A program made the position numbers and the translations under genes. Below the pieces are notes generated by a model. That model was not told the DNA's origin, did not search any database, and saw nothing but the letters and a program-made list of their open reading frames with translations. This document shows, in pieces, positions 1 to 64,000 of a stretch of 64,000 bases of DNA. Every line of letters begins with the position of its first letter. The stretch's first letter is position 1. This DNA is from an uncultured Acidobacteriota bacterium (lineage in GTDB: Bacteria > Acidobacteriota > Blastocatellia > RBC074), in NCBI GenBank assembly GCA_963796275.1, contig CAWCKY010000006.1, positions 64,001-128,000 on the forward strand. The letters run 5' to 3'.

Positions 1-1535
1 TAGATATTCGTGAAACCCGCAATAATGGCTTCGCTATATTCCGGCAAGTTAACCTCAACCCCGTTTAGAGACGCTCGATTCTGTCCGACCGGTATCGCCG
101 TTCGCTTGCGCGAAATCCTCATCTCATCGCTTCCGGCATCTTCTACATATGGCACTTCGAATGGGGTGAGTTGACCAGGAGCCCCTCCCAGGCCGCTGAT
201 ATCAATCCCTTCACCTTCTTCATTGAGCCAGAGCTGGCTGGGAAGCAGACCGACGCGTAACACTGAACGCTCCATAGACTCATCGGCCAACCACTCCGAA
301 TCGGTTCCCGGATCGGAGACAAGGCCAGGATGAAAGAGCGATTCCAGATCGATCAGAACCGGATGCTCTCCCGCGGCGATCAGGTTCTCCAGATGGAAAT
401 CTGTCGCCCGCAGCAGATGGAGCAAAGCCAGATATTCGCCCTGCCGTCGATAAAAGCGCTCGACATCGGTTATCGATGCGCAGCTCTCCGCCGCGACAAA
501 TTCCTCCCATCCATACTTCCCACGATCGAGCACCTTCAGCGTTCGCAGCGGCGGAGAGGCGCCATGGTCATTCAACCACTCGATCAGTTCCTGGAAGTGA
601 AGGTCAACGGCGAGCGATCTGGGTTTATAAACGATCTTGAAACCTAAGCCGAACGTCGCAATCAGGACCGACCTGCCTTCTCTATGGTGATCTCCGGCTC
701 CGGCCTGAATCTCCGCCAGGACGCCTATGTCCCGTCCTGCGCCGAATTCGGCCAGAATAAGATCCCAGTCGTGACAGAGGTGTTGCAGAAATTCGAGACT
801 GTAGTCGACCCAGCAATTGATGCGAGTCGTGATCTGCCGCGCCAGCACCGGGTACTCTTCCAATAACGCCAACGTCTTATCCGGTTCGCGGAGACTCTCC
901 ACAAAACTATTGAATCTCGCCTTCGGGGTATCTCCGTTGAGTTGACCGCGCAGCCGCGCAACATTTAGCTCAAGGATCAGCGTCGGTGCCAGCACCTGAA
1001 TTACCGATGCCAATAGACTGGGGATAAATTTCGCATCGATGGTTTCTGCGTCGAAAGGCAATCCCTGCCGCTCCTCAGCCACCGCTTCAATTCCCGCGCG
1101 CAAGCGATCAAGAGCACGATCAAGCAGTGGTTCGATTACAAACAACAACTTCCACTGATCCGGTTTGTTTTCCCCTTGCGTCGGGGCGCTTGCGAACAAC
1201 CGCTTCGCGCTCCTCTCCTTCTCTCCGCTCTTACCGCCAAACGCCTCGCTCAGTTGCTGAAGCCAAGGGGGCGCTATTGGCCAACGCTCACGTAGCGATT
1301 CGATGGTCTCTCCCAACAAATATTTCAAACCTTCTTCATTGATTCCATAAATATCAAACCGCTGTAAGAAGAGCTTCTCCTGGTCAAATGGCGCATCGGT
1401 CCGCCATCGCTCCAATAACTGTGCGGCTCGTTCAGCATCGATTTTTCCTGGTAAAGGATGTGAAAGCGCGCGCAACGATTCGATGCGCTCGCTGAGAGTG
1501 ATAGCCTCATACCAGGCAAGGGTTTGTTCTGTCAT
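1..1535 (-). CDS. lanM: Class II lanthipeptide synthetase, N-terminal/dehydratase domain (3' end outside window)
   Basis: Not in the ORF track. Manual translation from ATG 1535 gives MTEQTLAWYEAITLSER...TLILELNVARL...GDHHREGRSV...IVYKPRSL...TDFHLENLIAAGEHPVLIDLESLFHP...SVLRVGLLP, in frame to position 1. Confidence 0.93.
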   Translation of the reverse strand, partial: MTEQTLAWYEAITLSERIESLRALSHPLPGKIDAERAAQLLERWRTDAPFDQEKLFLQRFDIYGINEEGLKYLLGETIESLRERWPIAPPWLQQLSEAFGGKSGEKERSAKRLFASAPTQGENKPDQWKLLFVIEPLLDRALDRLRAGIEAVAEERQGLPFDAETIDAKFIPSLLASVIQVLAPTLILELNVARLRGQLNGDTPKARFNSFVESLREPDKTLALLEEYPVLARQITTRINCWVDYSLEFLQHLCHDWDLILAEFGAGRDIGVLAEIQAGAGDHHREGRSVLIATFGLGFKIVYKPRSLAVDLHFQELIEWLNDHGASPPLRTLKVLDRGKYGWEEFVAAESCASITDVERFYRRQGEYLALLHLLRATDFHLENLIAAGEHPVLIDLESLFHPGLVSDPGTDSEWLADESMERSVLRVGLLPSQLWLNEEGEGIDISGLGGAPGQLTPFEVPYVEDAGSDEMRISRKRTAIPVGQNRASLNGVEVNLPEYSEAIIAGFTNI

Positions 1536-1968
1536 TGTATTAAATTTTCTACTGATTTTTTTGGTGTATGCTGTGATAAGTCAGCATCAGTCATTGCAAA
1601 TTGATAAGCGCTTTCACGCTGAGGTGCAGTGATTTGACAGAATATGTCGTGTTTGCTTTGAGGCTTGGGATCGATTGTAGCTAACCTAATTCAGGTATTT
1701 GGGGATCACGGAAAGAGTCATATCCCCCATCGAACGTGATACGAGTTTGCGTTTCGACCTGGCCGATAAGTGACCGCGATGCAGTTAAACTCGATAAGAT
1801 CGATCACTCATCATGCTCAGTTTAGAAGAAATGTCAGATTAAGTGGTGACTGTAGCGATGCACTCAAAAACGTAGAAAAAATGAACGCGAGCCGGTCGGA
1901 ACGATAAGCCGGCATCATCATGCGCACATTGTTTCTGCCCGGTTCGGAACCGTCCGTCAGGAGGCGCA

Positions 1969-2367
1969 CTACGAATCACGGCGTTCTATCAGGTCCCACA
2001 GATTGCCATACAGATCTTTAAATACGGCGACCGTGCCGTAAGTTTCCTCCTTCGGCTCTCTCTCGAACTTTATCCCCAACGACTTCATTTCATTATAGTC
2101 ACGCCAAAAATCATCTGTTTCCAGGAAGAGAAAGACGCGCCCGCCTGTCTGATTCCCAATGAATTCCGTCTGCTCGGGCGTTGACGCTCGCGCCAGTAGT
2201 AAGGTAGTTCCGGTCGATCCCGGAGGAGAAACGACAACCCATCGTTTATTCTGCTCGGGTTGATAGGTGTCCTCGACAAGCGTGAAGCGTAGTTTCCTGG
2301 TAAAAAATTCGATAGCCTCATCGTAGTCGCGAACCACCAGCGCCATATGAATAATGGATTGTTTCAT
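1969..2367 (-). CDS. VOC/glyoxalase family protein
   Basis: 132 aa; HMALVVRDYDEAIEFF...YGTVAVFKDLYGNLWDL motifs. Confidence 0.92.
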   Translation of the reverse strand: MKQSIIHMALVVRDYDEAIEFFTRKLRFTLVEDTYQPEQNKRWVVVSPPGSTGTTLLLARASTPEQTEFIGNQTGGRVFLFLETDDFWRDYNEMKSLGIKFEREPKEETYGTVAVFKDLYGNLWDLIERRDS

Positions 2368-2718
2368 CTAAACCCTCAAAAAGGATACTCCATCCATAGC
2401 GAATAAACTTGGTGAGCTTGGGTGGAGAGGGATGTTGAGATCGAAGGAAGCACGGAGGGCTTAACCCCTTCATGCTTTCTTCAATGATTCGTCTGAATCA
2501 TGACGTAGCAAAGGATTGGGTAATGAGCTCGCTTTTTAAAATTGGATGCCACATTCGAAAGGAGAAATGGATGCCATTATCAACTTCGACAATTGTTCCG
2601 TAGCTATAGGGAAAGGTAGCGAGCTTGCTTTCAGACATTGGACATCTCCAGTAATGACGAACAAGTTGTCATTTTGAATCATTCCTATGCTGATGGAGTT
2701 TCGGCGAACGACAGCTCA

Positions 2719-3183
2719 CTATGTGTAATACCTCACCAGCCATTCGGCGGCGCAGCAGGGCTTATCTCCGCCTTCGCGCTCGATCGTGATGGCCCAAGCC
2801 AACTGCCGGCCATCCGGGATCTCTTCAAGCGATTGCAAGGTGACGCGCGCGCGAATCTTCGATCCAGCGGGAACCGCCGATGGGAAGCGGACTTTGTTCA
2901 ACCCGTAATTGACGCTCATCCTGATCGGCAGTTTGATTTTGATCGTCTCCGACATCAGTTGGCTGAGCAGCGACAGCGTCAGAAACCCATGCGCGATTGT
3001 GGTTCCGTATGGCGATTCGGTCTTCGCCCGTTCGACATCGACGTGAATCCACTGATGGTCGCCCGTGGCGTCGGCGAAAAGATTGATGAGGTCCTGCGTG
3101 ACCTCGAACCAATCGCTTACGGCGACCTCAAGCCCCGTCAACGAACGCAATTCTTCGACACTGGTGATCTCTCTTACCGGCAT
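2719..3183 (-). CDS. MaoC-family (R)-hydratase/dehydratase
   Basis: FADATGDHQWIHVD...TIAHGFLTLSL motif; AGGGAG RBS before ATG 3183. Confidence 0.93.
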   Translation of the reverse strand: MPVREITSVEELRSLTGLEVAVSDWFEVTQDLINLFADATGDHQWIHVDVERAKTESPYGTTIAHGFLTLSLLSQLMSETIKIKLPIRMSVNYGLNKVRFPSAVPAGSKIRARVTLQSLEEIPDGRQLAWAITIEREGGDKPCCAAEWLVRYYT

Positions 3184-3607
3184 AAACTTTTTCTCCCTTG
3201 ACGACTTGGCGGTTACGAAGCGCAAAGCCGTGCGATTCTAAAACGGCGGGCTTGCGGTTACAAGACTCGGTTCTGTTGCAAATAAACCAGGATATTTATA
3301 TTGTCGTGCGCTTTGCCGCCGAAAAGATAGCCAACAAAAATCAAGGCGAAATGGCTGATCAAATGCTTGTTGGACATGGTCTGGGAACAAATACAGTTAG
3401 CACTCTACCTATCCGTGACATGTTGCTTCGACTCCTATACTCCGGGATATACACATTCGTCGGAAAACCACTTCTTGCCCGCCACGAAATAGGGAAAGGT
3501 CTGCTTGGCGTAAGATGTGTTACCTTGATGGAGCCGTTATTCGTATCGTAAAACTCTTCCCGTGTCGTTGTGAGGGATGTTACGATTCAAGCTGATTTGT
3601 TGGCTGA

Positions 3608-4807
<1,200 letters not shown>

Positions 4808-5272
4808 CCTCTGTGGCGAGCTCCATTACTACGATGCCTATGAAAGAGGCTACTTTTACCCTCAAAAGGGAGCCTTTACCGTGTGATCAAATCAGGATTT
4901 CTCGTGAGTGGCCTTTGAAGAGGAGGAGCGAGTTCGAATTCGCGATATACACCCCTCTCTGACAATTTTATTATATCAAAGTCTCGCCCGGAATGCAGGT
5001 TTTAGGCCCTCAAAAAACACCATCAAAAACTTGCCTGAATTTTCCCACTGTAGATGATGTCGAAGGCTAACTTCAGAGCCGAAGAAGGCGCACTCTCCAC
5101 ACAGATAGCGCTCTTAATGAAAGAAGATTGTGAGCCTTTGATGCACTGGTGGCCAGTGTCGTACCGGCGCGCCGGAAGCTCACAACCGATCAGTTGTCGT
5201 TATTGATTGAAAATACAGGAGATGATAATGCCAGGCATCATGAGTGACTATGGTAGAACAGATCACAAGTCC

Positions 5273-6736
5273 ATGACCGAACATGCGGTGGTGATCGCAG
5301 GAGGAGGTCCGACGGGGCTGATGTTGGCGGCCGAGTTGGCGTTGGCGGGGGTCGACGTTGCCATTGTCGAGCGGCGCGCCAGCCAGGACATCATTGGCTC
5401 GCGCGCGGGCGGTCTGCATTCACGCACCATCGAAGTTCTCGATCAGCGTGGAATTGCCGACCGGTTTCTCTCGCAGGGACAGTTGCATAAAGTCGTGCAC
5501 TTCCACATCCCTCTGGACATCAGCGACTTTCCCACCCGGCACAACTATGTGCTCGGGCTGTGGCAGAACCATATCGAGCGCATCCTGGCCGGCTGGGTCG
5601 GTGAGCTGGCGGTACCGATCTATCGCGGACATGAAGTGACAGGTTTCGCGCAGGACGACACCGGCGTCGACGTCGAGTTGTCCGACGGCAACTCGCTGCG
5701 GGCGGAATATCTCGTCGGCTGCGACGGAGGACGCAGTTTGATCCGTAAAGCAGCCGGCATCGAGTTCCTCGGGTGGGATCCGACGACGAGCTGGTTGATC
5801 GCCGAGGTCGAGACGTCCGAGGAGCCGGAATGGGGCTTCCGCCACGACGCCCTTGGTACCCACGGGATCGGCAAGATGGAGGATGGGCGGCGGATGCGGG
5901 TGGTGCTGACCGAACAGCAGGTAGGACCGGCCAGCGAACCGACCCTGCGCGATGTCAGTGAAGCGCTGATCGCCGTATACGGGACAGACTATGGGATCCA
6001 CAGTCCCACCTGGATCTCCAGGTTTACCGATATGACGCGGCAGGCAGCGGCCTACCGCGTCAGACGGGTCCTGCTGGCCGGCGACGCCGCACACGTGCAT
6101 CCTCCGGTGGGTGGACAGGGCCTCAATATCGGTGTGCAGGACGCTGTGAATCTGGGATGGAAGCTGGCCCAGGTGGTCAACGGGACGTCGCCCGAAAGCC
6201 TTCTGGATACGTACCACGCCGAGCGTCACCCGGTCGCTGCTCGCGTGCTACGCAACACGATGGCGCAAATGGCGATTCGCCGCCCAGACGACCGCACGAA
6301 GGCCTTGGGCGACTATGTTTCCGAGCTCCTCAGCATGGACGAGCCTCGCAGACGATTAGCCGCGGAGATGTCTGGCCTGGACATTCATTACGACCTCGGC
6401 GAGGGACACCCGCTGCTGGGACGCCGTATGCCCGATCTCGACCTGGTCACCGCGAGCGGCCCGCTGCGCGTCTTCTCACTCCTTCACGATGCGAGGCCGG
6501 CGTTACTCAACCTCGGTGAGCCCGGCAGTTTTGACATTACCCCATGGGCAGATCGGGTTCAGTTAATCGACGCCGAATACTCTGGTATCTGGGAGCTTCC
6601 GGCACTCGGGGCGGTCACTTCTCCCTCCGCCGTGTTGATTCGGCCCGACGGATATGTGGCCTGGATGGGAGATCTAATCCAGGTAGGGCTCGCCGACGCG
6701 CTAACCACCTGGTTTGGACCGCCTACTGCGGCGTAG
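5273..6736 (+). CDS. FAD-dependent monooxygenase (group A, PheA/TfdB/Rox-like)
   Basis: GGGPTG, GCDGGRS and LAGDAAHVHPPVGGQGLN fingerprints; start may be slightly upstream. Confidence 0.92.
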   Translation: MTEHAVVIAGGGPTGLMLAAELALAGVDVAIVERRASQDIIGSRAGGLHSRTIEVLDQRGIADRFLSQGQLHKVVHFHIPLDISDFPTRHNYVLGLWQNHIERILAGWVGELAVPIYRGHEVTGFAQDDTGVDVELSDGNSLRAEYLVGCDGGRSLIRKAAGIEFLGWDPTTSWLIAEVETSEEPEWGFRHDALGTHGIGKMEDGRRMRVVLTEQQVGPASEPTLRDVSEALIAVYGTDYGIHSPTWISRFTDMTRQAAAYRVRRVLLAGDAAHVHPPVGGQGLNIGVQDAVNLGWKLAQVVNGTSPESLLDTYHAERHPVAARVLRNTMAQMAIRRPDDRTKALGDYVSELLSMDEPRRRLAAEMSGLDIHYDLGEGHPLLGRRMPDLDLVTASGPLRVFSLLHDARPALLNLGEPGSFDITPWADRVQLIDAEYSGIWELPALGAVTSPSAVLIRPDGYVAWMGDLIQVGLADALTTWFGPPTAA

Positions 6737-6772
6737 CGAGCCGGCCTTGAGCGGGATCCATTTGTGATGTCT

Positions 6773-6836
6773 GTGTCCTTCGGGAGCCGGATTGACTAAT
6801 TTATTGCCGTGTCAATCCTGGCTCCCGAAGGGACAC
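6773..6836. repeat. Inverted repeat (REP-like hairpin or terminator) after the monooxygenase
   Basis: GTGTCCTTCGGGAGCCGGATTGAC ... GTCAATCCTGGCTCCCGAAGGGACAC. Confidence 0.7.
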
Positions 6837-7197
6837 GATGCGGTAAAGAGCAAGATGAAATCTCGGCAAATCGTTGGTGAGGGGGGCTCTATTGGTGAGC
6901 AAAGTTCTGGTGAGCAGGAGCATTTAACAGGTCTTGTTAGAGTGAGCATAGCCGAGAGTGAATCTACGCTCGTTCCTTATTACCCATCAAAGTTTCCGAA
7001 CTGAAGGCCAAAACCTTCAACGTAGATGGACTTGTAATCACAATTAAGAAACTCGATGACAAAGACCTTTCAGCCCAGTAGGGTATATAGAGATTCTACT
7101 GGAGAACGTAGCGAGCAATCCCATAACATTTCAGCCAAGCCGGCTCGCGGTTGTGGGCAATGACAACAAGCAAGCATTTTTGTCATATCAGCACCTA

Positions 7198-7416
7198 TAC
7201 GGGTTGAACAAAGTCCGCTTCCCATCGGCGGTTCCAGCCGGATCGAATATCCGCGCGCGCGCCACCTTGCAATCGCTCGAAGAGACCCCGGAGGGCCGGC
7301 AGTTGGCTTGGGCCATCACGGTAGAGCGAGAAGGCGGAGATAAGCCCTGCTGCGTCGCCGAATGGCTGGTGAGGTATTACACATAGTGAGCTGTCGTTCG
7401 CCCAAACTCCATCAGC
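7198..7416 (+). pseudogene. Inverted partial duplicate of the MaoC gene 3' end and its downstream flank (copy of 2689-2907)
   Basis: 219-bp near-identical reverse complement; YGLNKVRFPSAVPAGS...EWLVRYYT* with no 5' half. Confidence 0.92.
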
Positions 7417-7561
7417 CTTTTAATTCTCACAGATAACATCTAATGACGACGACGACTATCTATCAATGTATGAGGAATTTCCCGACACGCTAGAGCCTGT
7501 TATTAACTTTCACTACAAAGATTGACTGCTTACTGCTTCGCGGCACTACAGTAAAGTCGTC

Positions 7562-8287
7562 CTACCTCACGGTGAGGTGGTAAGTCACGTTTTGCGAAAA
7601 GCCAGCGAATGGACCAGATACAAGAGCCGCTTCAAAGTGGAGCACGTGGGTACCCGGGGATAGAGGCTTGAGCATCAGCCAGTAACCGTCAGATGCCGAA
7701 CGGCCAGAGGTCACATTTGGAAGAAAGAGGATATTATTCTGTGCTGGCATCCTGAAGTCGAACGGCGGGGACTCCACGCGAAACCGCTTCAGGTGCTTCA
7801 CCTTTACCCCATCGATGGTCGCATTCAAGGTGCTTCTGCCTACGTCATTTATGAACGCTTGGGCGCAGCCGAGCCGTTCCTCGTCAGTGCTGCCGAAGAA
7901 CGGAGGCGATTCCACGTTCGAGCACTCCACGTTGATGAGCGGGAAAAACAAGGGCTTCTCGGATGGCACAGTGCACCCACGGGTTACGGGCTCCCCCGTA
8001 GCTGTGCCCGCAAGAAAGAAGACCGGGCGCGATTGATGGATTCTGCAATTTCCCCCTGTGGTATCAAAGCTTGGGTTGCTAGGCACGGGTATCGAGAAAT
8101 TCCACTCCCACCATTCCGCCGACCACTCCCCATAAGTCTTGCCAAACACAGTCGCGTACGGCGGAAAAACGCTGGCGTTATGATTGTTGCCAGCCTGGGT
8201 TAATGGCATCGTTGTCGGCACCACGAGCCCAAAGATGATTACGATACTTGTCACCGCGCTTCGCCAAAAGTTCATGCTACTTTGCAT
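7562..8287 (-). CDS. Secreted protein of unknown function (Cys/Trp-containing)
   Basis: AAGGAG RBS, signal-peptide-like N terminus, GKTYGEWSAEWWEW...PVFFLAG...SDGYWLMLKPL. Confidence 0.8.
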   Translation of the reverse strand: MQSSMNFWRSAVTSIVIIFGLVVPTTMPLTQAGNNHNASVFPPYATVFGKTYGEWSAEWWEWNFSIPVPSNPSFDTTGGNCRIHQSRPVFFLAGTATGEPVTRGCTVPSEKPLFFPLINVECSNVESPPFFGSTDEERLGCAQAFINDVGRSTLNATIDGVKVKHLKRFRVESPPFDFRMPAQNNILFLPNVTSGRSASDGYWLMLKPLSPGTHVLHFEAALVSGPFAGFSQNVTYHLTVR

Positions 8288-8642
8288 TGTAAGACTCCTT
8301 TCGAGGGGATCTCCTAGAGAGAGGAGATCAATCTGAACCAATCAAGTTTTTTATCGCAAAGAGACAAAGGGGACGAAGAAGACAAACCAAATCAGGCTTT
8401 TGCCTCTTCGATCGTTTTATCCTTTGTTTTTATTTGATCACTTCTTATCGTTAACTTTCCAAGTCGTGTCTGGTTAATCGAAATTCGGGAAGTTGGCTGA
8501 AATTCGGCGCGACCCGTGCCGTTGATCTACATATCGGCGCTGACTGGCTGACTTTATGGCCTTTTACGATTAAGAAAAATAGTATGACGAGTTCAAGGAA
8601 ATATTCCCTCTCGTCTTATCGTGACTAAAAAGTGGCAAATAT

Positions 8643-8667
8643 TTCAAGAAATATTTTATTTCTTGAA
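8643..8667. promoter_or_regulatory. Perfect palindrome, operator-like
   Basis: TTCAAGAAATA-ttt-TATTTCTTGAA upstream of the 7562-8287 gene. Confidence 0.4.
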
Positions 8668-8872
8668 CTGGAGTTTCGGGAGGATTGTCACCGAACCTCT
8701 GTTTCGCCCGTGGGTGGGAACGGTCGAAGCCAGCCTACGCAGCAGGTGCACGGCAGAGGGTTGAAGCAGGCGTGGGGTTTGCGTTCTGAGACATTCGATG
8801 CCATCGCGAATAATCTGCCGTACCTATGCGGCCAGCCGCCAGCGAGGCGCGTTTTCTCTGACGGTATGCACA

Positions 8873-9207
8873 TCATTTCGCTCCAAGGTATTTGAGCATG
8901 AACTCCTGCATGGCAATGTAGGCGTCCTCAATCTGGGTCCGGTCGCCGCCGACAAAGGCATGTTCTCCCTTGTCGATCGATACCAAGATATAGGGAACAC
9001 CATGCTTCTTGAATTGATCGGCCATCTTTAGAGATTCCTCGAAAGGCACATCTGTATCCATGGTTCCATGCATCCAGTATGTCGGCGGGAACTCGCGTGT
9101 CACATTCTTGACGGGCTCATAGGGCGCGATTTCCCGAGCAATCGAATCCGGATTGAACCCGCTTACTTCTTGAGGCCAAAGCCCGTTCTGGCGGTAATAC
9201 TGATAAA
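8873..9207 (-). pseudogene. 3' fragment of an alpha/beta hydrolase
   Basis: IYQYYRQNGLWPQEVSG...FPPTYWMHGTMDTDVP...GEHAF: catalytic Asp/His region only. Confidence 0.8.
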
Positions 9208-9470
9208 TGGCTTTGGCGACACGGAAGGGTACCGGTTACTACAAGGTACCGTCACTCAAAGGTGTCTGGTATCGCGGGCATTATGTACATGATGGCTCAG
9301 TCGCGAGTTTGGAAGAGATGTTCGACTCGGACCGCCTGAAAGATACCCGCGTGCCTGGAGGATGGAGTCCGCCGGGTGTAAAGACTCGTGCAATTAAAGG
9401 CCACGAATTCGGGCTGAACCTGTCGGCGGAAGAGCGCACTGCATTGATCGCGTTCCTGCGGATGCTGTAG
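9207..9470 (+). pseudogene. 3' fragment of a di-heme cytochrome c peroxidase-like protein
   Basis: YKVPSLKGVWYRGHYVHDGSVASLEEMF...LIAFLRML*; no CxxCH left. Confidence 0.75.
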
Positions 9471-9597
9471 CGCCCTCTGGAGATGTGCTTGGAGTGTTTA
9501 GCGACGCCGGCGTCTACGCCTTCTTCGGCCTACGGCGCCTGGGAACGGTCCCTGGCGCTCCAGGTATTCCCGGCAGTCCTGGCGCCAGCGGGCGTTT

Positions 9598-12105
9598 TTA
9601 TTTGATGACCGCGGCCAACTGCTCTTTCACTGAAGCATCGGTACCAGGGACGGGCACTCGCTTTGGCGCGGGGAACTCGATTCCTGCTTCCCGAAAGGCG
9701 TGGGCGATCTTCATGGCAACTTCGCTATTAACTCTTTTATGCATTTCTAGCTTAGCCACCCAGAAGTTCAATTCGAAGCCGAGCGAAATAGTGTCACCGA
9801 ATCCCAGAAAGAAGACTGATGGCTCGGGCTCACGCAAGACATCAGGGTGCGAAACGGCCGTTTCGATCAATACCTTGGCGACCTTTTCGGGGTCTTCGCC
9901 GTAAGCCACTTTGACCATTAATTCTGTCCGCCTTTTCTGTTCAGTCAATGTCCAATTAACCACCTGACTGGAGATCAGACTGGAATTGGGCACGATCACT
10001 TCGGCGCCCTGTGGGGTGCGAATCGAACTCGATCTCATCCCCATCCGGGTGACTTCTCCAGCAGTGCGATCGACTTCCAGAAAGTCTCCTATGCGGATCG
10101 GTCGCTCGAAGAGGAGGATGATTCCTGAAACAAAGTTGTTGATGACGTTCTGCAGGCCGAATCCAGCACCGACGCCAATAGCGCCGGTCAGTATGGTAAA
10201 CTTCGAGAGTTCGACTCCCGCGGCTGAAAGAGCCAGCAGGAATACACACAACAGAATCAGGTAATAGGTGATCGTCGAGATTGCATATGGAATACCGAGT
10301 TTCAGCTTAAGCCGCCCCAGTATATTCTCCCTGAGCACTATCCGAATGATGCTGGCCAGACCAAAGCCGGCCGCAATCACCAGGACAAATGTCAGCACAT
10401 CCCCTAAAGTGAAGCTCGCCGCTCTCAACTTGATTGGAGTCGTGAGCGCGAATGAGGCGGCATTCAACACTTTTTCACGAATCGTAAAACAATTGAGCAT
10501 TATGAATGCCCATAAGAAGAACGCTCCCCAACTCATAAGCCGCAAGGTCCAGGGGACTATGGTCTCTCCCCGCAAGCCGGCGGCGGACGTGGAGCCGGTC
10601 TGGCGAGTTCTGGAAAGCACACAGAGAAAATTAGCTGTTACGATATAAGCAGTATAAAGAAGGACCGCGGAGTATGCGCTGAGGACTGTCCCTGATCTGA
10701 GGACCCGAGAAAGTCCGACGTAGCCAAAGATGTTCGCCATCAGCGAAATCAGGATCAGAGCAAACGACAAATAAATGGCATGGATGACCAGGCGGGCTTT
10801 TCTATCCGATGATCGAAGCTCGCGGCGAACGCGTCGTGTCAGCCAGAGAACAATGGCGATGACGGCTATGCTCAATACAGCAAGGCCCCAACGCTTCAAC
10901 TCCGGCGAAGTGACGACCGATTCCAAGAGCCATGACGTCATCCCAAAGACTACCAGCACATACAAAAGCGGACGGAATCCCGGCCTGATCAGAGGCGCAA
11001 TCAATCGCACCACCGGCGCCAGAGATAGCAGGATCACCAGCGTGCGGATCTGCGCCGGGAAGGTAGCCATCATTGGTAAAAGAATCATCAAAACAGTGAG
11101 GACCGCCAGGGAAACCGGACGCTGTAAGGGCTGGATGGGTGTTGCAATCTCTGGGTGTTCCTTCACCCAGCCTCGAATCCGGTGACGAATGGCGATTCCG
11201 CTCGCCAGTGCGATCAGAAAGAGCGACAGGACGCCCAAGCCGGTATAGCGCCTGCCCTTGATGAATTCCAGCGTACGGGCCAGGTTCCGGTTGAAAGACA
11301 GTCTGACCATACGATCGAAGGACCGGTCAGCTGGCTTTATTGAGGCAGCGTCCCATAAAGGAGGGCTATCCGGATCTAAGAGGCTGCGTTCGAGCCGATC
11401 CTCCTCACGCGAAATGTTGGTCAGGGCATCCTGGACTACCTTGTCCTGCCGTGAAACCTGATCTTGAAGTACCAACAAATATCTCAGTAGTTCCTTCGCT
11501 CGTGTTCTGGTGTTCTGGGTTTCGCTCAGAACGTTATGAATGCGGTCAACGACCGACTCAATCGCTGCCGGATCCAGGATCTGGTTGAGTGCCGCCTGCC
11601 ATTCCGTTTGCTGGTTATCGAGGAAGTGCACGTCTTCCTCCACCGCCTTCGCACGTTCAGTCAGTTTTTTGAGCAATGAATCGTACAGCTCCTTTTGAGC
11701 GAGCCATCCCTGTTCTACATCCTGGAGTTCGGTACGGGTCGGGGTAAGCCCGATCAACTCATCCAATTCAAGCTGCTTCTCGCCGATCAGACTCTCTTGC
11801 GACTTCAGCGTCTGATCAATTGAGGTAAGGGTGGAATCAATTGTCAGACGGTCGTTCACCTCACGTAATTTTTGTATCGATTCTTCAGCGCGGGGTATGA
11901 TCTGCGGCAGTGGGATTGCCGGTGCCGGGATCTGACTTGGGATGGCGGCAGGCTCGACTTGCGGAGTCGGACTCGGAGCTGCTTTAAGCTTCGGCTTTTT
12001 CTGCGCGACGGTTTGCCCCGGCAAAGCGACTAGGGCGCTGAAGATAGAGAGCAACAAGAGTATGAGCGCCAGGCTCAGTCCGGCGATTTCAATAGTCCTT
12101 TTCAT
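9598..12105 (-). CDS. Large MscS/MscK-family mechanosensitive channel
   Basis: Periplasmic coiled coil, many TM segments, GFGLQNVINNFVSGIILLFERPIRIGD. Confidence 0.93.
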   Translation of the reverse strand: MKRTIEIAGLSLALILLLLSIFSALVALPGQTVAQKKPKLKAAPSPTPQVEPAAIPSQIPAPAIPLPQIIPRAEESIQKLREVNDRLTIDSTLTSIDQTLKSQESLIGEKQLELDELIGLTPTRTELQDVEQGWLAQKELYDSLLKKLTERAKAVEEDVHFLDNQQTEWQAALNQILDPAAIESVVDRIHNVLSETQNTRTRAKELLRYLLVLQDQVSRQDKVVQDALTNISREEDRLERSLLDPDSPPLWDAASIKPADRSFDRMVRLSFNRNLARTLEFIKGRRYTGLGVLSLFLIALASGIAIRHRIRGWVKEHPEIATPIQPLQRPVSLAVLTVLMILLPMMATFPAQIRTLVILLSLAPVVRLIAPLIRPGFRPLLYVLVVFGMTSWLLESVVTSPELKRWGLAVLSIAVIAIVLWLTRRVRRELRSSDRKARLVIHAIYLSFALILISLMANIFGYVGLSRVLRSGTVLSAYSAVLLYTAYIVTANFLCVLSRTRQTGSTSAAGLRGETIVPWTLRLMSWGAFFLWAFIMLNCFTIREKVLNAASFALTTPIKLRAASFTLGDVLTFVLVIAAGFGLASIIRIVLRENILGRLKLKLGIPYAISTITYYLILLCVFLLALSAAGVELSKFTILTGAIGVGAGFGLQNVINNFVSGIILLFERPIRIGDFLEVDRTAGEVTRMGMRSSSIRTPQGAEVIVPNSSLISSQVVNWTLTEQKRRTELMVKVAYGEDPEKVAKVLIETAVSHPDVLREPEPSVFFLGFGDTISLGFELNFWVAKLEMHKRVNSEVAMKIAHAFREAGIEFPAPKRVPVPGTDASVKEQLAAVIK

Positions 12106-12138
12106 GGGCACGCACAGGTTTATTCCTCTCAACTAAGA

Positions 12139-14268
12139 TTACAAAACTGGGCTTGCTCCTGGCGCAAGGTTCGCGATAAGCGCCACCACAGAGCGCGCCC
12201 CGGCGCGATAGCTATAGCCTGGAACCGATGGCGCCGTCTGCCACTGGACGATGTCGTGCGGTGAATCGAGCGTAGTGTCTATCCATCGGCGCCATGGATA
12301 TCCGTTCCCTTCATTCAGCGGCGGCAGCTCGAACTCAAGCGCCTCCCAATAGGCATTCAGGATAAAATGCAAAAATAGTTTTTCCCTCTTGAGCTCCACG
12401 GTCAACGCCAGCGAATGCGAGAATTCGCCCCAGTCGGGCTGGTTTAGTTTGACGCCGTGCCATGCTTTATTCGCCTCCTGGATCATCTGGGTCAAGGTCA
12501 GGCGCTGGTGTTCGTGCTCGATGTCTCGCAACAGCCGGCGTTCGGCGAGCAGCAATACAAACCGGTGCAGATCCGCATGCTTCGAGACCAGCGCCCAGTC
12601 GAACCAGTTCGTCTCATTGTCATGACAATAGTAGTTGTTGTTGCCGCGCTGGGTGCGCCCCACTTCGTCGCCCATCAGAATCATGGGCACACCCAATGAG
12701 AGCATCGTAGCGGTCAAGAAGTTCTTCATCTGTCTGTTTCGCAGCTTCTCTATCGCAGGGTCATCGGTCGGGCCCTCCGCGCCGCAGTTCCAGCTCAGGT
12801 TGCTATCCGCCCCATCGCTATTGTTCTCCCCATTCGCTTCGTTATGCTTATGGTTGTAGGAGACAAGGTCGTTGAGTGTGAAACCATCGTGACATGTCAC
12901 GAAATTAACGCTCTGCTCAGGCTCACGCTCCTTGTGACGGTAAATCTCGGGGCTACCGATCAATCGGTCGGCTAAGTGCGCCGCTGAACCCTTATCCCCA
13001 CGGAAGAAGCTGCGTGCATCGTCGCGAAATCGCCCGTTCCATTCCTTCCAACTGTCCCCGACGAAGCTGCCCACCTGATACAGGCCGGCCGCATCCCACG
13101 CCTCGGCGATAAGCTTCGTACCAGCCAGCGCCGGGTCCGACTCGATATCCCACAGAACAGGAGGATTCGGCATTGGATTGCCTGACGAATCGCGTGCGAG
13201 GATTGATGCGAGATCGAACCGGAAACCGTCCACGTGCATCACCTCGACCCAGTAACGCAGACTATCCACTATCATGCGGCGGACGATCGGATGATTGGCG
13301 TTGAGCGTGTTCCCGCATCCGGTGTAGTCGGCATAACGTGAGTTGTCCTGATCGAGGATGTAGTAAGTGCTGTTGTCAAGGCCGCGGAAACTCAGCGTCG
13401 GCCCCAGATGGTCGCCTTCGGCTGTATGATTGAAGACAACGTCGAGAATCACCTCTAGCCCCGCCCGGTGCAGCGCCTTGACCATATCGCGAAATTCGTC
13501 CACCGGTCCGGTCGGATCCTGGCGCGAGCTGTATGCCTGGTGCGGCGCAAAGAAAGAGACCGGTTGATACCCCCAGTAATTGACCAACCCCGGCGGGCAA
13601 GCCTGAGCATCGAACTGGAATACCGGGAGCAGTTCGACGGCACTGATGCCGAGCCGTTGAAGATAGGGAATCTTCTCTATCAAACCGGCGTAGGTGCCGC
13701 GTAGATTTTCGGCGACTTCGGAACTGGGATGTCGGGTGAACCCTCGCACGTGCATTTCATAAATAATCGTCCGCGCGGATGGATGATTCAGCGGAGCGTC
13801 TCCTTCCCAATCATAGGCGGACGGATCGACCACCACGCTCTTCATCGCCGTGGCAGCGTTGCCTCCCTCGATACCTGCCGCCTCGCGCGTGTAGTTTCCG
13901 GGAACGACCACACCCTTGCCATAGGGGTCGAGGAGAACTTTTGTAGGATCAAACCGTAGCCCTTTCGCCGGGTCGAATGGGCCCTCGGCCCGATAGCCGT
14001 AAATCTGCCCCGGCTGCACATCCGGCATGAATATGTGCCAATAGTGATAACCGCGGTTGGCGACGGGATCTAGGCGAATCACACGGGCAGGCCGAGCGTC
14101 ATCGACTCGATCGAAGAGGAGCAGTTCAACTCCTGTGGCGTATCTCGAGAAAAGACTGAAGTTTGTCCCATTAGCCGAAGGGGTCGTCCCCAGAGGCGAA
14201 CTCCTACCATTCAAATTCCGCTGTGCAATTTTTGACGTGGCTTGTGATCTTGGTTTCGATGCAAACAT
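12139..14268 (-). CDS. glgX: Glycogen debranching enzyme (GH13 isoamylase)
   Basis: NYWGY, DVVFNHTAEG, DGFRFDLAS, FVTCHDGFTL. Confidence 0.96.
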   Translation of the reverse strand: MFASKPRSQATSKIAQRNLNGRSSPLGTTPSANGTNFSLFSRYATGVELLLFDRVDDARPARVIRLDPVANRGYHYWHIFMPDVQPGQIYGYRAEGPFDPAKGLRFDPTKVLLDPYGKGVVVPGNYTREAAGIEGGNAATAMKSVVVDPSAYDWEGDAPLNHPSARTIIYEMHVRGFTRHPSSEVAENLRGTYAGLIEKIPYLQRLGISAVELLPVFQFDAQACPPGLVNYWGYQPVSFFAPHQAYSSRQDPTGPVDEFRDMVKALHRAGLEVILDVVFNHTAEGDHLGPTLSFRGLDNSTYYILDQDNSRYADYTGCGNTLNANHPIVRRMIVDSLRYWVEVMHVDGFRFDLASILARDSSGNPMPNPPVLWDIESDPALAGTKLIAEAWDAAGLYQVGSFVGDSWKEWNGRFRDDARSFFRGDKGSAAHLADRLIGSPEIYRHKEREPEQSVNFVTCHDGFTLNDLVSYNHKHNEANGENNSDGADSNLSWNCGAEGPTDDPAIEKLRNRQMKNFLTATMLSLGVPMILMGDEVGRTQRGNNNYYCHDNETNWFDWALVSKHADLHRFVLLLAERRLLRDIEHEHQRLTLTQMIQEANKAWHGVKLNQPDWGEFSHSLALTVELKREKLFLHFILNAYWEALEFELPPLNEGNGYPWRRWIDTTLDSPHDIVQWQTAPSVPGYSYRAGARSVVALIANLAPGASPVL

Positions 14269-14337
14269 TTCTTCTCCTCGATTTCGAACCTCCTGGGATG
14301 CTGCTCCCAGCTGCGCGAATGGTTAGTAGGTATAGCT

Positions 14338-14448
14338 CTATTTGGCGGATGTCCATGCGTTGATCATTGACCATTCGCTGATTGAAATCAGTGGAACATC
14401 CCACGGGAGTTGGGAACCGCTGATCGTCGCCGGCGGCGCCTTGGACAT
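14338..14448 (-). other. 36-aa micro-ORF/gene remnant with strong RBS, first cistron after sigma54 promoter P1
   Basis: AAGGAGATGTAAC-ATG; MSKAPPATISGSQLPWDVPLISISEWSMINAWTSAK*. Confidence 0.4.
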
Positions 14449-14509
14449 GTTACATCTCCTTACAGCCGTGGATGTATCCCTTTGCTCAAGCAATGATTCA
14501 AGATTGAGG

Positions 14510-14648
14510 TAGCAAGCTTTAAGCCAAACGGAAATAGCTACCCGGCCTGACCGAAAGTGATTTACTTAGCTTATTTGCGAGTCGAAGCGATGATGTGGGT
14601 ATTTCTTTGCGCCCCAAGATATTGGAGCGCCCACAAATTATTGGAGGT
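14510..14648 (-). promoter_or_regulatory. Sigma54 promoter P1 plus tandem upstream activator sites (glgX-mscS)
   Basis: TTGGCTTAAAGCTTGCTA (14527-14510); CTCCAATAATT and CTCCAATATCTTGG 19 bp apart. Confidence 0.8.
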
Positions 14649-14844
14649 TATTCCACCACGAGCGCGTACCTGGCGTCATAAACGCGATCGAAGCGGCGCG
14701 CTGAAATGCTCCCGGGAGTTACACGCCTTTGAAATCTTCCTGGCTTACCAATTCGGCATGGGCGTTAAACAACCAAACTGAATGTCAAGAAGCGAGGGAA
14801 GTCTGGCTGTGATCGTCGGCTGAGCGGTGCCGAAAGCGCTTCAG

Positions 14845-16164
14845 CTAAAGCCAACCGCCACTAAATCCCGCCCGCAGCAGTCCGGCAACGACCACCGGGC
14901 AACGACGCATGATGTTCCAGAGCAGGCCGGTCCGATAGTTCTCGATCATCAGTACGATCGGCCCTTGATCGATCCCGAAGTGATACGGCGTGACCCACCA
15001 ACCAGTCGGGCTATCTGGCACAACAAACGATTGATTGAACGACGGCTTGAATCCATATTTTCTCGTCATGCCCAATTCCATTTGCGCAAAATGCTGCACG
15101 GTCGGGATGACGATTTCAGGAGCAAACGGCAGCGAGGCGATGACAACCCAAGGGGCGACGGTACCATCATCGGGACCGAATGGGGCGCCTCGAGCGAAAT
15201 AATCGAAAAACTCGCATTCGGTCCCGTTGATTGCGCGCTTTACACAACCGGGCCCGTCGCATGCTGTGAATCCCCAACAGTGTTCACCGTAGCCGACAAA
15301 ATTCATGGGATTCCGGATCGCATATTCTTGCTGTACAAACGTCGCCTGCCGGCTATTTTCAAAGTAGTCGCTGCCGTGCGCCTGCATGAACTCATCGCGA
15401 ATACCGCGAAAGTCGATCCACATATGCGAGAGTTGATGCGTGAAGAGAGGGCCCGAGTAAAGCAATTCACGTTCGTAGATTTTCCTCCACTGGTAAGTCG
15501 CGCAATAGGCGCGATAACTCTCGGGGGGCAACGAATGCGTTGGCGAACCGAGTCCGAGGATGTACAGGAGCAAGCCTTCGTCATAACCTTGCCAGCGATG
15601 TGGGATGAACCCGGTCTCCGGCGTCCAGCCATGAGTTAGAGTCGGTCCGCCATCCCGGGCCCAATTCCAATCGGCCCGTTGGTAAAGCGCATCGGCCAGG
15701 TTTCTGATCTCGATCTCGTCGGGCGTATCACGGTCGAAATAGGCGCCGACTGTCAAGGCGCCCGCGAACAGAAACGCCGAGTCGATGGTGGAAAGCTCGC
15801 ATTGCCAGACGCGGCGACCCGTTTCGATGTCCAGGAAATGGTAGAAAAAGCCTTTGTAGCCGGAGGTCTCCGGCCCGGGGCCTTGCGGGCATTCGAACAA
15901 GTAACGCAGTCGTTTCCGGGTGATCTTGGCGGCGAAATCTCGGAAGAGGACGCCACGCTCGACGACGACCGGAATCGTCGCCAGCGCCATGCCGCAAGCG
16001 GCGATACTGACCGGAGCGTTCGGATCAGTCTTGTCGCGGACCAGCCCATTGTCCGGGTTGGATTCGTGCAGATAGTACAGAACCGTGGAGAGCTGCAGCA
16101 GGGCCAGCTCTTGGTCGGTGAGCAGTCGATCGGAATCGTCGTTGGCGCAGGAAGTGTCGGTCAT
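14845..16164 (-). CDS. GH144-like (putative glucoamylase family) endo-beta-1,2-glucanase
   Basis: KGFFYHFLD, ELSTIDSA, GPLFTHQLSH, WGFTACDGP, GIDQGPI. Confidence 0.85.
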   Translation of the reverse strand: MTDTSCANDDSDRLLTDQELALLQLSTVLYYLHESNPDNGLVRDKTDPNAPVSIAACGMALATIPVVVERGVLFRDFAAKITRKRLRYLFECPQGPGPETSGYKGFFYHFLDIETGRRVWQCELSTIDSAFLFAGALTVGAYFDRDTPDEIEIRNLADALYQRADWNWARDGGPTLTHGWTPETGFIPHRWQGYDEGLLLYILGLGSPTHSLPPESYRAYCATYQWRKIYERELLYSGPLFTHQLSHMWIDFRGIRDEFMQAHGSDYFENSRQATFVQQEYAIRNPMNFVGYGEHCWGFTACDGPGCVKRAINGTECEFFDYFARGAPFGPDDGTVAPWVVIASLPFAPEIVIPTVQHFAQMELGMTRKYGFKPSFNQSFVVPDSPTGWWVTPYHFGIDQGPIVLMIENYRTGLLWNIMRRCPVVVAGLLRAGFSGGWL

Positions 16165-16181
16165 AGGTCAGTTGCTCTCCG

Positions 16182-19100
16182 TCAGCCCAATTGCACGCGG
16201 ACGTTGTGTGTTTTCGAGTCGTCGCTTAGCGGCACCGTGTCGTTCGGCAATCGCTGACCGTCCAACTCGACCGATCGGACGCCGCGACCCGTGCCAGCCG
16301 AGTTGTCCACCTGAATTCGGTAGGTAGCGGACAGATGGCGATAGCTCATTTCAAATCCCGGCCAGCTCGGCGGGATGCATGGCTCGAAACGAAGTGTGCC
16401 GCCCCGCAATTGGAAACCAAGAATCGTCTCAATGGCGACGCGGTAGAGCCAACTCGCCGAGCCGGTGTACCACGTCCAGCCGCCGCGGCCCGTGTGTGGC
16501 GGGGCGCCATACACGTCGGCGCAAACCACATACGGCTCAACTTTGTAATGCTGCACCTCCTCAGCCGTCGTGGCGTGGTAGACCGGGTTGATGAGGTTCC
16601 ATAGTTCCATGGCGCGGTCGCCATGACCCTGCAACGCCGTCGCCAGGGCAACCCAGGTAGCGGCATGTGTGTATTGACCACCGTTCTCGCGGATGCCCGG
16701 CACATATCCTTTGATGTAGCCGGGCTGAAGGGCGCCTTTGTCGAACGGCGGGTCGAATAGCTGGATCAGTTTGTCGCCGATACGCACCAGTCGTTTTTGA
16801 ACCGCGTCTATCGCCGATTGAGCCCGTGCCGGGTTGGCTGCTCCGGAAATGACCGCCCAAGCCTGTGGGATGGCGTCGATTTGGCACTCATCGTTTTGAG
16901 CAGATCCCAAGGGAGTGCCGTCATCGAAATACGCTCGGCGGTACCACGCGCCGTCCCAGGCATTCGCCTCCAGAGCAACCCGCAACTGCTCGGCTCGCTC
17001 CCGGCACCAATTTGCATCGTCGGCCTGGCTGCGACCGATCAGCCAATTCTGCAAACGCGTTCAACACGCTGATGAAGAACCACGCCGTTCCAAACGCTCT
17101 CGCCCTTTCCGTGGACGCCCACCTTATTCATGCCGTCGTTCCAATCGCCGGTGCCCATGAGAGGCAATCCGTGGGAACCCAACCGATAGCCGTGCTTCAG
17201 CGCGCGAACGCAGTGCTCGTATATGGTGCCAGTCTGCTCGCTCACTGCGGGCAAGTTGAAGTCTTCTTCCTGTTCTTCGCGAAGCACCGGCGACGTGATG
17301 AACGGCACGACCTCATTTAACAAGTCCGTGTCGCCTGTCGTCACAACATAGTGGTGAACCACTAGGGGCAAGAAATAGAGGTCATCGGTGATTCGCGTGC
17401 GAACGCCGATCCCGGACGGCGGGTGCCACCAGTGCTGGACATCGCCCTCCTCGAATTGCCGTGCCGCCGATCGCAAGATCTGCGCACGCGCCTCTGCCGG
17501 AGCGCTGTAGACCAAAGCCATCACATCCTGAAGTTGGTCGCGAAAGCCGTACGCTCCGCCGGATTGGTAAAACGCAGAGCGGGCCCAAACGCGGCAAGCC
17601 AGAACCTGATAAATAAGCCAACGGTTGAGCATCAAGTCGATGCCCGGATCGGGCGTAGTCACGTGCAACGCATTTAGATAACGGTCCCATTGCTGATGCA
17701 CCTGCGCCAGTGCCGCATCGGCTCGATGGGGTTCTGTGTATGCACTAATGAGTCGATGAATCTCTTCCAAGCTGTCCGCCTGACCCAAGGCAAAAACCAC
17801 TTCTTTCGTCTCGCCAGGAGACAGCGTCACTTCCGTCGTCATTGCCGCGCAGGGATCAAGGGCCGGGCCGGCGCGGCCGGATAGCCTGACGCGCCGCAGG
17901 GCGGCGGGCATGGAAATCGAGCCGTGTTCCCCCAGAAATTCCGTACGATCTGCGGTGACTGACTGCGTCGGCGAACCACATGCCACGAAGGCGATCTTCT
18001 CGGCGAAGTTGCCGGCCCAAGCATTCCGCGCCAATATCGCGGCGCTCTCCGGATCGCGCTCGCAGACGACTTGCAGCGGAGCGTTTTCACGAGCCGATCC
18101 AAGAGTCCATTCGGCGTAGTACGTCGCCGACAAGCGCCTTGGGCGATCGTCGTCATTTCGCACAGTCAGGCACACCAACTTAATCGGATCGTCGGTCGGA
18201 ACGAAAACCAAAAGCTCTTGATTGAGATTACGACTGACATGGGTGTAGCGAGTGTAGCCTTGGCCGTGGCGGACAGTCACCGGTGCCCCAGGCCCCAGCG
18301 GCAAGGGCGTGGGCGTCCAGAAATCACCAGTTTCCTCGTCGCGCAAATAGACCACTTCACCTGGCTGGTCCGAAGTCGGATCATTCGACCAGGGAGTGAG
18401 GCGGTTCATTTGACTGTTGCCTGCCCAACTGTAGCCCAGACCAGCCTCTGTCACTAGACATCCGAACCGCGGATTGGCCAGCACATTCGTCCAGGGAGCT
18501 GGCGGCAACGCTGGTCCGATCTGTGAAGTGCCGTCGATGACGATCACGTACTCGCGGCCATCAGAGGTGAAACCTCCGAAGCCGTTCCAGAAACTCAATC
18601 CTTCAGGTTGTCGAGCAGCCGGTCGGGTGGGCTGCGCGACAGGCTTTGTCGCGACCGCACCGGGAGCGAATTGCGGCGGCGGATCGGGCCGTGGGGCAGC
18701 GCGATGATCGATCTGCTCGGCCAGTGATCCGCGATCACCGACAAGCACAGCCCGCGCGGCGGCTGCGAGCAGGACCGCATCATCGGCCGGCACTTTGTCC
18801 GCAGTCAGAAAGAACACGCCGCCCGACTTGCCGAGCATCTCGCCGGCAATCCCCGTTTGGAGTTCCGTGCGTAACCGTTCGGCAGGTTCGCCGGCACGCT
18901 CGTCCAGGATCACGAGATCCACATTCAATCCGCGTCGGCGCGTATAGATGCGCCACTTGACGAGTTGCCGAACGATCCTCTCATCGCCGACCCGAGCGAC
19001 TCGGGCCAGCACGATCGGGAGGTCACCGGAAATGGAGTGCGGCCACAGGCCCGGCTGCCCCAGCCGGTTGGCGGCCACGGCATCAAGGTCGCGAAGACCG

Positions 19101-20041
19101 GAGTTCGTGAACACGACGGCCGCCGCCAGCCGGTTGAACAGGGCGATATCGTCCGGCGTGAGCTCGAGCTCCTGTAGTTCGCTCTGGCAGTGGGCTTTGG
19201 CGCCTGCAAATGCCTGGTCGATCGCCTCGAATTCGCGGAATTGTTCGGCAATTCCGATGGCGCCTTCACGCGTGTCAGCCGCTCCGGTCACGAATGCGAT
19301 GCGAGTCGTCATTCCCGGTTCGAGCCCGACGCGCCGGCGCAAGCTGAAGATCGGATCGAGCACCGCGCCGGTGGTTCGCGACAAGCGAGACCCAGGATCC
19401 AACGCGGCGGGATTGGCCGGCGTGCGACCGCGTCCGAGAAATCTCATTCGGTCCGTCTCGTAATCAATCTCGTCACTGGCCGAAACGCTCGCCGCCGAAG
19501 TGTGAATCGCCCAGACTGGATGTTCGTTCGCGCCGCGGGGGCGGCGTCGGGCCAAAAGCGCGCCGTACTGGGGATCGAATTCCGTCTCCAGGAATAGCTT
19601 GGCAAAAGCAGGGTGGGCCTGATCGGCCCGACGGTCATTCAGGCACACCTCCGCATAGCTCGTAAGCTCGACTTCGCGATGGCGAGGGCCGTGATTGACG
19701 AGCGTCACCACGCGTACCTCGGCATCTGCATCCGGCACGACACAAACGGCACAGCGGGTCTCGACGTCGCCATCCCGTCGACGGAACTCCGCGCGGTCGG
19801 CGTGAAACTCGATGTCAGATTCATCAGCGGCCCGGCACAACGGTTGACTTCCAATCGACCACAAGCTGCCGTCGCTGAGGTCACGGACGTAATAGAACTG
19901 ACCCCAGCAGTCGCGCGTGGCATCTTCGCGCCAGCGTGTTACATCCAGGCCGCGCCAGGTGCTGTAGCCAGCGCCGGCGTTCGTGATCATCACTCCGTAC
20001 GAGCCATTGGAAAGCAGTGCTACCGTAGGTTGCGATCTCAT
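16182..20041 (-). CDS. GH94 glycoside phosphorylase (Cgs/NdvB C-terminal type, beta-1,2-oligoglucan), split by two 1-bp insertions near 17085 and 17035
   Basis: LLSNGSY, APWTNVLAN, YQSGGAYGFRDQLQD, GDWNDGMN, ENGGQYTHAA, WYTGSASW; intermediate frame reads AWFFISVLNAFAELADR. Confidence 0.88.
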
Positions 20042-20098
20042 TTATTCTCCGTCCGACATTGGAAACATGCTGAGGCTCGGCCCGCGGTCACGAGCGCA

Positions 20099-20124
20099 CC
20101 ATTACTCCACTAGTGGAATAATGG
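20099..20124. promoter_or_regulatory. 26-bp loopless palindrome upstream of the GH94 start
   Basis: CCATTAcTCCACTAGTGGAaTAATGG. Confidence 0.4.
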
Positions 20125-20326
20125 CTGCTGGTTCGTACCGCAGCAGAGCACATAAATTGTTCTCGATCTGCAGCTCGCGCGCTGCCTTCTTGACGGGTAG
20201 TACGCGGGCAAATTTCGCTGAATGGGCATCTTGACCTCGTCTTCATCGATGGCATGACGAAGATCGAAGTCACCAAACACTTACTGAGCATAGACGGTTT
20301 CATTGTTAAATCTCCCAATACACATG

Positions 20327-20484
20327 TAGCAAGCCTCGGTCCAAATGAATAACTCTGCTGAGGCATTAGGTAGGGATTTCACAAGAAGCTATTTAACTCT
20401 TTATACTTGCGAGGTGAGTCAGATTGATGATTAACCGATTGGATGCTACGAAATGTTGGAGCTTCCCCTTAAATATTGGAGACC
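20327..20484 (-). promoter_or_regulatory. Sigma54 promoter P2 plus tandem activator sites (GH94-GH144)
   Basis: TTGGACCGAGGCTTGCTA (20344-20327); GTCTCCAATATTTAAGGGGAAGCTCCAACATTTCGTAGCAT. Confidence 0.8.
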
Positions 20485-20565
20485 CTCCTGGTGAAATCAA
20501 GATAATCATACTTCGATAGTACTGCGGTTTTAAGACGAGTATGCAGGGTTGAAGATTGCAAAGCT

Positions 20566-20745
20566 TTTGGAGTGCGGTTGCTTGCTTGGCTTGGGATGCC
20601 GCTGGTGATTTCGTTTTGGACAGCAAATCAGTACCGCGAGCGGTAGCGAGCGTGGCTCTCGCAAAGGATTTACGCCGGAAGTCACGCTCGCTACCGCTCG
20701 CGGTACTGATTCGCCAGCAGTATCGCTTGCTTGCAACCGCTTTGG
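20566..20745. repeat. Nested REP-like elements
   Basis: Perfect 29-bp IR (20626-20654/20683-20711) inside a split GGAGTGCGGTTGC...GCAACCGCTTTGG palindrome; GCTTGCTTG on both sides. Confidence 0.8.
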
Positions 20746-20810
20746 TAGTCATATTCCGCGATCCGGGATTTTCGACCTAACTCACCTCACACCCCTCCAC
20801 CACTGACTAC

Positions 20811-21093
20811 CATCTTCACGCGGATCAAGTGGGTAGATACAAATGACGACCAGTTCGATCTCAGCGGCAGCTGGTGGTTAAATCTGAGCTCTAACCTCAA
20901 ATTTGGTAAAAAGAGCGTGGGAAGTTCCTGGTTACTTATGGCGAGGGTATCGAGAACTACATGCGAGAACTACATGCTCACTACATGAATGATGCGCCGG
21001 TGGACGTCGGCATCAAGAATAACGTTCAGAATCCAGTCGCGCCGATCAAGGGTGGCCTTGCCGGCACTGGGCATCGTCGCATTTTTGGATCAC
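20811..21093 (+). pseudogene. Degraded internal fragment of a DcaP-like outer-membrane porin
   Basis: Pieces in shifting frames: RIKWVDTNDDQFDLSG, NLSSNLKFG, VTYGEGIENYM, YMNDAPVDVGIKNN, ALPALGIVAFLDH. Confidence 0.55.
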
Positions 21094-21103
21094 AAAATTG
21101 AAT

Positions 21104-21243
21104 ATGTGCGGAAGGGAAAGACCGCGTAAACGCGGAACTCCAAGCGAATTCTTAAACGCGATGTTCGGAGTTCCGCCTTCGGGCGGTCAGAAATCATGTG
21201 CGGAAGGGAAGACCGCGTAAACGCGGAACTCCAAGCGAATTCT
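21104..21243. repeat. BIME-like REP cluster
   Basis: Two ~48-bp direct repeats containing ACCGCGTAAACGCGGAACTCC flanking an inverted GGAGTTCCGCCTTCGGGCGGTC. Confidence 0.8.
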
Positions 21244-21274
21244 GAGGATTGATTGCTCGAGATAGAAGGAAAAA

Positions 21275-21413
21275 GTCTCCAATATTTGAGGGGTGCTCCA
21301 ATATTCCGTAGCATCAATCGATTGCCTCCAACACTGACTTGTCTCGCAAGTATCGAGAGTGAAATCACTTCCTACCGGCGTGAGTGAGTTGTTCGTTTGG
21401 ACTGAAACTTGCA
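21275..21413 (+). promoter_or_regulatory. Sigma54 promoter P3 plus tandem activator sites (atp operon)
   Basis: GTCTCCAATATTTGAGGGGTGCTCCAATATTCCGTAGCAT; TTGGACTGAAACTTGCA at 21397-21413. Confidence 0.82.
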
Positions 21414-21493
21414 GATTCCAGCTGATGAAAGACGAAGTCAAAATGCGCAAAGCCTATTCGGCGAAGCTTGCCGGCATACTATCAGCATACTAA

Positions 21494-22705
21494 ATGCTGT
21501 CTGCGTCAGGTTTCGTCATTTTGCAGGAGATGATCGGATGCTTACCGTTTCGCGAGAATCTAGAGTACATCGGCGCCGCGCCAATCGCGGGCGATCCGCT
21601 GAGAGCCCGGGAGCGCGATCTTGGGCCGGGTGAACGCGTGATCTTCGAGAAGCCCGACTACGAGCGCACGAACCCGGTTGCAGCATGTTACCGGGGCGCG
21701 GTGCGTGATACCGCCCGCGATGATGCCAGGCTGTTTCTTTGGTTGAAGGCTCAGTGGGGCTGGCTGCTCTTGATCGCTTTTTTGGTGAGTCTGGGCGCCC
21801 ACTCGACGTTCGCAATGGATGCCGGTGCCGAAACCGCTCCCGCGTTGTTAGCCGTTGATGCCCAACCGGGGGGACCGGTGGCAGTACCAGAAGTAAAAAA
21901 ACACGGCTTACCACAAGAAGCCGTCGAGATCGCCCGTCTCTTCGACTTCCCGATCACCAATTCTATGATCGTCAGTTGGATCGTTGCGCTTGGTCTCATC
22001 ATCTTTGCCCAGGTCGCTACGCGGCGCATGAAGCAAATTCCCGAGGGATCACAGAACTTTTTAGAATGGCTTGTTGAAAGCCTGCACAACTTTCTCGCTG
22101 GGATACTGGGTCATCACCTGGTCAACCGGACGTTTTGGTTTTTTGCGACTATTTTCATTTTCATTCTCTCTGCCAATTGGGTCGGTCTGATTCCCGGCGT
22201 AGGCGCGGTTGGTTGGGGACACGAAACCTCAGATGGCTTCAAGATCGATCAACCGTTGTTCCGCGGCGCCAATGCCGACGTCAACATGACACTGGCCATG
22301 TCGCTTGTCTTCTTCGCCTGCTGGATCGTCTGGGCTATACAGGAGCATGGTCCGCTCGGATTTCTGAAGGAACTGTTCGCGCCCAAGGGCGAAAGCACCG
22401 GACTATTGAAGGTGCTACTGGCAGTTGTGTTCTTCGCAGTCGGGTTACTTGAAATCATCTCCATTTTGTTCCGGCCGGTCTCCTTGAGTTTTCGTCTTTA
22501 CGGCAACATTTTTGCCGGTGAGAACATGTTGGAGACCATGACCAAGCTGGTCCCGGGCTTTGGCTGGTTGATACCGATCCCATTTTATTTTTTGGAGTTG
22601 CTCGTAGGCCTGGTCCAGGCGCTGGTCTTCATGTCGTTGACAGCGGTCTTCACGCTGTTGATTTGCCAGCATGAGACTGAGGCGCCTGCGGCTACGCATG
22701 TTTGA
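21494..22705 (+). CDS. atpB: Fo subunit a with N-terminal extension (true start probably downstream of 21494)
   Basis: ITNSMIVSW, FRPVSLSFRLYGNIFAGE, ELLVGLVQALVF. Confidence 0.93.
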   Translation: MLSASGFVILQEMIGCLPFRENLEYIGAAPIAGDPLRARERDLGPGERVIFEKPDYERTNPVAACYRGAVRDTARDDARLFLWLKAQWGWLLLIAFLVSLGAHSTFAMDAGAETAPALLAVDAQPGGPVAVPEVKKHGLPQEAVEIARLFDFPITNSMIVSWIVALGLIIFAQVATRRMKQIPEGSQNFLEWLVESLHNFLAGILGHHLVNRTFWFFATIFIFILSANWVGLIPGVGAVGWGHETSDGFKIDQPLFRGANADVNMTLAMSLVFFACWIVWAIQEHGPLGFLKELFAPKGESTGLLKVLLAVVFFAVGLLEIISILFRPVSLSFRLYGNIFAGENMLETMTKLVPGFGWLIPIPFYFLELLVGLVQALVFMSLTAVFTLLICQHETEAPAATHV

Positions 22706-22772
22706 AATCATGACTTTCGCCGGCTCGACAGCGTTCGATCGCGGAGTCGGCCAGAAAAGGAGAGTTAACCAG

Positions 22773-22961
22773 ATGGGCGAAAATGTATACATAGGTATGA
22801 CGGCTATTGGAGTAGCTATTGCCGTGGGTATGATCGGCTATAAGGCTTGTGATGCGGTCGGACGCAATCCCGAAGCATCCACCAAGCTTCTGGTCCAGTC
22901 TATCCTGGCCATTGCCTTCGCTGAGGCGATCGTGTTTTACGTGTTGTTCCTTGTGAGATAG
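22773..22961 (+). CDS. atpE: Fo subunit c (62 aa)
   Basis: AGGAG RBS; AVGRNP loop; AFAEAIVFY with the conserved Glu. Confidence 0.92.
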   Translation: MGENVYIGMTAIGVAIAVGMIGYKACDAVGRNPEASTKLLVQSILAIAFAEAIVFYVLFLVR

Positions 22962-23013
22962 GGACCACAATATCGACGCCGCCCTGGCGTTTTAGCTTGG
23001 CGAGGGTACGACT

Positions 23014-23592
23014 ATGAATGTTCTTGTCATACTGGCACAAGCGGGTAGTGAGGGGCAGATTCAACAGATTGCCAGAACCTTTGGCGTGGACTGGCCTCAT
23101 CTGATTGCACAGGTCATCAGTTTCTCCATCGTCTGCCTTCTCCTTTACAAGTTTGCCTACAAAAAAATTCTTCAGATTCTCGATGAACGCCGACAGGTGA
23201 TTGCCGAGAGTCTGGCCAACTCCGAGAAGATAAAAGTCGAGTTGGCGCGGACCGAAGTTCAGCGTCAGGAATTGATGGTGCAAGCCAATGTACAGGCAAA
23301 CCAGTTCATAGAAGAAGCTCGTCGCGCCGCCGCGCGCCTACAGGAGCAGGAAACTCGGAAGGCCATGGCCGCCGCCGAAGCGATCATAGTCAACGCGCGT
23401 GAGTCCGCCGCGCAGGATCACAACCGGATGCTTGCCGAACTCAAACAGGAGGTCGGCCGATTGGTGGTGCAGACGACTTCAGTAGTCACCGGTAAGATTC
23501 TGACATCGGAAGATCAACGGCGCCTGGCTGAAGAGACTACCATGCAATTGAAGGACGGAATGAATATACAAGCTCGAGGAGGACCAGGGTGA
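23014..23592 (+). CDS. atpF: Fo subunit b
   Basis: N-terminal TM, ILDERR, coiled coil; operon position. Confidence 0.92.
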   Translation: MNVLVILAQAGSEGQIQQIARTFGVDWPHLIAQVISFSIVCLLLYKFAYKKILQILDERRQVIAESLANSEKIKVELARTEVQRQELMVQANVQANQFIEEARRAAARLQEQETRKAMAAAEAIIVNARESAAQDHNRMLAELKQEVGRLVVQTTSVVTGKILTSEDQRRLAEETTMQLKDGMNIQARGGPG

Positions 23593-23981
23593 AAACGACC
23601 AAACAGGCCGCTCGCGAAGCCAGGCAATTGTTTCGGCTCTGCCTCGTCAATGGCTCTCTGGATGAGGGGCGCGTTCAAAAAGTGGTGCAAGGAGTCCTGC
23701 AATCCAAACACCGTGGCGGCTATCTGCTCCTGTCACGCTTATTGCGGTTGGTGAAGATCGATCGCTCCCGTCACACGGCCGAAGTCGAGAGCGCCACGTC
23801 ATTGCCCCCTGACTTGCAAGCCAGCGTTCGGGCCGGACTGGCGCGAGTCTACGGCCCGGGAATCAGCATCTCATTCGCGCAGAGCCCTGCGCTGATCGGG
23901 GGCATGCGCATCAAGGTGGGCAGTGATGTGTACGATGGCAGCGTCAAAGCAGGCTTGGACGCATTGGAGAAGAGTTTTTGA
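23589..23981 (+). CDS. atpH: F1 subunit delta (short, 130 aa)
   Basis: PALIGGMRIKVGSDVYDGSVK. Confidence 0.9.
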   Translation: MKTTKQAAREARQLFRLCLVNGSLDEGRVQKVVQGVLQSKHRGGYLLLSRLLRLVKIDRSRHTAEVESATSLPPDLQASVRAGLARVYGPGISISFAQSPALIGGMRIKVGSDVYDGSVKAGLDALEKSF

Positions 23982-24067
23982 ATCGCTACAGCGAAACGAG
24001 TCGCAGACGTAGCCGGGTAAGGATGCGATTCTTGGGATAGCGATTGGTTGATTGAGGGGAAAAACAG

Positions 24068-25600
24068 ATGGCCAATCTATTACTGGAACTTGAAGCTCAA
24101 ATTGCTGGAGCAAAGGCATCCGCAGCCAGGCAAAATGTGGGTGTCATACGTGAGATCGGCGACGGCGTCGCCCGCATTGAGGGCCTCGACGATGCGATGC
24201 TCAATGAGATGATCGACCTCGGTAACAACATCACCGGCCTCGCGCTGAACCTCGATGAGACCGAAGTCGGAGTGGTCATTCTCGGCGATTACACACGGCT
24301 CGAGGAAGGTGACGAGGTTCGCACCACGGGCAAACTACTGCAGGTTCCCGTCGGCAAAGGTCTGCTCGGACGCGTCGTGAACACGCTGGGTGAGCCCTTA
24401 GATGGCAAGGGGCCGATCAGGAGTGACGAGGCATATCCGGTCGAAAAACTTGCTCCCGGCATCATCAAGCGCAGTCCGGTTAGACAGCCGGTGCAAACGG
24501 GAATCATGGCCATTGACGCCATGATTCCGATTGGCCGCGGCCAGCGTGAATTGATCATCGGCGACCGTTCGACGGGCAAGACGGCCATCTGTATAGACAC
24601 CATCATTAACCAGGCTCGTCTCAACCAGGCGGCTGAAGCGGCCGGTGACAAGGACTATCGCCCGCTCTATAGCATCTACGTCGCGATCGGCCAGAAACAA
24701 TCCACCATCGCCCGGATCATCACTGTGCTCGAAGAAGCGGAGGCGATGCCCTATACCATCATCGTTGCGTCTCCCGCATCCGACTCGGCCACCAGCCAGT
24801 ATCTGGCGCCATTCGCCGGGGCGGCTATGGGCGAATGGTTCATGGACAATGGCATGGACGCTCTGATTATTTTTGACGATTTGTCCAAACATGCCGTCGC
24901 TTATCGCCAGGTCTGCCTGGTATTGAAACGGCCGTCTGGCCGTGAAGCTTACCCGGGCGACGTATTTTATCTGCACAGTAGATTGCTCGAACGGGCGGCG
25001 CGGGTTGGAGAAAAGTACGGCAACGGCTCTCTCACTGCGCTTCCCATTATTGAGACGCAAGCGGGCGATGTTTCGGCCTATATCCCCACGAACGTCATCT
25101 CGATCACTGACGGACAGATATATTTGGAGACCGATTTGTTCTACCAGGGCGTCCGCCCCGCCATTTCGGTGGGCCTGTCAGTTTCCCGTGTGGGGTCAGC
25201 GGCGCAGTTGAAAGCGATGAAACAGGTTGCCGGGCAACTCAAGGGAGAGCTCGCCCAATTTCGGGAACTGGCTGCGTTCGCGCAATTCGGCTCGGACCTG
25301 GATGCCAAGACGCAAGCGCAGATCGACCGCGGCAAGCGGATTATGGAGATCTTCAAGCAGCCACAATACCGGCCGATTCCGGTCGAGGTCCAGGTGGCCG
25401 TGCTCTGGGTTGTCCAGAATGGATATATGGACGAGGTGCCGGTGGCACGGGTCAAAGATTACCAGACCAAACTGACGGAGTTCCTGACCATGTACAAGGC
25501 CGAATTGCTCCAAAAGATCGTGTCCGAAAAAACGATCAGCGACGAGTTGAAGGCCGAGTTGAAGGATGCGGCCGACACCTTCAAACAAACCTGGAGGTAA
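24068..25600 (+). CDS. atpA: F1 subunit alpha
   Basis: [27 protein letters not shown]. Confidence 0.98.
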
Positions 25601-25606
25601 AGACTT

Positions 25607-26473
25607 ATGCCCAGTACACGTGATATCCGGCGACGAATCCTATCAGCCTCCGGCACGGCGCAGATCACTAAAGCGATGCAGATGGTGGCGGCATCGAAGA
25701 TGCGTAAGGCTCAAGCGGCCGCTCTCGCCGGACGTCCTTTTACGCACCTCTTGTACCATTTCCAGCGATCAGCGACGACCCGGATGGAAGAGTTCAAACA
25801 TCCGCTGCTCGCAGTGCGCAATATCCGTAAGCGCGCGGTTATCCTGATCGGCGCAGATAAGGGGTTATGCGGGGCGCTCAACGGCAACCTGTTTCGTTTG
25901 GCCGCCCAATTCGATCCCGAGTCCACTGTTTTCATCACCGCTGGAAAGAAAGCATCGCAATATGTAGTTGGCACCGGACGGCAGCTCATCGCTGAGTTTC
26001 CTTACTCCGATACGCCGCGATTCCCGGAAGCCAGGGCGATCGCCGCTTTTGCGCGCGACCTCTTTTTGAAAAAGGAGGTAGACGAGGTCCGGGTTGTGGC
26101 CACTAATTTTGTCAACACACTCACCCAGTACCCGGTATCCCTGGAATTTCTACCGGTGGGCGAAATCAAGGGGATGAAAATCCCCGGCGCGGATTTCGAG
26201 GACGCAAGTGCGGCCGACACCAGAGAATACAAGTTTGAGCCCAGCCCGGAGTATATCCTGGGCTATCTGCTCTCGCATTACCTGAATATCTACATCTATC
26301 AGGTCATGCTCAATGCCAAGGCCAGTGAGCAAAGCGCCCGGATGGTGTCGATGAAGAACGCAACGGATAATGCCGAAAGCCTGATCGAGGACTTGACCCT
26401 CGAATACAACAAGCTGCGTCAGGGCAATATCACGAGGGAGTTGCTGGAGATCGCGGGAGGCCAGGCCGGTTGA
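25607..26473 (+). CDS. atpG: F1 subunit gamma
   Basis: ITKAMQMVAASK, DKGLCG, YNKLRQGNITRELLEI. Confidence 0.97.
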   Translation: MPSTRDIRRRILSASGTAQITKAMQMVAASKMRKAQAAALAGRPFTHLLYHFQRSATTRMEEFKHPLLAVRNIRKRAVILIGADKGLCGALNGNLFRLAAQFDPESTVFITAGKKASQYVVGTGRQLIAEFPYSDTPRFPEARAIAAFARDLFLKKEVDEVRVVATNFVNTLTQYPVSLEFLPVGEIKGMKIPGADFEDASAADTREYKFEPSPEYILGYLLSHYLNIYIYQVMLNAKASEQSARMVSMKNATDNAESLIEDLTLEYNKLRQGNITRELLEIAGGQAG

Positions 26474-26498
26474 TATAAGGCAACTATGGCTAAAACAG

Positions 26499-28062
<1,564 letters not shown>

Positions 28063-28114
28063 GGGAAATGGGATGGCAGCGCGACCGATAAAAGCGATAG
28101 AGAGGACTAGATAC

Positions 28115-28525
28115 ATGGCCAAGACGTTAAAGTTGCAAATCATCACGCCGGACGCTACCGTTTACGATGACGACGTGGAGGTAGTTATGCTGCCGAGCGT
28201 CGGGGGCCAGATAGGTATTCTGCCTCACCACGTCCGACTGATGACCGTAATGGTACGGGGCGAAATGATCGTGCGCAAAGACGGCCGCGCTCATTTTCTG
28301 GCCGTAGGCGAGGGGCTTGTGGATGTGACCGGCGATCGCGTATCGATCCTGACGGATATGGCCGTGGCGGTCGAAAACATTGATGAGGCCAGGGCCGAAG
28401 AAGCGCGCCAACGGGCTGCGGCCCAGCTCCGCGATAAGCTTTCGGCCGAAGAAGTGGCCTCCGTAAATGCGGCTTTAGCTCGGTCGCTCACACAGTTGCA
28501 CGTTAAGCGACGCCGGCGGGTATGA
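28115..28525 (+). CDS. atpC: F1 subunit epsilon
   Basis: LQIITPD, GQIGILPHH, C-terminal helical hairpin. Confidence 0.95.
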   Translation: MAKTLKLQIITPDATVYDDDVEVVMLPSVGGQIGILPHHVRLMTVMVRGEMIVRKDGRAHFLAVGEGLVDVTGDRVSILTDMAVAVENIDEARAEEARQRAAAQLRDKLSAEEVASVNAALARSLTQLHVKRRRRV

Positions 28526-28781
28526 TGGCCGGGATCGCCTATCCCCTGATGCGGCAAGTGGCGGCAAAGTCAGGCGTATTCGAGTTAGTATTGAGCGGTC
28601 CGGTGTCTTTGCCCGCGCGCAGAGATTCTCCTATCAGCCAACCTTCAAGAAAGAGAAGCCACGCCATTTGGCTTTCTGTTTCGATGATAGCTGCCCTTTC
28701 GCTAAACTTCATATTTAATGGGTTCTGCTGACATTTACGCGCCGATTCAAGATACTCTCGCGTATCAGAATAATGCCGAAG

Positions 28782-28907
28782 GTCTCCAATATTTGAGGGG
28801 GACTCCAATATTCCGTAGCATTCATTTTCCGGTCGTTCCGACTCGCCTCACAAGTATAGAGATTTAAATCACTTCCTTAGGGCTTGTTGTTTGGACTGAA
28901 GCTTGCA
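28782..28907 (+). promoter_or_regulatory. Sigma54 promoter P4 plus tandem activator sites (RND-ppk2-PP2C)
   Basis: GTCTCCAATATTTGAGGGGGACTCCAATATTCCGTAGCAT; TTGGACTGAAGCTTGCA at 28891-28907. Confidence 0.82.
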
Positions 28908-29116
28908 ACTTCTGGTTGCGGAGCAAGTCTGCATCTTGATCTGACCAGTTCCGGCAAACCGTTTTGAAAGAATCGCCAAAATGCGAACTGATCGTCGAAC
29001 AATCCGGACCTGAGCGCCATACCTTGGGGAACCCGGTTAGCATAATTTGAAGACGTTTAAAACTCCGGAGTCTGCCGGAGCCTGGTTGATACGTTAAGGA
29101 GGCTGAAGGAGGCAGA

Positions 29117-30436
29117 ATGATACGAACTAAAGTATCAGTACAAAGCTCGATGAGTTTGCTTATTCTCGCCGTCTCGCTCGTCGGCTGTAGCAAAACCAAT
29201 AAAGCGGAGCAGGGAACTGCTCCAGCGGTCGAAGTCTCAGTGATCGAAGTCCAGCCGGAGACCGTGCCGATCTACACCGACTTCGTCAGCGAAACCTACG
29301 CTCGCGATGAAGTTCAGGTGCGCGGGCGTGTGGACGGTTACATCGAGAAACGGCTTTTCACACCCGGTTCATATGTTAAGGCCGGCCAGATTCTCTATAT
29401 CCTCGACCTGCGTCCATATCAGGCCGATGTGGCGAAGGCCAAAGGTGATCTGTCGGAGACCCAGGCGAACCTGACTTTCGCCAGAGAACAGGTCGAATTG
29501 ATCGAGGCCGAGGCGCAACTGGCGCAGGCAGAAGCCGAGCTGATCAAAGCGAAGAATGACGTGTCTCGTCTGACTCCACTGGTTAAGGAGGAGGCCGCGC
29601 CCAAGCAAGATCTTGAGAATGCCATCCAGACGCAAGCGGCGGCACAGGCCAACTACAACGCCAAAAAAGCCAATGTCGACCAGAAACGCCTCACCACGCG
29701 CGTTCGGGTTGATGCAGCCCAGGCGCAGGTGGATGCGAGCAAGGCCACCATGGATCAAGCCGAATTGAACCTCGGTTATGCAACGATCCGCGCCCAGATC
29801 GGCGGGCGCGTAGGCGATTCAGAGATCGAGGTAGGGGGCCTGGTGACGAAAAACTCCCCACAGCCACTAACGACGATCGTGCCGCTCGATCCGATCTGGG
29901 TCAGGTTCCAGGTCAGCGAAAGCGAGTACCTCAAATTTCGCGGGGAGGTTGCACGAGGGGCCCGGGCGAGAAATTACTTCGCTTCCATCCCAATCCAGTT
30001 GATCACCGCCAATGGGGAGATTCATCCCCAAAAGGGGAAGATCCAGAATACGCTCAACCGCGTTGACCCGAAGACCGGCTCGCTCGAGGTGCAAGCTACT
30101 TTCCCCAATCCGACAAGAGATATCCTCCCCGGCCAGTTCGGGCGAGTGCAGATTCAGACCGAGGAGCGGCAGGATGTGATGCTGGTGCCGCAGCGCGCAA
30201 TCCAGCAGCTGCAAAACATGCGGACGGTGTTTGCGGTCGACAGTGACAACAAGGTAGTAGCGCACACCGTCGCGACCGCCGAACGCGTCGGTGATCGTTG
30301 GATCATCCAGCAGGGCTTGAAGCCGGGCGATCGCATAATTGTCGAGGGGATGCAGAAAGTCCGCCCCGGCAGCACAGTCAAGCCTAAGCCCTATCAACAA
30401 GTAGCGGAAGCGGCGAGCAAAGAAGGGAGCAAGTGA
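29117..30436 (+). CDS. RND efflux periplasmic adaptor (MFP), lipoprotein
   Basis: LVGC lipobox, VRGRVDGYI, long hairpin, ILPGQFGRV, VPQRAI. Confidence 0.93.
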   Translation: MIRTKVSVQSSMSLLILAVSLVGCSKTNKAEQGTAPAVEVSVIEVQPETVPIYTDFVSETYARDEVQVRGRVDGYIEKRLFTPGSYVKAGQILYILDLRPYQADVAKAKGDLSETQANLTFAREQVELIEAEAQLAQAEAELIKAKNDVSRLTPLVKEEAAPKQDLENAIQTQAAAQANYNAKKANVDQKRLTTRVRVDAAQAQVDASKATMDQAELNLGYATIRAQIGGRVGDSEIEVGGLVTKNSPQPLTTIVPLDPIWVRFQVSESEYLKFRGEVARGARARNYFASIPIQLITANGEIHPQKGKIQNTLNRVDPKTGSLEVQATFPNPTRDILPGQFGRVQIQTEERQDVMLVPQRAIQQLQNMRTVFAVDSDNKVVAHTVATAERVGDRWIIQQGLKPGDRIIVEGMQKVRPGSTVKPKPYQQVAEAASKEGSK

Positions 30437-30439
30437 GTA

Positions 30440-33400
30440 ATGGCTAAACTCTTCATCAACCGCCCGGTCCTGGCGATGGTCATGGCCATCGTGATCACGC
30501 TCCTGGGCGCAATTTCCTACTTCATACTTCCGCGCGGTCAATATCCCGAGATCGTTCCGCCGCAGGTCAAGGTCAGCTGCACATTCCGCGGGGCCAGCGC
30601 GGAGGATGTAGAGAAGACCGTAGCGCAGCCGATCGAGCAGCAGTTGATAGGCCTCGACGGCCTTCTCTATTTCAGTTCCAACAGCGCCAACGACGGTTCA
30701 TACACGATGTATGTTACATATGAGCTGGGCACCGACATCGACATGGCCACAGTCAAGACGCAGAACAAGGTCAATATCGCACTGCCGCTGCTGCCCGAGG
30801 AGGTCAAGCGCGAGGGCGTGACCGTGCAAAAGGTCTCCTCGGCGATCCTGCTCGCCGTCGGGCTCTACTCGCCTGATGGACGCTATGACGACCTCTTCCT
30901 GGGTAACTATGTGACGATCAATTTTCTGCAGCGGATCGGAACCCTGCCCGGCGTGGGGGACGCGCGTCTCGGCTCGGTGCGCGACTATGGGATGCGCGTG
31001 TGGGTCAACCCGGATAAGCTGACGAAGCTCGGCCTGACGGCGACCGACGTCAAGAACGCCATCAGCGAACAGAACCGGCAGAACCCTGCCGGCCAAATCG
31101 GCCAGCCGCCGATCCCACAGGGGACTGATTTTCAATATCCGGTAAACGCAGGCGGACGTTTGCTGGAAGCTGACGAGTTCTCCAACATCATTCTACGCGC
31201 CAAAGCAGACGGCTCGATCTTGCGCATCAAGGATATCGGTCAGGTCGAGCTTGGAGCGGTTGACTACCGGACCTTCAGCCGGATCAACGGCAAGCCCGGG
31301 GCGCTGATCCTGATCTATCTCGCGCCGGGCGCGAATGCGATTGCGACGCGTGATGCCGTGGTCAATCTCATGGAGGAGCAGAAGAAGAACTTCCCGGCCG
31401 GGATCGAGTACGCGATCTCATACGACACGACCGACTTTGTGCGAGCCTCGCTCGAGGATGTGGTCCACACCTTCTTCGAAGCCCTTATCCTGGTGATCAT
31501 CGTCGTCTTCGTCTTCCTCCAGAACTGGCGGGCGACGCTCATACCGCTGTTGACGGTTCCAGTCTCAATAATCGGAACCTTTGCCCTCTTTCCGGCGCTC
31601 GGTTTCACGGTCAATACCATCAGTATGTTCGGCCTGGTGCTTGCCATCGGAATTGTGGTTGACGACGCGATAGTCGTGGTCGAGGCCGTGCAGCACCACA
31701 TTGACCACGGCATGAGTCCGAAGGAGGCGACCTTCAAGGCCATGGAGGAGGTCTCGGGGCCGGTGGTCGCGATCGCTTTCATCCTCGCGGCGGTCTTCAT
31801 GCCGGTCGCCTTCATGGGCGGTATTTCAGGACCGATCTACCGGCAGTTTGCACTGACGATAGCGGTCTCGGTGCTGCTCTCGGCTTTCAGCGCGCTCACG
31901 CTCAGCCCGGCGCTCAGCGCGCTCCTGCTCAAGCCGGCGGGTGGGAGTCGCGGTCCGCTGGCCAAATTTTACAATGGTTTCAACCGCGTCTTCGGCTGGA
32001 CGACCGATCGCTACATGATCGGGGGCGCGCTTACTGATTCGGCGGTTCGTGCTCGCGGCCATTATTCTCCTCGTCTTCTTCATCGGGACCTACGGGCTTT
32101 TCAAAATAACGCCTGGCGGGTTCCTGCCGTTTGAGGACCAGGGCGCGTTCTTCGTTATGGTGCGGCTGCCGGACGGCGCTTCGCTCGAGCGCAATGATGC
32201 GGTGCTCAAGCGGGCGGAGGAGATACTCCTCAATACGAAGGGCATCAAGTTCGTCAATACCCTCGGCGGTTACGACCTGATCAACCAGATCAACAACATG
32301 AATATCTCCTCTTTTATCGTGGCCCTTGAGCCCTGGGAGGAGCGACATGCACCCGATCTGCAAATCGAGAGCATCGTTGAGAAAGTGCAACGGCAGTTCA
32401 ACGGGATCGAGAGCGGGATGGTGTTGGCCGTCAATATGCCGCCAATTCTGGGGCTCGGCAACGGCGGCGGGTTTGAGCTTTGCGTCGAGGATAGGGCCGG
32501 GAGGGATATCGACGATCTTTACAATGTGACGCAGGAGCTGATCGTCACTGCATCGCAGCGGCCGGAGTTAACGCGCCTGTACACGCCCCTGCGGGTCACG
32601 GTCCCCCAGATCAGAGTTGAACTCGACCAGGACAAGGCGAAGACGCGTGGCATACCGGTGACCAACGTCTACGATACGCTGCAGACCTTCCTCGGCGGTC
32701 TATATGTCAATGACTTCAACGCCTTTGGCCGGACATGGAAGGTCATGATGCAGTCCGCGCCCGAATTCCGGCGAACCCCGGATGATATCAAGAATTTTTA
32801 CGTCCGCGCGGGGGACGAAACGATGGTGCCGCTCTCGACGCTGGTCACCGAGGGGACACGAAGCGGGCCGGAGGTCGTCTTCCGATATAACAGCTTCCGC
32901 GCGGCGAAGATCAGCGGCGATGTCAAACCGGGCTACAGCTCGGGGCAGGGGAACGCCGCAATGGAGGAGACGGCGGCCAAGGTGCTCCCCTCAGGCTTCG
33001 GCTACGAGTGGACCGGAACGGTCTTCCAGCAGAAGAAGTCGGAAGGCAAGGAGCCCTTCATTTTCGGGCTGGCCGGTCTGCTCGTGCTGCTCTTCCTGGC
33101 CGCGTTGTACGAGAGCTGGTCGATCCCCTTTGCCGTGCTACTCTCGGTACCGATCGGCATCTTCGGCGCCATGCTCGGGCTATGGTCGACTGGCCTGAAT
33201 TACGACATCTATGCACAGATCGGGATTATCACCCTCATCGGGTTGGCGGCGAAGAACGCGATCCTGATCGTGGAGTTCGCCAAGATGCGCCGGGAAGAAG
33301 GGCGCGGAGTGGTTGAGGCGGCGACCGATGCGGCGCAATTGCGGTTGCGGCCGATCCTCATGACCTCGTTCGCCTTCATCCTAGGGTGTATCCCATTGAT

Positions 33401-33617
33401 CATAGCATCGGGGGCGGGCGCCGGCGCGCGCACCGCGCTCGGCACTGGAGTCGTCTGGGGCATGACGATCGCGACCTGCGTCGGGGTATTTATCGTGCCG
33501 ACGCTCTATGTGTTCATACAGGGAACGACCGAACGCTTCTCCCGCAAAGCCCAAAAGACAGCCGAGGCGACGACCCGGAAGGCTTCGGTTGAGGGCCCTT
33601 CTCACGTCGGAGATTGA
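30440..33617 (+). CDS. HAE1-family RND permease, split by a +1 frameshift in the G5 run at 32021-32025
   Basis: FINRPV, GIVVDDAIVVVE, GLAAKNAILIVEFA, RLRPILMTSFAF; removing one G fuses the two ORFs. Confidence 0.9.
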
Positions 33618-33620
33618 AAT

Positions 33621-35030
33621 ATGAAAATATGGACAATCGTGTGTTTGACCATCGCCCTGCTGCTTGCGGGCTGCAAGATAGGGCCAAACTACAAACGGCC
33701 GCAGGCGCCTATGCCGGCCGAATACCGCGCAGCCGTCCTGGATCCGAACCGACCGCTTGCGGCGAGCCTGGCCGATACCAAATGGTTCGACCTGTTTCAG
33801 GATGATCAGCTCAAGGCTCTGATCCAGACGGCTCTCGAGCAGAACTACGACCTGCGGATCGCCTCTGCGCGCGTGCTTCAGGCGCGGGCGCTCTACGGTA
33901 TTACGCGCTCCGATCTCTTTCCGACGGTCAACGCGGATGTCGGCGCCATCTCGTTTCGGCCTTCGGAGAGCGCCCGGTTCGCTTTTCCGGACCCCTTCAC
34001 CGCCGGAACCAGCAATTACACCAGCCTCGGCCTGAGCCTGGGCTGGGAAATTGACGTGTGGGGTCGCATTCGGCGGTTGACCGAAGCGGCCCGGGCTGAG
34101 TACCTCGCTCAGGAAAATGTGCAGCGCGGCGTCATCACGACTCTGGTGGCCGATGTCGCGAGCGCCTATTTCGATTTGCGTGAACTTGATCTCGAGCTGG
34201 AGATTGCGCGCAGCACGCTCGCGACTCGTGAGAAGGGGTTGCGGTTGACGACGGCGCGACGCGACTATGGGGTAGATAGCTCCCTCGCAGTGCGCCAGTC
34301 CGAAGACCTGTTGTACTCGGCAACGTCCCAGATCGCGCGGATCGAGCGGCAGATCGAGCAGAAGGAGAATCAGATCAGCCTGCTGGTGGCTCGGAATCCA
34401 GGAGAGATTGTGCGCGGAAAGCCGCTGAATGATCAATACATCCCTCCGGCAATTCCCGCCGGATTGCCCTCGTCGTTGTTGGAGCGGCGGCCGGACATCA
34501 GGGAGGCGGAGCAGAGTCTGATCGCCGCCAATGCGCGCATCGGGGTGGCGAAGGCTGCCTACTTCCCGCGCATCACGCTGACCGGATTTCTGGGCACAGA
34601 GAGTCAAGACCTCGGCAATCTATTCACGGGACCGACGCGCGCCTGGGATTTCATCGCGAATGCATCGACGCCGATCTTCAACGCCGGAAGGATCAAATCC
34701 GGAGTCAAGTTCTCCGAGGCCGCCCGGCAAGAGGCACTGGTGCGCTACGAGCAGTCGATCCAGACAGCCTTCCGTGAAATCTCGGACGCCTTGATCGGTT
34801 ACACCAAGACGCGCGAGGAGCGCACGCAGCAGGAGCTGGTGGTCAGGGCGCGCGCGGAGGGCAGACGTCTCTCCGAACTCCGCTGGATTGGCGGACTAGA
34901 CAGTTACCTCCAGGTACTGGATGCAGATCGAACTCTCTTCGAGGGACAGTTGCAGTTGGCACAGTTACGGCGCAACGAACTGCTGGCCGTCGTCGAGGTG
35001 TATCGCGCCTTGGGCGGGGGTTGGCAATAG
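33621..35030 (+). CDS. Outer-membrane efflux factor (NodT/OprM family)
   Basis: LLAGC lipobox, WEIDVWG, ERRPDIREAE, YRALGGGW. Confidence 0.94.
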   Translation: MKIWTIVCLTIALLLAGCKIGPNYKRPQAPMPAEYRAAVLDPNRPLAASLADTKWFDLFQDDQLKALIQTALEQNYDLRIASARVLQARALYGITRSDLFPTVNADVGAISFRPSESARFAFPDPFTAGTSNYTSLGLSLGWEIDVWGRIRRLTEAARAEYLAQENVQRGVITTLVADVASAYFDLRELDLELEIARSTLATREKGLRLTTARRDYGVDSSLAVRQSEDLLYSATSQIARIERQIEQKENQISLLVARNPGEIVRGKPLNDQYIPPAIPAGLPSSLLERRPDIREAEQSLIAANARIGVAKAAYFPRITLTGFLGTESQDLGNLFTGPTRAWDFIANASTPIFNAGRIKSGVKFSEAARQEALVRYEQSIQTAFREISDALIGYTKTREERTQQELVVRARAEGRRLSELRWIGGLDSYLQVLDADRTLFEGQLQLAQLRRNELLAVVEVYRALGGGWQ

Positions 35031-35042
35031 TCAATTCAAAGG

Positions 35043-35867
35043 ATGGAAGCCATGGGAAAAAAGAATAGCAATAACAATAACGACAAACCTGAGTTCAGTC
35101 GCAAGGAATACGAAAAGGAATTGGAGCGGCTACAGGTGGAACTCTGCAAACTACAGGAGTGGGTGAAGCACAAGGGACTGCGGGTAATCATCGTGTTTGA
35201 AGGGCGCGACGCAGCCGGCAAGGGAGGAACCATCAAGGCGATTATGGAGCGCGTCAGTCCACGCATCTTCCGTCTCGCGGCCCTGCCCGCCCCTTCAGAC
35301 CGTGAGAAAAGCCAGATGTATATGCAGCGTTACATCCAGCATTTTCCCGCGTCCGGAGAGATCGTCATCTTCGACCGCAGCTGGTACAACCGCTCCGGGG
35401 TTGAATATGTCATGGGCTTTTGTACCGCTGAGCAGCATGATCGTTTCCTCAAACTCTGTCCGGAAATCGAGGAATACATCGTGAACGGCGGGATCATTCT
35501 GATCAAGTTCTGGCTCGAAGTCAGCAATGAAGAGCAGAAGCGTCGCTTCGAGGCGCGTATCGATGACCCGCTCCGACAATGGAAATTGAGCCCGATGGAT
35601 ATGCCGTCCCGCGAGAAATGGTATAAGTACTCGCGCGCTCGCGATATGATGCTCGAGGCCACAGACACCGAATTCGCGCCGTGGTACATCGTACCCTCCG
35701 ATGACAAGCGGCGCGCGCGCCTGAACTGCATCTCGCATTTGATTAGTCTGATCCCCTACAAAGAGGTTACCCGGCCTAAGGTCAAACTCCCAATGCGGTC
35801 AGAAAAGGGGGCATACGACGACCAGGCCGCTCTCAATGGAAGACAATTTATCCCGGAAAAATATTGA
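35043..35867 (+). CDS. ppk2: Polyphosphate kinase 2 (class I-like)
   Basis: FEGRDAAGKGG, FDRSWYNR, RQWKLSPMD. Confidence 0.95.
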   Translation: MEAMGKKNSNNNNDKPEFSRKEYEKELERLQVELCKLQEWVKHKGLRVIIVFEGRDAAGKGGTIKAIMERVSPRIFRLAALPAPSDREKSQMYMQRYIQHFPASGEIVIFDRSWYNRSGVEYVMGFCTAEQHDRFLKLCPEIEEYIVNGGIILIKFWLEVSNEEQKRRFEARIDDPLRQWKLSPMDMPSREKWYKYSRARDMMLEATDTEFAPWYIVPSDDKRRARLNCISHLISLIPYKEVTRPKVKLPMRSEKGAYDDQAALNGRQFIPEKY

Positions 35868-35916
35868 CAGGCGCATCTCGGATCGATCCAGACGGGGGAA
35901 CGGCGGCTGAAACTGT

Positions 35917-37311
35917 ATGAGCCCCGATGCAATTCAATCCAAAGCCTTCCAACGCGCGGCTCTGAAGAGTGAGTCGTACCGTATCCTCGGATTGCTGTGC
36001 GTCTTGGGCGGATTGTTCCTTTACGCGATAGCTCGCGGTGCCGTTACCGGTGAGCTGCGACTCCTCCTCACGCAAATCCTGCTGCTTGCTGTCGCGGCCG
36101 GCTTTGAAGGAGGGATGTTGCTGATCGTGAGAAGAGCGGTCCGATTGGAGCGAGACCTTACGCCTTCAGTGTGGCTGGTCATGGTGTTGGTTGAGACGCT
36201 TCTTCCCACGATCGCTATTTTCATGCTGACCGAAAGCCGGTATACCACTCCGTACCAGGCGCTCGTCGCGCCGGTTGTCCTCGTCTATTTCTTTCTCATT
36301 ATCCTTACAGCGCTTCGGCTGAGTCCTTATCTCTCCTTGTTGACCGGTCTCTTTTCCGCATTGGGTTATCTCGCTGCCACATTCTATATGCGCTGGCAGT
36401 ACCCAAATCCTGACGCCAGTAGCGGCGTGTTCCCCATGGCCATCTATGTCATGTATGCAGTCTCGATGCTCATTGGCGGAATTATTGCAGCCTTCGTGAC
36501 CGGGCAGATTCGGATTCATGTCTCTGCGGCCTTGCGCGAAGCCGAGTTGCAACGCAAGCTCGAGCGGATGAACCACGACCTTGGCATCGCGCGTTCGATC
36601 CAACAAGGACTGCTGCCACGTCATTCACCCGAGCTCACTGATTTCGAGATTGCCGGCTGGAATCAACCTGCCGACCAGACCGGGGGCGACTACTTCGACT
36701 GGCAGGCGCTGCCCGATGGACGACTCGCCATCAGCCTCGGTGACGTGGCCGGCCATGGCATCGGACCCGCGCTGGTGACCGCGGCGTGTCGAGCTTATGC
36801 GCGCGCCAGTTTTCTAGCCGATGGTGATCCAGCCACCGTGCTGAAGCGCCTCAATCAGTTGCTGGCTGAGGACCTTCCCCCGGACCGGTTCGTCACCTAC
36901 GCGGTCGCTTTGCTCGATCCAATCGGGTCAAAACTACAGCTGCTCTCTGCAGGCCACGGCCCAATCCTGTGGTACAGGCCTGCCACGGATGAAATCCGGA
37001 ACCTTGATGCCCAGGGCATTCCATTGGGCCTGATCCAGGGCATTGAGTACGGCCATCCTACGGAGACGCCTCTCGCTCCGGGGGACATGCTCGTGTTGGT
37101 AACTGATGGCTTCTACGAATGGGAGAATCCCCAGGGTGAAGAGTTCGGATTGACGCGGCTTCAAGAGGTGATTCGGGAGTCGTGCGATTTTCCAGCCTGT
37201 GAGGTAATTCAGCGGTTGTACTCAACCTTAATGAACTTTTGCCAGGGAACTGAGCAAAAGGATGATCTGACCGCGGTCGTTCTCAAGCGGAAGGTAGAAT
37301 CACCCAATTGA
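35917..37311 (+). CDS. Membrane-bound PP2C/SpoIIE-family Ser/Thr phosphatase
   Basis: About 6 TM segments then TGGDYFD, GDVAGHG, VTDGFYE, DDLT. Confidence 0.92.
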   Translation: MSPDAIQSKAFQRAALKSESYRILGLLCVLGGLFLYAIARGAVTGELRLLLTQILLLAVAAGFEGGMLLIVRRAVRLERDLTPSVWLVMVLVETLLPTIAIFMLTESRYTTPYQALVAPVVLVYFFLIILTALRLSPYLSLLTGLFSALGYLAATFYMRWQYPNPDASSGVFPMAIYVMYAVSMLIGGIIAAFVTGQIRIHVSAALREAELQRKLERMNHDLGIARSIQQGLLPRHSPELTDFEIAGWNQPADQTGGDYFDWQALPDGRLAISLGDVAGHGIGPALVTAACRAYARASFLADGDPATVLKRLNQLLAEDLPPDRFVTYAVALLDPIGSKLQLLSAGHGPILWYRPATDEIRNLDAQGIPLGLIQGIEYGHPTETPLAPGDMLVLVTDGFYEWENPQGEEFGLTRLQEVIRESCDFPACEVIQRLYSTLMNFCQGTEQKDDLTAVVLKRKVESPN

Positions 37312-37353
37312 TATCCATTCCATGACACTGATATTACGGGTGAAGCGGAAAGA

Positions 37354-37490
37354 CCTCCAATATTTCGTGGCTAACCCAATATCTTGGGTTACAAGGAGCC
37401 CTTCTACTTTTTAATCCGACTCGCAGGTGATTGTGTTCAATAGCTTTTCCACTTTTTCCCCTGGTCTTCTCCTCGGCTCAAAGCTTGCTA
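37354..37490 (+). promoter_or_regulatory. Sigma54 promoter P5 plus tandem activator sites (fermentation operon)
   Basis: CTCCAATATTTCG and ACCCAATATCTTGGGT 19 bp apart; TCGGCTCAAAGCTTGCTA with GG at 37475. Confidence 0.75.
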
Positions 37491-37542
37491 TCTATGAATT
37501 CGAATAACGGTTCGGAGTGTGGGAACCCTCAATGGAGACATT

Positions 37543-37656
37543 ATGAAAAAAACGATCGTCATCCAATTATCTTTGACTTGTCTTCTTGTTGTTCTTCCGC
37601 GAATGGCCAGGAAAAGGTCAGAGCTTTTGAATCGTTTCTGTATGGCGTCGTCATAG
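37543..37656 (+). pseudogene. Signal-peptide-like gene remnant
   Basis: GGAG RBS; MKKTIVIQLSLTCLLVVL, then frameshift and stop. Confidence 0.45.
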
Positions 37657-37739
37657 CGAACATTCTATCTCTCCTGTTGAAGGAGATTGGTTCCGCAGTT
37701 CGAATAACGTCGGCAGGAGTGACCAGGGAGGAGAAGAAG

Positions 37740-37903
37740 ATGAATCGAGAAACCGAAACCGGAAAGTATGAACGCCTGCTGGAGCGTTGCCGGAGTTTGG
37801 ATCCGATTCGAACTACTGTGGCCGGGCCGATAGTGTGCGATCACGGACTGCCAGTTGCGCAGTTGCCATGTTGGCGGCTCATGCGCGGCGAAGGAGGACA
37901 TAG
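37740..37903 (+). pseudogene. pta: Phosphate acetyl/butyryltransferase collapsed by an internal deletion
   Basis: N terminus MNRETETGKYERLLERCRSLDPIRTTVA joined out of frame to C terminus ADSVRSRTASCAVAMLAAHARRRRT*, directly before ack. Confidence 0.75.
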
Positions 37904-37914
37904 GGGGTGCTTTG

Positions 37915-39099
37915 ATGGATGATTACTCTCTTGTGCTCAATGCCGGCTCATCGAGCTTGAAATTCTGCGTTTTCCAGCGGCCGAAGGGAAAAAACTGGCG
38001 ATTGGAAGAGCGGGGCCAGATCGAAGGTATCGGAACCGCGCCGCGGCTCTCTGTCAAAGACGCTCAGGGCGCAAACCTTGCCGATGATAAGTTGGACAGG
38101 GCTATCCGCGATGGGCGCGCCGCTATCGATGCTCTGGCATTCTGGCTCCAATCCAGGTATGGCGGCTCGCGAGTGCTGGGTGTCGGCCACCGCGTCGTCC
38201 ACGGGGGATCGCGATTTGCCGGTCCCACGATCGTGAACAGGCAGGTTCTGGAAGAGCTCTATCGACTGGTTCCTTTGGCGCCATTACACGAGCCGTACAA
38301 TCTGGCAGCCATTGAAGCGGCCTTCGAGCGATTGCCGGGCGTGCCGCAGGTTGCCTGCTTCGACACCAGCTTTCATCGCGGCCATTCGGCCGTTGCTGAG
38401 TTGATCCCGCTGCCACGTGATATTTGCAGATCGGACCTCCAGCGGTATGGTTTCCATGGCCTGTCTTACGAATATATCGCATCCGTTTTACCGGAGGTGG
38501 CCCCGGAGATCGCCATGGGGCGCGTCATCGTTGCCCATCTTGGAAGCGGCGCCAGTCTATGCGCATTGCAGGAGGGGAAAAGCATCGACAGCACGATGGC
38601 CTTCACAGCGCTCGATGGGCTGTGCATGGGCACGAGGCCGGGCGCGATCGATCCCGGTATAGTTCTGTATCTTTTTCAGAATCTCGGACTTTCGGCCAAA
38701 GAGGTGGAGACCATCCTCTATAAGAGGTCGGGATTACTCGGCATTTCCGGCATCAGTAGCGACATGCGAGACCTGCTTGGGCGGAGTGAACCGGAGGCCC
38801 GCCTGGCGGTTGATTTCTTCGTTTACCGGATTGCCAAGGAGACAGGCGCGCTGGCTGCCGTATTGGGCGGCCTCGATGGACTGGTATTCACCGCCGGTAT
38901 TGGAGAGAACTCAGCCGATATCCGCCGGCGAATCTGCGAGACCGCTTCATGGCTTGGAGTAGAACTCGACGCGGAAGCGAATGCCGGCAGAGGTCCGCGC
39001 ATTTCCGCTCCGCAAAGTAAGGTCTCGGTCTGGGTGATCCCGACCAACGAGGAGCTCATGATCGCGCGGCATACCGGAATGCTGCTCGGGTTGGGATAG
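37915..39099 (+). CDS. ackA: Acetate/propionate kinase
   Basis: LNAGSSSLK, GHRVVHGG, FDTSFH, FTAGIGEN, IPTNEELMIA. Confidence 0.96.
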   Translation: MDDYSLVLNAGSSSLKFCVFQRPKGKNWRLEERGQIEGIGTAPRLSVKDAQGANLADDKLDRAIRDGRAAIDALAFWLQSRYGGSRVLGVGHRVVHGGSRFAGPTIVNRQVLEELYRLVPLAPLHEPYNLAAIEAAFERLPGVPQVACFDTSFHRGHSAVAELIPLPRDICRSDLQRYGFHGLSYEYIASVLPEVAPEIAMGRVIVAHLGSGASLCALQEGKSIDSTMAFTALDGLCMGTRPGAIDPGIVLYLFQNLGLSAKEVETILYKRSGLLGISGISSDMRDLLGRSEPEARLAVDFFVYRIAKETGALAAVLGGLDGLVFTAGIGENSADIRRRICETASWLGVELDAEANAGRGPRISAPQSKVSVWVIPTNEELMIARHTGMLLGLG

Positions 39100-39135
39100 C
39101 TCCGCTCGTGCGCAATTTAAGTGAGAAGAACCACG

Positions 39136-39366
39136 ATGGCTAATACCGCATCACAAGAAATCGCCCGCGAGCAAGTTATTCCCGCATGGCAAGGATTCAG
39201 GCCAAAGTCCTGGTGTGACACGCTGCTCGATGCGATAGATCACCCGGAGCAGTATCCGAACCTGACGATCCGCGTCTCAGGATATGCCGTTAACTACATG
39301 CGGCTGACGCGCGAGCAGCAAATGGACGTGATCAACCGCACGTTTCACGGAGTATGGGCGATATGA
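39136..39366 (+). pseudogene. pflB: Pyruvate formate-lyase reduced by in-frame deletion to a 76-aa glycyl-radical mini-protein
   Basis: PFL N terminus (AWQGFRP..W) fused to [39 protein letters not shown]; ATGA overlap with pflA. Confidence 0.85.
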
Positions 39367-40208
39367 GCGAAAAACAAATGTCGCAACCTGTTCGGCTGGA
39401 GGCGAAAAGCCCTTTCGACCTGCGGGTGAACCTGGGCCGGGGCGTGCCTGAATCGGACGTGCGAAAGGCGCTGGCCACCGGGGAGATGGGCTTCCTTCAT
39501 TCATTCACCACCGGCTCCACCGTCGATGGGCCTGGCCTACGCATTGTTGCGTGGACGGCGGGCTGTCAGTTTCGATGCCTCTACTGCCATAACCCGGACA
39601 CCTGGAATATGAGCAACGGCATTCCCGTGACCCTGACTCGTGCGACCGAGGAGCTGCGCAGGTATCGCTATGGCCTCAAATCGATGTCGGGCGGGTTCAC
39701 CTTGAGCGGTGGCGAGCCGCTTATGCAGGATCGGTTCGCAGTCAAGCTATTTACAGCGGCACAGAGGATGGGAATCCATACCGCTTTGGATACCAACGGC
39801 TTTCTGGGCGTACGGCTCAGCGATGCGGAGTTGGAGACGATCGACTTGATGTTGCTGGACATCAAGACCTGGGATGATCAGCGCCACCGGCGACTTACGG
39901 GAATGGATATTGGCCCGACCCTGGATTTCGCGCGCCGCCTTTCCGCCCGGAGAAGACCGGTATGGCTGCGCTTCGTGTTGGTGCGCGGATTGACTGACGA
40001 CGCGGCAGACATCGCGGGGATTGCCAAGTTCGCCGCCGGCCTGGGAATCGTCGAGCGAGTCGACGTACTGCCCTTTCATCAAATGGGCCGATTTAAGTGG
40101 AAGGAACTCAAGCTCAACTACACCCTCGATGATGTTGAACCTCCGACGATCGAAGCGGTCGACCGCGCCTGCGCCCTGTTTCGCGCCGAAGGACTCAAGA
40201 CAGTTTGA
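39363..40208 (+). CDS. pflA: Pyruvate formate-lyase activating enzyme (radical SAM)
   Basis: [33 protein letters not shown]. Confidence 0.95.
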
Positions 40209-40348
40209 GCAAAGAGTCGGTCACGTCTTCAGAGAAGTAGAGGCTATGAAACTACGAAAATCAGGTTTCCATATAGAGCTATTGTTGGGAACAGTGCTTC
40301 TTGCGTAGAGAGACTGGCAACAGATGATCATTTTCAGAAAGGAACATT

Positions 40349-42868
40349 ATGGCGGAAGGACAGAAACACAGTAGGTCGGTTTCGCAGAGATTGATGGAAT
40401 CCGATAAGCTGTCGAAGCTCCTCCAGAAATACGGCTGCGGCCCTGTTGAGTTATCGGGGACCGACAACGCATTCTATGAACGCCATCTCGTCTTCGACAA
40501 AGTCCTCGATTTAACGGCTGCTGGTCCACGCGAGCGCTTTGAGGCGTTCGCCCGCTCCGTGCGGGATATCCTCTCGCAGAGATGGGTGCATACGGAGAAG
40601 ACCTACGAGCGCGAGAACCCCAAGCGAGTCTACTATCTCTCGATGGAATTTCTCATTGGCCGCTCGCTGGCCAACAATATCGCGAACCTTTTACTCGATC
40701 CCCATGTGAAGCAAGCCGTCAAGCAAAAAAACCTCGACTGGGTTGAATTGCTCGAACAGGAGCCAGACGCCGGGCTGGGCAACGGGGGATTGGGACGACT
40801 GGCTGCTTGTTTCCTTGAATCGATGGCCACGATGAAGCTTCCGGCTATGGGCTACGGGATGCGGTACGAATACGGAATATTCAAGCAATCCATCAGGGAC
40901 GGCTGGCAACACGAAGAGGCTGACAACTGGCTGCGGCGCCCGGACCCGTGGGAGGTCGCTCGTCCCGAGGAGCAGGTGGAAGTCAAGCTCAACTGCTCAT
41001 TCGAAATCCATGGCGGCACGTTGCGAGCGGTTTGGAACCGCCCGTCTACTCTGATCGGCATTCCATTTGATCGCCCCGTCGTGGGCTATGATGGAGAGAC
41101 CATCAATACGCTGCGACTGTGGGCCGCCGCAGCGCCCGACTTCTTCAATTTTCAGGAGTTCAGCGGCGGAGATTTTGTCGGCGCGCTGGCCGAAACTCTC
41201 ACTGCCGAGTCCCTCACACGAGTCCTCTATCCGGACGATTCCACGAGCCAGGGGCAGGGGCTCCGGTTCGTGCAGGAGTATTTTCTGGTCGCCTGCTCGC
41301 TGGCCGATCTGGTGCGTCGCTTCCGGCGCACCAACAGCGATTGGAGCGCGCTTTCAGAGAAAGTCGCCATACAACTCAACGACACACACCCGGCGATGGC
41401 CGTCCCGGAGTTAGTACGGATACTACTTGACGAAGCCCACCTCGGATGGGACGAGGCCTGGGATATCACACAAAAGGCGCTGGCCTATACTAACCACACG
41501 CTTTTACCCGAAGCTTTGGAGAAATGGCCGCTGGCCTGGTTCAAGGCGGTGTTGCCGCGCCACCTGGAGATAATTCTCGAGATCAACAGTCGCCTGCTCG
41601 ATGATGTTCGGACTCGCTTTCCCGGCGATGAAGGGCGCGTCGCCAGAGTGAGCCTTATCGAAGAAGGCACCGCTCCTAAGATTCGCATGGCCAACCTGGC
41701 AATTGTCGGCTCGCACAGCACCAACGGCGTGGCCGCTCTTCACTCCGAACTGCTGCGCACGACGACGGTCAAGGACCTGGCCGAGATTTTTCCCGAGCGA
41801 TTCAACAACAAGACCAATGGCGTCACGCCGCGCCGCTGGCTGCTGCAGGCGAACCCGGTGCTCGCCCGCGCGATCACCGACGCCATAGGCGACGGCTGGA
41901 TTAGCGATCTCAGTCAATTGCGCCTTCTCCAGCCGCTTGCCGGAGACGACACTTTTCGCGCAAATTTTCGCAAGGCTAAACGCGAGGCCAAGTCCAAGTT
42001 TGCCGATTGGCTCAAAACGACATCCGGCCAGGAGGTAGACCCGGAAACCATCTTCGATTGCCAGGTCAAGCGGATTCACGAATACAAGCGACAACTCCTC
42101 AACGCGCTGCGCATCGTGGTGCTCTACAACCGGCTGCGAGCCGATCCCGACTACGATATGACGCCGCGGACGTTCTTCTTTGCCGGGAAGGCTGCGCCGG
42201 CTTACCACCTGGCCAAGCTCATCATCAAACTGATCAACAACCTGGCCGGTACCATCGACGGCGACCCGGCAGTCGGCGGGCGCCTGAAGGTAGTGTTCCT
42301 GCCCGATTATTGTGTTTCGCTCGCCGAGCGGCTGATCCCCGCTACCGACGTCTCCAACCAGATCTCGACCGCCGGCTATGAAGCCAGCGGGACGAGCAAC
42401 ATGAAGTTCATGATGAATGGGGCGCTGACCATCGGCACGCGCGACGGCGCGACCATTGAGATGGCTGAAGAAGCGGGCGAGGAGAATTTCTTCCTCTTTG
42501 GCCTGACTGCGGATGATGTGGCGGGCGGCCGTGCGTGGTACAGCCCATACTGGCACTATGAAAACGAACCGGAGACGCGCCAGGCGTTGGACCTGATCTT
42601 CTCCGACCACTTCAGCCGAAATGAGCCGGGAGTGTTCACTCCTCTCTGCGATCTGGTCCTTGTGCGCGGTGACTACTACAGGCATCTGGCCGATCTGACC
42701 TCGTATCTCGAAGCGGATCGGCGGCTTTGTGAATTGTACGCTGACCAGGACGGCTGGACGCGCAAGGCCATCTTGAATGTGGCCGGTTCCGGGAAGTTTT
42801 CCAGCGACAGGACGATCGCCGAATATGCCACCGGCATTTGGAGGGTAGAGCCATGCCCGGTGACTTAA
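40349..42868 (+). CDS. glgP: Glycogen/alpha-glucan phosphorylase
   Basis: LGNGGLGRLAAC, QLNDTHP, KRIHEYKRQ, EASGTSNMK. Confidence 0.97.
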   Translation: MAEGQKHSRSVSQRLMESDKLSKLLQKYGCGPVELSGTDNAFYERHLVFDKVLDLTAAGPRERFEAFARSVRDILSQRWVHTEKTYERENPKRVYYLSMEFLIGRSLANNIANLLLDPHVKQAVKQKNLDWVELLEQEPDAGLGNGGLGRLAACFLESMATMKLPAMGYGMRYEYGIFKQSIRDGWQHEEADNWLRRPDPWEVARPEEQVEVKLNCSFEIHGGTLRAVWNRPSTLIGIPFDRPVVGYDGETINTLRLWAAAAPDFFNFQEFSGGDFVGALAETLTAESLTRVLYPDDSTSQGQGLRFVQEYFLVACSLADLVRRFRRTNSDWSALSEKVAIQLNDTHPAMAVPELVRILLDEAHLGWDEAWDITQKALAYTNHTLLPEALEKWPLAWFKAVLPRHLEIILEINSRLLDDVRTRFPGDEGRVARVSLIEEGTAPKIRMANLAIVGSHSTNGVAALHSELLRTTTVKDLAEIFPERFNNKTNGVTPRRWLLQANPVLARAITDAIGDGWISDLSQLRLLQPLAGDDTFRANFRKAKREAKSKFADWLKTTSGQEVDPETIFDCQVKRIHEYKRQLLNALRIVVLYNRLRADPDYDMTPRTFFFAGKAAPAYHLAKLIIKLINNLAGTIDGDPAVGGRLKVVFLPDYCVSLAERLIPATDVSNQISTAGYEASGTSNMKFMMNGALTIGTRDGATIEMAEEAGEENFFLFGLTADDVAGGRAWYSPYWHYENEPETRQALDLIFSDHFSRNEPGVFTPLCDLVLVRGDYYRHLADLTSYLEADRRLCELYADQDGWTRKAILNVAGSGKFSSDRTIAEYATGIWRVEPCPVT

Positions 42869-42870
42869 AT

Positions 42871-42947
42871 AGTTTTCAGTTTTAGTTTTCAGTAAGAAGA
42901 AAATTTCACTGAAATTCGAAAACTAAAAACTAAAAACTGAAAACTGA
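42871..42947. repeat. AAAACTG heptamer-repeat hairpin (glgP-tal spacer)
   Basis: (AGTTTTC)n ... (AAAACTG/A)n arms. Confidence 0.85.
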
Positions 42948-42965
42948 TTTTCTGGAGATACCGAA

Positions 42966-44060
42966 ATGAAAGCGACCACATTACTTCATAACCTGGGCCA
43001 GAGTATCTGGCTCGACAACATCACGCGTGACATGCTCGACAGCGGCACGCTCAAACGCTACATCGACGAGCTCTCGGTGACGGGGCTCACCTCGAATCCG
43101 ACCATCTTCGAGCAGGCCATCAAGAATAGCACTGCATACGACGCCGACATCCGCGAAAAGTTCAAGGAAGGGAAGACGGCAGAGGAGCTGTTCTTCGAAC
43201 TGGCGCTGCGGGATCTCACTCGGGCGGCTGACCTGTTTCGACCGATCTACGACCAGACGAACGGGGTGAACGGGTGGGTGTCGCTGGAAGTCTCGCCCCT
43301 GCTGGCTTATGACACGGCCCGCACGCTTGCCGCGGCCAAAGATCTGTATAGCAGGGCGGGGCGACCCAACATCTTCATAAAAATTCCCGGCACGAAAGAA
43401 GGGTTGCCTGCCATCGAAGAGGCGATCTTTGCCGGGGTTCCTATTAACGTAACGCTCTTGTTTTCTCGCGAGCACTATCTGGCAGCTGCCGAAGCTTTCC
43501 TGCGCGGCATCGAGCGACGCATCGATGCGGGGCTCAAGCCCAGTGTGGGCTCGGTAGCATCGTTGTTCGTCAGCCGCTGGGATGTCGCCGTCATGGATAA
43601 AGTGCCCGACGCGCTGCGAAATCGACTCGGCATCTCAATCGCCGAGCGTACTTACAAGGCCGCCCGGACTCTGCTCAGTTCGCCCCGCTGGCATCGCGTC
43701 TACAGCTCCGGAGCATGGCCGCAACGCCTCCTATGGGCCAGCACGGGGATCAAGGATCCCCTGGCCTCTAATGTCCTGTACATCAAATCGCTCGCCGCGC
43801 CTTTCACGGTCAACACCATGCCTGAAGGTACCTTGAAAGCGCTGGCTGAGCACACCGAACTGGGCGCGATCATGTCGGCCGACGGGGGCAATTGCGAAGA
43901 GGTGTTATCGGAGTTCGCCAAGGCGGGCATAGACATCGATACGCTGGCTGCCCGGCTTCAGGACGACGGAGCTAAGGCGTTCATCAATTCGTGGAATGGG
44001 TTGATGGAAGTGATCGCCTCAAAGAGCGCTGCCCTCAAGGCCAGCGCTGCAGACAAGTAA
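42966..44060 (+). CDS. tal: Transaldolase
   Basis: SIWLDNITR, GLTSNPTIF, VSLEVSP, IKIPGT, NVTLLFS. Confidence 0.95.
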   Translation: MKATTLLHNLGQSIWLDNITRDMLDSGTLKRYIDELSVTGLTSNPTIFEQAIKNSTAYDADIREKFKEGKTAEELFFELALRDLTRAADLFRPIYDQTNGVNGWVSLEVSPLLAYDTARTLAAAKDLYSRAGRPNIFIKIPGTKEGLPAIEEAIFAGVPINVTLLFSREHYLAAAEAFLRGIERRIDAGLKPSVGSVASLFVSRWDVAVMDKVPDALRNRLGISIAERTYKAARTLLSSPRWHRVYSSGAWPQRLLWASTGIKDPLASNVLYIKSLAAPFTVNTMPEGTLKALAEHTELGAIMSADGGNCEEVLSEFAKAGIDIDTLAARLQDDGAKAFINSWNGLMEVIASKSAALKASAADK

Positions 44061-44104
44061 CTCTAGTACGGCGGAGGTTTGTAGATTGCTAGATGTTGGA
44101 GACC

Positions 44105-44273
44105 AGATGCTACAGCAAAAAAGAAAAACATTAACATTTTTCATTTGTAATTTTAGATTTTTGATTTGTCATTTAAAAAGGATCGGATCGAAAGAGTTTT
44201 CTTCAATGACAAATCAAAAATCTAAAATTACAAATGAAAAATGTTAATGTTTTTCTTTTTTGCTGTAGCATCT
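44105..44273. repeat. Perfect 69-bp inverted repeat with 31-nt loop (MITE-like heptamer element)
   Basis: 44105-44173 is the exact reverse complement of 44205-44273. Confidence 0.92.
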
Positions 44274-44387
44274 AGCATCCATATATATGTCAATGTTCCC
44301 GCCTCGGATCTCGGGGTGGATTCGGGCGGCGTTTCGGACTGGCGCGTCGATGCGCTCCGTGCGCTCGCCGGCATCAAAGGAGGATTT

Positions 44388-46814
44388 ATGATTCCGAGTA
44401 GGTCTGTAACCAGCGACCTGAGCAGTTATGGGGTCGCCCGGTCCACGATTCAAGCCGCACCTTTAAAAGCGGAAGAACTGCGCAAGACACATGCGTTTTG
44501 GAGGGCGTGCAATTATCTGGCCCTGGGGATGATTTATCTGCAAGACAATCCGCTACTTCGCGAGCCGCTGAAGCCGGAGCATATCAAAAACCGCATGCTC
44601 GGGCACTGGGGCGCCAGCCCGGCCCTCTCGTTCATCTACACACATTTGAACCGAGTCATCAAGAATTACGACCTCGATATGATCTTCATGGCGGGTCCCG
44701 GTCACGGCGCTCCCGGAGTGCTTGGCCCGGTTTACCTGGAGGGCTCTTATTCGGAGATCTATCCCGACAAGAGTCAGGATGAGGAAGGGTTGGGGCGTTT
44801 TTTCAAACAGTTCTCCTTCCCTGGCGGCATCGGCAGTCATTGCACGCCCGAGACGCCGGGATCGATTCATGAGGGAGGCGAACTGGGTTATGTCTTGTCA
44901 CACGCTTGTGGCGCTGCTTTCGACAACCCGGAGCTGATCGTCGCCGCCGTGGTTGGTGACGGTGAAGCGGAGACCGGACCGCTGGCGACTTCCTGGCACA
45001 TCAATAAATTTCTCAACCCAATTCGGGATGGAGCCGTGCTTCCGATCCTCAATCTCAACGGCTACAAGATCAACAATCCGACCTTGCTGGCACGCATCAG
45101 TCACGAGGAGTTGGAAAACCTGTTCAAAGGCTACGGCTATACGCCATTTTTTGTGGAAGGATCGGATGTCGAATCGATGCATCAGGCTCTGGCGGCGACC
45201 TTGGATCACTGCATTAAGAATATTCGGGCTATGCAGACCGATGCACGGAGCAGTGGGACGGCGATACGGCCACGATGGCCGATGATTGTGTTGCGGGCGC
45301 CGAAAGGTTGGACCGCGCCATCGGAGGTCGATGGACACAAGCTCGAAGGGTTATGGAGGTCGCACCAGGTGCCATTGGCGGGGGTTAAGAAGAATCCCGC
45401 TCATCTGAAAATGCTCGAGGAGTGGATGCGCAGCTACAAACCAGAGGAACTGTTCGACTCAAACGGCAGGCTGGTCTCAGAACTGAGCGAGTTGACCCCT
45501 CTGGGTTTGCGCCGTATGGGCGCCAACCCTCATGCCAATGGCGGACTGCTGAAGAAGGCTCTCCGGCTGCCCGATTTTCGGAAGTACGGGATCAAGTTCG
45601 AGAAGCCGGGTCAGATCGAAGCCGAGAACACGCCGCCATTGGGTAACTTCCTGCGCGATGTGATGAAGTTGAATATGGATAGCTTCCGAATTTTTGGGCC
45701 AGATGAAAATACGTCCAACAAGCTCGCCGCGGTCTACGAAGCGAGCAAGAAGTTCTGGATCGCCGAGTCTTTTCCGGAAGACAAGGATGGCGGGGAGCTC
45801 TCGGTCGACGGGCGGGTGATTGAGATGCTCAGCGAGCACACGGTTGAAGGGATGTTGGAGGGTTACGTGCTCACGGGGCGGCACGGTTTCTTCTCTACTT
45901 ATGAGGCGTTCGCCCACGTCATCGACTCGATGTTCAACCAGCACGCTAAGTGGCTGTCGATCTGCAATGACCTCACGTGGCGGCGGCCGATCGCGTCGCT
46001 CAACCTGCTGATCACGTCTACCGTCTGGCGGCAGGATCACAATGGCTTTACGCACCAGGATCCCGGCTTCATCGATGTGGTCGTTAATAAGCGGGCGGAA
46101 GTGACCCGCATCTATATGCCGCCGGATGTCAACAGCCTCTTATCCGTGGCCAACCATTGCCTGCGGAGCGAGAACTACGTCAACGTGATCGTGTGCGATA
46201 AGCAACTCCACTTACAGTACCTGGACATGGAGTCAGCCATAACGCATTGCACGAAGGGGATCAGCATCTGGGGCCAGGCGAGCAATGATCAGGGACAAGA
46301 ACCCGATGTGGTCATGGCATGCGCGGGGGATATCCCAACCCAGGAGGCCTTGGCTGCGACAGCCATGCTGCGGGAGGAATTTCCCGATCTGAAGATTCGC
46401 TTCATCAATGTCGTTGATCTGTTCAAGATGCAATCGGACCGCGAGCACCCGCACGGTTTGAGCGATCGCGACTTCGACGGGTTGTTTACGGTTGATAAAC
46501 CGATCATCTTCAATTTCCACGGCTATCCGTGGCTGATTCACAGGCTGGCCTACAGCCGGAGAAACCACAAAAACCTGCACGTGCGCGGTTACAAGGAACG
46601 GGGGAACATCAATACCCCGATGGAACTAGCAATCGAGAATGAGATAGACCGCTTCACTCTGGCGAACGATGTGATAGACCGGGTACCGAAGCTCCAGGCG
46701 ACCGGTTCCCACGCCAAGGAGAGGTTCAGGAATATGCAGATTGCCTGTCGCCAATATGCGCACGAGCATGGAATCGACAAACCGGAGGTAGTTGAGTGGC
46801 GGTGGCCGCTCTGA
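44388..46814 (+). CDS. xfp: Phosphoketolase
   Basis: AAGGAGG RBS; [33 protein letters not shown]. Confidence 0.96.
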
Positions 46815-46895
46815 CAGTTTTCAGTTTTCAGTTTTTTGGTTTCGGTTATCAGTTCTCGGTGAAGAGCGAACTGAAAACTGAAAACTGAAAACTGA
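46815..46895. repeat. AAAACTG heptamer-repeat hairpin (xfp-gap spacer)
   Basis: CAGTTTTCAGTTTTCAG...AACTGAAAACTGAAAACTGAAAACTGA. Confidence 0.85.
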
Positions 46896-46915
46896 TTCCC
46901 AGAGGAGATGACGAT

Positions 46916-47926
46916 ATGCCAATTCGAATTGGTATCAACGGTTTTGGGCGGATTGGCCGCCAGGTTTACAAAGCGATCCGCGAACACTACGACGAGGAGA
47001 TCGATGTCGTCGCCATTAATGATATCGGCCGAATCAAGATCATGACGCACCTGCTGAAATACGACACCAACTACGGTCGGTTTCCCGGGGAAGTCGAGGT
47101 GCGCGAAGACGGCTTCGTGGCTGACGGAGACGAGGTCAAGGTCTTTGCCGAAAGGGATCCCGCGCGCCTGCCGTGGGGCAAACTGGGCGTTGACATTGTC
47201 GTCGAATCCACCGGCCTGTTCCGGCAGCGAGACAAGGCAAAGCTCCACCTCGATGCCGGAGCCAAAAAAGTGATCATCACTGCGCCGGCCAAGGGGGAAG
47301 ATTTGACCATAGTCCTCGGTGTCAACGAGAAGATGTATGATCCGGCCCGGCATCACATTATCTCGAACGCTTCCTGCACCACCAATGGGCTGGCTCCAGT
47401 GGCCAAGGCGCTCTTCGACAAGTTCGGTATTGAGAAAGGCATTCTAACGACCGTCCATTCCTATACCAACTCGCAGAAGTTGTTGGATCTCGAAGCCGAG
47501 GACCCGCGCGATGCACGTGCCGCGGCGATGAACATCGTGCCGTCCGAAACCGGCGCGGCAAAGGCCGTCGGGCTGGTGATTCCAGAACTGAAAGGGAAGT
47601 TTACCGGCATGGCGTTCCGGGTGCCTACACCCACCGTCTCAGTCATCGACTTTACTGCCGTACTATCCCGTCGTGCAACGGTCGAGGAGATCAACGCGGT
47701 TATGAAGGAATACGCCGAAGGGCCAATGAAAGGCATTCTGGCTTACTCCGAAGAGCCTCTGGTCTCGAGTGACCTCAAAGGCGATGTGCATTCATCGATT
47801 TTCAGTGCACTCGATACGCTGGTTATCGGCGACGACCTGGCGAAGGTCGTGGCGTGGTATGACAACGAGTGGGGATATTCGATGCGCGTCGCGGACCTGG
47901 TTCAATATTTGGCGGTGAAGAAGTAG
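46916..47926 (+). CDS. gap: Type I glyceraldehyde-3-phosphate dehydrogenase
   Basis: [26 protein letters not shown]. Confidence 0.97.
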
Positions 47927-48172
47927 TAAGTAGCGGAGACTGAGGAGGTACCACCGACTCGGGTCGTACGGCGCTGGCGCTGAGCAATCGGAGACCCACC
48001 GCAACAATTCTAGAGCTGGACTTTGGCATCGACTGGTCCAGGGCGCACTCGCTCGCCCTCTCTGGCCAGCATTTGTGGTTGCGCGGACAGGTCGACGGTC
48101 ATCCAGACGCCGGGCGGTTCTGGTGGGCGAGGTAATCAGAATACAGGCTGAGCCGACCACTGAAAGGAAGGC

Positions 48173-49120
48173 GTGATGAAAGTTGGAATTGTAGGCAGCG
48201 GATTCGTCGGCGCAACAGCCGGGTATGCGCTCGTGATGCAGGGCGTGGGGCGTGAGATCGTCTTCGTGGACAAAAACGAAGCCCGCGCCGAAGCGGAGGC
48301 GGACGACATTCGCCACGCCGTGCCATTCGCGCACCCTCTTGAGATCAAGGCGGGCGGTTATGAGGTACTGGACGATTGTCGGGTGGTACTGCTCTGCGCG
48401 GGCGTCGGGCAGAAGCCCGGAGAGTCTCGCCTGGAGCTTCTCCAACGCAACGCGCGAATCTTCCATGAGGTGGTACCGGCAGTGCTTACGAACGCACCTG
48501 ACGCCGTGCTCGTCGTCGCCACCAATCCCGTTGATCTGATGACCCACCTGGCCGCGCGCTACGCCGCCGATTGTGGTGTACCCGCCGGGCGCGTCTTCGG
48601 CTCGGGTACGACTCTTGATACGGCCCGTTTCCGGAGCCTTCTCGGAAGTCACTGCGGCATCGATTCACAACACATTCACGCGCATGTGATCGGCGAGCAC
48701 GGCGATTCGGAGGTGCTCACGTGGTCGCTCGCGACTGTGGCCGGCATGCCACTGGAAACTTTCGTCAGGCTTCGCGCGATCGACCTCTCCGAACCTGTGC
48801 GGCAGGAGATCGACCGCCAGGTGCGCTGTGCAGCCTACACGATCATCTCTGGTAAAGGAGCCACATATTACGGAGTAGGCAGTGCGCTGGCTCGCATCGT
48901 GAAGGTGATCCTTTACGACCAGCGCGCCGTTATGACGGTGTGCTTGCCCACCCTCGAGGTTGCGGGTGTTCCCGACGTCACCCTCTCCCTGCCTAGGCTT
49001 GTGGGCGGGTCAGGTGTGCTTGAGACGTTCCCCCTGCCTCTCAGCGAACAGGAGAACGATCAATTGGGTAAAAGCGCGCGGGTTATCAGACAGGCCCTTG
49101 ATGAACTGGAAGTCCGCTGA
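48173..49120 (+). CDS. ldh: L-lactate dehydrogenase
   Basis: [16 protein letters not shown] (Gln specificity residue), TNPVD, GEHGDS, KGATYYG. Confidence 0.94.
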
Positions 49121-49129
49121 CGGGAAGAA

Positions 49130-49550
49130 CAGTTTTCAGTTTTCAGTTTTCAGTTGTTGGAAATAGTCAAACTGAAAACTTTTTCCGAGGAATCGTTAAT
49201 GTCGTGAGCGACGCCCTGAAACAATAGTTTTCAGTTGGTGGAGAATCTAAAACTAAAAACTAAAAGTGACTGTTCAGCCTCTTCGCCGCGTTAGCGGCGA
49301 TTGATTGTAGCCGTGGGTTTTAACCCACGGAAGGCTTGAAGGATATTCCCGCGTCGCGTTAGCGACGCCTGAATTCAACCGTCGCTGACGCGACGTGAAA
49401 AAATCTTACCGCCACCGTGGGTTAAAACCCACGGCTACAATCATCCGCCGCTAACGCGGCGAAGCGGATGAGCAGTTAATTTCAGATTTTAGTTTTTAGC
49501 TGACCTGTCTTTGATCAGCAACTAAAAACTGAAAACTGAAAACTGAAAAC
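49130..49550. repeat. Composite of AAAACTG heptamer hairpins with a nested ~200-bp REP element (49275-49470)
   Basis: GTAGCCGTGGGTTTTAACCCACGG...CGTCGCGTTAGCGACG...CCGTGGGTTAAAACCCACGGCTAC. Confidence 0.85.
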
Positions 49551-50300
49551 CATTTACCGAGGAGGTGAGTATGGCTACAACTGATTCCGCCACGCAAAGA
49601 AGGATGAACATTGATCAGTTAGCGATTAACACGATCCGTACCCTTTCGATAGATGGGTGCAGGAGGCTAACTCCGGTCATCCAGGCACGCCCATGGCATT
49701 GGCGCCGGTTGCTTATTGTCTGTGGCAGCGTTTCCTGCGGTTCGACCCCGAACACCCGATCTGGCCGAATCGCGACCGCTTCGTGTTGTCGGTGGGGCAT
49801 GCCTCGATGCTGCTGTACTCATTGCTGCACCTGACTGGAGACGTGAAAAAATCTTACCGCCACCGTGGGTTAAAACCTGGTTAAAACCCACGGCTACAAT
49901 CAATCGCCGCTAACGCGGCGAAGAGGCTGAGGAGTTAATTTCAGTTTTTAGTTTTTAGCTGACCTGTCTTTGATCAGCAACTAAAAACTGAAAACTGAAA
50001 ACTGAAAACCATTTACCGAGGAGGCGAGTATGGCTACAACTGATTCCGCCACGCAAAGAAGGATGAACATTGATCAGTTAGCGATTAACACGATCCGTAC
50101 CCTTTCGATAGATGGGGTGCAGGAGGCTAACTCCGGTCATCCAGGCACGCCCATGGCATTGGCGCCGGTTGCGTATTGTCTGTGGCAGCGTTTCCTGCGG
50201 TTCGACCCCGAACACCCGATCTGGCCGAATCGCGACCGCTTCGTGTTGTCGGTGGGGCATGCCTCGATGCTGCTGTACTCATTGCTGCACCTGACTGGAG
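49393..50300 (+). repeat. Tandem duplication (~450-bp unit) of REP half, RBS and tkt 5' end
   Basis: 49393-49840 vs 49841-50300; several substitutions and small indels. Confidence 0.92.
49571..49840 (+). pseudogene. tkt: Truncated, frameshifted 5' copy of transketolase
   Basis: MATTDSATQRR...LLHLTG then junction; GATGGGTGC vs GATGGGGTGC in the intact copy. Confidence 0.9.
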
Positions 50301-52111
50301 TGAAGGCGGTTAATCCCAAGTATGAAGTGCTGGGCGAGCTCTCCGTGCCGCTCGACGAATTGAAACGCTTCCGGCAACTCGGCAGCAAATGTCCCGGTCA
50401 TCCTGAGTATCGGTGGACGTCCGGCATTGAAACGACCACCGGCCCGCTGGGACAGGGTGTGGCGACAAGCGTGGGCATGTCGATCGCGTGCCGGTGGGCG
50501 GCCAGCCACTTCAATCGTCCAGGCTTTGAGTTATTCAATTTCGACGTCTATTCCCTGTGCGGGGATGGGTGCTTGATGGAGGGTATCACGGGTGAGGCGG
50601 CGTCGTTGGCGGGCCATCTCAGGCTCTCGAATTTGTGTTGGATATACGACAACAACAGGATCACCATCGAAGGCAATACTGCGCTGGCATTTAGTGAAGA
50701 CGTCGCCACGCGCTTCCTCGGCTACGGTTGGAACGTTGTGCGCGTGGGTGACGCCAACGACCTGGACATGCTTGAGCGCGCGTTCAACACCTTCAAGAAC
50801 ACGAACGACCGGCCCACGCTGATCATCGTGGACAGCCACATCGCGTATGGCTCTCCCACCAAACAGGACACCAGTGCGGCCCACGGCGAGCCCCTGGGCG
50901 AGGAGGAAATCAAGGCGACCAAACGGAACTATGGCTGGCCCGAAGACGCCAAGTTCCTCATACCGGATGGCGTGCGCGAACATTTTCGCGCTGGTATCGG
51001 TCAGCGCGGAGGGAAGTTGCGCGATGAGTGGAACGAGTTGTTTCAGAAATACCAGCTCGAATACCCAGAGCTTGCCGAGCAGGGCTACCAAATGTTGCGG
51101 CGCGAGTTGCCCGCAGGATGGGATCGCGACCTGCCCACGTTCTCCACTGGCGGTAAAGGCATGGCGACGCGCGAAGCCTCCGGACAAGTGCTCAACGCGC
51201 TCGCGCGCAACATTCCATGGATTCTGGGCGGATCTGCCGACCTTGCCCCTTCGTGCAAGACGCGGTTGACATTTGAGGACGCCGGCGATTTGAGCGCGGA
51301 AAACCCCGCCGGTCGCAACCTCCACTTTGGGATCCGCGAACACGCGATGGCCGCGATCATCAACGGGTTATCGCTGTCGAAACTCCGTCCATTCGGTTCA
51401 GGGTTTCTGATCTTCAGCGATTATGCCCGGCCGGCGATACGCTTGAGCGCCCTGATGGAAATCCCAGTCATCCACATCTTCACGCACGATTCGATCGGCG
51501 TCGGCGAAGACGGGCCCACGCATCAACCTATCGAACAACTGGCCTCGCTCCGCGCCATCCCGGGGTTGATTACTCTCCGGCCCGGAGACGCGAACGAAGT
51601 TGTTGAGGCTTACCGCTTCATAATGCAGCTACGTCATGAGCCGGTCGCGTTGATCCTGTCCCGGCAGGCTCTGCCGATCCTGGACCGCAGCAGGTACGGG
51701 CCAGCATCAGGGTTGGCGCGTGGAGCATATGTATTGGCAGAAGCACCCGGCGGCGAACCCGAAGTGATCCTCATCGCGTCGGGCAGCGAAGTCGGCCTCG
51801 CCGTGCTGGCCTATGAGAAGCTGCTCGCCGATGCCATCCGTGCGCGCGTGGTTTCAATGCCGTCCTGGGAAATTTTCGACCACCAGACCGAAGAGTACCG
51901 CGACAGCGTGCTGCCTCCGGGTGTGAAAGCGCGGCTCGCTGTAGAGCAGGCCTCGACTTTGGGATGGGAGCGTTACGTAGGCTCGTCAGGTCGCATCATT
52001 GGGATGAAAACATTCGGAGCCTCGGCCCCGCTCAAAGAACTTCAAAGGAAGTTCGGCTTCGAGCCTGACTATGTGGCTGCGGCCGCGAAAGAACTGCTCG
52101 GCAGAGCATAG
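50030..52111 (+). CDS. tkt: Transketolase
   Basis: SGHPG, GPLGQG, GDGCLMEG, GEDGPTHQP. Confidence 0.97.
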   Translation: MATTDSATQRRMNIDQLAINTIRTLSIDGVQEANSGHPGTPMALAPVAYCLWQRFLRFDPEHPIWPNRDRFVLSVGHASMLLYSLLHLTGVKAVNPKYEVLGELSVPLDELKRFRQLGSKCPGHPEYRWTSGIETTTGPLGQGVATSVGMSIACRWAASHFNRPGFELFNFDVYSLCGDGCLMEGITGEAASLAGHLRLSNLCWIYDNNRITIEGNTALAFSEDVATRFLGYGWNVVRVGDANDLDMLERAFNTFKNTNDRPTLIIVDSHIAYGSPTKQDTSAAHGEPLGEEEIKATKRNYGWPEDAKFLIPDGVREHFRAGIGQRGGKLRDEWNELFQKYQLEYPELAEQGYQMLRRELPAGWDRDLPTFSTGGKGMATREASGQVLNALARNIPWILGGSADLAPSCKTRLTFEDAGDLSAENPAGRNLHFGIREHAMAAIINGLSLSKLRPFGSGFLIFSDYARPAIRLSALMEIPVIHIFTHDSIGVGEDGPTHQPIEQLASLRAIPGLITLRPGDANEVVEAYRFIMQLRHEPVALILSRQALPILDRSRYGPASGLARGAYVLAEAPGGEPEVILIASGSEVGLAVLAYEKLLADAIRARVVSMPSWEIFDHQTEEYRDSVLPPGVKARLAVEQASTLGWERYVGSSGRIIGMKTFGASAPLKELQRKFGFEPDYVAAAAKELLGRA

Positions 52112-52253
52112 CTGTTTTAACCGACCATATCCGGCTTTGAAAGCTTGTTATTACCCAAACTATTTTCGGTTTTGCACCGGAGCAGCAGCGGAATGTTGCC
52201 GGTGGTGAAGCGTAGCGTAACAAGTAGAATCTCGTAACAAGTAGAATCTCCAC

Positions 52254-52410
52254 TTTGTTCCCGACCTGGAGTTGGAGTGATCCATGCGCCAACTCGAGTT
52301 TCTCTATTCGCAGACTCAGGATTTCACCTCTTCTCATTCCGGTGTTGAGAGCTGGAATGACAATCGGCGCAAATGCGCCTTCCTGCCTAATCGCATATTC
52401 ATTAGTCGTC
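52254..52410 (-). mobile_element. Tyrosine recombinase/integrase remnant
   Basis: PIVIPALNTGMRRGEILSLR (box I motif), frameshifted upstream, no box II. Confidence 0.7.
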
Positions 52411-52577
52411 TACCGATAGATAGCGCTCTCGGCGATTATTGAGGCGAAGCTTGCGAGTCCTCAATGCTGCATAGGCCGGACGAGCCGCGTTATCTGCGAG
52501 ACTCAAAATAAGGTGTCCATTCGTCAACAAGCATAGGTATTAAACGTCAGCAAATTTTGAACAGAATCGTGAGATGC

Positions 52578-52616
52578 GCATAATGAAAATAATGGTGCAT
52601 TATGAAAATAACGTGT
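52578..52616 (+). promoter_or_regulatory. Tandem Fur/Mur-box-like repeats upstream of the NRAMP gene
   Basis: GCATAATGAAAATAATGGT GCATTATGAAAATAACGTGT. Confidence 0.35.
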
Positions 52617-52714
52617 GCATTCGAGAAAAAAGCGTGAATGAGCTGATGAACCTCCCGATCAATCGCGAGTTGTGGTAATGGTTAGTCGCAGTATTTGTCA
52701 TCCCAGATGAAGAG

Positions 52715-54037
<1,323 letters not shown>

Positions 54038-54379
54038 GGGTGAGCCTTCGGTGAGCAGTTTTGGTGATGGCACCTTCCTGTGGGTCAGGGCTGGCCCATT
54101 TCGATCACCTCATTCGGCCCACCCCGTAGTTAATGTTTATCCCTGGAAGCTTCTGCTCCATGATTGTGCACTAAATGCTGACATAGAATATCTGCTCCCT
54201 TTTTACGATGGCCATTTCTCAAAAGTTACGCCCAAATCTTGGAGTTTGCCAGCAGTATCTCAAGAGTGAAGACTGCGACATCCTGAGATGGGCGAGGTTT
54301 CAGCGGCTTACGCGCGAAGTATTACACACGATATTTGATCATGGGGTTGCCCCCTCTTTGCAAAAACGACGATATCTAA

Positions 54380-56915
54380 ATCTAATCCAGGGGTTTATCT
54401 ATCGCTCTGGTTTATCTGTAAGTAACTTTGGTTAACCTGTTAATAAATTTAATAAAAATTCGAAATTTGAGTATTTACTTTCTGAAATGACTACCGTATT
54501 ATCCGCTGTGTGGTTACCATACGGTACTACGGGGACTGATTGTCAAAAAAAATACGGATTGCCAGGTTAAGAGATGGTTTCTCTCTTGACGCCCGTATTC
54601 ATATACTAGGTTTCATGTAACTCAATCCAGATGTGACTCTAGAATATAAGCTAGTAGAATACTTCGCAATTTTGTTATATATTCACCTATTGTAAGAGAG
54701 CCATGAGCCGCATCCCTTCGAGATACATGATTGCATGTAGTATCAGCATGCTTTGCGTAGCCGAATAATGAAGCTTCTCCTAAACGGCTGGAGATATAGA
54801 GAAATCTGAGGTCACCCAGTAGTCTGAGGTCGCCCAGTAGAGAAATCCTTAGCATCTCTGCCGCAAACGCTTTCATTTCATTCCGCGCACAGTACTATTT
54901 CACCTCCACGCTGATTTCTTGCACCAATAAGCCGGTAGTTCAAAATGAATAACTATGATTGGCGCCTGCTATGCCATGCAGGTGTAGCGCGAAGGCTCGT
55001 CTGGCGTCATATGGTAGTTACGATATGGCATAGGTAGCATATGTTATTATCAGTGTTATATCGATGTTATAGGATTGCAGAGTAGAAAAAACAAAGCCCC
55101 GTTGCTACTGTCGGGTAACAACGGAGCATGTTTGACAACACAATCTTCGCCGCACATTCGCGCTTTGATAGTGCATCATCTGATCGGCACGCATCATAGC
55201 GCAAAGTCAGCGAAGTCTCAACTATATTATTTTTGTAGACTGAAGCTCGATGCGCTTTGCCTTCACTCACAACCGAAAAGACGACAAGCCGAAATGCATG
55301 ATCTCAGGCCTCCTCCCGAGTGGCATTTCCGTCTTTATCTGTGTAACACCACAACTAATCAGTTGAAGTAGGCAGGCAATAGCTTCGCTCTATTTATCAG
55401 AGTGCCCATCCGCGAATGAAACACAGCTCCTCTCTGGAAGAAGAGTTGTGGCAAAGAGTTGGTTAGATTCGGAGCCGGAAGGGCGCGATAACCGAAATGC
55501 TGCCTCGACATGAGGTTTCCTTTAGGGTCCGATCAGGTGGGGTGAAGTGCGCCTTATGGCGGGTTTTACTGATGCTTGAGCGGGGTGAGGTGTGCCTTCC
55601 GGTTAGTTCTCAGGCGACCCACGGAGAAGGTCATGGCTGATAAAAGGAGAGCATCAAATCCGGGGGTTTGTCTATCGCTCTGGTTTACCTGGAAAGTAAC
55701 TCTGGTTGACCTGTTAATAAATTTAATAAAAATTCGAAATTTGAGTATTTACTTTCTGAAATGACTACCGTATTATCCGCTGTGTGGTTACCATACGGTA
55801 CCACGGGGACTGATGTCAGAAAAACATACGGATTGCCAGGTTAAGAGATGGTTTCTCTCTTGGCGTCCGTTTCATATACTAGGTTTCATGTAACTCAATC
55901 CAGATGTGACTCTAGAATACAAGCTAGTAGAGTACTTCGCAATTTTGTTATATATTCATCTATTATAAGAGAGCCCTGAGCCGCATCCCTTCGAGATACA
56001 TGATTGCATGTAGTATCAGCATGCTTTGCGTAGCCGAATAATGAAGCTTCTCCTAAACGGCTGGAGATATAGAGAAATCTGAGGTCACCCAGTAGTCTGA
56101 GGTCGCCCAGTAGAGAAATCCTTAGCATCTCTGCCGCAAACGCTTTCATTTCATTCCGCGCACAGTACTATTTCACCTCCACGCTGATTTCTTGCACCAA
56201 TAAGCCGGTAGTTCAAAATGAATAACTATGATTGGCGCCTGCTATGCCATGCAGGTGTAGCGCGAAGGCTCGTCTGGCGTCATATGGTAGTTACGATATG
56301 GCATAGGTAGCATATGTTATTATCAGTGTTATATCGATGTTATAGGATTGCAGAGTAGAAAAAACAAAGCCCCGTTGCTACTGTCGGGTAACAACGGAGC
56401 ATGTTTGACAACACAATCTTCGCCGCACATTCGCGCTTTGATAGTGCATCATCTGATCGGCACGCATCATAGCGCAAAGTCAGCGAAGTCTCAACTATAT
56501 TATTTTTGTAGACTGAAGCTCGATGCGCTTTGCCTTCACTCACAACCGAAAAGACGACAAGCCGAAATGCATGATCTTCAGGCCTCCTCCCGAGTGGCAT
56601 TTCCGTCTTTATCTGTGTAACACCACAACTAATCAGTTGAAGTAGGCAGGCAATAGCTTCGCTCTATTTATCAGAGTGCCCATCCGCGAATGAAACACAG
56701 CTCCTCTCTGGAAGAAGAGTTGTGGCAAAGAGTTGGTTAGATTCGGAGCCGGAAGGGCGCGATAACCGAAATGCTGCCTCGACATGAGGTTTCCTTTAGG
56801 GTCCGATCAGGTGGGGTGAAGTGCGCCTTATGGCGGGTTTTACTGATGCTTGAGCGGGGTGAGGTGTGCCTTCCGGTTGGTTCTCAGGCGACCCACGGAG
56901 AAGATCGTGGTTGAC
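54380..56915 (+). repeat. Tandem duplication of a ~1.27-kb AT-rich non-coding unit
   Basis: ~54380-55650 vs ~55651-56915; core essentially identical, ends diverged. Confidence 0.95.
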
Positions 56916-57624
56916 AATCGAAGAGCTTGAGATAGCAGACGCGGATTTCAGCATGACAATTATGTCTAATCCCAGACCGGCTCACGCTTACTACAATCGC
57001 GGGCTGATTCAATATTTCAGAAAAGAGTATGACGCCGCCATCAGCGATTTCGACCAGGCCATTTGGCTCGATTCGCGACTGGCCGAAGCGTGGTTGGATC
57101 GCGGAGCTGCCCGCATCTCCAAGTCGGATGTGGAAGGCGCGATCCGTGACTTCACGAAAGCCATCGAAATTAATCCGAAGCTCGTCCTCGCCTGGAGCAA
57201 TCGCGCCATCGCGCGGAGGGACAACGGCGAGATTGACGCCGCCATTGCCGATTTCGACCAGGCGATCGAACTCGACTCGAAGGGGGCGGAGCTATACGTG
57301 CACCGAGGCATGGCGTTCTATCTCAAGCAAGATTTAAACAAGGCGGAAGCGGATTTCACCAACGCCTTGAAGTATGACAAGCGACTCGCGGAAGCCTGGC
57401 TCAACCGCGGCCTCGCGCGGCACGCGCGGGGTGATCTGAGTGGCGCCGTCGCCGATTACGATCGGGCGATCAAGTTGAAGCCGCGGCTGGCAATAGCCCG
57501 GCTCAACCGCGCCATTGCCAGGTTCGAGAAGGGAGATAGAGAAGAGGCGGAGAACGATCTCGCCCAGGCGTTGAAGCTCGACCCGGCGCTCAAAGAGATC
57601 TTTGAACAATTGCTTCAGAAATAG
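56866..57624 (+). CDS. Tetratricopeptide-repeat protein (start uncertain, possibly TTG 56911 or 5'-truncated)
   Basis: About 6 repeats of A(Y/W)xNRG...AIADF(D/T)xAI. Confidence 0.9.
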   Translation: MPSGWFSGDPRRRSWLTIEELEIADADFSMTIMSNPRPAHAYYNRGLIQYFRKEYDAAISDFDQAIWLDSRLAEAWLDRGAARISKSDVEGAIRDFTKAIEINPKLVLAWSNRAIARRDNGEIDAAIADFDQAIELDSKGAELYVHRGMAFYLKQDLNKAEADFTNALKYDKRLAEAWLNRGLARHARGDLSGAVADYDRAIKLKPRLAIARLNRAIARFEKGDREEAENDLAQALKLDPALKEIFEQLLQK

Positions 57625-57632
57625 ATTGGCTA

Positions 57633-60600
57633 ATGAGTAACAGAAGTAATATCTCAAACTCGATTGACAGACACAGTATCGCCATTATCGGAATGGCAGG
57701 AAGGTTTCCGGGAGCCGGAAATATAGAGGAGTTCTGGCGGAATCTCTGTGACCGCGTAGAATCCATCTCTTTCTTTACCGAGAAGGAGTTAATGTCCTCC
57801 GGAGAAGCGTCTTCAGCCATAAAAGACCCTCACTATGTTGGTGCGCGAGGAATATTGGAGGGCGTCGAACTGTTTGACGCCTCCTTCTTCGGTTTCTATC
57901 CCAAAGAAGCCCAACTGATGGACCCGCAACACCGGCTCTTTTTGGAATGCGCTTGGGAGGCGCTCGAGGATGCAGGCTGTGTAACCGAGAGTTATGAAGG
58001 AGTAGTTGGTGTCTTTGGCGGCGCCGGAATAAACAGCTACTTGTTATCAATCCTTTCTCAGAAGCTGGAAGGCTTAAACGCGGCCGAATGGTACCAACTT
58101 GCGATTGGGAACCATAGTGATTTTTTGACTACACGAGTCTCTTACAAACTGAACTTGCGAGGCCCAAGTCTGAATATCCAAAGCGCCTGTTCTACCTCCT
58201 TAGTGGCGGTCCACGTGGCCTGCCGGAGTTTGCTCGGGCGTCAATGCGATATGGCGCTGGCGGGCGGCGTGGCTATCGGTCTGCCGCAAAAGAGAGGCTA
58301 TCTTTTTCAGGAGGGAATGATTCTCTCTCCCGACGGACATTGCCGGGCCTTTGACGCGAAAGCCCAAGGAACTGTACCCGGTAACGGTGTGGGGATTGTC
58401 GTTCTGAAGCGCCTCGCAGACGCCATCGCCGAGGGGGATCATATCTACGCTGTGATCAAAGGCTCCGCCGTGAATAATGACGGCTCTCTCCGAGTCGGGT
58501 TCACCGCGCCGGGCGTCGCAGGTCAAGCGGAAGTTATTGCCACCGCCCATGAGATCGCCGGGATCGATCCCGAGACGATCACCTATATTGAAGCCCATGG
58601 TACCGGAACTTCATTGGGCGACCCTATTGAAATCGCGGCGCTGACGCAAGTCTTTTGTGAGAAGACCGAGACCAAAGGATTTTGCGCCATCGGTTCGGTC
58701 AAGACAAACCTTGGGCATCTGGATGCGGCTGCGGGCGTGGCCAGCTTGATCAAGACGGCGCTGGCTCTTGATCGCGGTATGATTCCACCCAGCCTGAACT
58801 TTGAGCAGCCCAATCCGAAGATCGATTTCAGTGGGGGCCCCTTTTATGTGAACACGGAGCTTTCCCAATGGATGGCGGGCGATGCGCCGCGCCGCGCCGG
58901 CGTCAGCTCCTTCGGCATCGGAGGCTCCAACGCGCATGTCGCCCTCGAAGAAGCTCCCGCGATCGACAGTTTCGCATCGAGACCCTGGCAGTTACTGGTG
59001 TTGTCGGCGAAAACGGATTCCGCGCTGGAGACAGCCACTACGCGACTGGCCACTCATCTGAAAGGGCATTCAGACCTCAACCTGCCAGAGCTTAATCTGG
59101 CAGATGTGGCCTACACATTGCAGGTTGGCCGCAAGGCGTTCGCCCATCGGCGAATCCTTGTTTGCCAAACGCTTGAGGGCGCCAGGAACGCGTTGGAAAT
59201 AAGCGATCCCAAACGAGTCTTTTCAGCTTCCGTCGCTTGTGAGACTGACTCTCGTCCAGTCGTCTTTATGTTCAGCGGGCAGGGCGCCCAATATGTGAAT
59301 ATGGGGTTTGACCTCTATCAGGCCGAGCCTATTTTTCGAGAGACGATAGATTACTGCTCGGAATTGCTCAAACCCTATTTGGATTTGGATTTGCGCGATT
59401 TACTTTATCCCACTTCGGAAAAAGTGGAAGAGGCCGCTGCGCGATTGAGCCAGACTCGCGTCACACAGCCCGCCTTGTTTGCCATTGAGTACGCGTTGGC
59501 CAGGCTCTGGATGGAATGGGGGATCAGACCGCAGGCCATGATCGGGCACAGCGTCGGGGAGTACGTCGCGGCCTGTCTAGCCGGCGTTTGCTCGCCGGAA
59601 GACGCGTTGAGGCTGGTGGCCGCGAGAGGACGTTTGATGCAGGGGGCTCCGCAAGGCGCCATGCTCAGCGTACGACTCGAAGAGTCGGCCGCGCGCGATC
59701 TACTCGGCGGCAAGCTTTCATTGGCCGCGGTCAACGGGCCGGCGTCCTGCGTCGTTTCCGGGCCGCGCGACGCGATAGTTGAAATGGAGCAGCGATTGAC
59801 AGCGGAGGGCGTGGACCATCGCCGGTTACACACCTCGCACGCCTTTCACTCGGAGATGATGGACTCCATCTTGAAATCCTTTGAGAGGGAGGTCGAAAAA
59901 GCCACTCTCCGGTCTCCCCAGATTCCCTACGTGAGCGACCTCACGGGAACCTGGATAACGGAGGCGGATGCGACAGATCCTGGCTACTACGCGAAACACC
60001 TTCGGCATACAGTCAGATTCGCGGATGGGATCGGCGAGCTGTTGAATGATCCAAACATCGTTCTGTTGGAGGTCGGGCCGGGGCAGACTTTAAGCGCTCT
60101 GGCGCGGGAGAACAGCGGTGCCGCGCGAGGACGGGTTATTCTCAATTCCACACGCCATCCGCACGATCAGCAGTCGGACGTTTCCTTCATCCTCAACACG
60201 TTGGGCAAACTCTGGCTTGCCGGGGTCAAGATAGATTGGCCCGGTTTCTATGCGAAGGAGAGGCGGCTACGCGTCTCTTTGCCGGCATACCCGTTTGAAC
60301 GTCAGCGTTACTGGCTCGATGTGAAGGAATCAGCGATCACCGGCGACGTTTATCAATCAAGTTCGCAGGCAGGTTCGCGAGCAGGCTCGCGGGAGATCGC
60401 GGACTGGTTTTATGTGCCTTCCTGGAAACGCGCCGATTTACCCAGGGGGCTCGCGGCGAATGTGGCGCCAAATGAGGCTTTGGATGAAAAAGTAAACTGG
60501 TTGCTGCTGATCGATGATCACGGGCTTGGCTCTCTTCTGGCTGAGCGGCTCGTTGATCGGGGACAGGATGTGATCACAGTCAAAATGGGCAGGCGATTCG

Positions 60601-62360
60601 AGCGGATCGGCGAGCGCGCTTATGTTCTCGATCCGCAAGCGCGCGCCGATTATGATGCGCTACTGGCAGCGCTGATCGAACTGAAGAAAACCCCTCAAAA
60701 AATAGCCCATTTCTGGAACGTGACGCCGACTGACCAGGTCAGGCCCGGCCCTGAGTTTTTTGAAGAAGCGCAGGCGGCCGGTTTTTACAGTTTGCTCTAT
60801 CTCGCCCAGGCTCTCGGTCGGCGAAATGTTACGGACCAGTTGCGGCTCTGGGTCGTCTCAACGAATCTGCAGGAGGTGACGGGTGAAGAGCTGCTATGTC
60901 CCGAGAAAGCGACTTTGTTGGGGCCTTGCCAGGTCATCTCTCAGGAGTGTCCGAACATAGCCTGTCACAGTCTCGATCTGATCATTCCCGATTCGCGAAG
61001 GCCGACCGGATTGATTGATGAGATCCTGATAGACAGGCTCATCACAGAATTCTCCGCAAATATCTCGGCCGATCGCACGATCGCTTATCGTGGAAATCAC
61101 CGGTGGGTGTTGAACTATGAGCTGGCGCCTGCGGATGGCTTTAGCAGGGGCTTATCCCGGTTAAGACAAGGAGGCGTGTACCTCATTACCGGCGGACTCG
61201 GGAAGATCGGGCTGACGATCGCGGAACATCTGGCTCGGACGGCGCATGCGAAGTTGATCCTGATAGGTCGCTCTGAATTCCCGCTGAGGGACGAGTGGGA
61301 TCAATGGCTCTCAACACACGAAGAGCGGGACCAGGCGAGCCGCATAATTCGGAGGCTGATGGGGATTGAGGAGGCGGGCGGCGAGGTCTTGGTTCTAAGC
61401 GCGGATGCCGCCAATGAACGGCAGATGCAAAAAGTGATCGCTCGGGCTGATGATCGGTTTGGCCGGATACATGGCGTTATCCATGCCGCCGGAGTAGTTG
61501 GAGAGAAGGCGGTCCGAACTATTCAAGAGATAGACCCGGATGAGTGCGCCTCGCAATTTCAAGCGAAGATTCACGGCCTGAACGTGTTGGCCCGCACGCT
61601 GAGCGGGAGGGAGCTTGATTTCTTCATACTGCAATCATCCCTGTCATCGGTTTTGGGTGGACTGGGGTTCGCCTCCTATTCTGCGGCCAACCATTACCTG
61701 GACGCGTTTGCCCGCAAGCAGAGTCAGACGAATGGCGTCCAATGGGTCAGCGTGAATTGGGACGGCTGGCGGTTCGATGAGGAGAAGAGATTCGGCGCTG
61801 CAACGGTCGAGTTAGCCATCTCGCCGGAAGACGGCGTCGAGGTTTTCAAACGCCTTCTCTCCGTAGACGGGTTCAATCAAGTCATCATTTCAACCGGAGA
61901 CCTGCAAGCGCGGATCGGCAAATGGATTAATGGTGAGGCGAAACTGGAGCCGAAGGCCGAGGCGCGATCGAACTCTTCTGCATCGTCGGCCTCCCGGCCT
62001 CAACTGCAAACGACCTATGTCGAGCCCGGAAGTGAGCTAGAGCGGCGTATCGTCGAGGTCTGGCAAAATCTGCTGGGGATCGAGCCGGTGGGAATCCACG
62101 ATAACTTCTTTGAGTTGGGCGGCGACTCTTTGCTCGGCACTCAGCTGATCGCTCAGCTTCGCAGCATCTTCCAGACGGAGTTTCCCATGCGCAGCCTCTT
62201 CGAGGACTCGACTGTGGCCGGGGCGGCGAAGATCATCGAGATGGCATTAAGAGATGGGCAGAGCCCGGTTGATAAACTTACTGAAGCGTTGAAAAAGGTG
62301 GAAGGACTTTCAGATGAAGAGGCCGGCGCGCTGCTCGCCGGATTTCAGTCTCGTGGGTGA
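57633..62360 (+). CDS. Type I modular PKS (KS-AT-KR-ACP)
   Basis: QSACSTSL, HGTGT, NLGH; AT GHSVG and HAFH (malonyl-type); KR GGLGKIG and YSAAN; ACP GGDSL. Confidence 0.96.
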   Translation: MSNRSNISNSIDRHSIAIIGMAGRFPGAGNIEEFWRNLCDRVESISFFTEKELMSSGEASSAIKDPHYVGARGILEGVELFDASFFGFYPKEAQLMDPQHRLFLECAWEALEDAGCVTESYEGVVGVFGGAGINSYLLSILSQKLEGLNAAEWYQLAIGNHSDFLTTRVSYKLNLRGPSLNIQSACSTSLVAVHVACRSLLGRQCDMALAGGVAIGLPQKRGYLFQEGMILSPDGHCRAFDAKAQGTVPGNGVGIVVLKRLADAIAEGDHIYAVIKGSAVNNDGSLRVGFTAPGVAGQAEVIATAHEIAGIDPETITYIEAHGTGTSLGDPIEIAALTQVFCEKTETKGFCAIGSVKTNLGHLDAAAGVASLIKTALALDRGMIPPSLNFEQPNPKIDFSGGPFYVNTELSQWMAGDAPRRAGVSSFGIGGSNAHVALEEAPAIDSFASRPWQLLVLSAKTDSALETATTRLATHLKGHSDLNLPELNLADVAYTLQVGRKAFAHRRILVCQTLEGARNALEISDPKRVFSASVACETDSRPVVFMFSGQGAQYVNMGFDLYQAEPIFRETIDYCSELLKPYLDLDLRDLLYPTSEKVEEAAARLSQTRVTQPALFAIEYALARLWMEWGIRPQAMIGHSVGEYVAACLAGVCSPEDALRLVAARGRLMQGAPQGAMLSVRLEESAARDLLGGKLSLAAVNGPASCVVSGPRDAIVEMEQRLTAEGVDHRRLHTSHAFHSEMMDSILKSFEREVEKATLRSPQIPYVSDLTGTWITEADATDPGYYAKHLRHTVRFADGIGELLNDPNIVLLEVGPGQTLSALARENSGAARGRVILNSTRHPHDQQSDVSFILNTLGKLWLAGVKIDWPGFYAKERRLRVSLPAYPFERQRYWLDVKESAITGDVYQSSSQAGSRAGSREIADWFYVPSWKRADLPRGLAANVAPNEALDEKVNWLLLIDDHGLGSLLAERLVDRGQDVITVKMGRRFERIGERAYVLDPQARADYDALLAALIELKKTPQKIAHFWNVTPTDQVRPGPEFFEEAQAAGFYSLLYLAQALGRRNVTDQLRLWVVSTNLQEVTGEELLCPEKATLLGPCQVISQECPNIACHSLDLIIPDSRRPTGLIDEILIDRLITEFSANISADRTIAYRGNHRWVLNYELAPADGFSRGLSRLRQGGVYLITGGLGKIGLTIAEHLARTAHAKLILIGRSEFPLRDEWDQWLSTHEERDQASRIIRRLMGIEEAGGEVLVLSADAANERQMQKVIARADDRFGRIHGVIHAAGVVGEKAVRTIQEIDPDECASQFQAKIHGLNVLARTLSGRELDFFILQSSLSSVLGGLGFASYSAANHYLDAFARKQSQTNGVQWVSVNWDGWRFDEEKRFGAATVELAISPEDGVEVFKRLLSVDGFNQVIISTGDLQARIGKWINGEAKLEPKAEARSNSSASSASRPQLQTTYVEPGSELERRIVEVWQNLLGIEPVGIHDNFFELGGDSLLGTQLIAQLRSIFQTEFPMRSLFEDSTVAGAAKIIEMALRDGQSPVDKLTEALKKVEGLSDEEAGALLAGFQSRG

Positions 62361-62365
62361 GTATC

Positions 62366-64000
62366 GTGAGCGATCTTTATAAACAAATCTCCAGACTATC
62401 AGGTGAGAAACGCAGGCTCTTCGATCTGTACTTGCAGAAAGAGGGCGTGACTTTCTCAGAGTTGTTGATCGTCCCTCAAGAGAAGAGAGGCTCCGATCAT
62501 TTCCCGCTCTCTTTCGCCCAGCAGCGGCTTTGGTTTCTCGACCAGTTGGAGCCTGGGAATCCGCTCTATAACAATCCAGCCGCGATTCGTTTCACTGGCC
62601 CTCTCGACCGGGCGGCTTTGGAGCAGGCTCTGAATGAGATTGTCGGGCGGCATGAAATTTTGCGCACTACCTTTACGATGGTGAGTGGCCAGCCAGTCCA
62701 GGTTATCGCTCCCAAACTCATCCTAACTCTTCCGGTGGTTGACCTGCGAACCAAACCAGAGGTCGAGCGGGAAGATGAGGTTATGCGGCTAGCCACCGAG
62801 GAGGCGCGGAAACCATTCAACCTGTCTGAGGGGCCGCTGCTCCGCGTCATTCTGATGAAGCTGGCCGAGGAGGAGCACGTGGTCCTGCTGACCATGCATC
62901 ACGTCGTATCCGACGGTTGGTCGGTCGGAGTGCTCATTCGGGAAGTCGCGGCGCTCTATGAAGCTTTTACCAGCTGTGCGCCGGCGTCGCTGCCCGAACT
63001 TCCAATTCAATATGTGGATTTCGCCGTCTGGCAGCGAAAGTGGCTGACGGGGAAAAGGCTCGATGAACAGTTGACTTACTGGAAACAGCATCTAGCCGGC
63101 GCCGCACCTACATTGGAATTGCCAGCAGATCGCCCCAGGCCGGCGGCGCAGACCTATCGCGGGGCCACTCGCTTCTTCAACCTGCCAGTGGATGTTTTTC
63201 GTGCGCTGAAGGAACTGAGCCGTCAGAACGACGCCACGCTCTTCATGACAATGCTGGCGGCCTTTCAAACGATGCTCTACCGCTATTCGGGACAAGAGGA
63301 CTTCTGCGTAGGAGCGGCCGTCGCCAATCGCAATCGAGTCGAGACCGAAGGGCTGATCGGGTTTTTTGTCAACATGCTGGCGTTGCGCTGCGACCTGTCG
63401 GGCGATCTCAGCTTCCGCCAATTGCTCGAGCGGACGCGGGAGACGGCGCTGGGCGCATTGGCGCATCAGGATCTGCCGTTTGAAATGCTGGTGGAAGAGC
63501 TGCAGCCGCAACGGAACAGAAGCCACACGCCGCTGTTTCAGGTGATATTCGATCTCAACAACGCCGCGCCCGGCGCCATGGGCGCCTTGAAACTTGCGAA
63601 CCTGAAAGCGGAGGCGCTTCAGGTAGAGGCCGGCGTCGCGCATGCCGATCTGGTCATGAGTTTGATGGAGAACGGCGACGCGCTCAGTGGCAAATTGAGA
63701 TACAACACCGACATCTTCGATGCCGCGACTATTGAGCGAATGCTGGAGCATTTTCAGGTTCTGTTGATAGGCATCGCCGCTGATCCGGATCGGCGCGTTT
63801 CAGACATGCCTCTTTCGACCGAGGTGGAACGGCGCCGTCTCTTGTCAGAATGGAATGACACCGCCTCTGAGTATCCGCGCAATAAATGCGTGCATGAGTT
63901 GTTCGAGGCGCAGGTGGAGCGAAGCTCCGACGCGATTGCGCTGGTGGTCGAGGAGGAGCAGCTTACCTACCGGGAGTTGAACCGCCGGGCCAATCAACTC
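62366..64000 (+). CDS. NRPS (condensation domain plus start of A domain), runs off the window
   Basis: Not in the ORF track; PLSFAQQRLWFL, MHHVVSDGWS, LTYRELNRRANQL. Confidence 0.95.
   Translation, partial: MSDLYKQISRLSGEKRRLFDLYLQKEGVTFSELLIVPQEKRGSDHFPLSFAQQRLWFLDQLEPGNPLYNNPAAIRFTGPLDRAALEQALNEIVGRHEILRTTFTMVSGQPVQVIAPKLILTLPVVDLRTKPEVEREDEVMRLATEEARKPFNLSEGPLLRVILMKLAEEEHVVLLTMHHVVSDGWSVGVLIREVAALYEAFTSCAPASLPELPIQYVDFAVWQRKWLTGKRLDEQLTYWKQHLAGAAPTLELPADRPRPAAQTYRGATRFFNLPVDVFRALKELSRQNDATLFMTMLAAFQTMLYRYSGQEDFCVGAAVANRNRVETEGLIGFFVNMLALRCDLSGDLSFRQLLERTRETALGALAHQDLPFEMLVEELQPQRNRSHTPLFQVIFDLNNAAPGAMGALKLANLKAEALQVEAGVAHADLVMSLMENGDALSGKLRYNTDIFDAATIERMLEHFQVLLIGIAADPDRRVSDMPLSTEVERRRLLSEWNDTASEYPRNKCVHELFEAQVERSSDAIALVVEEEQLTYRELNRRANQL

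Follow-up and report, generated by a model that had tools for sequence, protein, structure and literature searches.

The stretch of DNA analysed here, which we refer to as the window, spans 64,000 nucleotides (C6:64001-128000) of the 9.46-Mb genome of an uncultured Acidobacteriota bacterium, G000. Five operons in the window concern us (Table 1), their genes assigned through Pfam and NCBIfam. The P3 operon encodes ATP synthase subunits a, c, b, delta, alpha, gamma, beta and epsilon, and additional copies of alpha and beta are found on contigs C3 and C7; atpA, atpD, glgP and glgX all have second copies elsewhere in the genome. The efflux pump of the P4 operon consists of a fusion protein, an AcrB-type pump read in two frames, and an outer-membrane factor. 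After its small first ORF, the P5 operon encodes acetate kinase (read from the ATG at 37916), pyruvate formate-lyase activase, glycogen phosphorylase, transaldolase, phosphoketolase, GAPDH and L-lactate dehydrogenase; its 3' end is a provisional limit, and a transketolase gene beyond it may be a further member.

A predicted composite promoter module at five operons

Each operon is preceded by a module of 140-170 bp with one order of parts: two CTCCAAYAWT sites, a CTCGCAAG box, and a GG-N10-GC box. The pitch between the two sites is 19-20 bp at all five promoters, and at P1 to P5 the first site lies 121, 139, 122, 109 and 120 bp, respectively, from the GG. A sequence-only reading of this DNA had proposed the five GG-N10-GC boxes, and every one lies at the position and on the strand given for it there, with P5 reading CGG in place of TGG. 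The same reading described paired sites 19-20 bp apart, the first of them 109-139 bp from the GG, and a partly conserved segment between sites and promoter; both descriptions hold at all five promoters, the segment taking the form GACTCGCA..GTAT..AAATCACTT. Its description of the sites as quasi-palindromic survives only in a weak sense, since what they share invariably is CTCCAAYAWT, directly repeated, and their 3' halves differ between site 1 and site 2 and among promoter subgroups. In alignments, similarity among the modules begins about 2 nt 5' of the first site and stops about 8 nt past the GC, and the sequences flanking them are unrelated to one another.

Table 1. Modules, module parts and operons of the window, in window coordinates; bit scores are from R1, a model of the module
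Feature	Coordinates	Strand	Score, sequence or content
P1 module	14501..14653	-	R1 98.8 bits
P1 site 1	14631-14646	-	
P1 site 2	14612-14627	-	
P1 middle box	14555-14583	-	
P1 -24/-12 box	14512-14527	-	TTGGCTTAAAGCTTGC
P1 operon	9598..14447	-	three genes, below
P1 operon, gene	14340-14447	-	36-codon ORF
P1 operon, gene	12139-14268	-	GlgX-type debranching enzyme
P1 operon, gene	9598-12132	-	MscS-family channel
P2 module	20318..20488	-	R1 88.9 bits
P2 site 1	20471-20481	-	
P2 site 2	20451-20461	-	
P2 -24/-12 box	20329-20344	-	TTGGACCGAGGCTTGC
P2 operon	14845..20041	-	genes below
P2 operon, gene	17039-20041 and 16182-17054	-	GH94 glucan phosphorylase, two overlapping frames
P2 operon, gene	14845-16164	-	PF10091 glucanase-like protein
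P3 module	21270..21422	+	R1 99.1 bits
P3 site 1	21277-21287	+	
P3 site 2	21296-21306	+	
P3 middle box	21336-21370	+	
P3 -24/-12 box	21397-21412	+	TTGGACTGAAACTTGC
P3 operon	21494..28525	+	second F1Fo ATP synthase, complete
P4 module	28778..28916	+	R1 86.4 bits
P4 site 1	28784-28794	+	
P4 site 2	28803-28813	+	
P4 middle box	28840-28874	+	
P4 -24/-12 box	28891-28906	+	TTGGACTGAAGCTTGC
P4 operon	29117..37311	+	RND efflux pump, PPK2 polyphosphate kinase, SpoIIE/PP2C phosphatase
P5 module	37347..37498	+	R1 85.5 bits
P5 site 1	37355-37365	+	
P5 site 2	37374-37384	+	
P5 middle box	37418-37447	+	
P5 -24/-12 box	37473-37488	+	TCGGCTCAAAGCTTGC
P5 operon	37544..49120	+	small ORF, then fermentation and reserve-sugar genes
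Transketolase gene	50030-52111		possible further member of the P5 operon

Sigma-54 promoters of the -24/-12 type carry a GG and a GC 10 nt apart (consensus TGG...TTGC), start transcription about 12 nt past the GC, and require both rpoN and a bacterial enhancer-binding protein (bEBP). The enhancers of bEBPs consist of repeated sites that lie some 80-150 bp or further upstream, keep a constant distance and helical face, and function in either orientation; tandem sites of this kind are bound by NtrC at glnAp2, by NifA at nif promoters and by NorR at norV. The window promoters resemble these in their GG-N10-GC box and in having at least two candidate activator sites about 100-150 bp upstream, and differ from them in the sequence of the sites, which is new, and in the genes they would control. 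The sequence-only reading did not recognise the motif as a described site; likewise, three longer strings of it have no match in the literature searched, and a 9-mer returned only unrelated work among the matches listed. Among the matches listed for Acidobacteria sigma-54 bEBP regulons, none concerns this system, and an Rfam scan of the window gave no match.

Taken by itself, TGG-N8-TTGC shows no enrichment across the window (12 matches observed against 9.7 expected), and the evidence therefore lies in the composite module. CTCCAATATYT with up to two mismatches occurs 38 times against 22.3 expected, a count that 0 of 100 shuffles reaches, and its exact and one-mismatch matches form pairs 19-20 bp apart at all five promoters.

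Module copies within and beyond the genome

A tandem-site nhmmer profile finds nine matches in G000 (E-values from 1.4e-8 to 4.3e-4) before the next best falls to E=1, and a strict IUPAC pattern finds seven sites where its reversed control finds none; the motif is therefore not a genome-wide repeat. All nine copies are intergenic, at operon starts, and confined to two loci, five in the window and four on contig C7. The proposed regulon is thus not a single island, given the four further copies on C7. C6 and C7 are two distinct contigs, and the assembly to which they belong has an estimated contamination of 5.2%.

Among 87 genomes of the family, four carry the module (G000, G008, G010 and G023), and it also occurs in 10 metagenome contigs. 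The four genomes are MAG-like assemblies, 74-95% complete and with frameshifts, and they span three genera only, as G010 and G023 belong to the same genus. Across these genera, only four elements have a high information content: both sites, the CTCGCAAG box and the -24/-12 box. As far as sequence can show, this pattern supports the shared upstream enhancers and sigma-54 promoters of the sequence-only reading. Site 1 has the cross-genus consensus CCTCCAAYAATTCGTGG and site 2 GCTCCAATATCNTGGGG; the two start 19 bp from each other, and the third conserved box, CTCGCAAG.AT, lies downstream of them. The tandem pitch is 19 +/- 1 bp across modules, and [T/C]GG-N8-TTGC is present in 19 of the 21 full-length modules from the four genomes and in 8 of the 10 metagenome contigs; the box is missing from the C7a copy (C7:145088-145233) and from a copy on contig C20 of G010. 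In 19 of 26 modules, 118-124 bp separate the first site from the GG, and 6 of the 7 outliers are shifted by about one 11-bp step; modules related to one another do not count as independent observations.

Modules stand 5' of ORFs and point toward them, as at sdaA-pta-ackA-pfl and glgP-xfp of G008. A DUF3300 gene follows a module in all four genomes, and DcaP, OmpA, sortase and DUF4136 genes are preceded by modules as well. By title and the first lines of the abstract, the literature on DUF3300 and DUF2950 appears unrelated. At the ABM gene of G000 and G010, a conserved -24/-12-like box has a tandem site in inverted orientation about 170-210 bp upstream of it; the ABM gene of G023 has the same inverted layout, but with GG-N11-GC spacing, and an 877-aa gene on C7 also has inverted tandem sites upstream of a -24/-12-like box. 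If active, the predicted inverted enhancer of the ABM gene would be a further likeness to classical enhancers, which act in either orientation.

The P2, P3 and P4 modules are mutual nearest relatives (68-77% identity), so at least these three arose by copying, and the promoters of the GH94, ATPase and efflux-pump operons look like recent copies of one cassette. G001, a genome of the same genus as G000, possesses the ATPase and DUF3300 genes but neither modules nor a bEBP2 orthologue (see below), and a search with the R1 model, filters off, found no module near these genes or near the second DUF3300 copy that G023 and G008 each carry. The wiring of the regulon in G000 is therefore young or transferred.

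The sequence-only reading took the middle segment for a possible IHF bend site. In the spacers of 21 modules, the best matches to the IHF consensus are no better than in shuffled sequence (2.24 against 2.50 mismatches), where the consensus is that of E. coli and may not be that of the host, since IHF of another lineage may differ. By this standard an IHF bend is not supported, and the misfit of the middle box to the E. coli consensus is a point of difference from the classical promoters. G000 encodes four HU/IHF-family proteins, one scoring 115.9 bits against an IHF-beta cut-off of 115 and the rest below it.

Two candidate activators beside the modules

G000 encodes the sigma-54 factor that such promoters demand: a PF04552 match of 198 bits at C3:1419712-1420188, within a 548-aa frame, identifies rpoN. 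The activator domain PF00158 matches at 60 places in the genome, none of them in the window, in agreement with the earlier claim that the activator is encoded elsewhere. About 45 of the encoded proteins are full-length bEBPs, and two of these adjoin the module copies on C7. bEBP2 (C7:141721-143766, 681 aa) has the architecture PAS-GAF-AAA+-HTH, with a PF00158 match of 234 bits, an AAA_lid_14 domain and a C-terminal HTH_8 domain at residues 632-675; bEBP1 (983 aa) is GAF-PAS-PAS-AAA+-HTH and also has an HTH_8 domain, and the two genes are divergent. The loop of bEBP1 is GAFTGA and that of bEBP2 is GAYTGA, a deviation from the GAFTGA consensus. The NtrC, NifA and NorR systems likewise employ an AAA+ activator that carries a Fis-type HTH at its C terminus.

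The best NCBIfam model for both proteins is FhlA, but their scores of 393 and 417 bits fall short of its equivalog cut-off (830 bits), which excludes both from that family. The system resembles the FhlA formate regulon of E. coli in its GAF sensor, its several operons and its link to fermentation; it differs in having two activators rather than one and in its predicted targets, which are glycogen use, phosphoketolase and an ATPase, and no hydrogenase or formate dehydrogenase genes were seen.

Both activators track the module. Among 41 genomes searched, bEBP2 orthologues (66-77% identity) occur in exactly the module-bearing ones; the remaining matches are at most 59% identical and lack the first ~250 residues, a stretch that spans the PAS domain and reaches into the GAF domain. 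Of 400 other genomes of the class, three contain a match to the GAF sensor part of bEBP2 (47-56% identity), and these three are the module-bearing relatives. In all four genomes the orthologues of bEBP1 and bEBP2 adjoin each other and modules, and retain GAFTGA and GAYTGA, respectively. On L170, one of the metagenome contigs, a bEBP2 orthologue with the same HTH, a GAYTGA loop and 64% identity is directly divergent from a module, and no bEBP1 was found within the 2.2 kb available on that side. A search of genome contigs for relatives of bEBP2 gave only paralogue-level matches (best 50% over residues 141-679), the others covering the AAA+ domain only. The single activator of the sequence-only reading thus becomes two candidates, of which we favour bEBP2, possibly as part of a conserved pair.

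Since bEBP1 co-occurs with the module as well as bEBP2 does, sequence cannot tell which of them binds it. We think it unlikely, though, that bEBP1, alone or as the DNA-binding partner, occupies the tandem sites while bEBP2 serves other promoters or only modulates bEBP1. The adjacency of bEBP1 in four of four genomes, its canonical loop, its HTH_8 domain and its FixL-like PAS domain with the proximal-His position retained would all suit such a role. On L170, however, a module faces bEBP2 with no bEBP1 in the available DNA, and the FixL-like GAF-PAS insert of bEBP1 is missing from its G010 and G008 orthologues. In addition, a close bEBP1 paralogue at C6:261520-264309, 68% identical over the C-terminal 356 residues and with a similar HTH, has no CTCCAA site nearby.

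Less likely again is binding by another regulator, either a different member of the ~45 bEBPs or the LuxR-type response regulator that, together with a HisKA_3 kinase, adjoins bEBP1. The alternatives are many, and adjacency to a module does not prove binding; yet only bEBP2 and bEBP1 follow the module across genomes and adjoin its copies, the flanks annotated around the clusters of the relatives show no LuxR/HisKA_3 pair, and a sigma-54 promoter requires a bEBP. That the modules are dispersed or mobile repeats without a regulatory role, or that the promoters are not of the sigma-54 type, is very improbable despite the copying of P2-P4 and the two copies that lack a -24/-12 box, given only nine intergenic copies at two loci, the unrelated flanks, the conservation of functional boxes only across genera, and the kept GG spacing and GG-N10-GC box. 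A MITE-like element in particular was rejected, as the three modules checked (P1, P3 and P4) have no terminal inverted repeats.

A proposed regulon for reserve use and fermentation

Together, these observations suggest a model of one regulon, with the five regions as its enhancer-dependent sigma-54 promoters. In each module the tandem sites would provide two binding sites for a bEBP, and sigma-54 holoenzyme would sit at the -24/-12 box about 120 bp from the first site. From the tandem sites the activator, most likely bEBP2 and possibly bEBP2 jointly with its conserved neighbour bEBP1, would loop to the holoenzyme and open the promoter through ATP hydrolysis. The conserved core of the regulon, at the regulator locus on C7, would comprise the DUF3300-DUF2950 operon, DUF4136, the ABM protein, and outer-membrane proteins of OmpA- and DcaP-like type, and in G000 the regulon would also include the window operons. 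Their enzymes are predicted to convert glycogen and beta-glucan to sugar phosphates, which would enter phosphoketolase fermentation to acetate, with ATP made by acetate kinase, and to lactate; the regulon would also supply the second F1Fo ATPase, PPK2 and an efflux pump. We consider it likely that bEBP2, possibly with bEBP1, drives a sigma-54 regulon that mobilises reserves into fermentation and a second ATPase.

The signal may be a failure of respiration, through low oxygen or low energy charge. The best PDB matches of the PAS domains of both activators are the haem-PAS oxygen sensors FixL and DosP (E-values down to 2.5e-17), and the position that we take to correspond to the proximal His on the F helix of FixL is kept in bEBP1 of G000 and in bEBP2 of G010. 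In contrast, bEBP2 of G000 has Arg at this position and a His three residues later, bEBP1 does not retain the distal arginines of FixL, and the L170 orthologue of bEBP2 has no PAS domain at all; a haem-PAS reading is thus weak. Hypoxia and energy-stress regulons such as FixL-FixJ/FixK and DosR/DosS are two-component systems acting at sigma-70 promoters. If the signal is oxygen, the present system would share with them a FixL/DosP-like PAS domain and targets in fermentation and reserve mobilisation, and would differ in being a one-component sensor-activator working through sigma-54, with putative haem binding.

The arrangement of the two activators invites comparison with HrpR and HrpS of Pseudomonas syringae, which are not known to have large GAF/PAS sensor regions such as both proteins possess here. 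As in that pair, the activators are adjacent paralogous bEBPs, one with GAYTGA, in four genomes. HrpR and HrpS are tandemly encoded paralogues forming a co-dependent hetero-hexamer, in which HrpS always carries GAYTGA and is active and the HrpR loop is a near-consensus GAFTGV (PMC3105312). The present system departs from it in that the G000 genes are divergent and that bEBP2 of L170 has no neighbouring bEBP1 in the available DNA. A bolder extension of our model, which we regard as doubtful, is that bEBP1 and bEBP2 are a co-evolved pair forming an HrpRS-like mixed ring, with FixL-like PAS domains and GAF domains that sense oxygen or the redox state; this ring would trigger a survival mode of a soil bacterium, in which glycogen is consumed by phosphoketolase fermentation with a dedicated second F1Fo ATPase, and the regulon would grow as a 150-bp enhancer-promoter cassette is copied and pasted ahead of further operons.

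For an uncultured soil lineage without known targets of any sigma-54 activator, the proposed regulon supplies a motif, a set of target operons and a named candidate activator, and is thus testable. Sigma-54 would here be linked to a complete second ATP synthase and to the fermentation of reserve polysaccharides, a plausible survival route for soil bacteria through anoxic or energy-poor spells. With an ATPase operon that lacks the cassette in the same genus and three near-copies of the cassette in the window, the regulon appears recently rewired, and it may offer a clean example of regulon growth through promoter-cassette duplication.

The putative promoter module and its distribution

The five predicted promoter modules of the window, P1 to P5, each combine tandem CTCCAA sites, a middle box and a -24/-12 box. 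All five GG-N10-GC boxes lie at the positions and on the strands claimed in a sequence-only reading, and at all five places good CTCCAATATYT matches occur at the proposed 19-20 bp pitch and 109-139 bp from the GG. The TGG-N8-TTGC pattern alone is not enriched in the window (12 matches versus 9.7 expected); CTCCAATATYT with up to two mismatches gives 38 matches versus 22.3 expected, a count reached in 0 of 100 shuffles. In alignments, similarity between copies extends from about 2 nt 5' of the first site to about 8 nt past the GC, and the flanking sequences show no relatedness. No terminal inverted repeats were found around P1, P3 and P4, the three modules checked. Just 5' of P3 lies a direct repeat (Table). 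That the motif is a genome-wide repeat can be excluded, because an nhmmer search with a tandem-site profile detects nine copies in the 9.46-Mb assembly (E from 1.4e-8 to 4.3e-4; next match E=1), five in the window and four within C7:143.8-152.8 kb. The assembly (seven contigs, 94.7% complete, 5.2% estimated contamination, GC 53-55%), in which the window occupies positions 64001-128000 of contig C6, also encodes rpoN. For one regulon protein, the closest protein-atlas clusters are predominantly Acidobacteriota, a tentative pointer to the lineage.

We searched 41 relatives, and then all 87 family genomes available, with R1, a sequence-only covariance model of the module. Modules are confined to four of the 87 genomes and three of 17 genera: the studied genome (G000), G008, G010 and G023; G002 gives a single weak partial match (E=0.007). 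The comparison panels included unpublished genomes (G004 in the exact-pattern, R1 and bEBP2 searches; G004, G357 and G373 in the 400-genome search described below), which contributed negative or paralogue-level rows only. In an alignment of 25 matches, conservation is concentrated in four places: CTCCAAYAATTCGTGG in site 1, CTCCAATAT..TGG in site 2, the CTCGCAAG box, and TTTGGCTCAAAGCTTGCCA in the putative promoter. [T/C]GG-N8-TTGC is kept in 19 of 21 full-length modules. An exact-pattern scan found modules on ten metagenome contigs, two of which (L165 and L173) look identical, with the -24/-12 box at 121-134 bp in eight of the ten. Enhancer-dependent sigma-54 regulons are a textbook kind of system; in the literature searched, we found no description of this site sequence, regulon or activator pair.

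In 19 of 26 modules, site 1 lies 118-124 bp from the GG, and six of the seven outliers are shifted by about 11 bp. This suggests that the helical face of the sites matters, a reading that is suggestive only, since the 26 modules include kin and are not independent. The middle box is probably functional, because it is conserved across genera. Its proposed role as an IHF bend site was not borne out: the fit of the spacers to the E. coli IHF consensus (2.24 mismatches) is no better than that of shuffled sequence (2.50), and of four HU/IHF-family genes in the genome one barely reaches the IHF-beta cut-off. The partner of the box could be a bending protein of other specificity, bEBP1 (one of two activator candidates discussed below), or a repressor.

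Operons behind the modules and their probable recruitment

The window modules precede operons for glucan breakdown, fermentation, efflux and ATP synthesis (Table). In the P5 operon, the PFL-activase (TIGR02493) and L-LDH (TIGR01771) both score above cut-off. GH94 and PF10091 are families that include beta-1,2-glucan enzymes. Additional atpD (69% identity, C7), atpA (56%, C3), glgP (79%) and glgX (74%) genes occur elsewhere in the genome, and the island genes are therefore extra copies. All three module-bearing relatives have DUF3300-DUF2950 downstream of modules, and others of their modules are followed by DUF4136, DcaP- and OmpA-like outer-membrane proteins and a sortase operon; metagenome modules precede DcaP, DUF3300 and OmpA genes, and one adjoins a DUF4136 gene. 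In G008, modules precede serine dehydratase-pta-ackA-PFL and glgP-phosphoketolase; thus, fermentation genes are regulon members in a second genus.

The split of the GH94 and AcrB-type pump genes may be either frameshift or assembly error. G001, a genome of the same genus, encodes an unbroken 1051-aa pump, and split genes are present in module-bearing relatives too. By eye, the 60-codon ORF before acetate kinase may resemble a phosphotransacetylase N-terminus; at the corresponding position, G008 carries an intact pta. Two palindromic intergenic elements have numerous matches, on either strand, in G001, G002, G019 and G013, and resemble a REP- or MITE-type repeat family. The PKS/NRPS genes and the DUF4135 protein at the window's edges have no link to the regulon.

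Features of the window and of related loci (L032, G000:C7:136001-156000; L071, on G023:C19)
Feature	Location	Strand	Description
P1 operon			36-codon ORF, GlgX debranching enzyme, MscS-family channel
P2 operon			GH94 glucan phosphorylase (two overlapping frames), PF10091 protein
P3 operon			complete F1Fo ATP synthase operon
P4 operon			RND efflux pump, PPK2, PP2C/SpoIIE phosphatase
P5 operon			small ORF, acetate kinase, PFL-activase, glycogen phosphorylase, transaldolase, phosphoketolase, GAPDH, L-LDH; perhaps transketolase
DUF4135 protein	window 3-1535		left edge
GH94 gene	window 16182-20041		two overlapping frames
Palindromic element	window 20625-20713		between P2 and P3
Direct repeat	window 21104-21152 and 21196-21243		~48 bp, one indel
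ATP synthase a subunit	window 21494-22705		N-terminal extension of ~150 residues; Pfam match from residue 158
Palindromic element	window 26501-26624		between atpG and atpD
AcrB-type pump gene	window 30440-33617		two overlapping frames
60-codon ORF	window 37741-37920		just 5' of acetate kinase
Hairpin, copy 1	window 49283-49310	+	18-nt hairpin + 10-nt tail, in 910-bp ldh-transketolase gap
Hairpin, copy 2	window 49894-49921	-	identical to copy 1, inverted, ~600 bp apart
Type I PKS	window 57633-64000		KS-AT-KR-ACP, 1575 aa; then NRPS condensation domain
bEBP1	L032 2015-4966	-	983 aa, GAF-PAS-PAS-AAA+-HTH
bEBP2	L032 5721-7766	+	681 aa, PAS-GAF-AAA+-HTH
Inverted tandem site	L032 7813-7851		~170-210 bp 5' of CGG-N8-TTGC box preceding ABM gene
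Module without -24/-12 part	L032 9088-9233	-	-24/-12 part lost to DUF4136 gene 3' end
Full module	L032 13522-13678	-	upstream of DUF3300-DUF2950-OmpA operon
Middle box + -24/-12 box	L032 16520-16590	-	belongs to the 877-aa gene itself
Tandem site + one more single site	L032 16789-16837 (tandem)		between peptidase S46 gene and 877-aa protein gene
Full module of G023	L071 17966-18107		between ABM gene and bEBP2 orthologue, aimed at bEBP2 3' end
bEBP1 paralogue	G000:C6:261520-264309		929 aa, GAFTGA, 68% identity over C-terminal 356 residues
Sigma-54-like box	C6:265842		separate, beyond bEBP1 paralogue

P2, P3 and P4 are mutual nearest relatives (68-77% identity) and have common site variants absent from other genera; P1 is nearest to sortase modules of G023 and G010 (66-72%). 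In G001 (87% complete), the ATPase operon, with 76-82% DNA identity to its counterpart here, lies directly behind an RND outer-membrane-factor gene. We found no module before that operon, none at the G001 DUF3300 gene, and no bEBP2 orthologue in that genome. Because P2, P3 and P4 are nearest to one another and G001 lacks these elements, copying of one cassette seems to have brought the ATPase, GH94 and RND operons into the regulon recently.

Candidate activators at a second locus

The activator was predicted to be encoded outside the window, and indeed none of the genome's 60 PF00158 places falls within it. Two candidates, bEBP1 and bEBP2, are encoded divergently in L032. One L032 module looks like a relic, having lost its -24/-12 part, and the 877-aa protein belongs to no known family. 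The G023 module aimed at the bEBP2 3' end could be the source of an antisense or small transcript; at that place in G000, the tandem site alone survives.

Among 41 genomes, bEBP2 orthologues (66-77% identity) occur only in G010, G008 and G023; remaining matches are at most 59% identical and lack the first ~250 residues, a stretch that holds the PAS domain and some of the GAF domain. When the sensor part (residues 1-340) was searched against 400 further genomes from the class, GAF-part matches at 47-56% identity came from those same three only, with one more match, at 31%, in G172. Each of the four module-bearing genomes has its bEBP2 and bEBP1 orthologues next to each other, among modules. On metagenome contig L170, a bEBP2 orthologue (64% identical, GAYTGA, same HTH, without the PAS domain) is directly divergent from a module preceding a DcaP gene. 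Because bEBP2 tracks the module across genomes and adjoins modules, including that on L170, we favor it as the candidate site-binding activator, one from which bEBP1 is inseparable by sequence. The sigma-54 contact loop reads GAYTGA in four of four bEBP2 orthologues and GAFTGA in four of four bEBP1 orthologues, the rest of the loop being near-identical. This pairing and the GAYTGA of bEBP2 recall HrpS with its partner HrpR; according to PMC3105312, HrpS always carries GAYTGA, and HrpR and HrpS form a co-dependent hetero-hexamer. FhlA is the best-scoring model for both candidates, yet both fall far below its cut-off. A bEBP1 paralogue lies elsewhere on C6 (Table), with no CTCCAA site near it.

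Predicted signal and physiology

In searches against PDB sequences, one PAS domain of bEBP1 (residues 391-514) has its closest likeness among the FixL and DosP haem PAS domains (E to 2.5e-17), and the PAS domain of bEBP2 (residues 50-168) shares this likeness (E to 1.8e-11), outscored by one histidine-kinase PAS whose ligand is unnamed. At the position of the FixL proximal histidine, bEBP1 of the studied genome and bEBP2 of G010 have His; bEBP2 of the studied genome has Arg there and a His three residues further on. The distal arginines of FixL are not conserved, and the FixL-like insert of bEBP1 is missing from the G010 and G008 orthologues. The evidence for a haem ligand is thus mixed. Oxygen or redox sensing is a tentative proposal for the signal, one that we consider slightly less likely than not, and it would fit the gene content. 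We propose that the regulon would convert stored glucans to sugar phosphates, yield ATP via phosphoketolase and acetate kinase, re-oxidize NADH through its LDH, and also provide the cell with a second ATPase.
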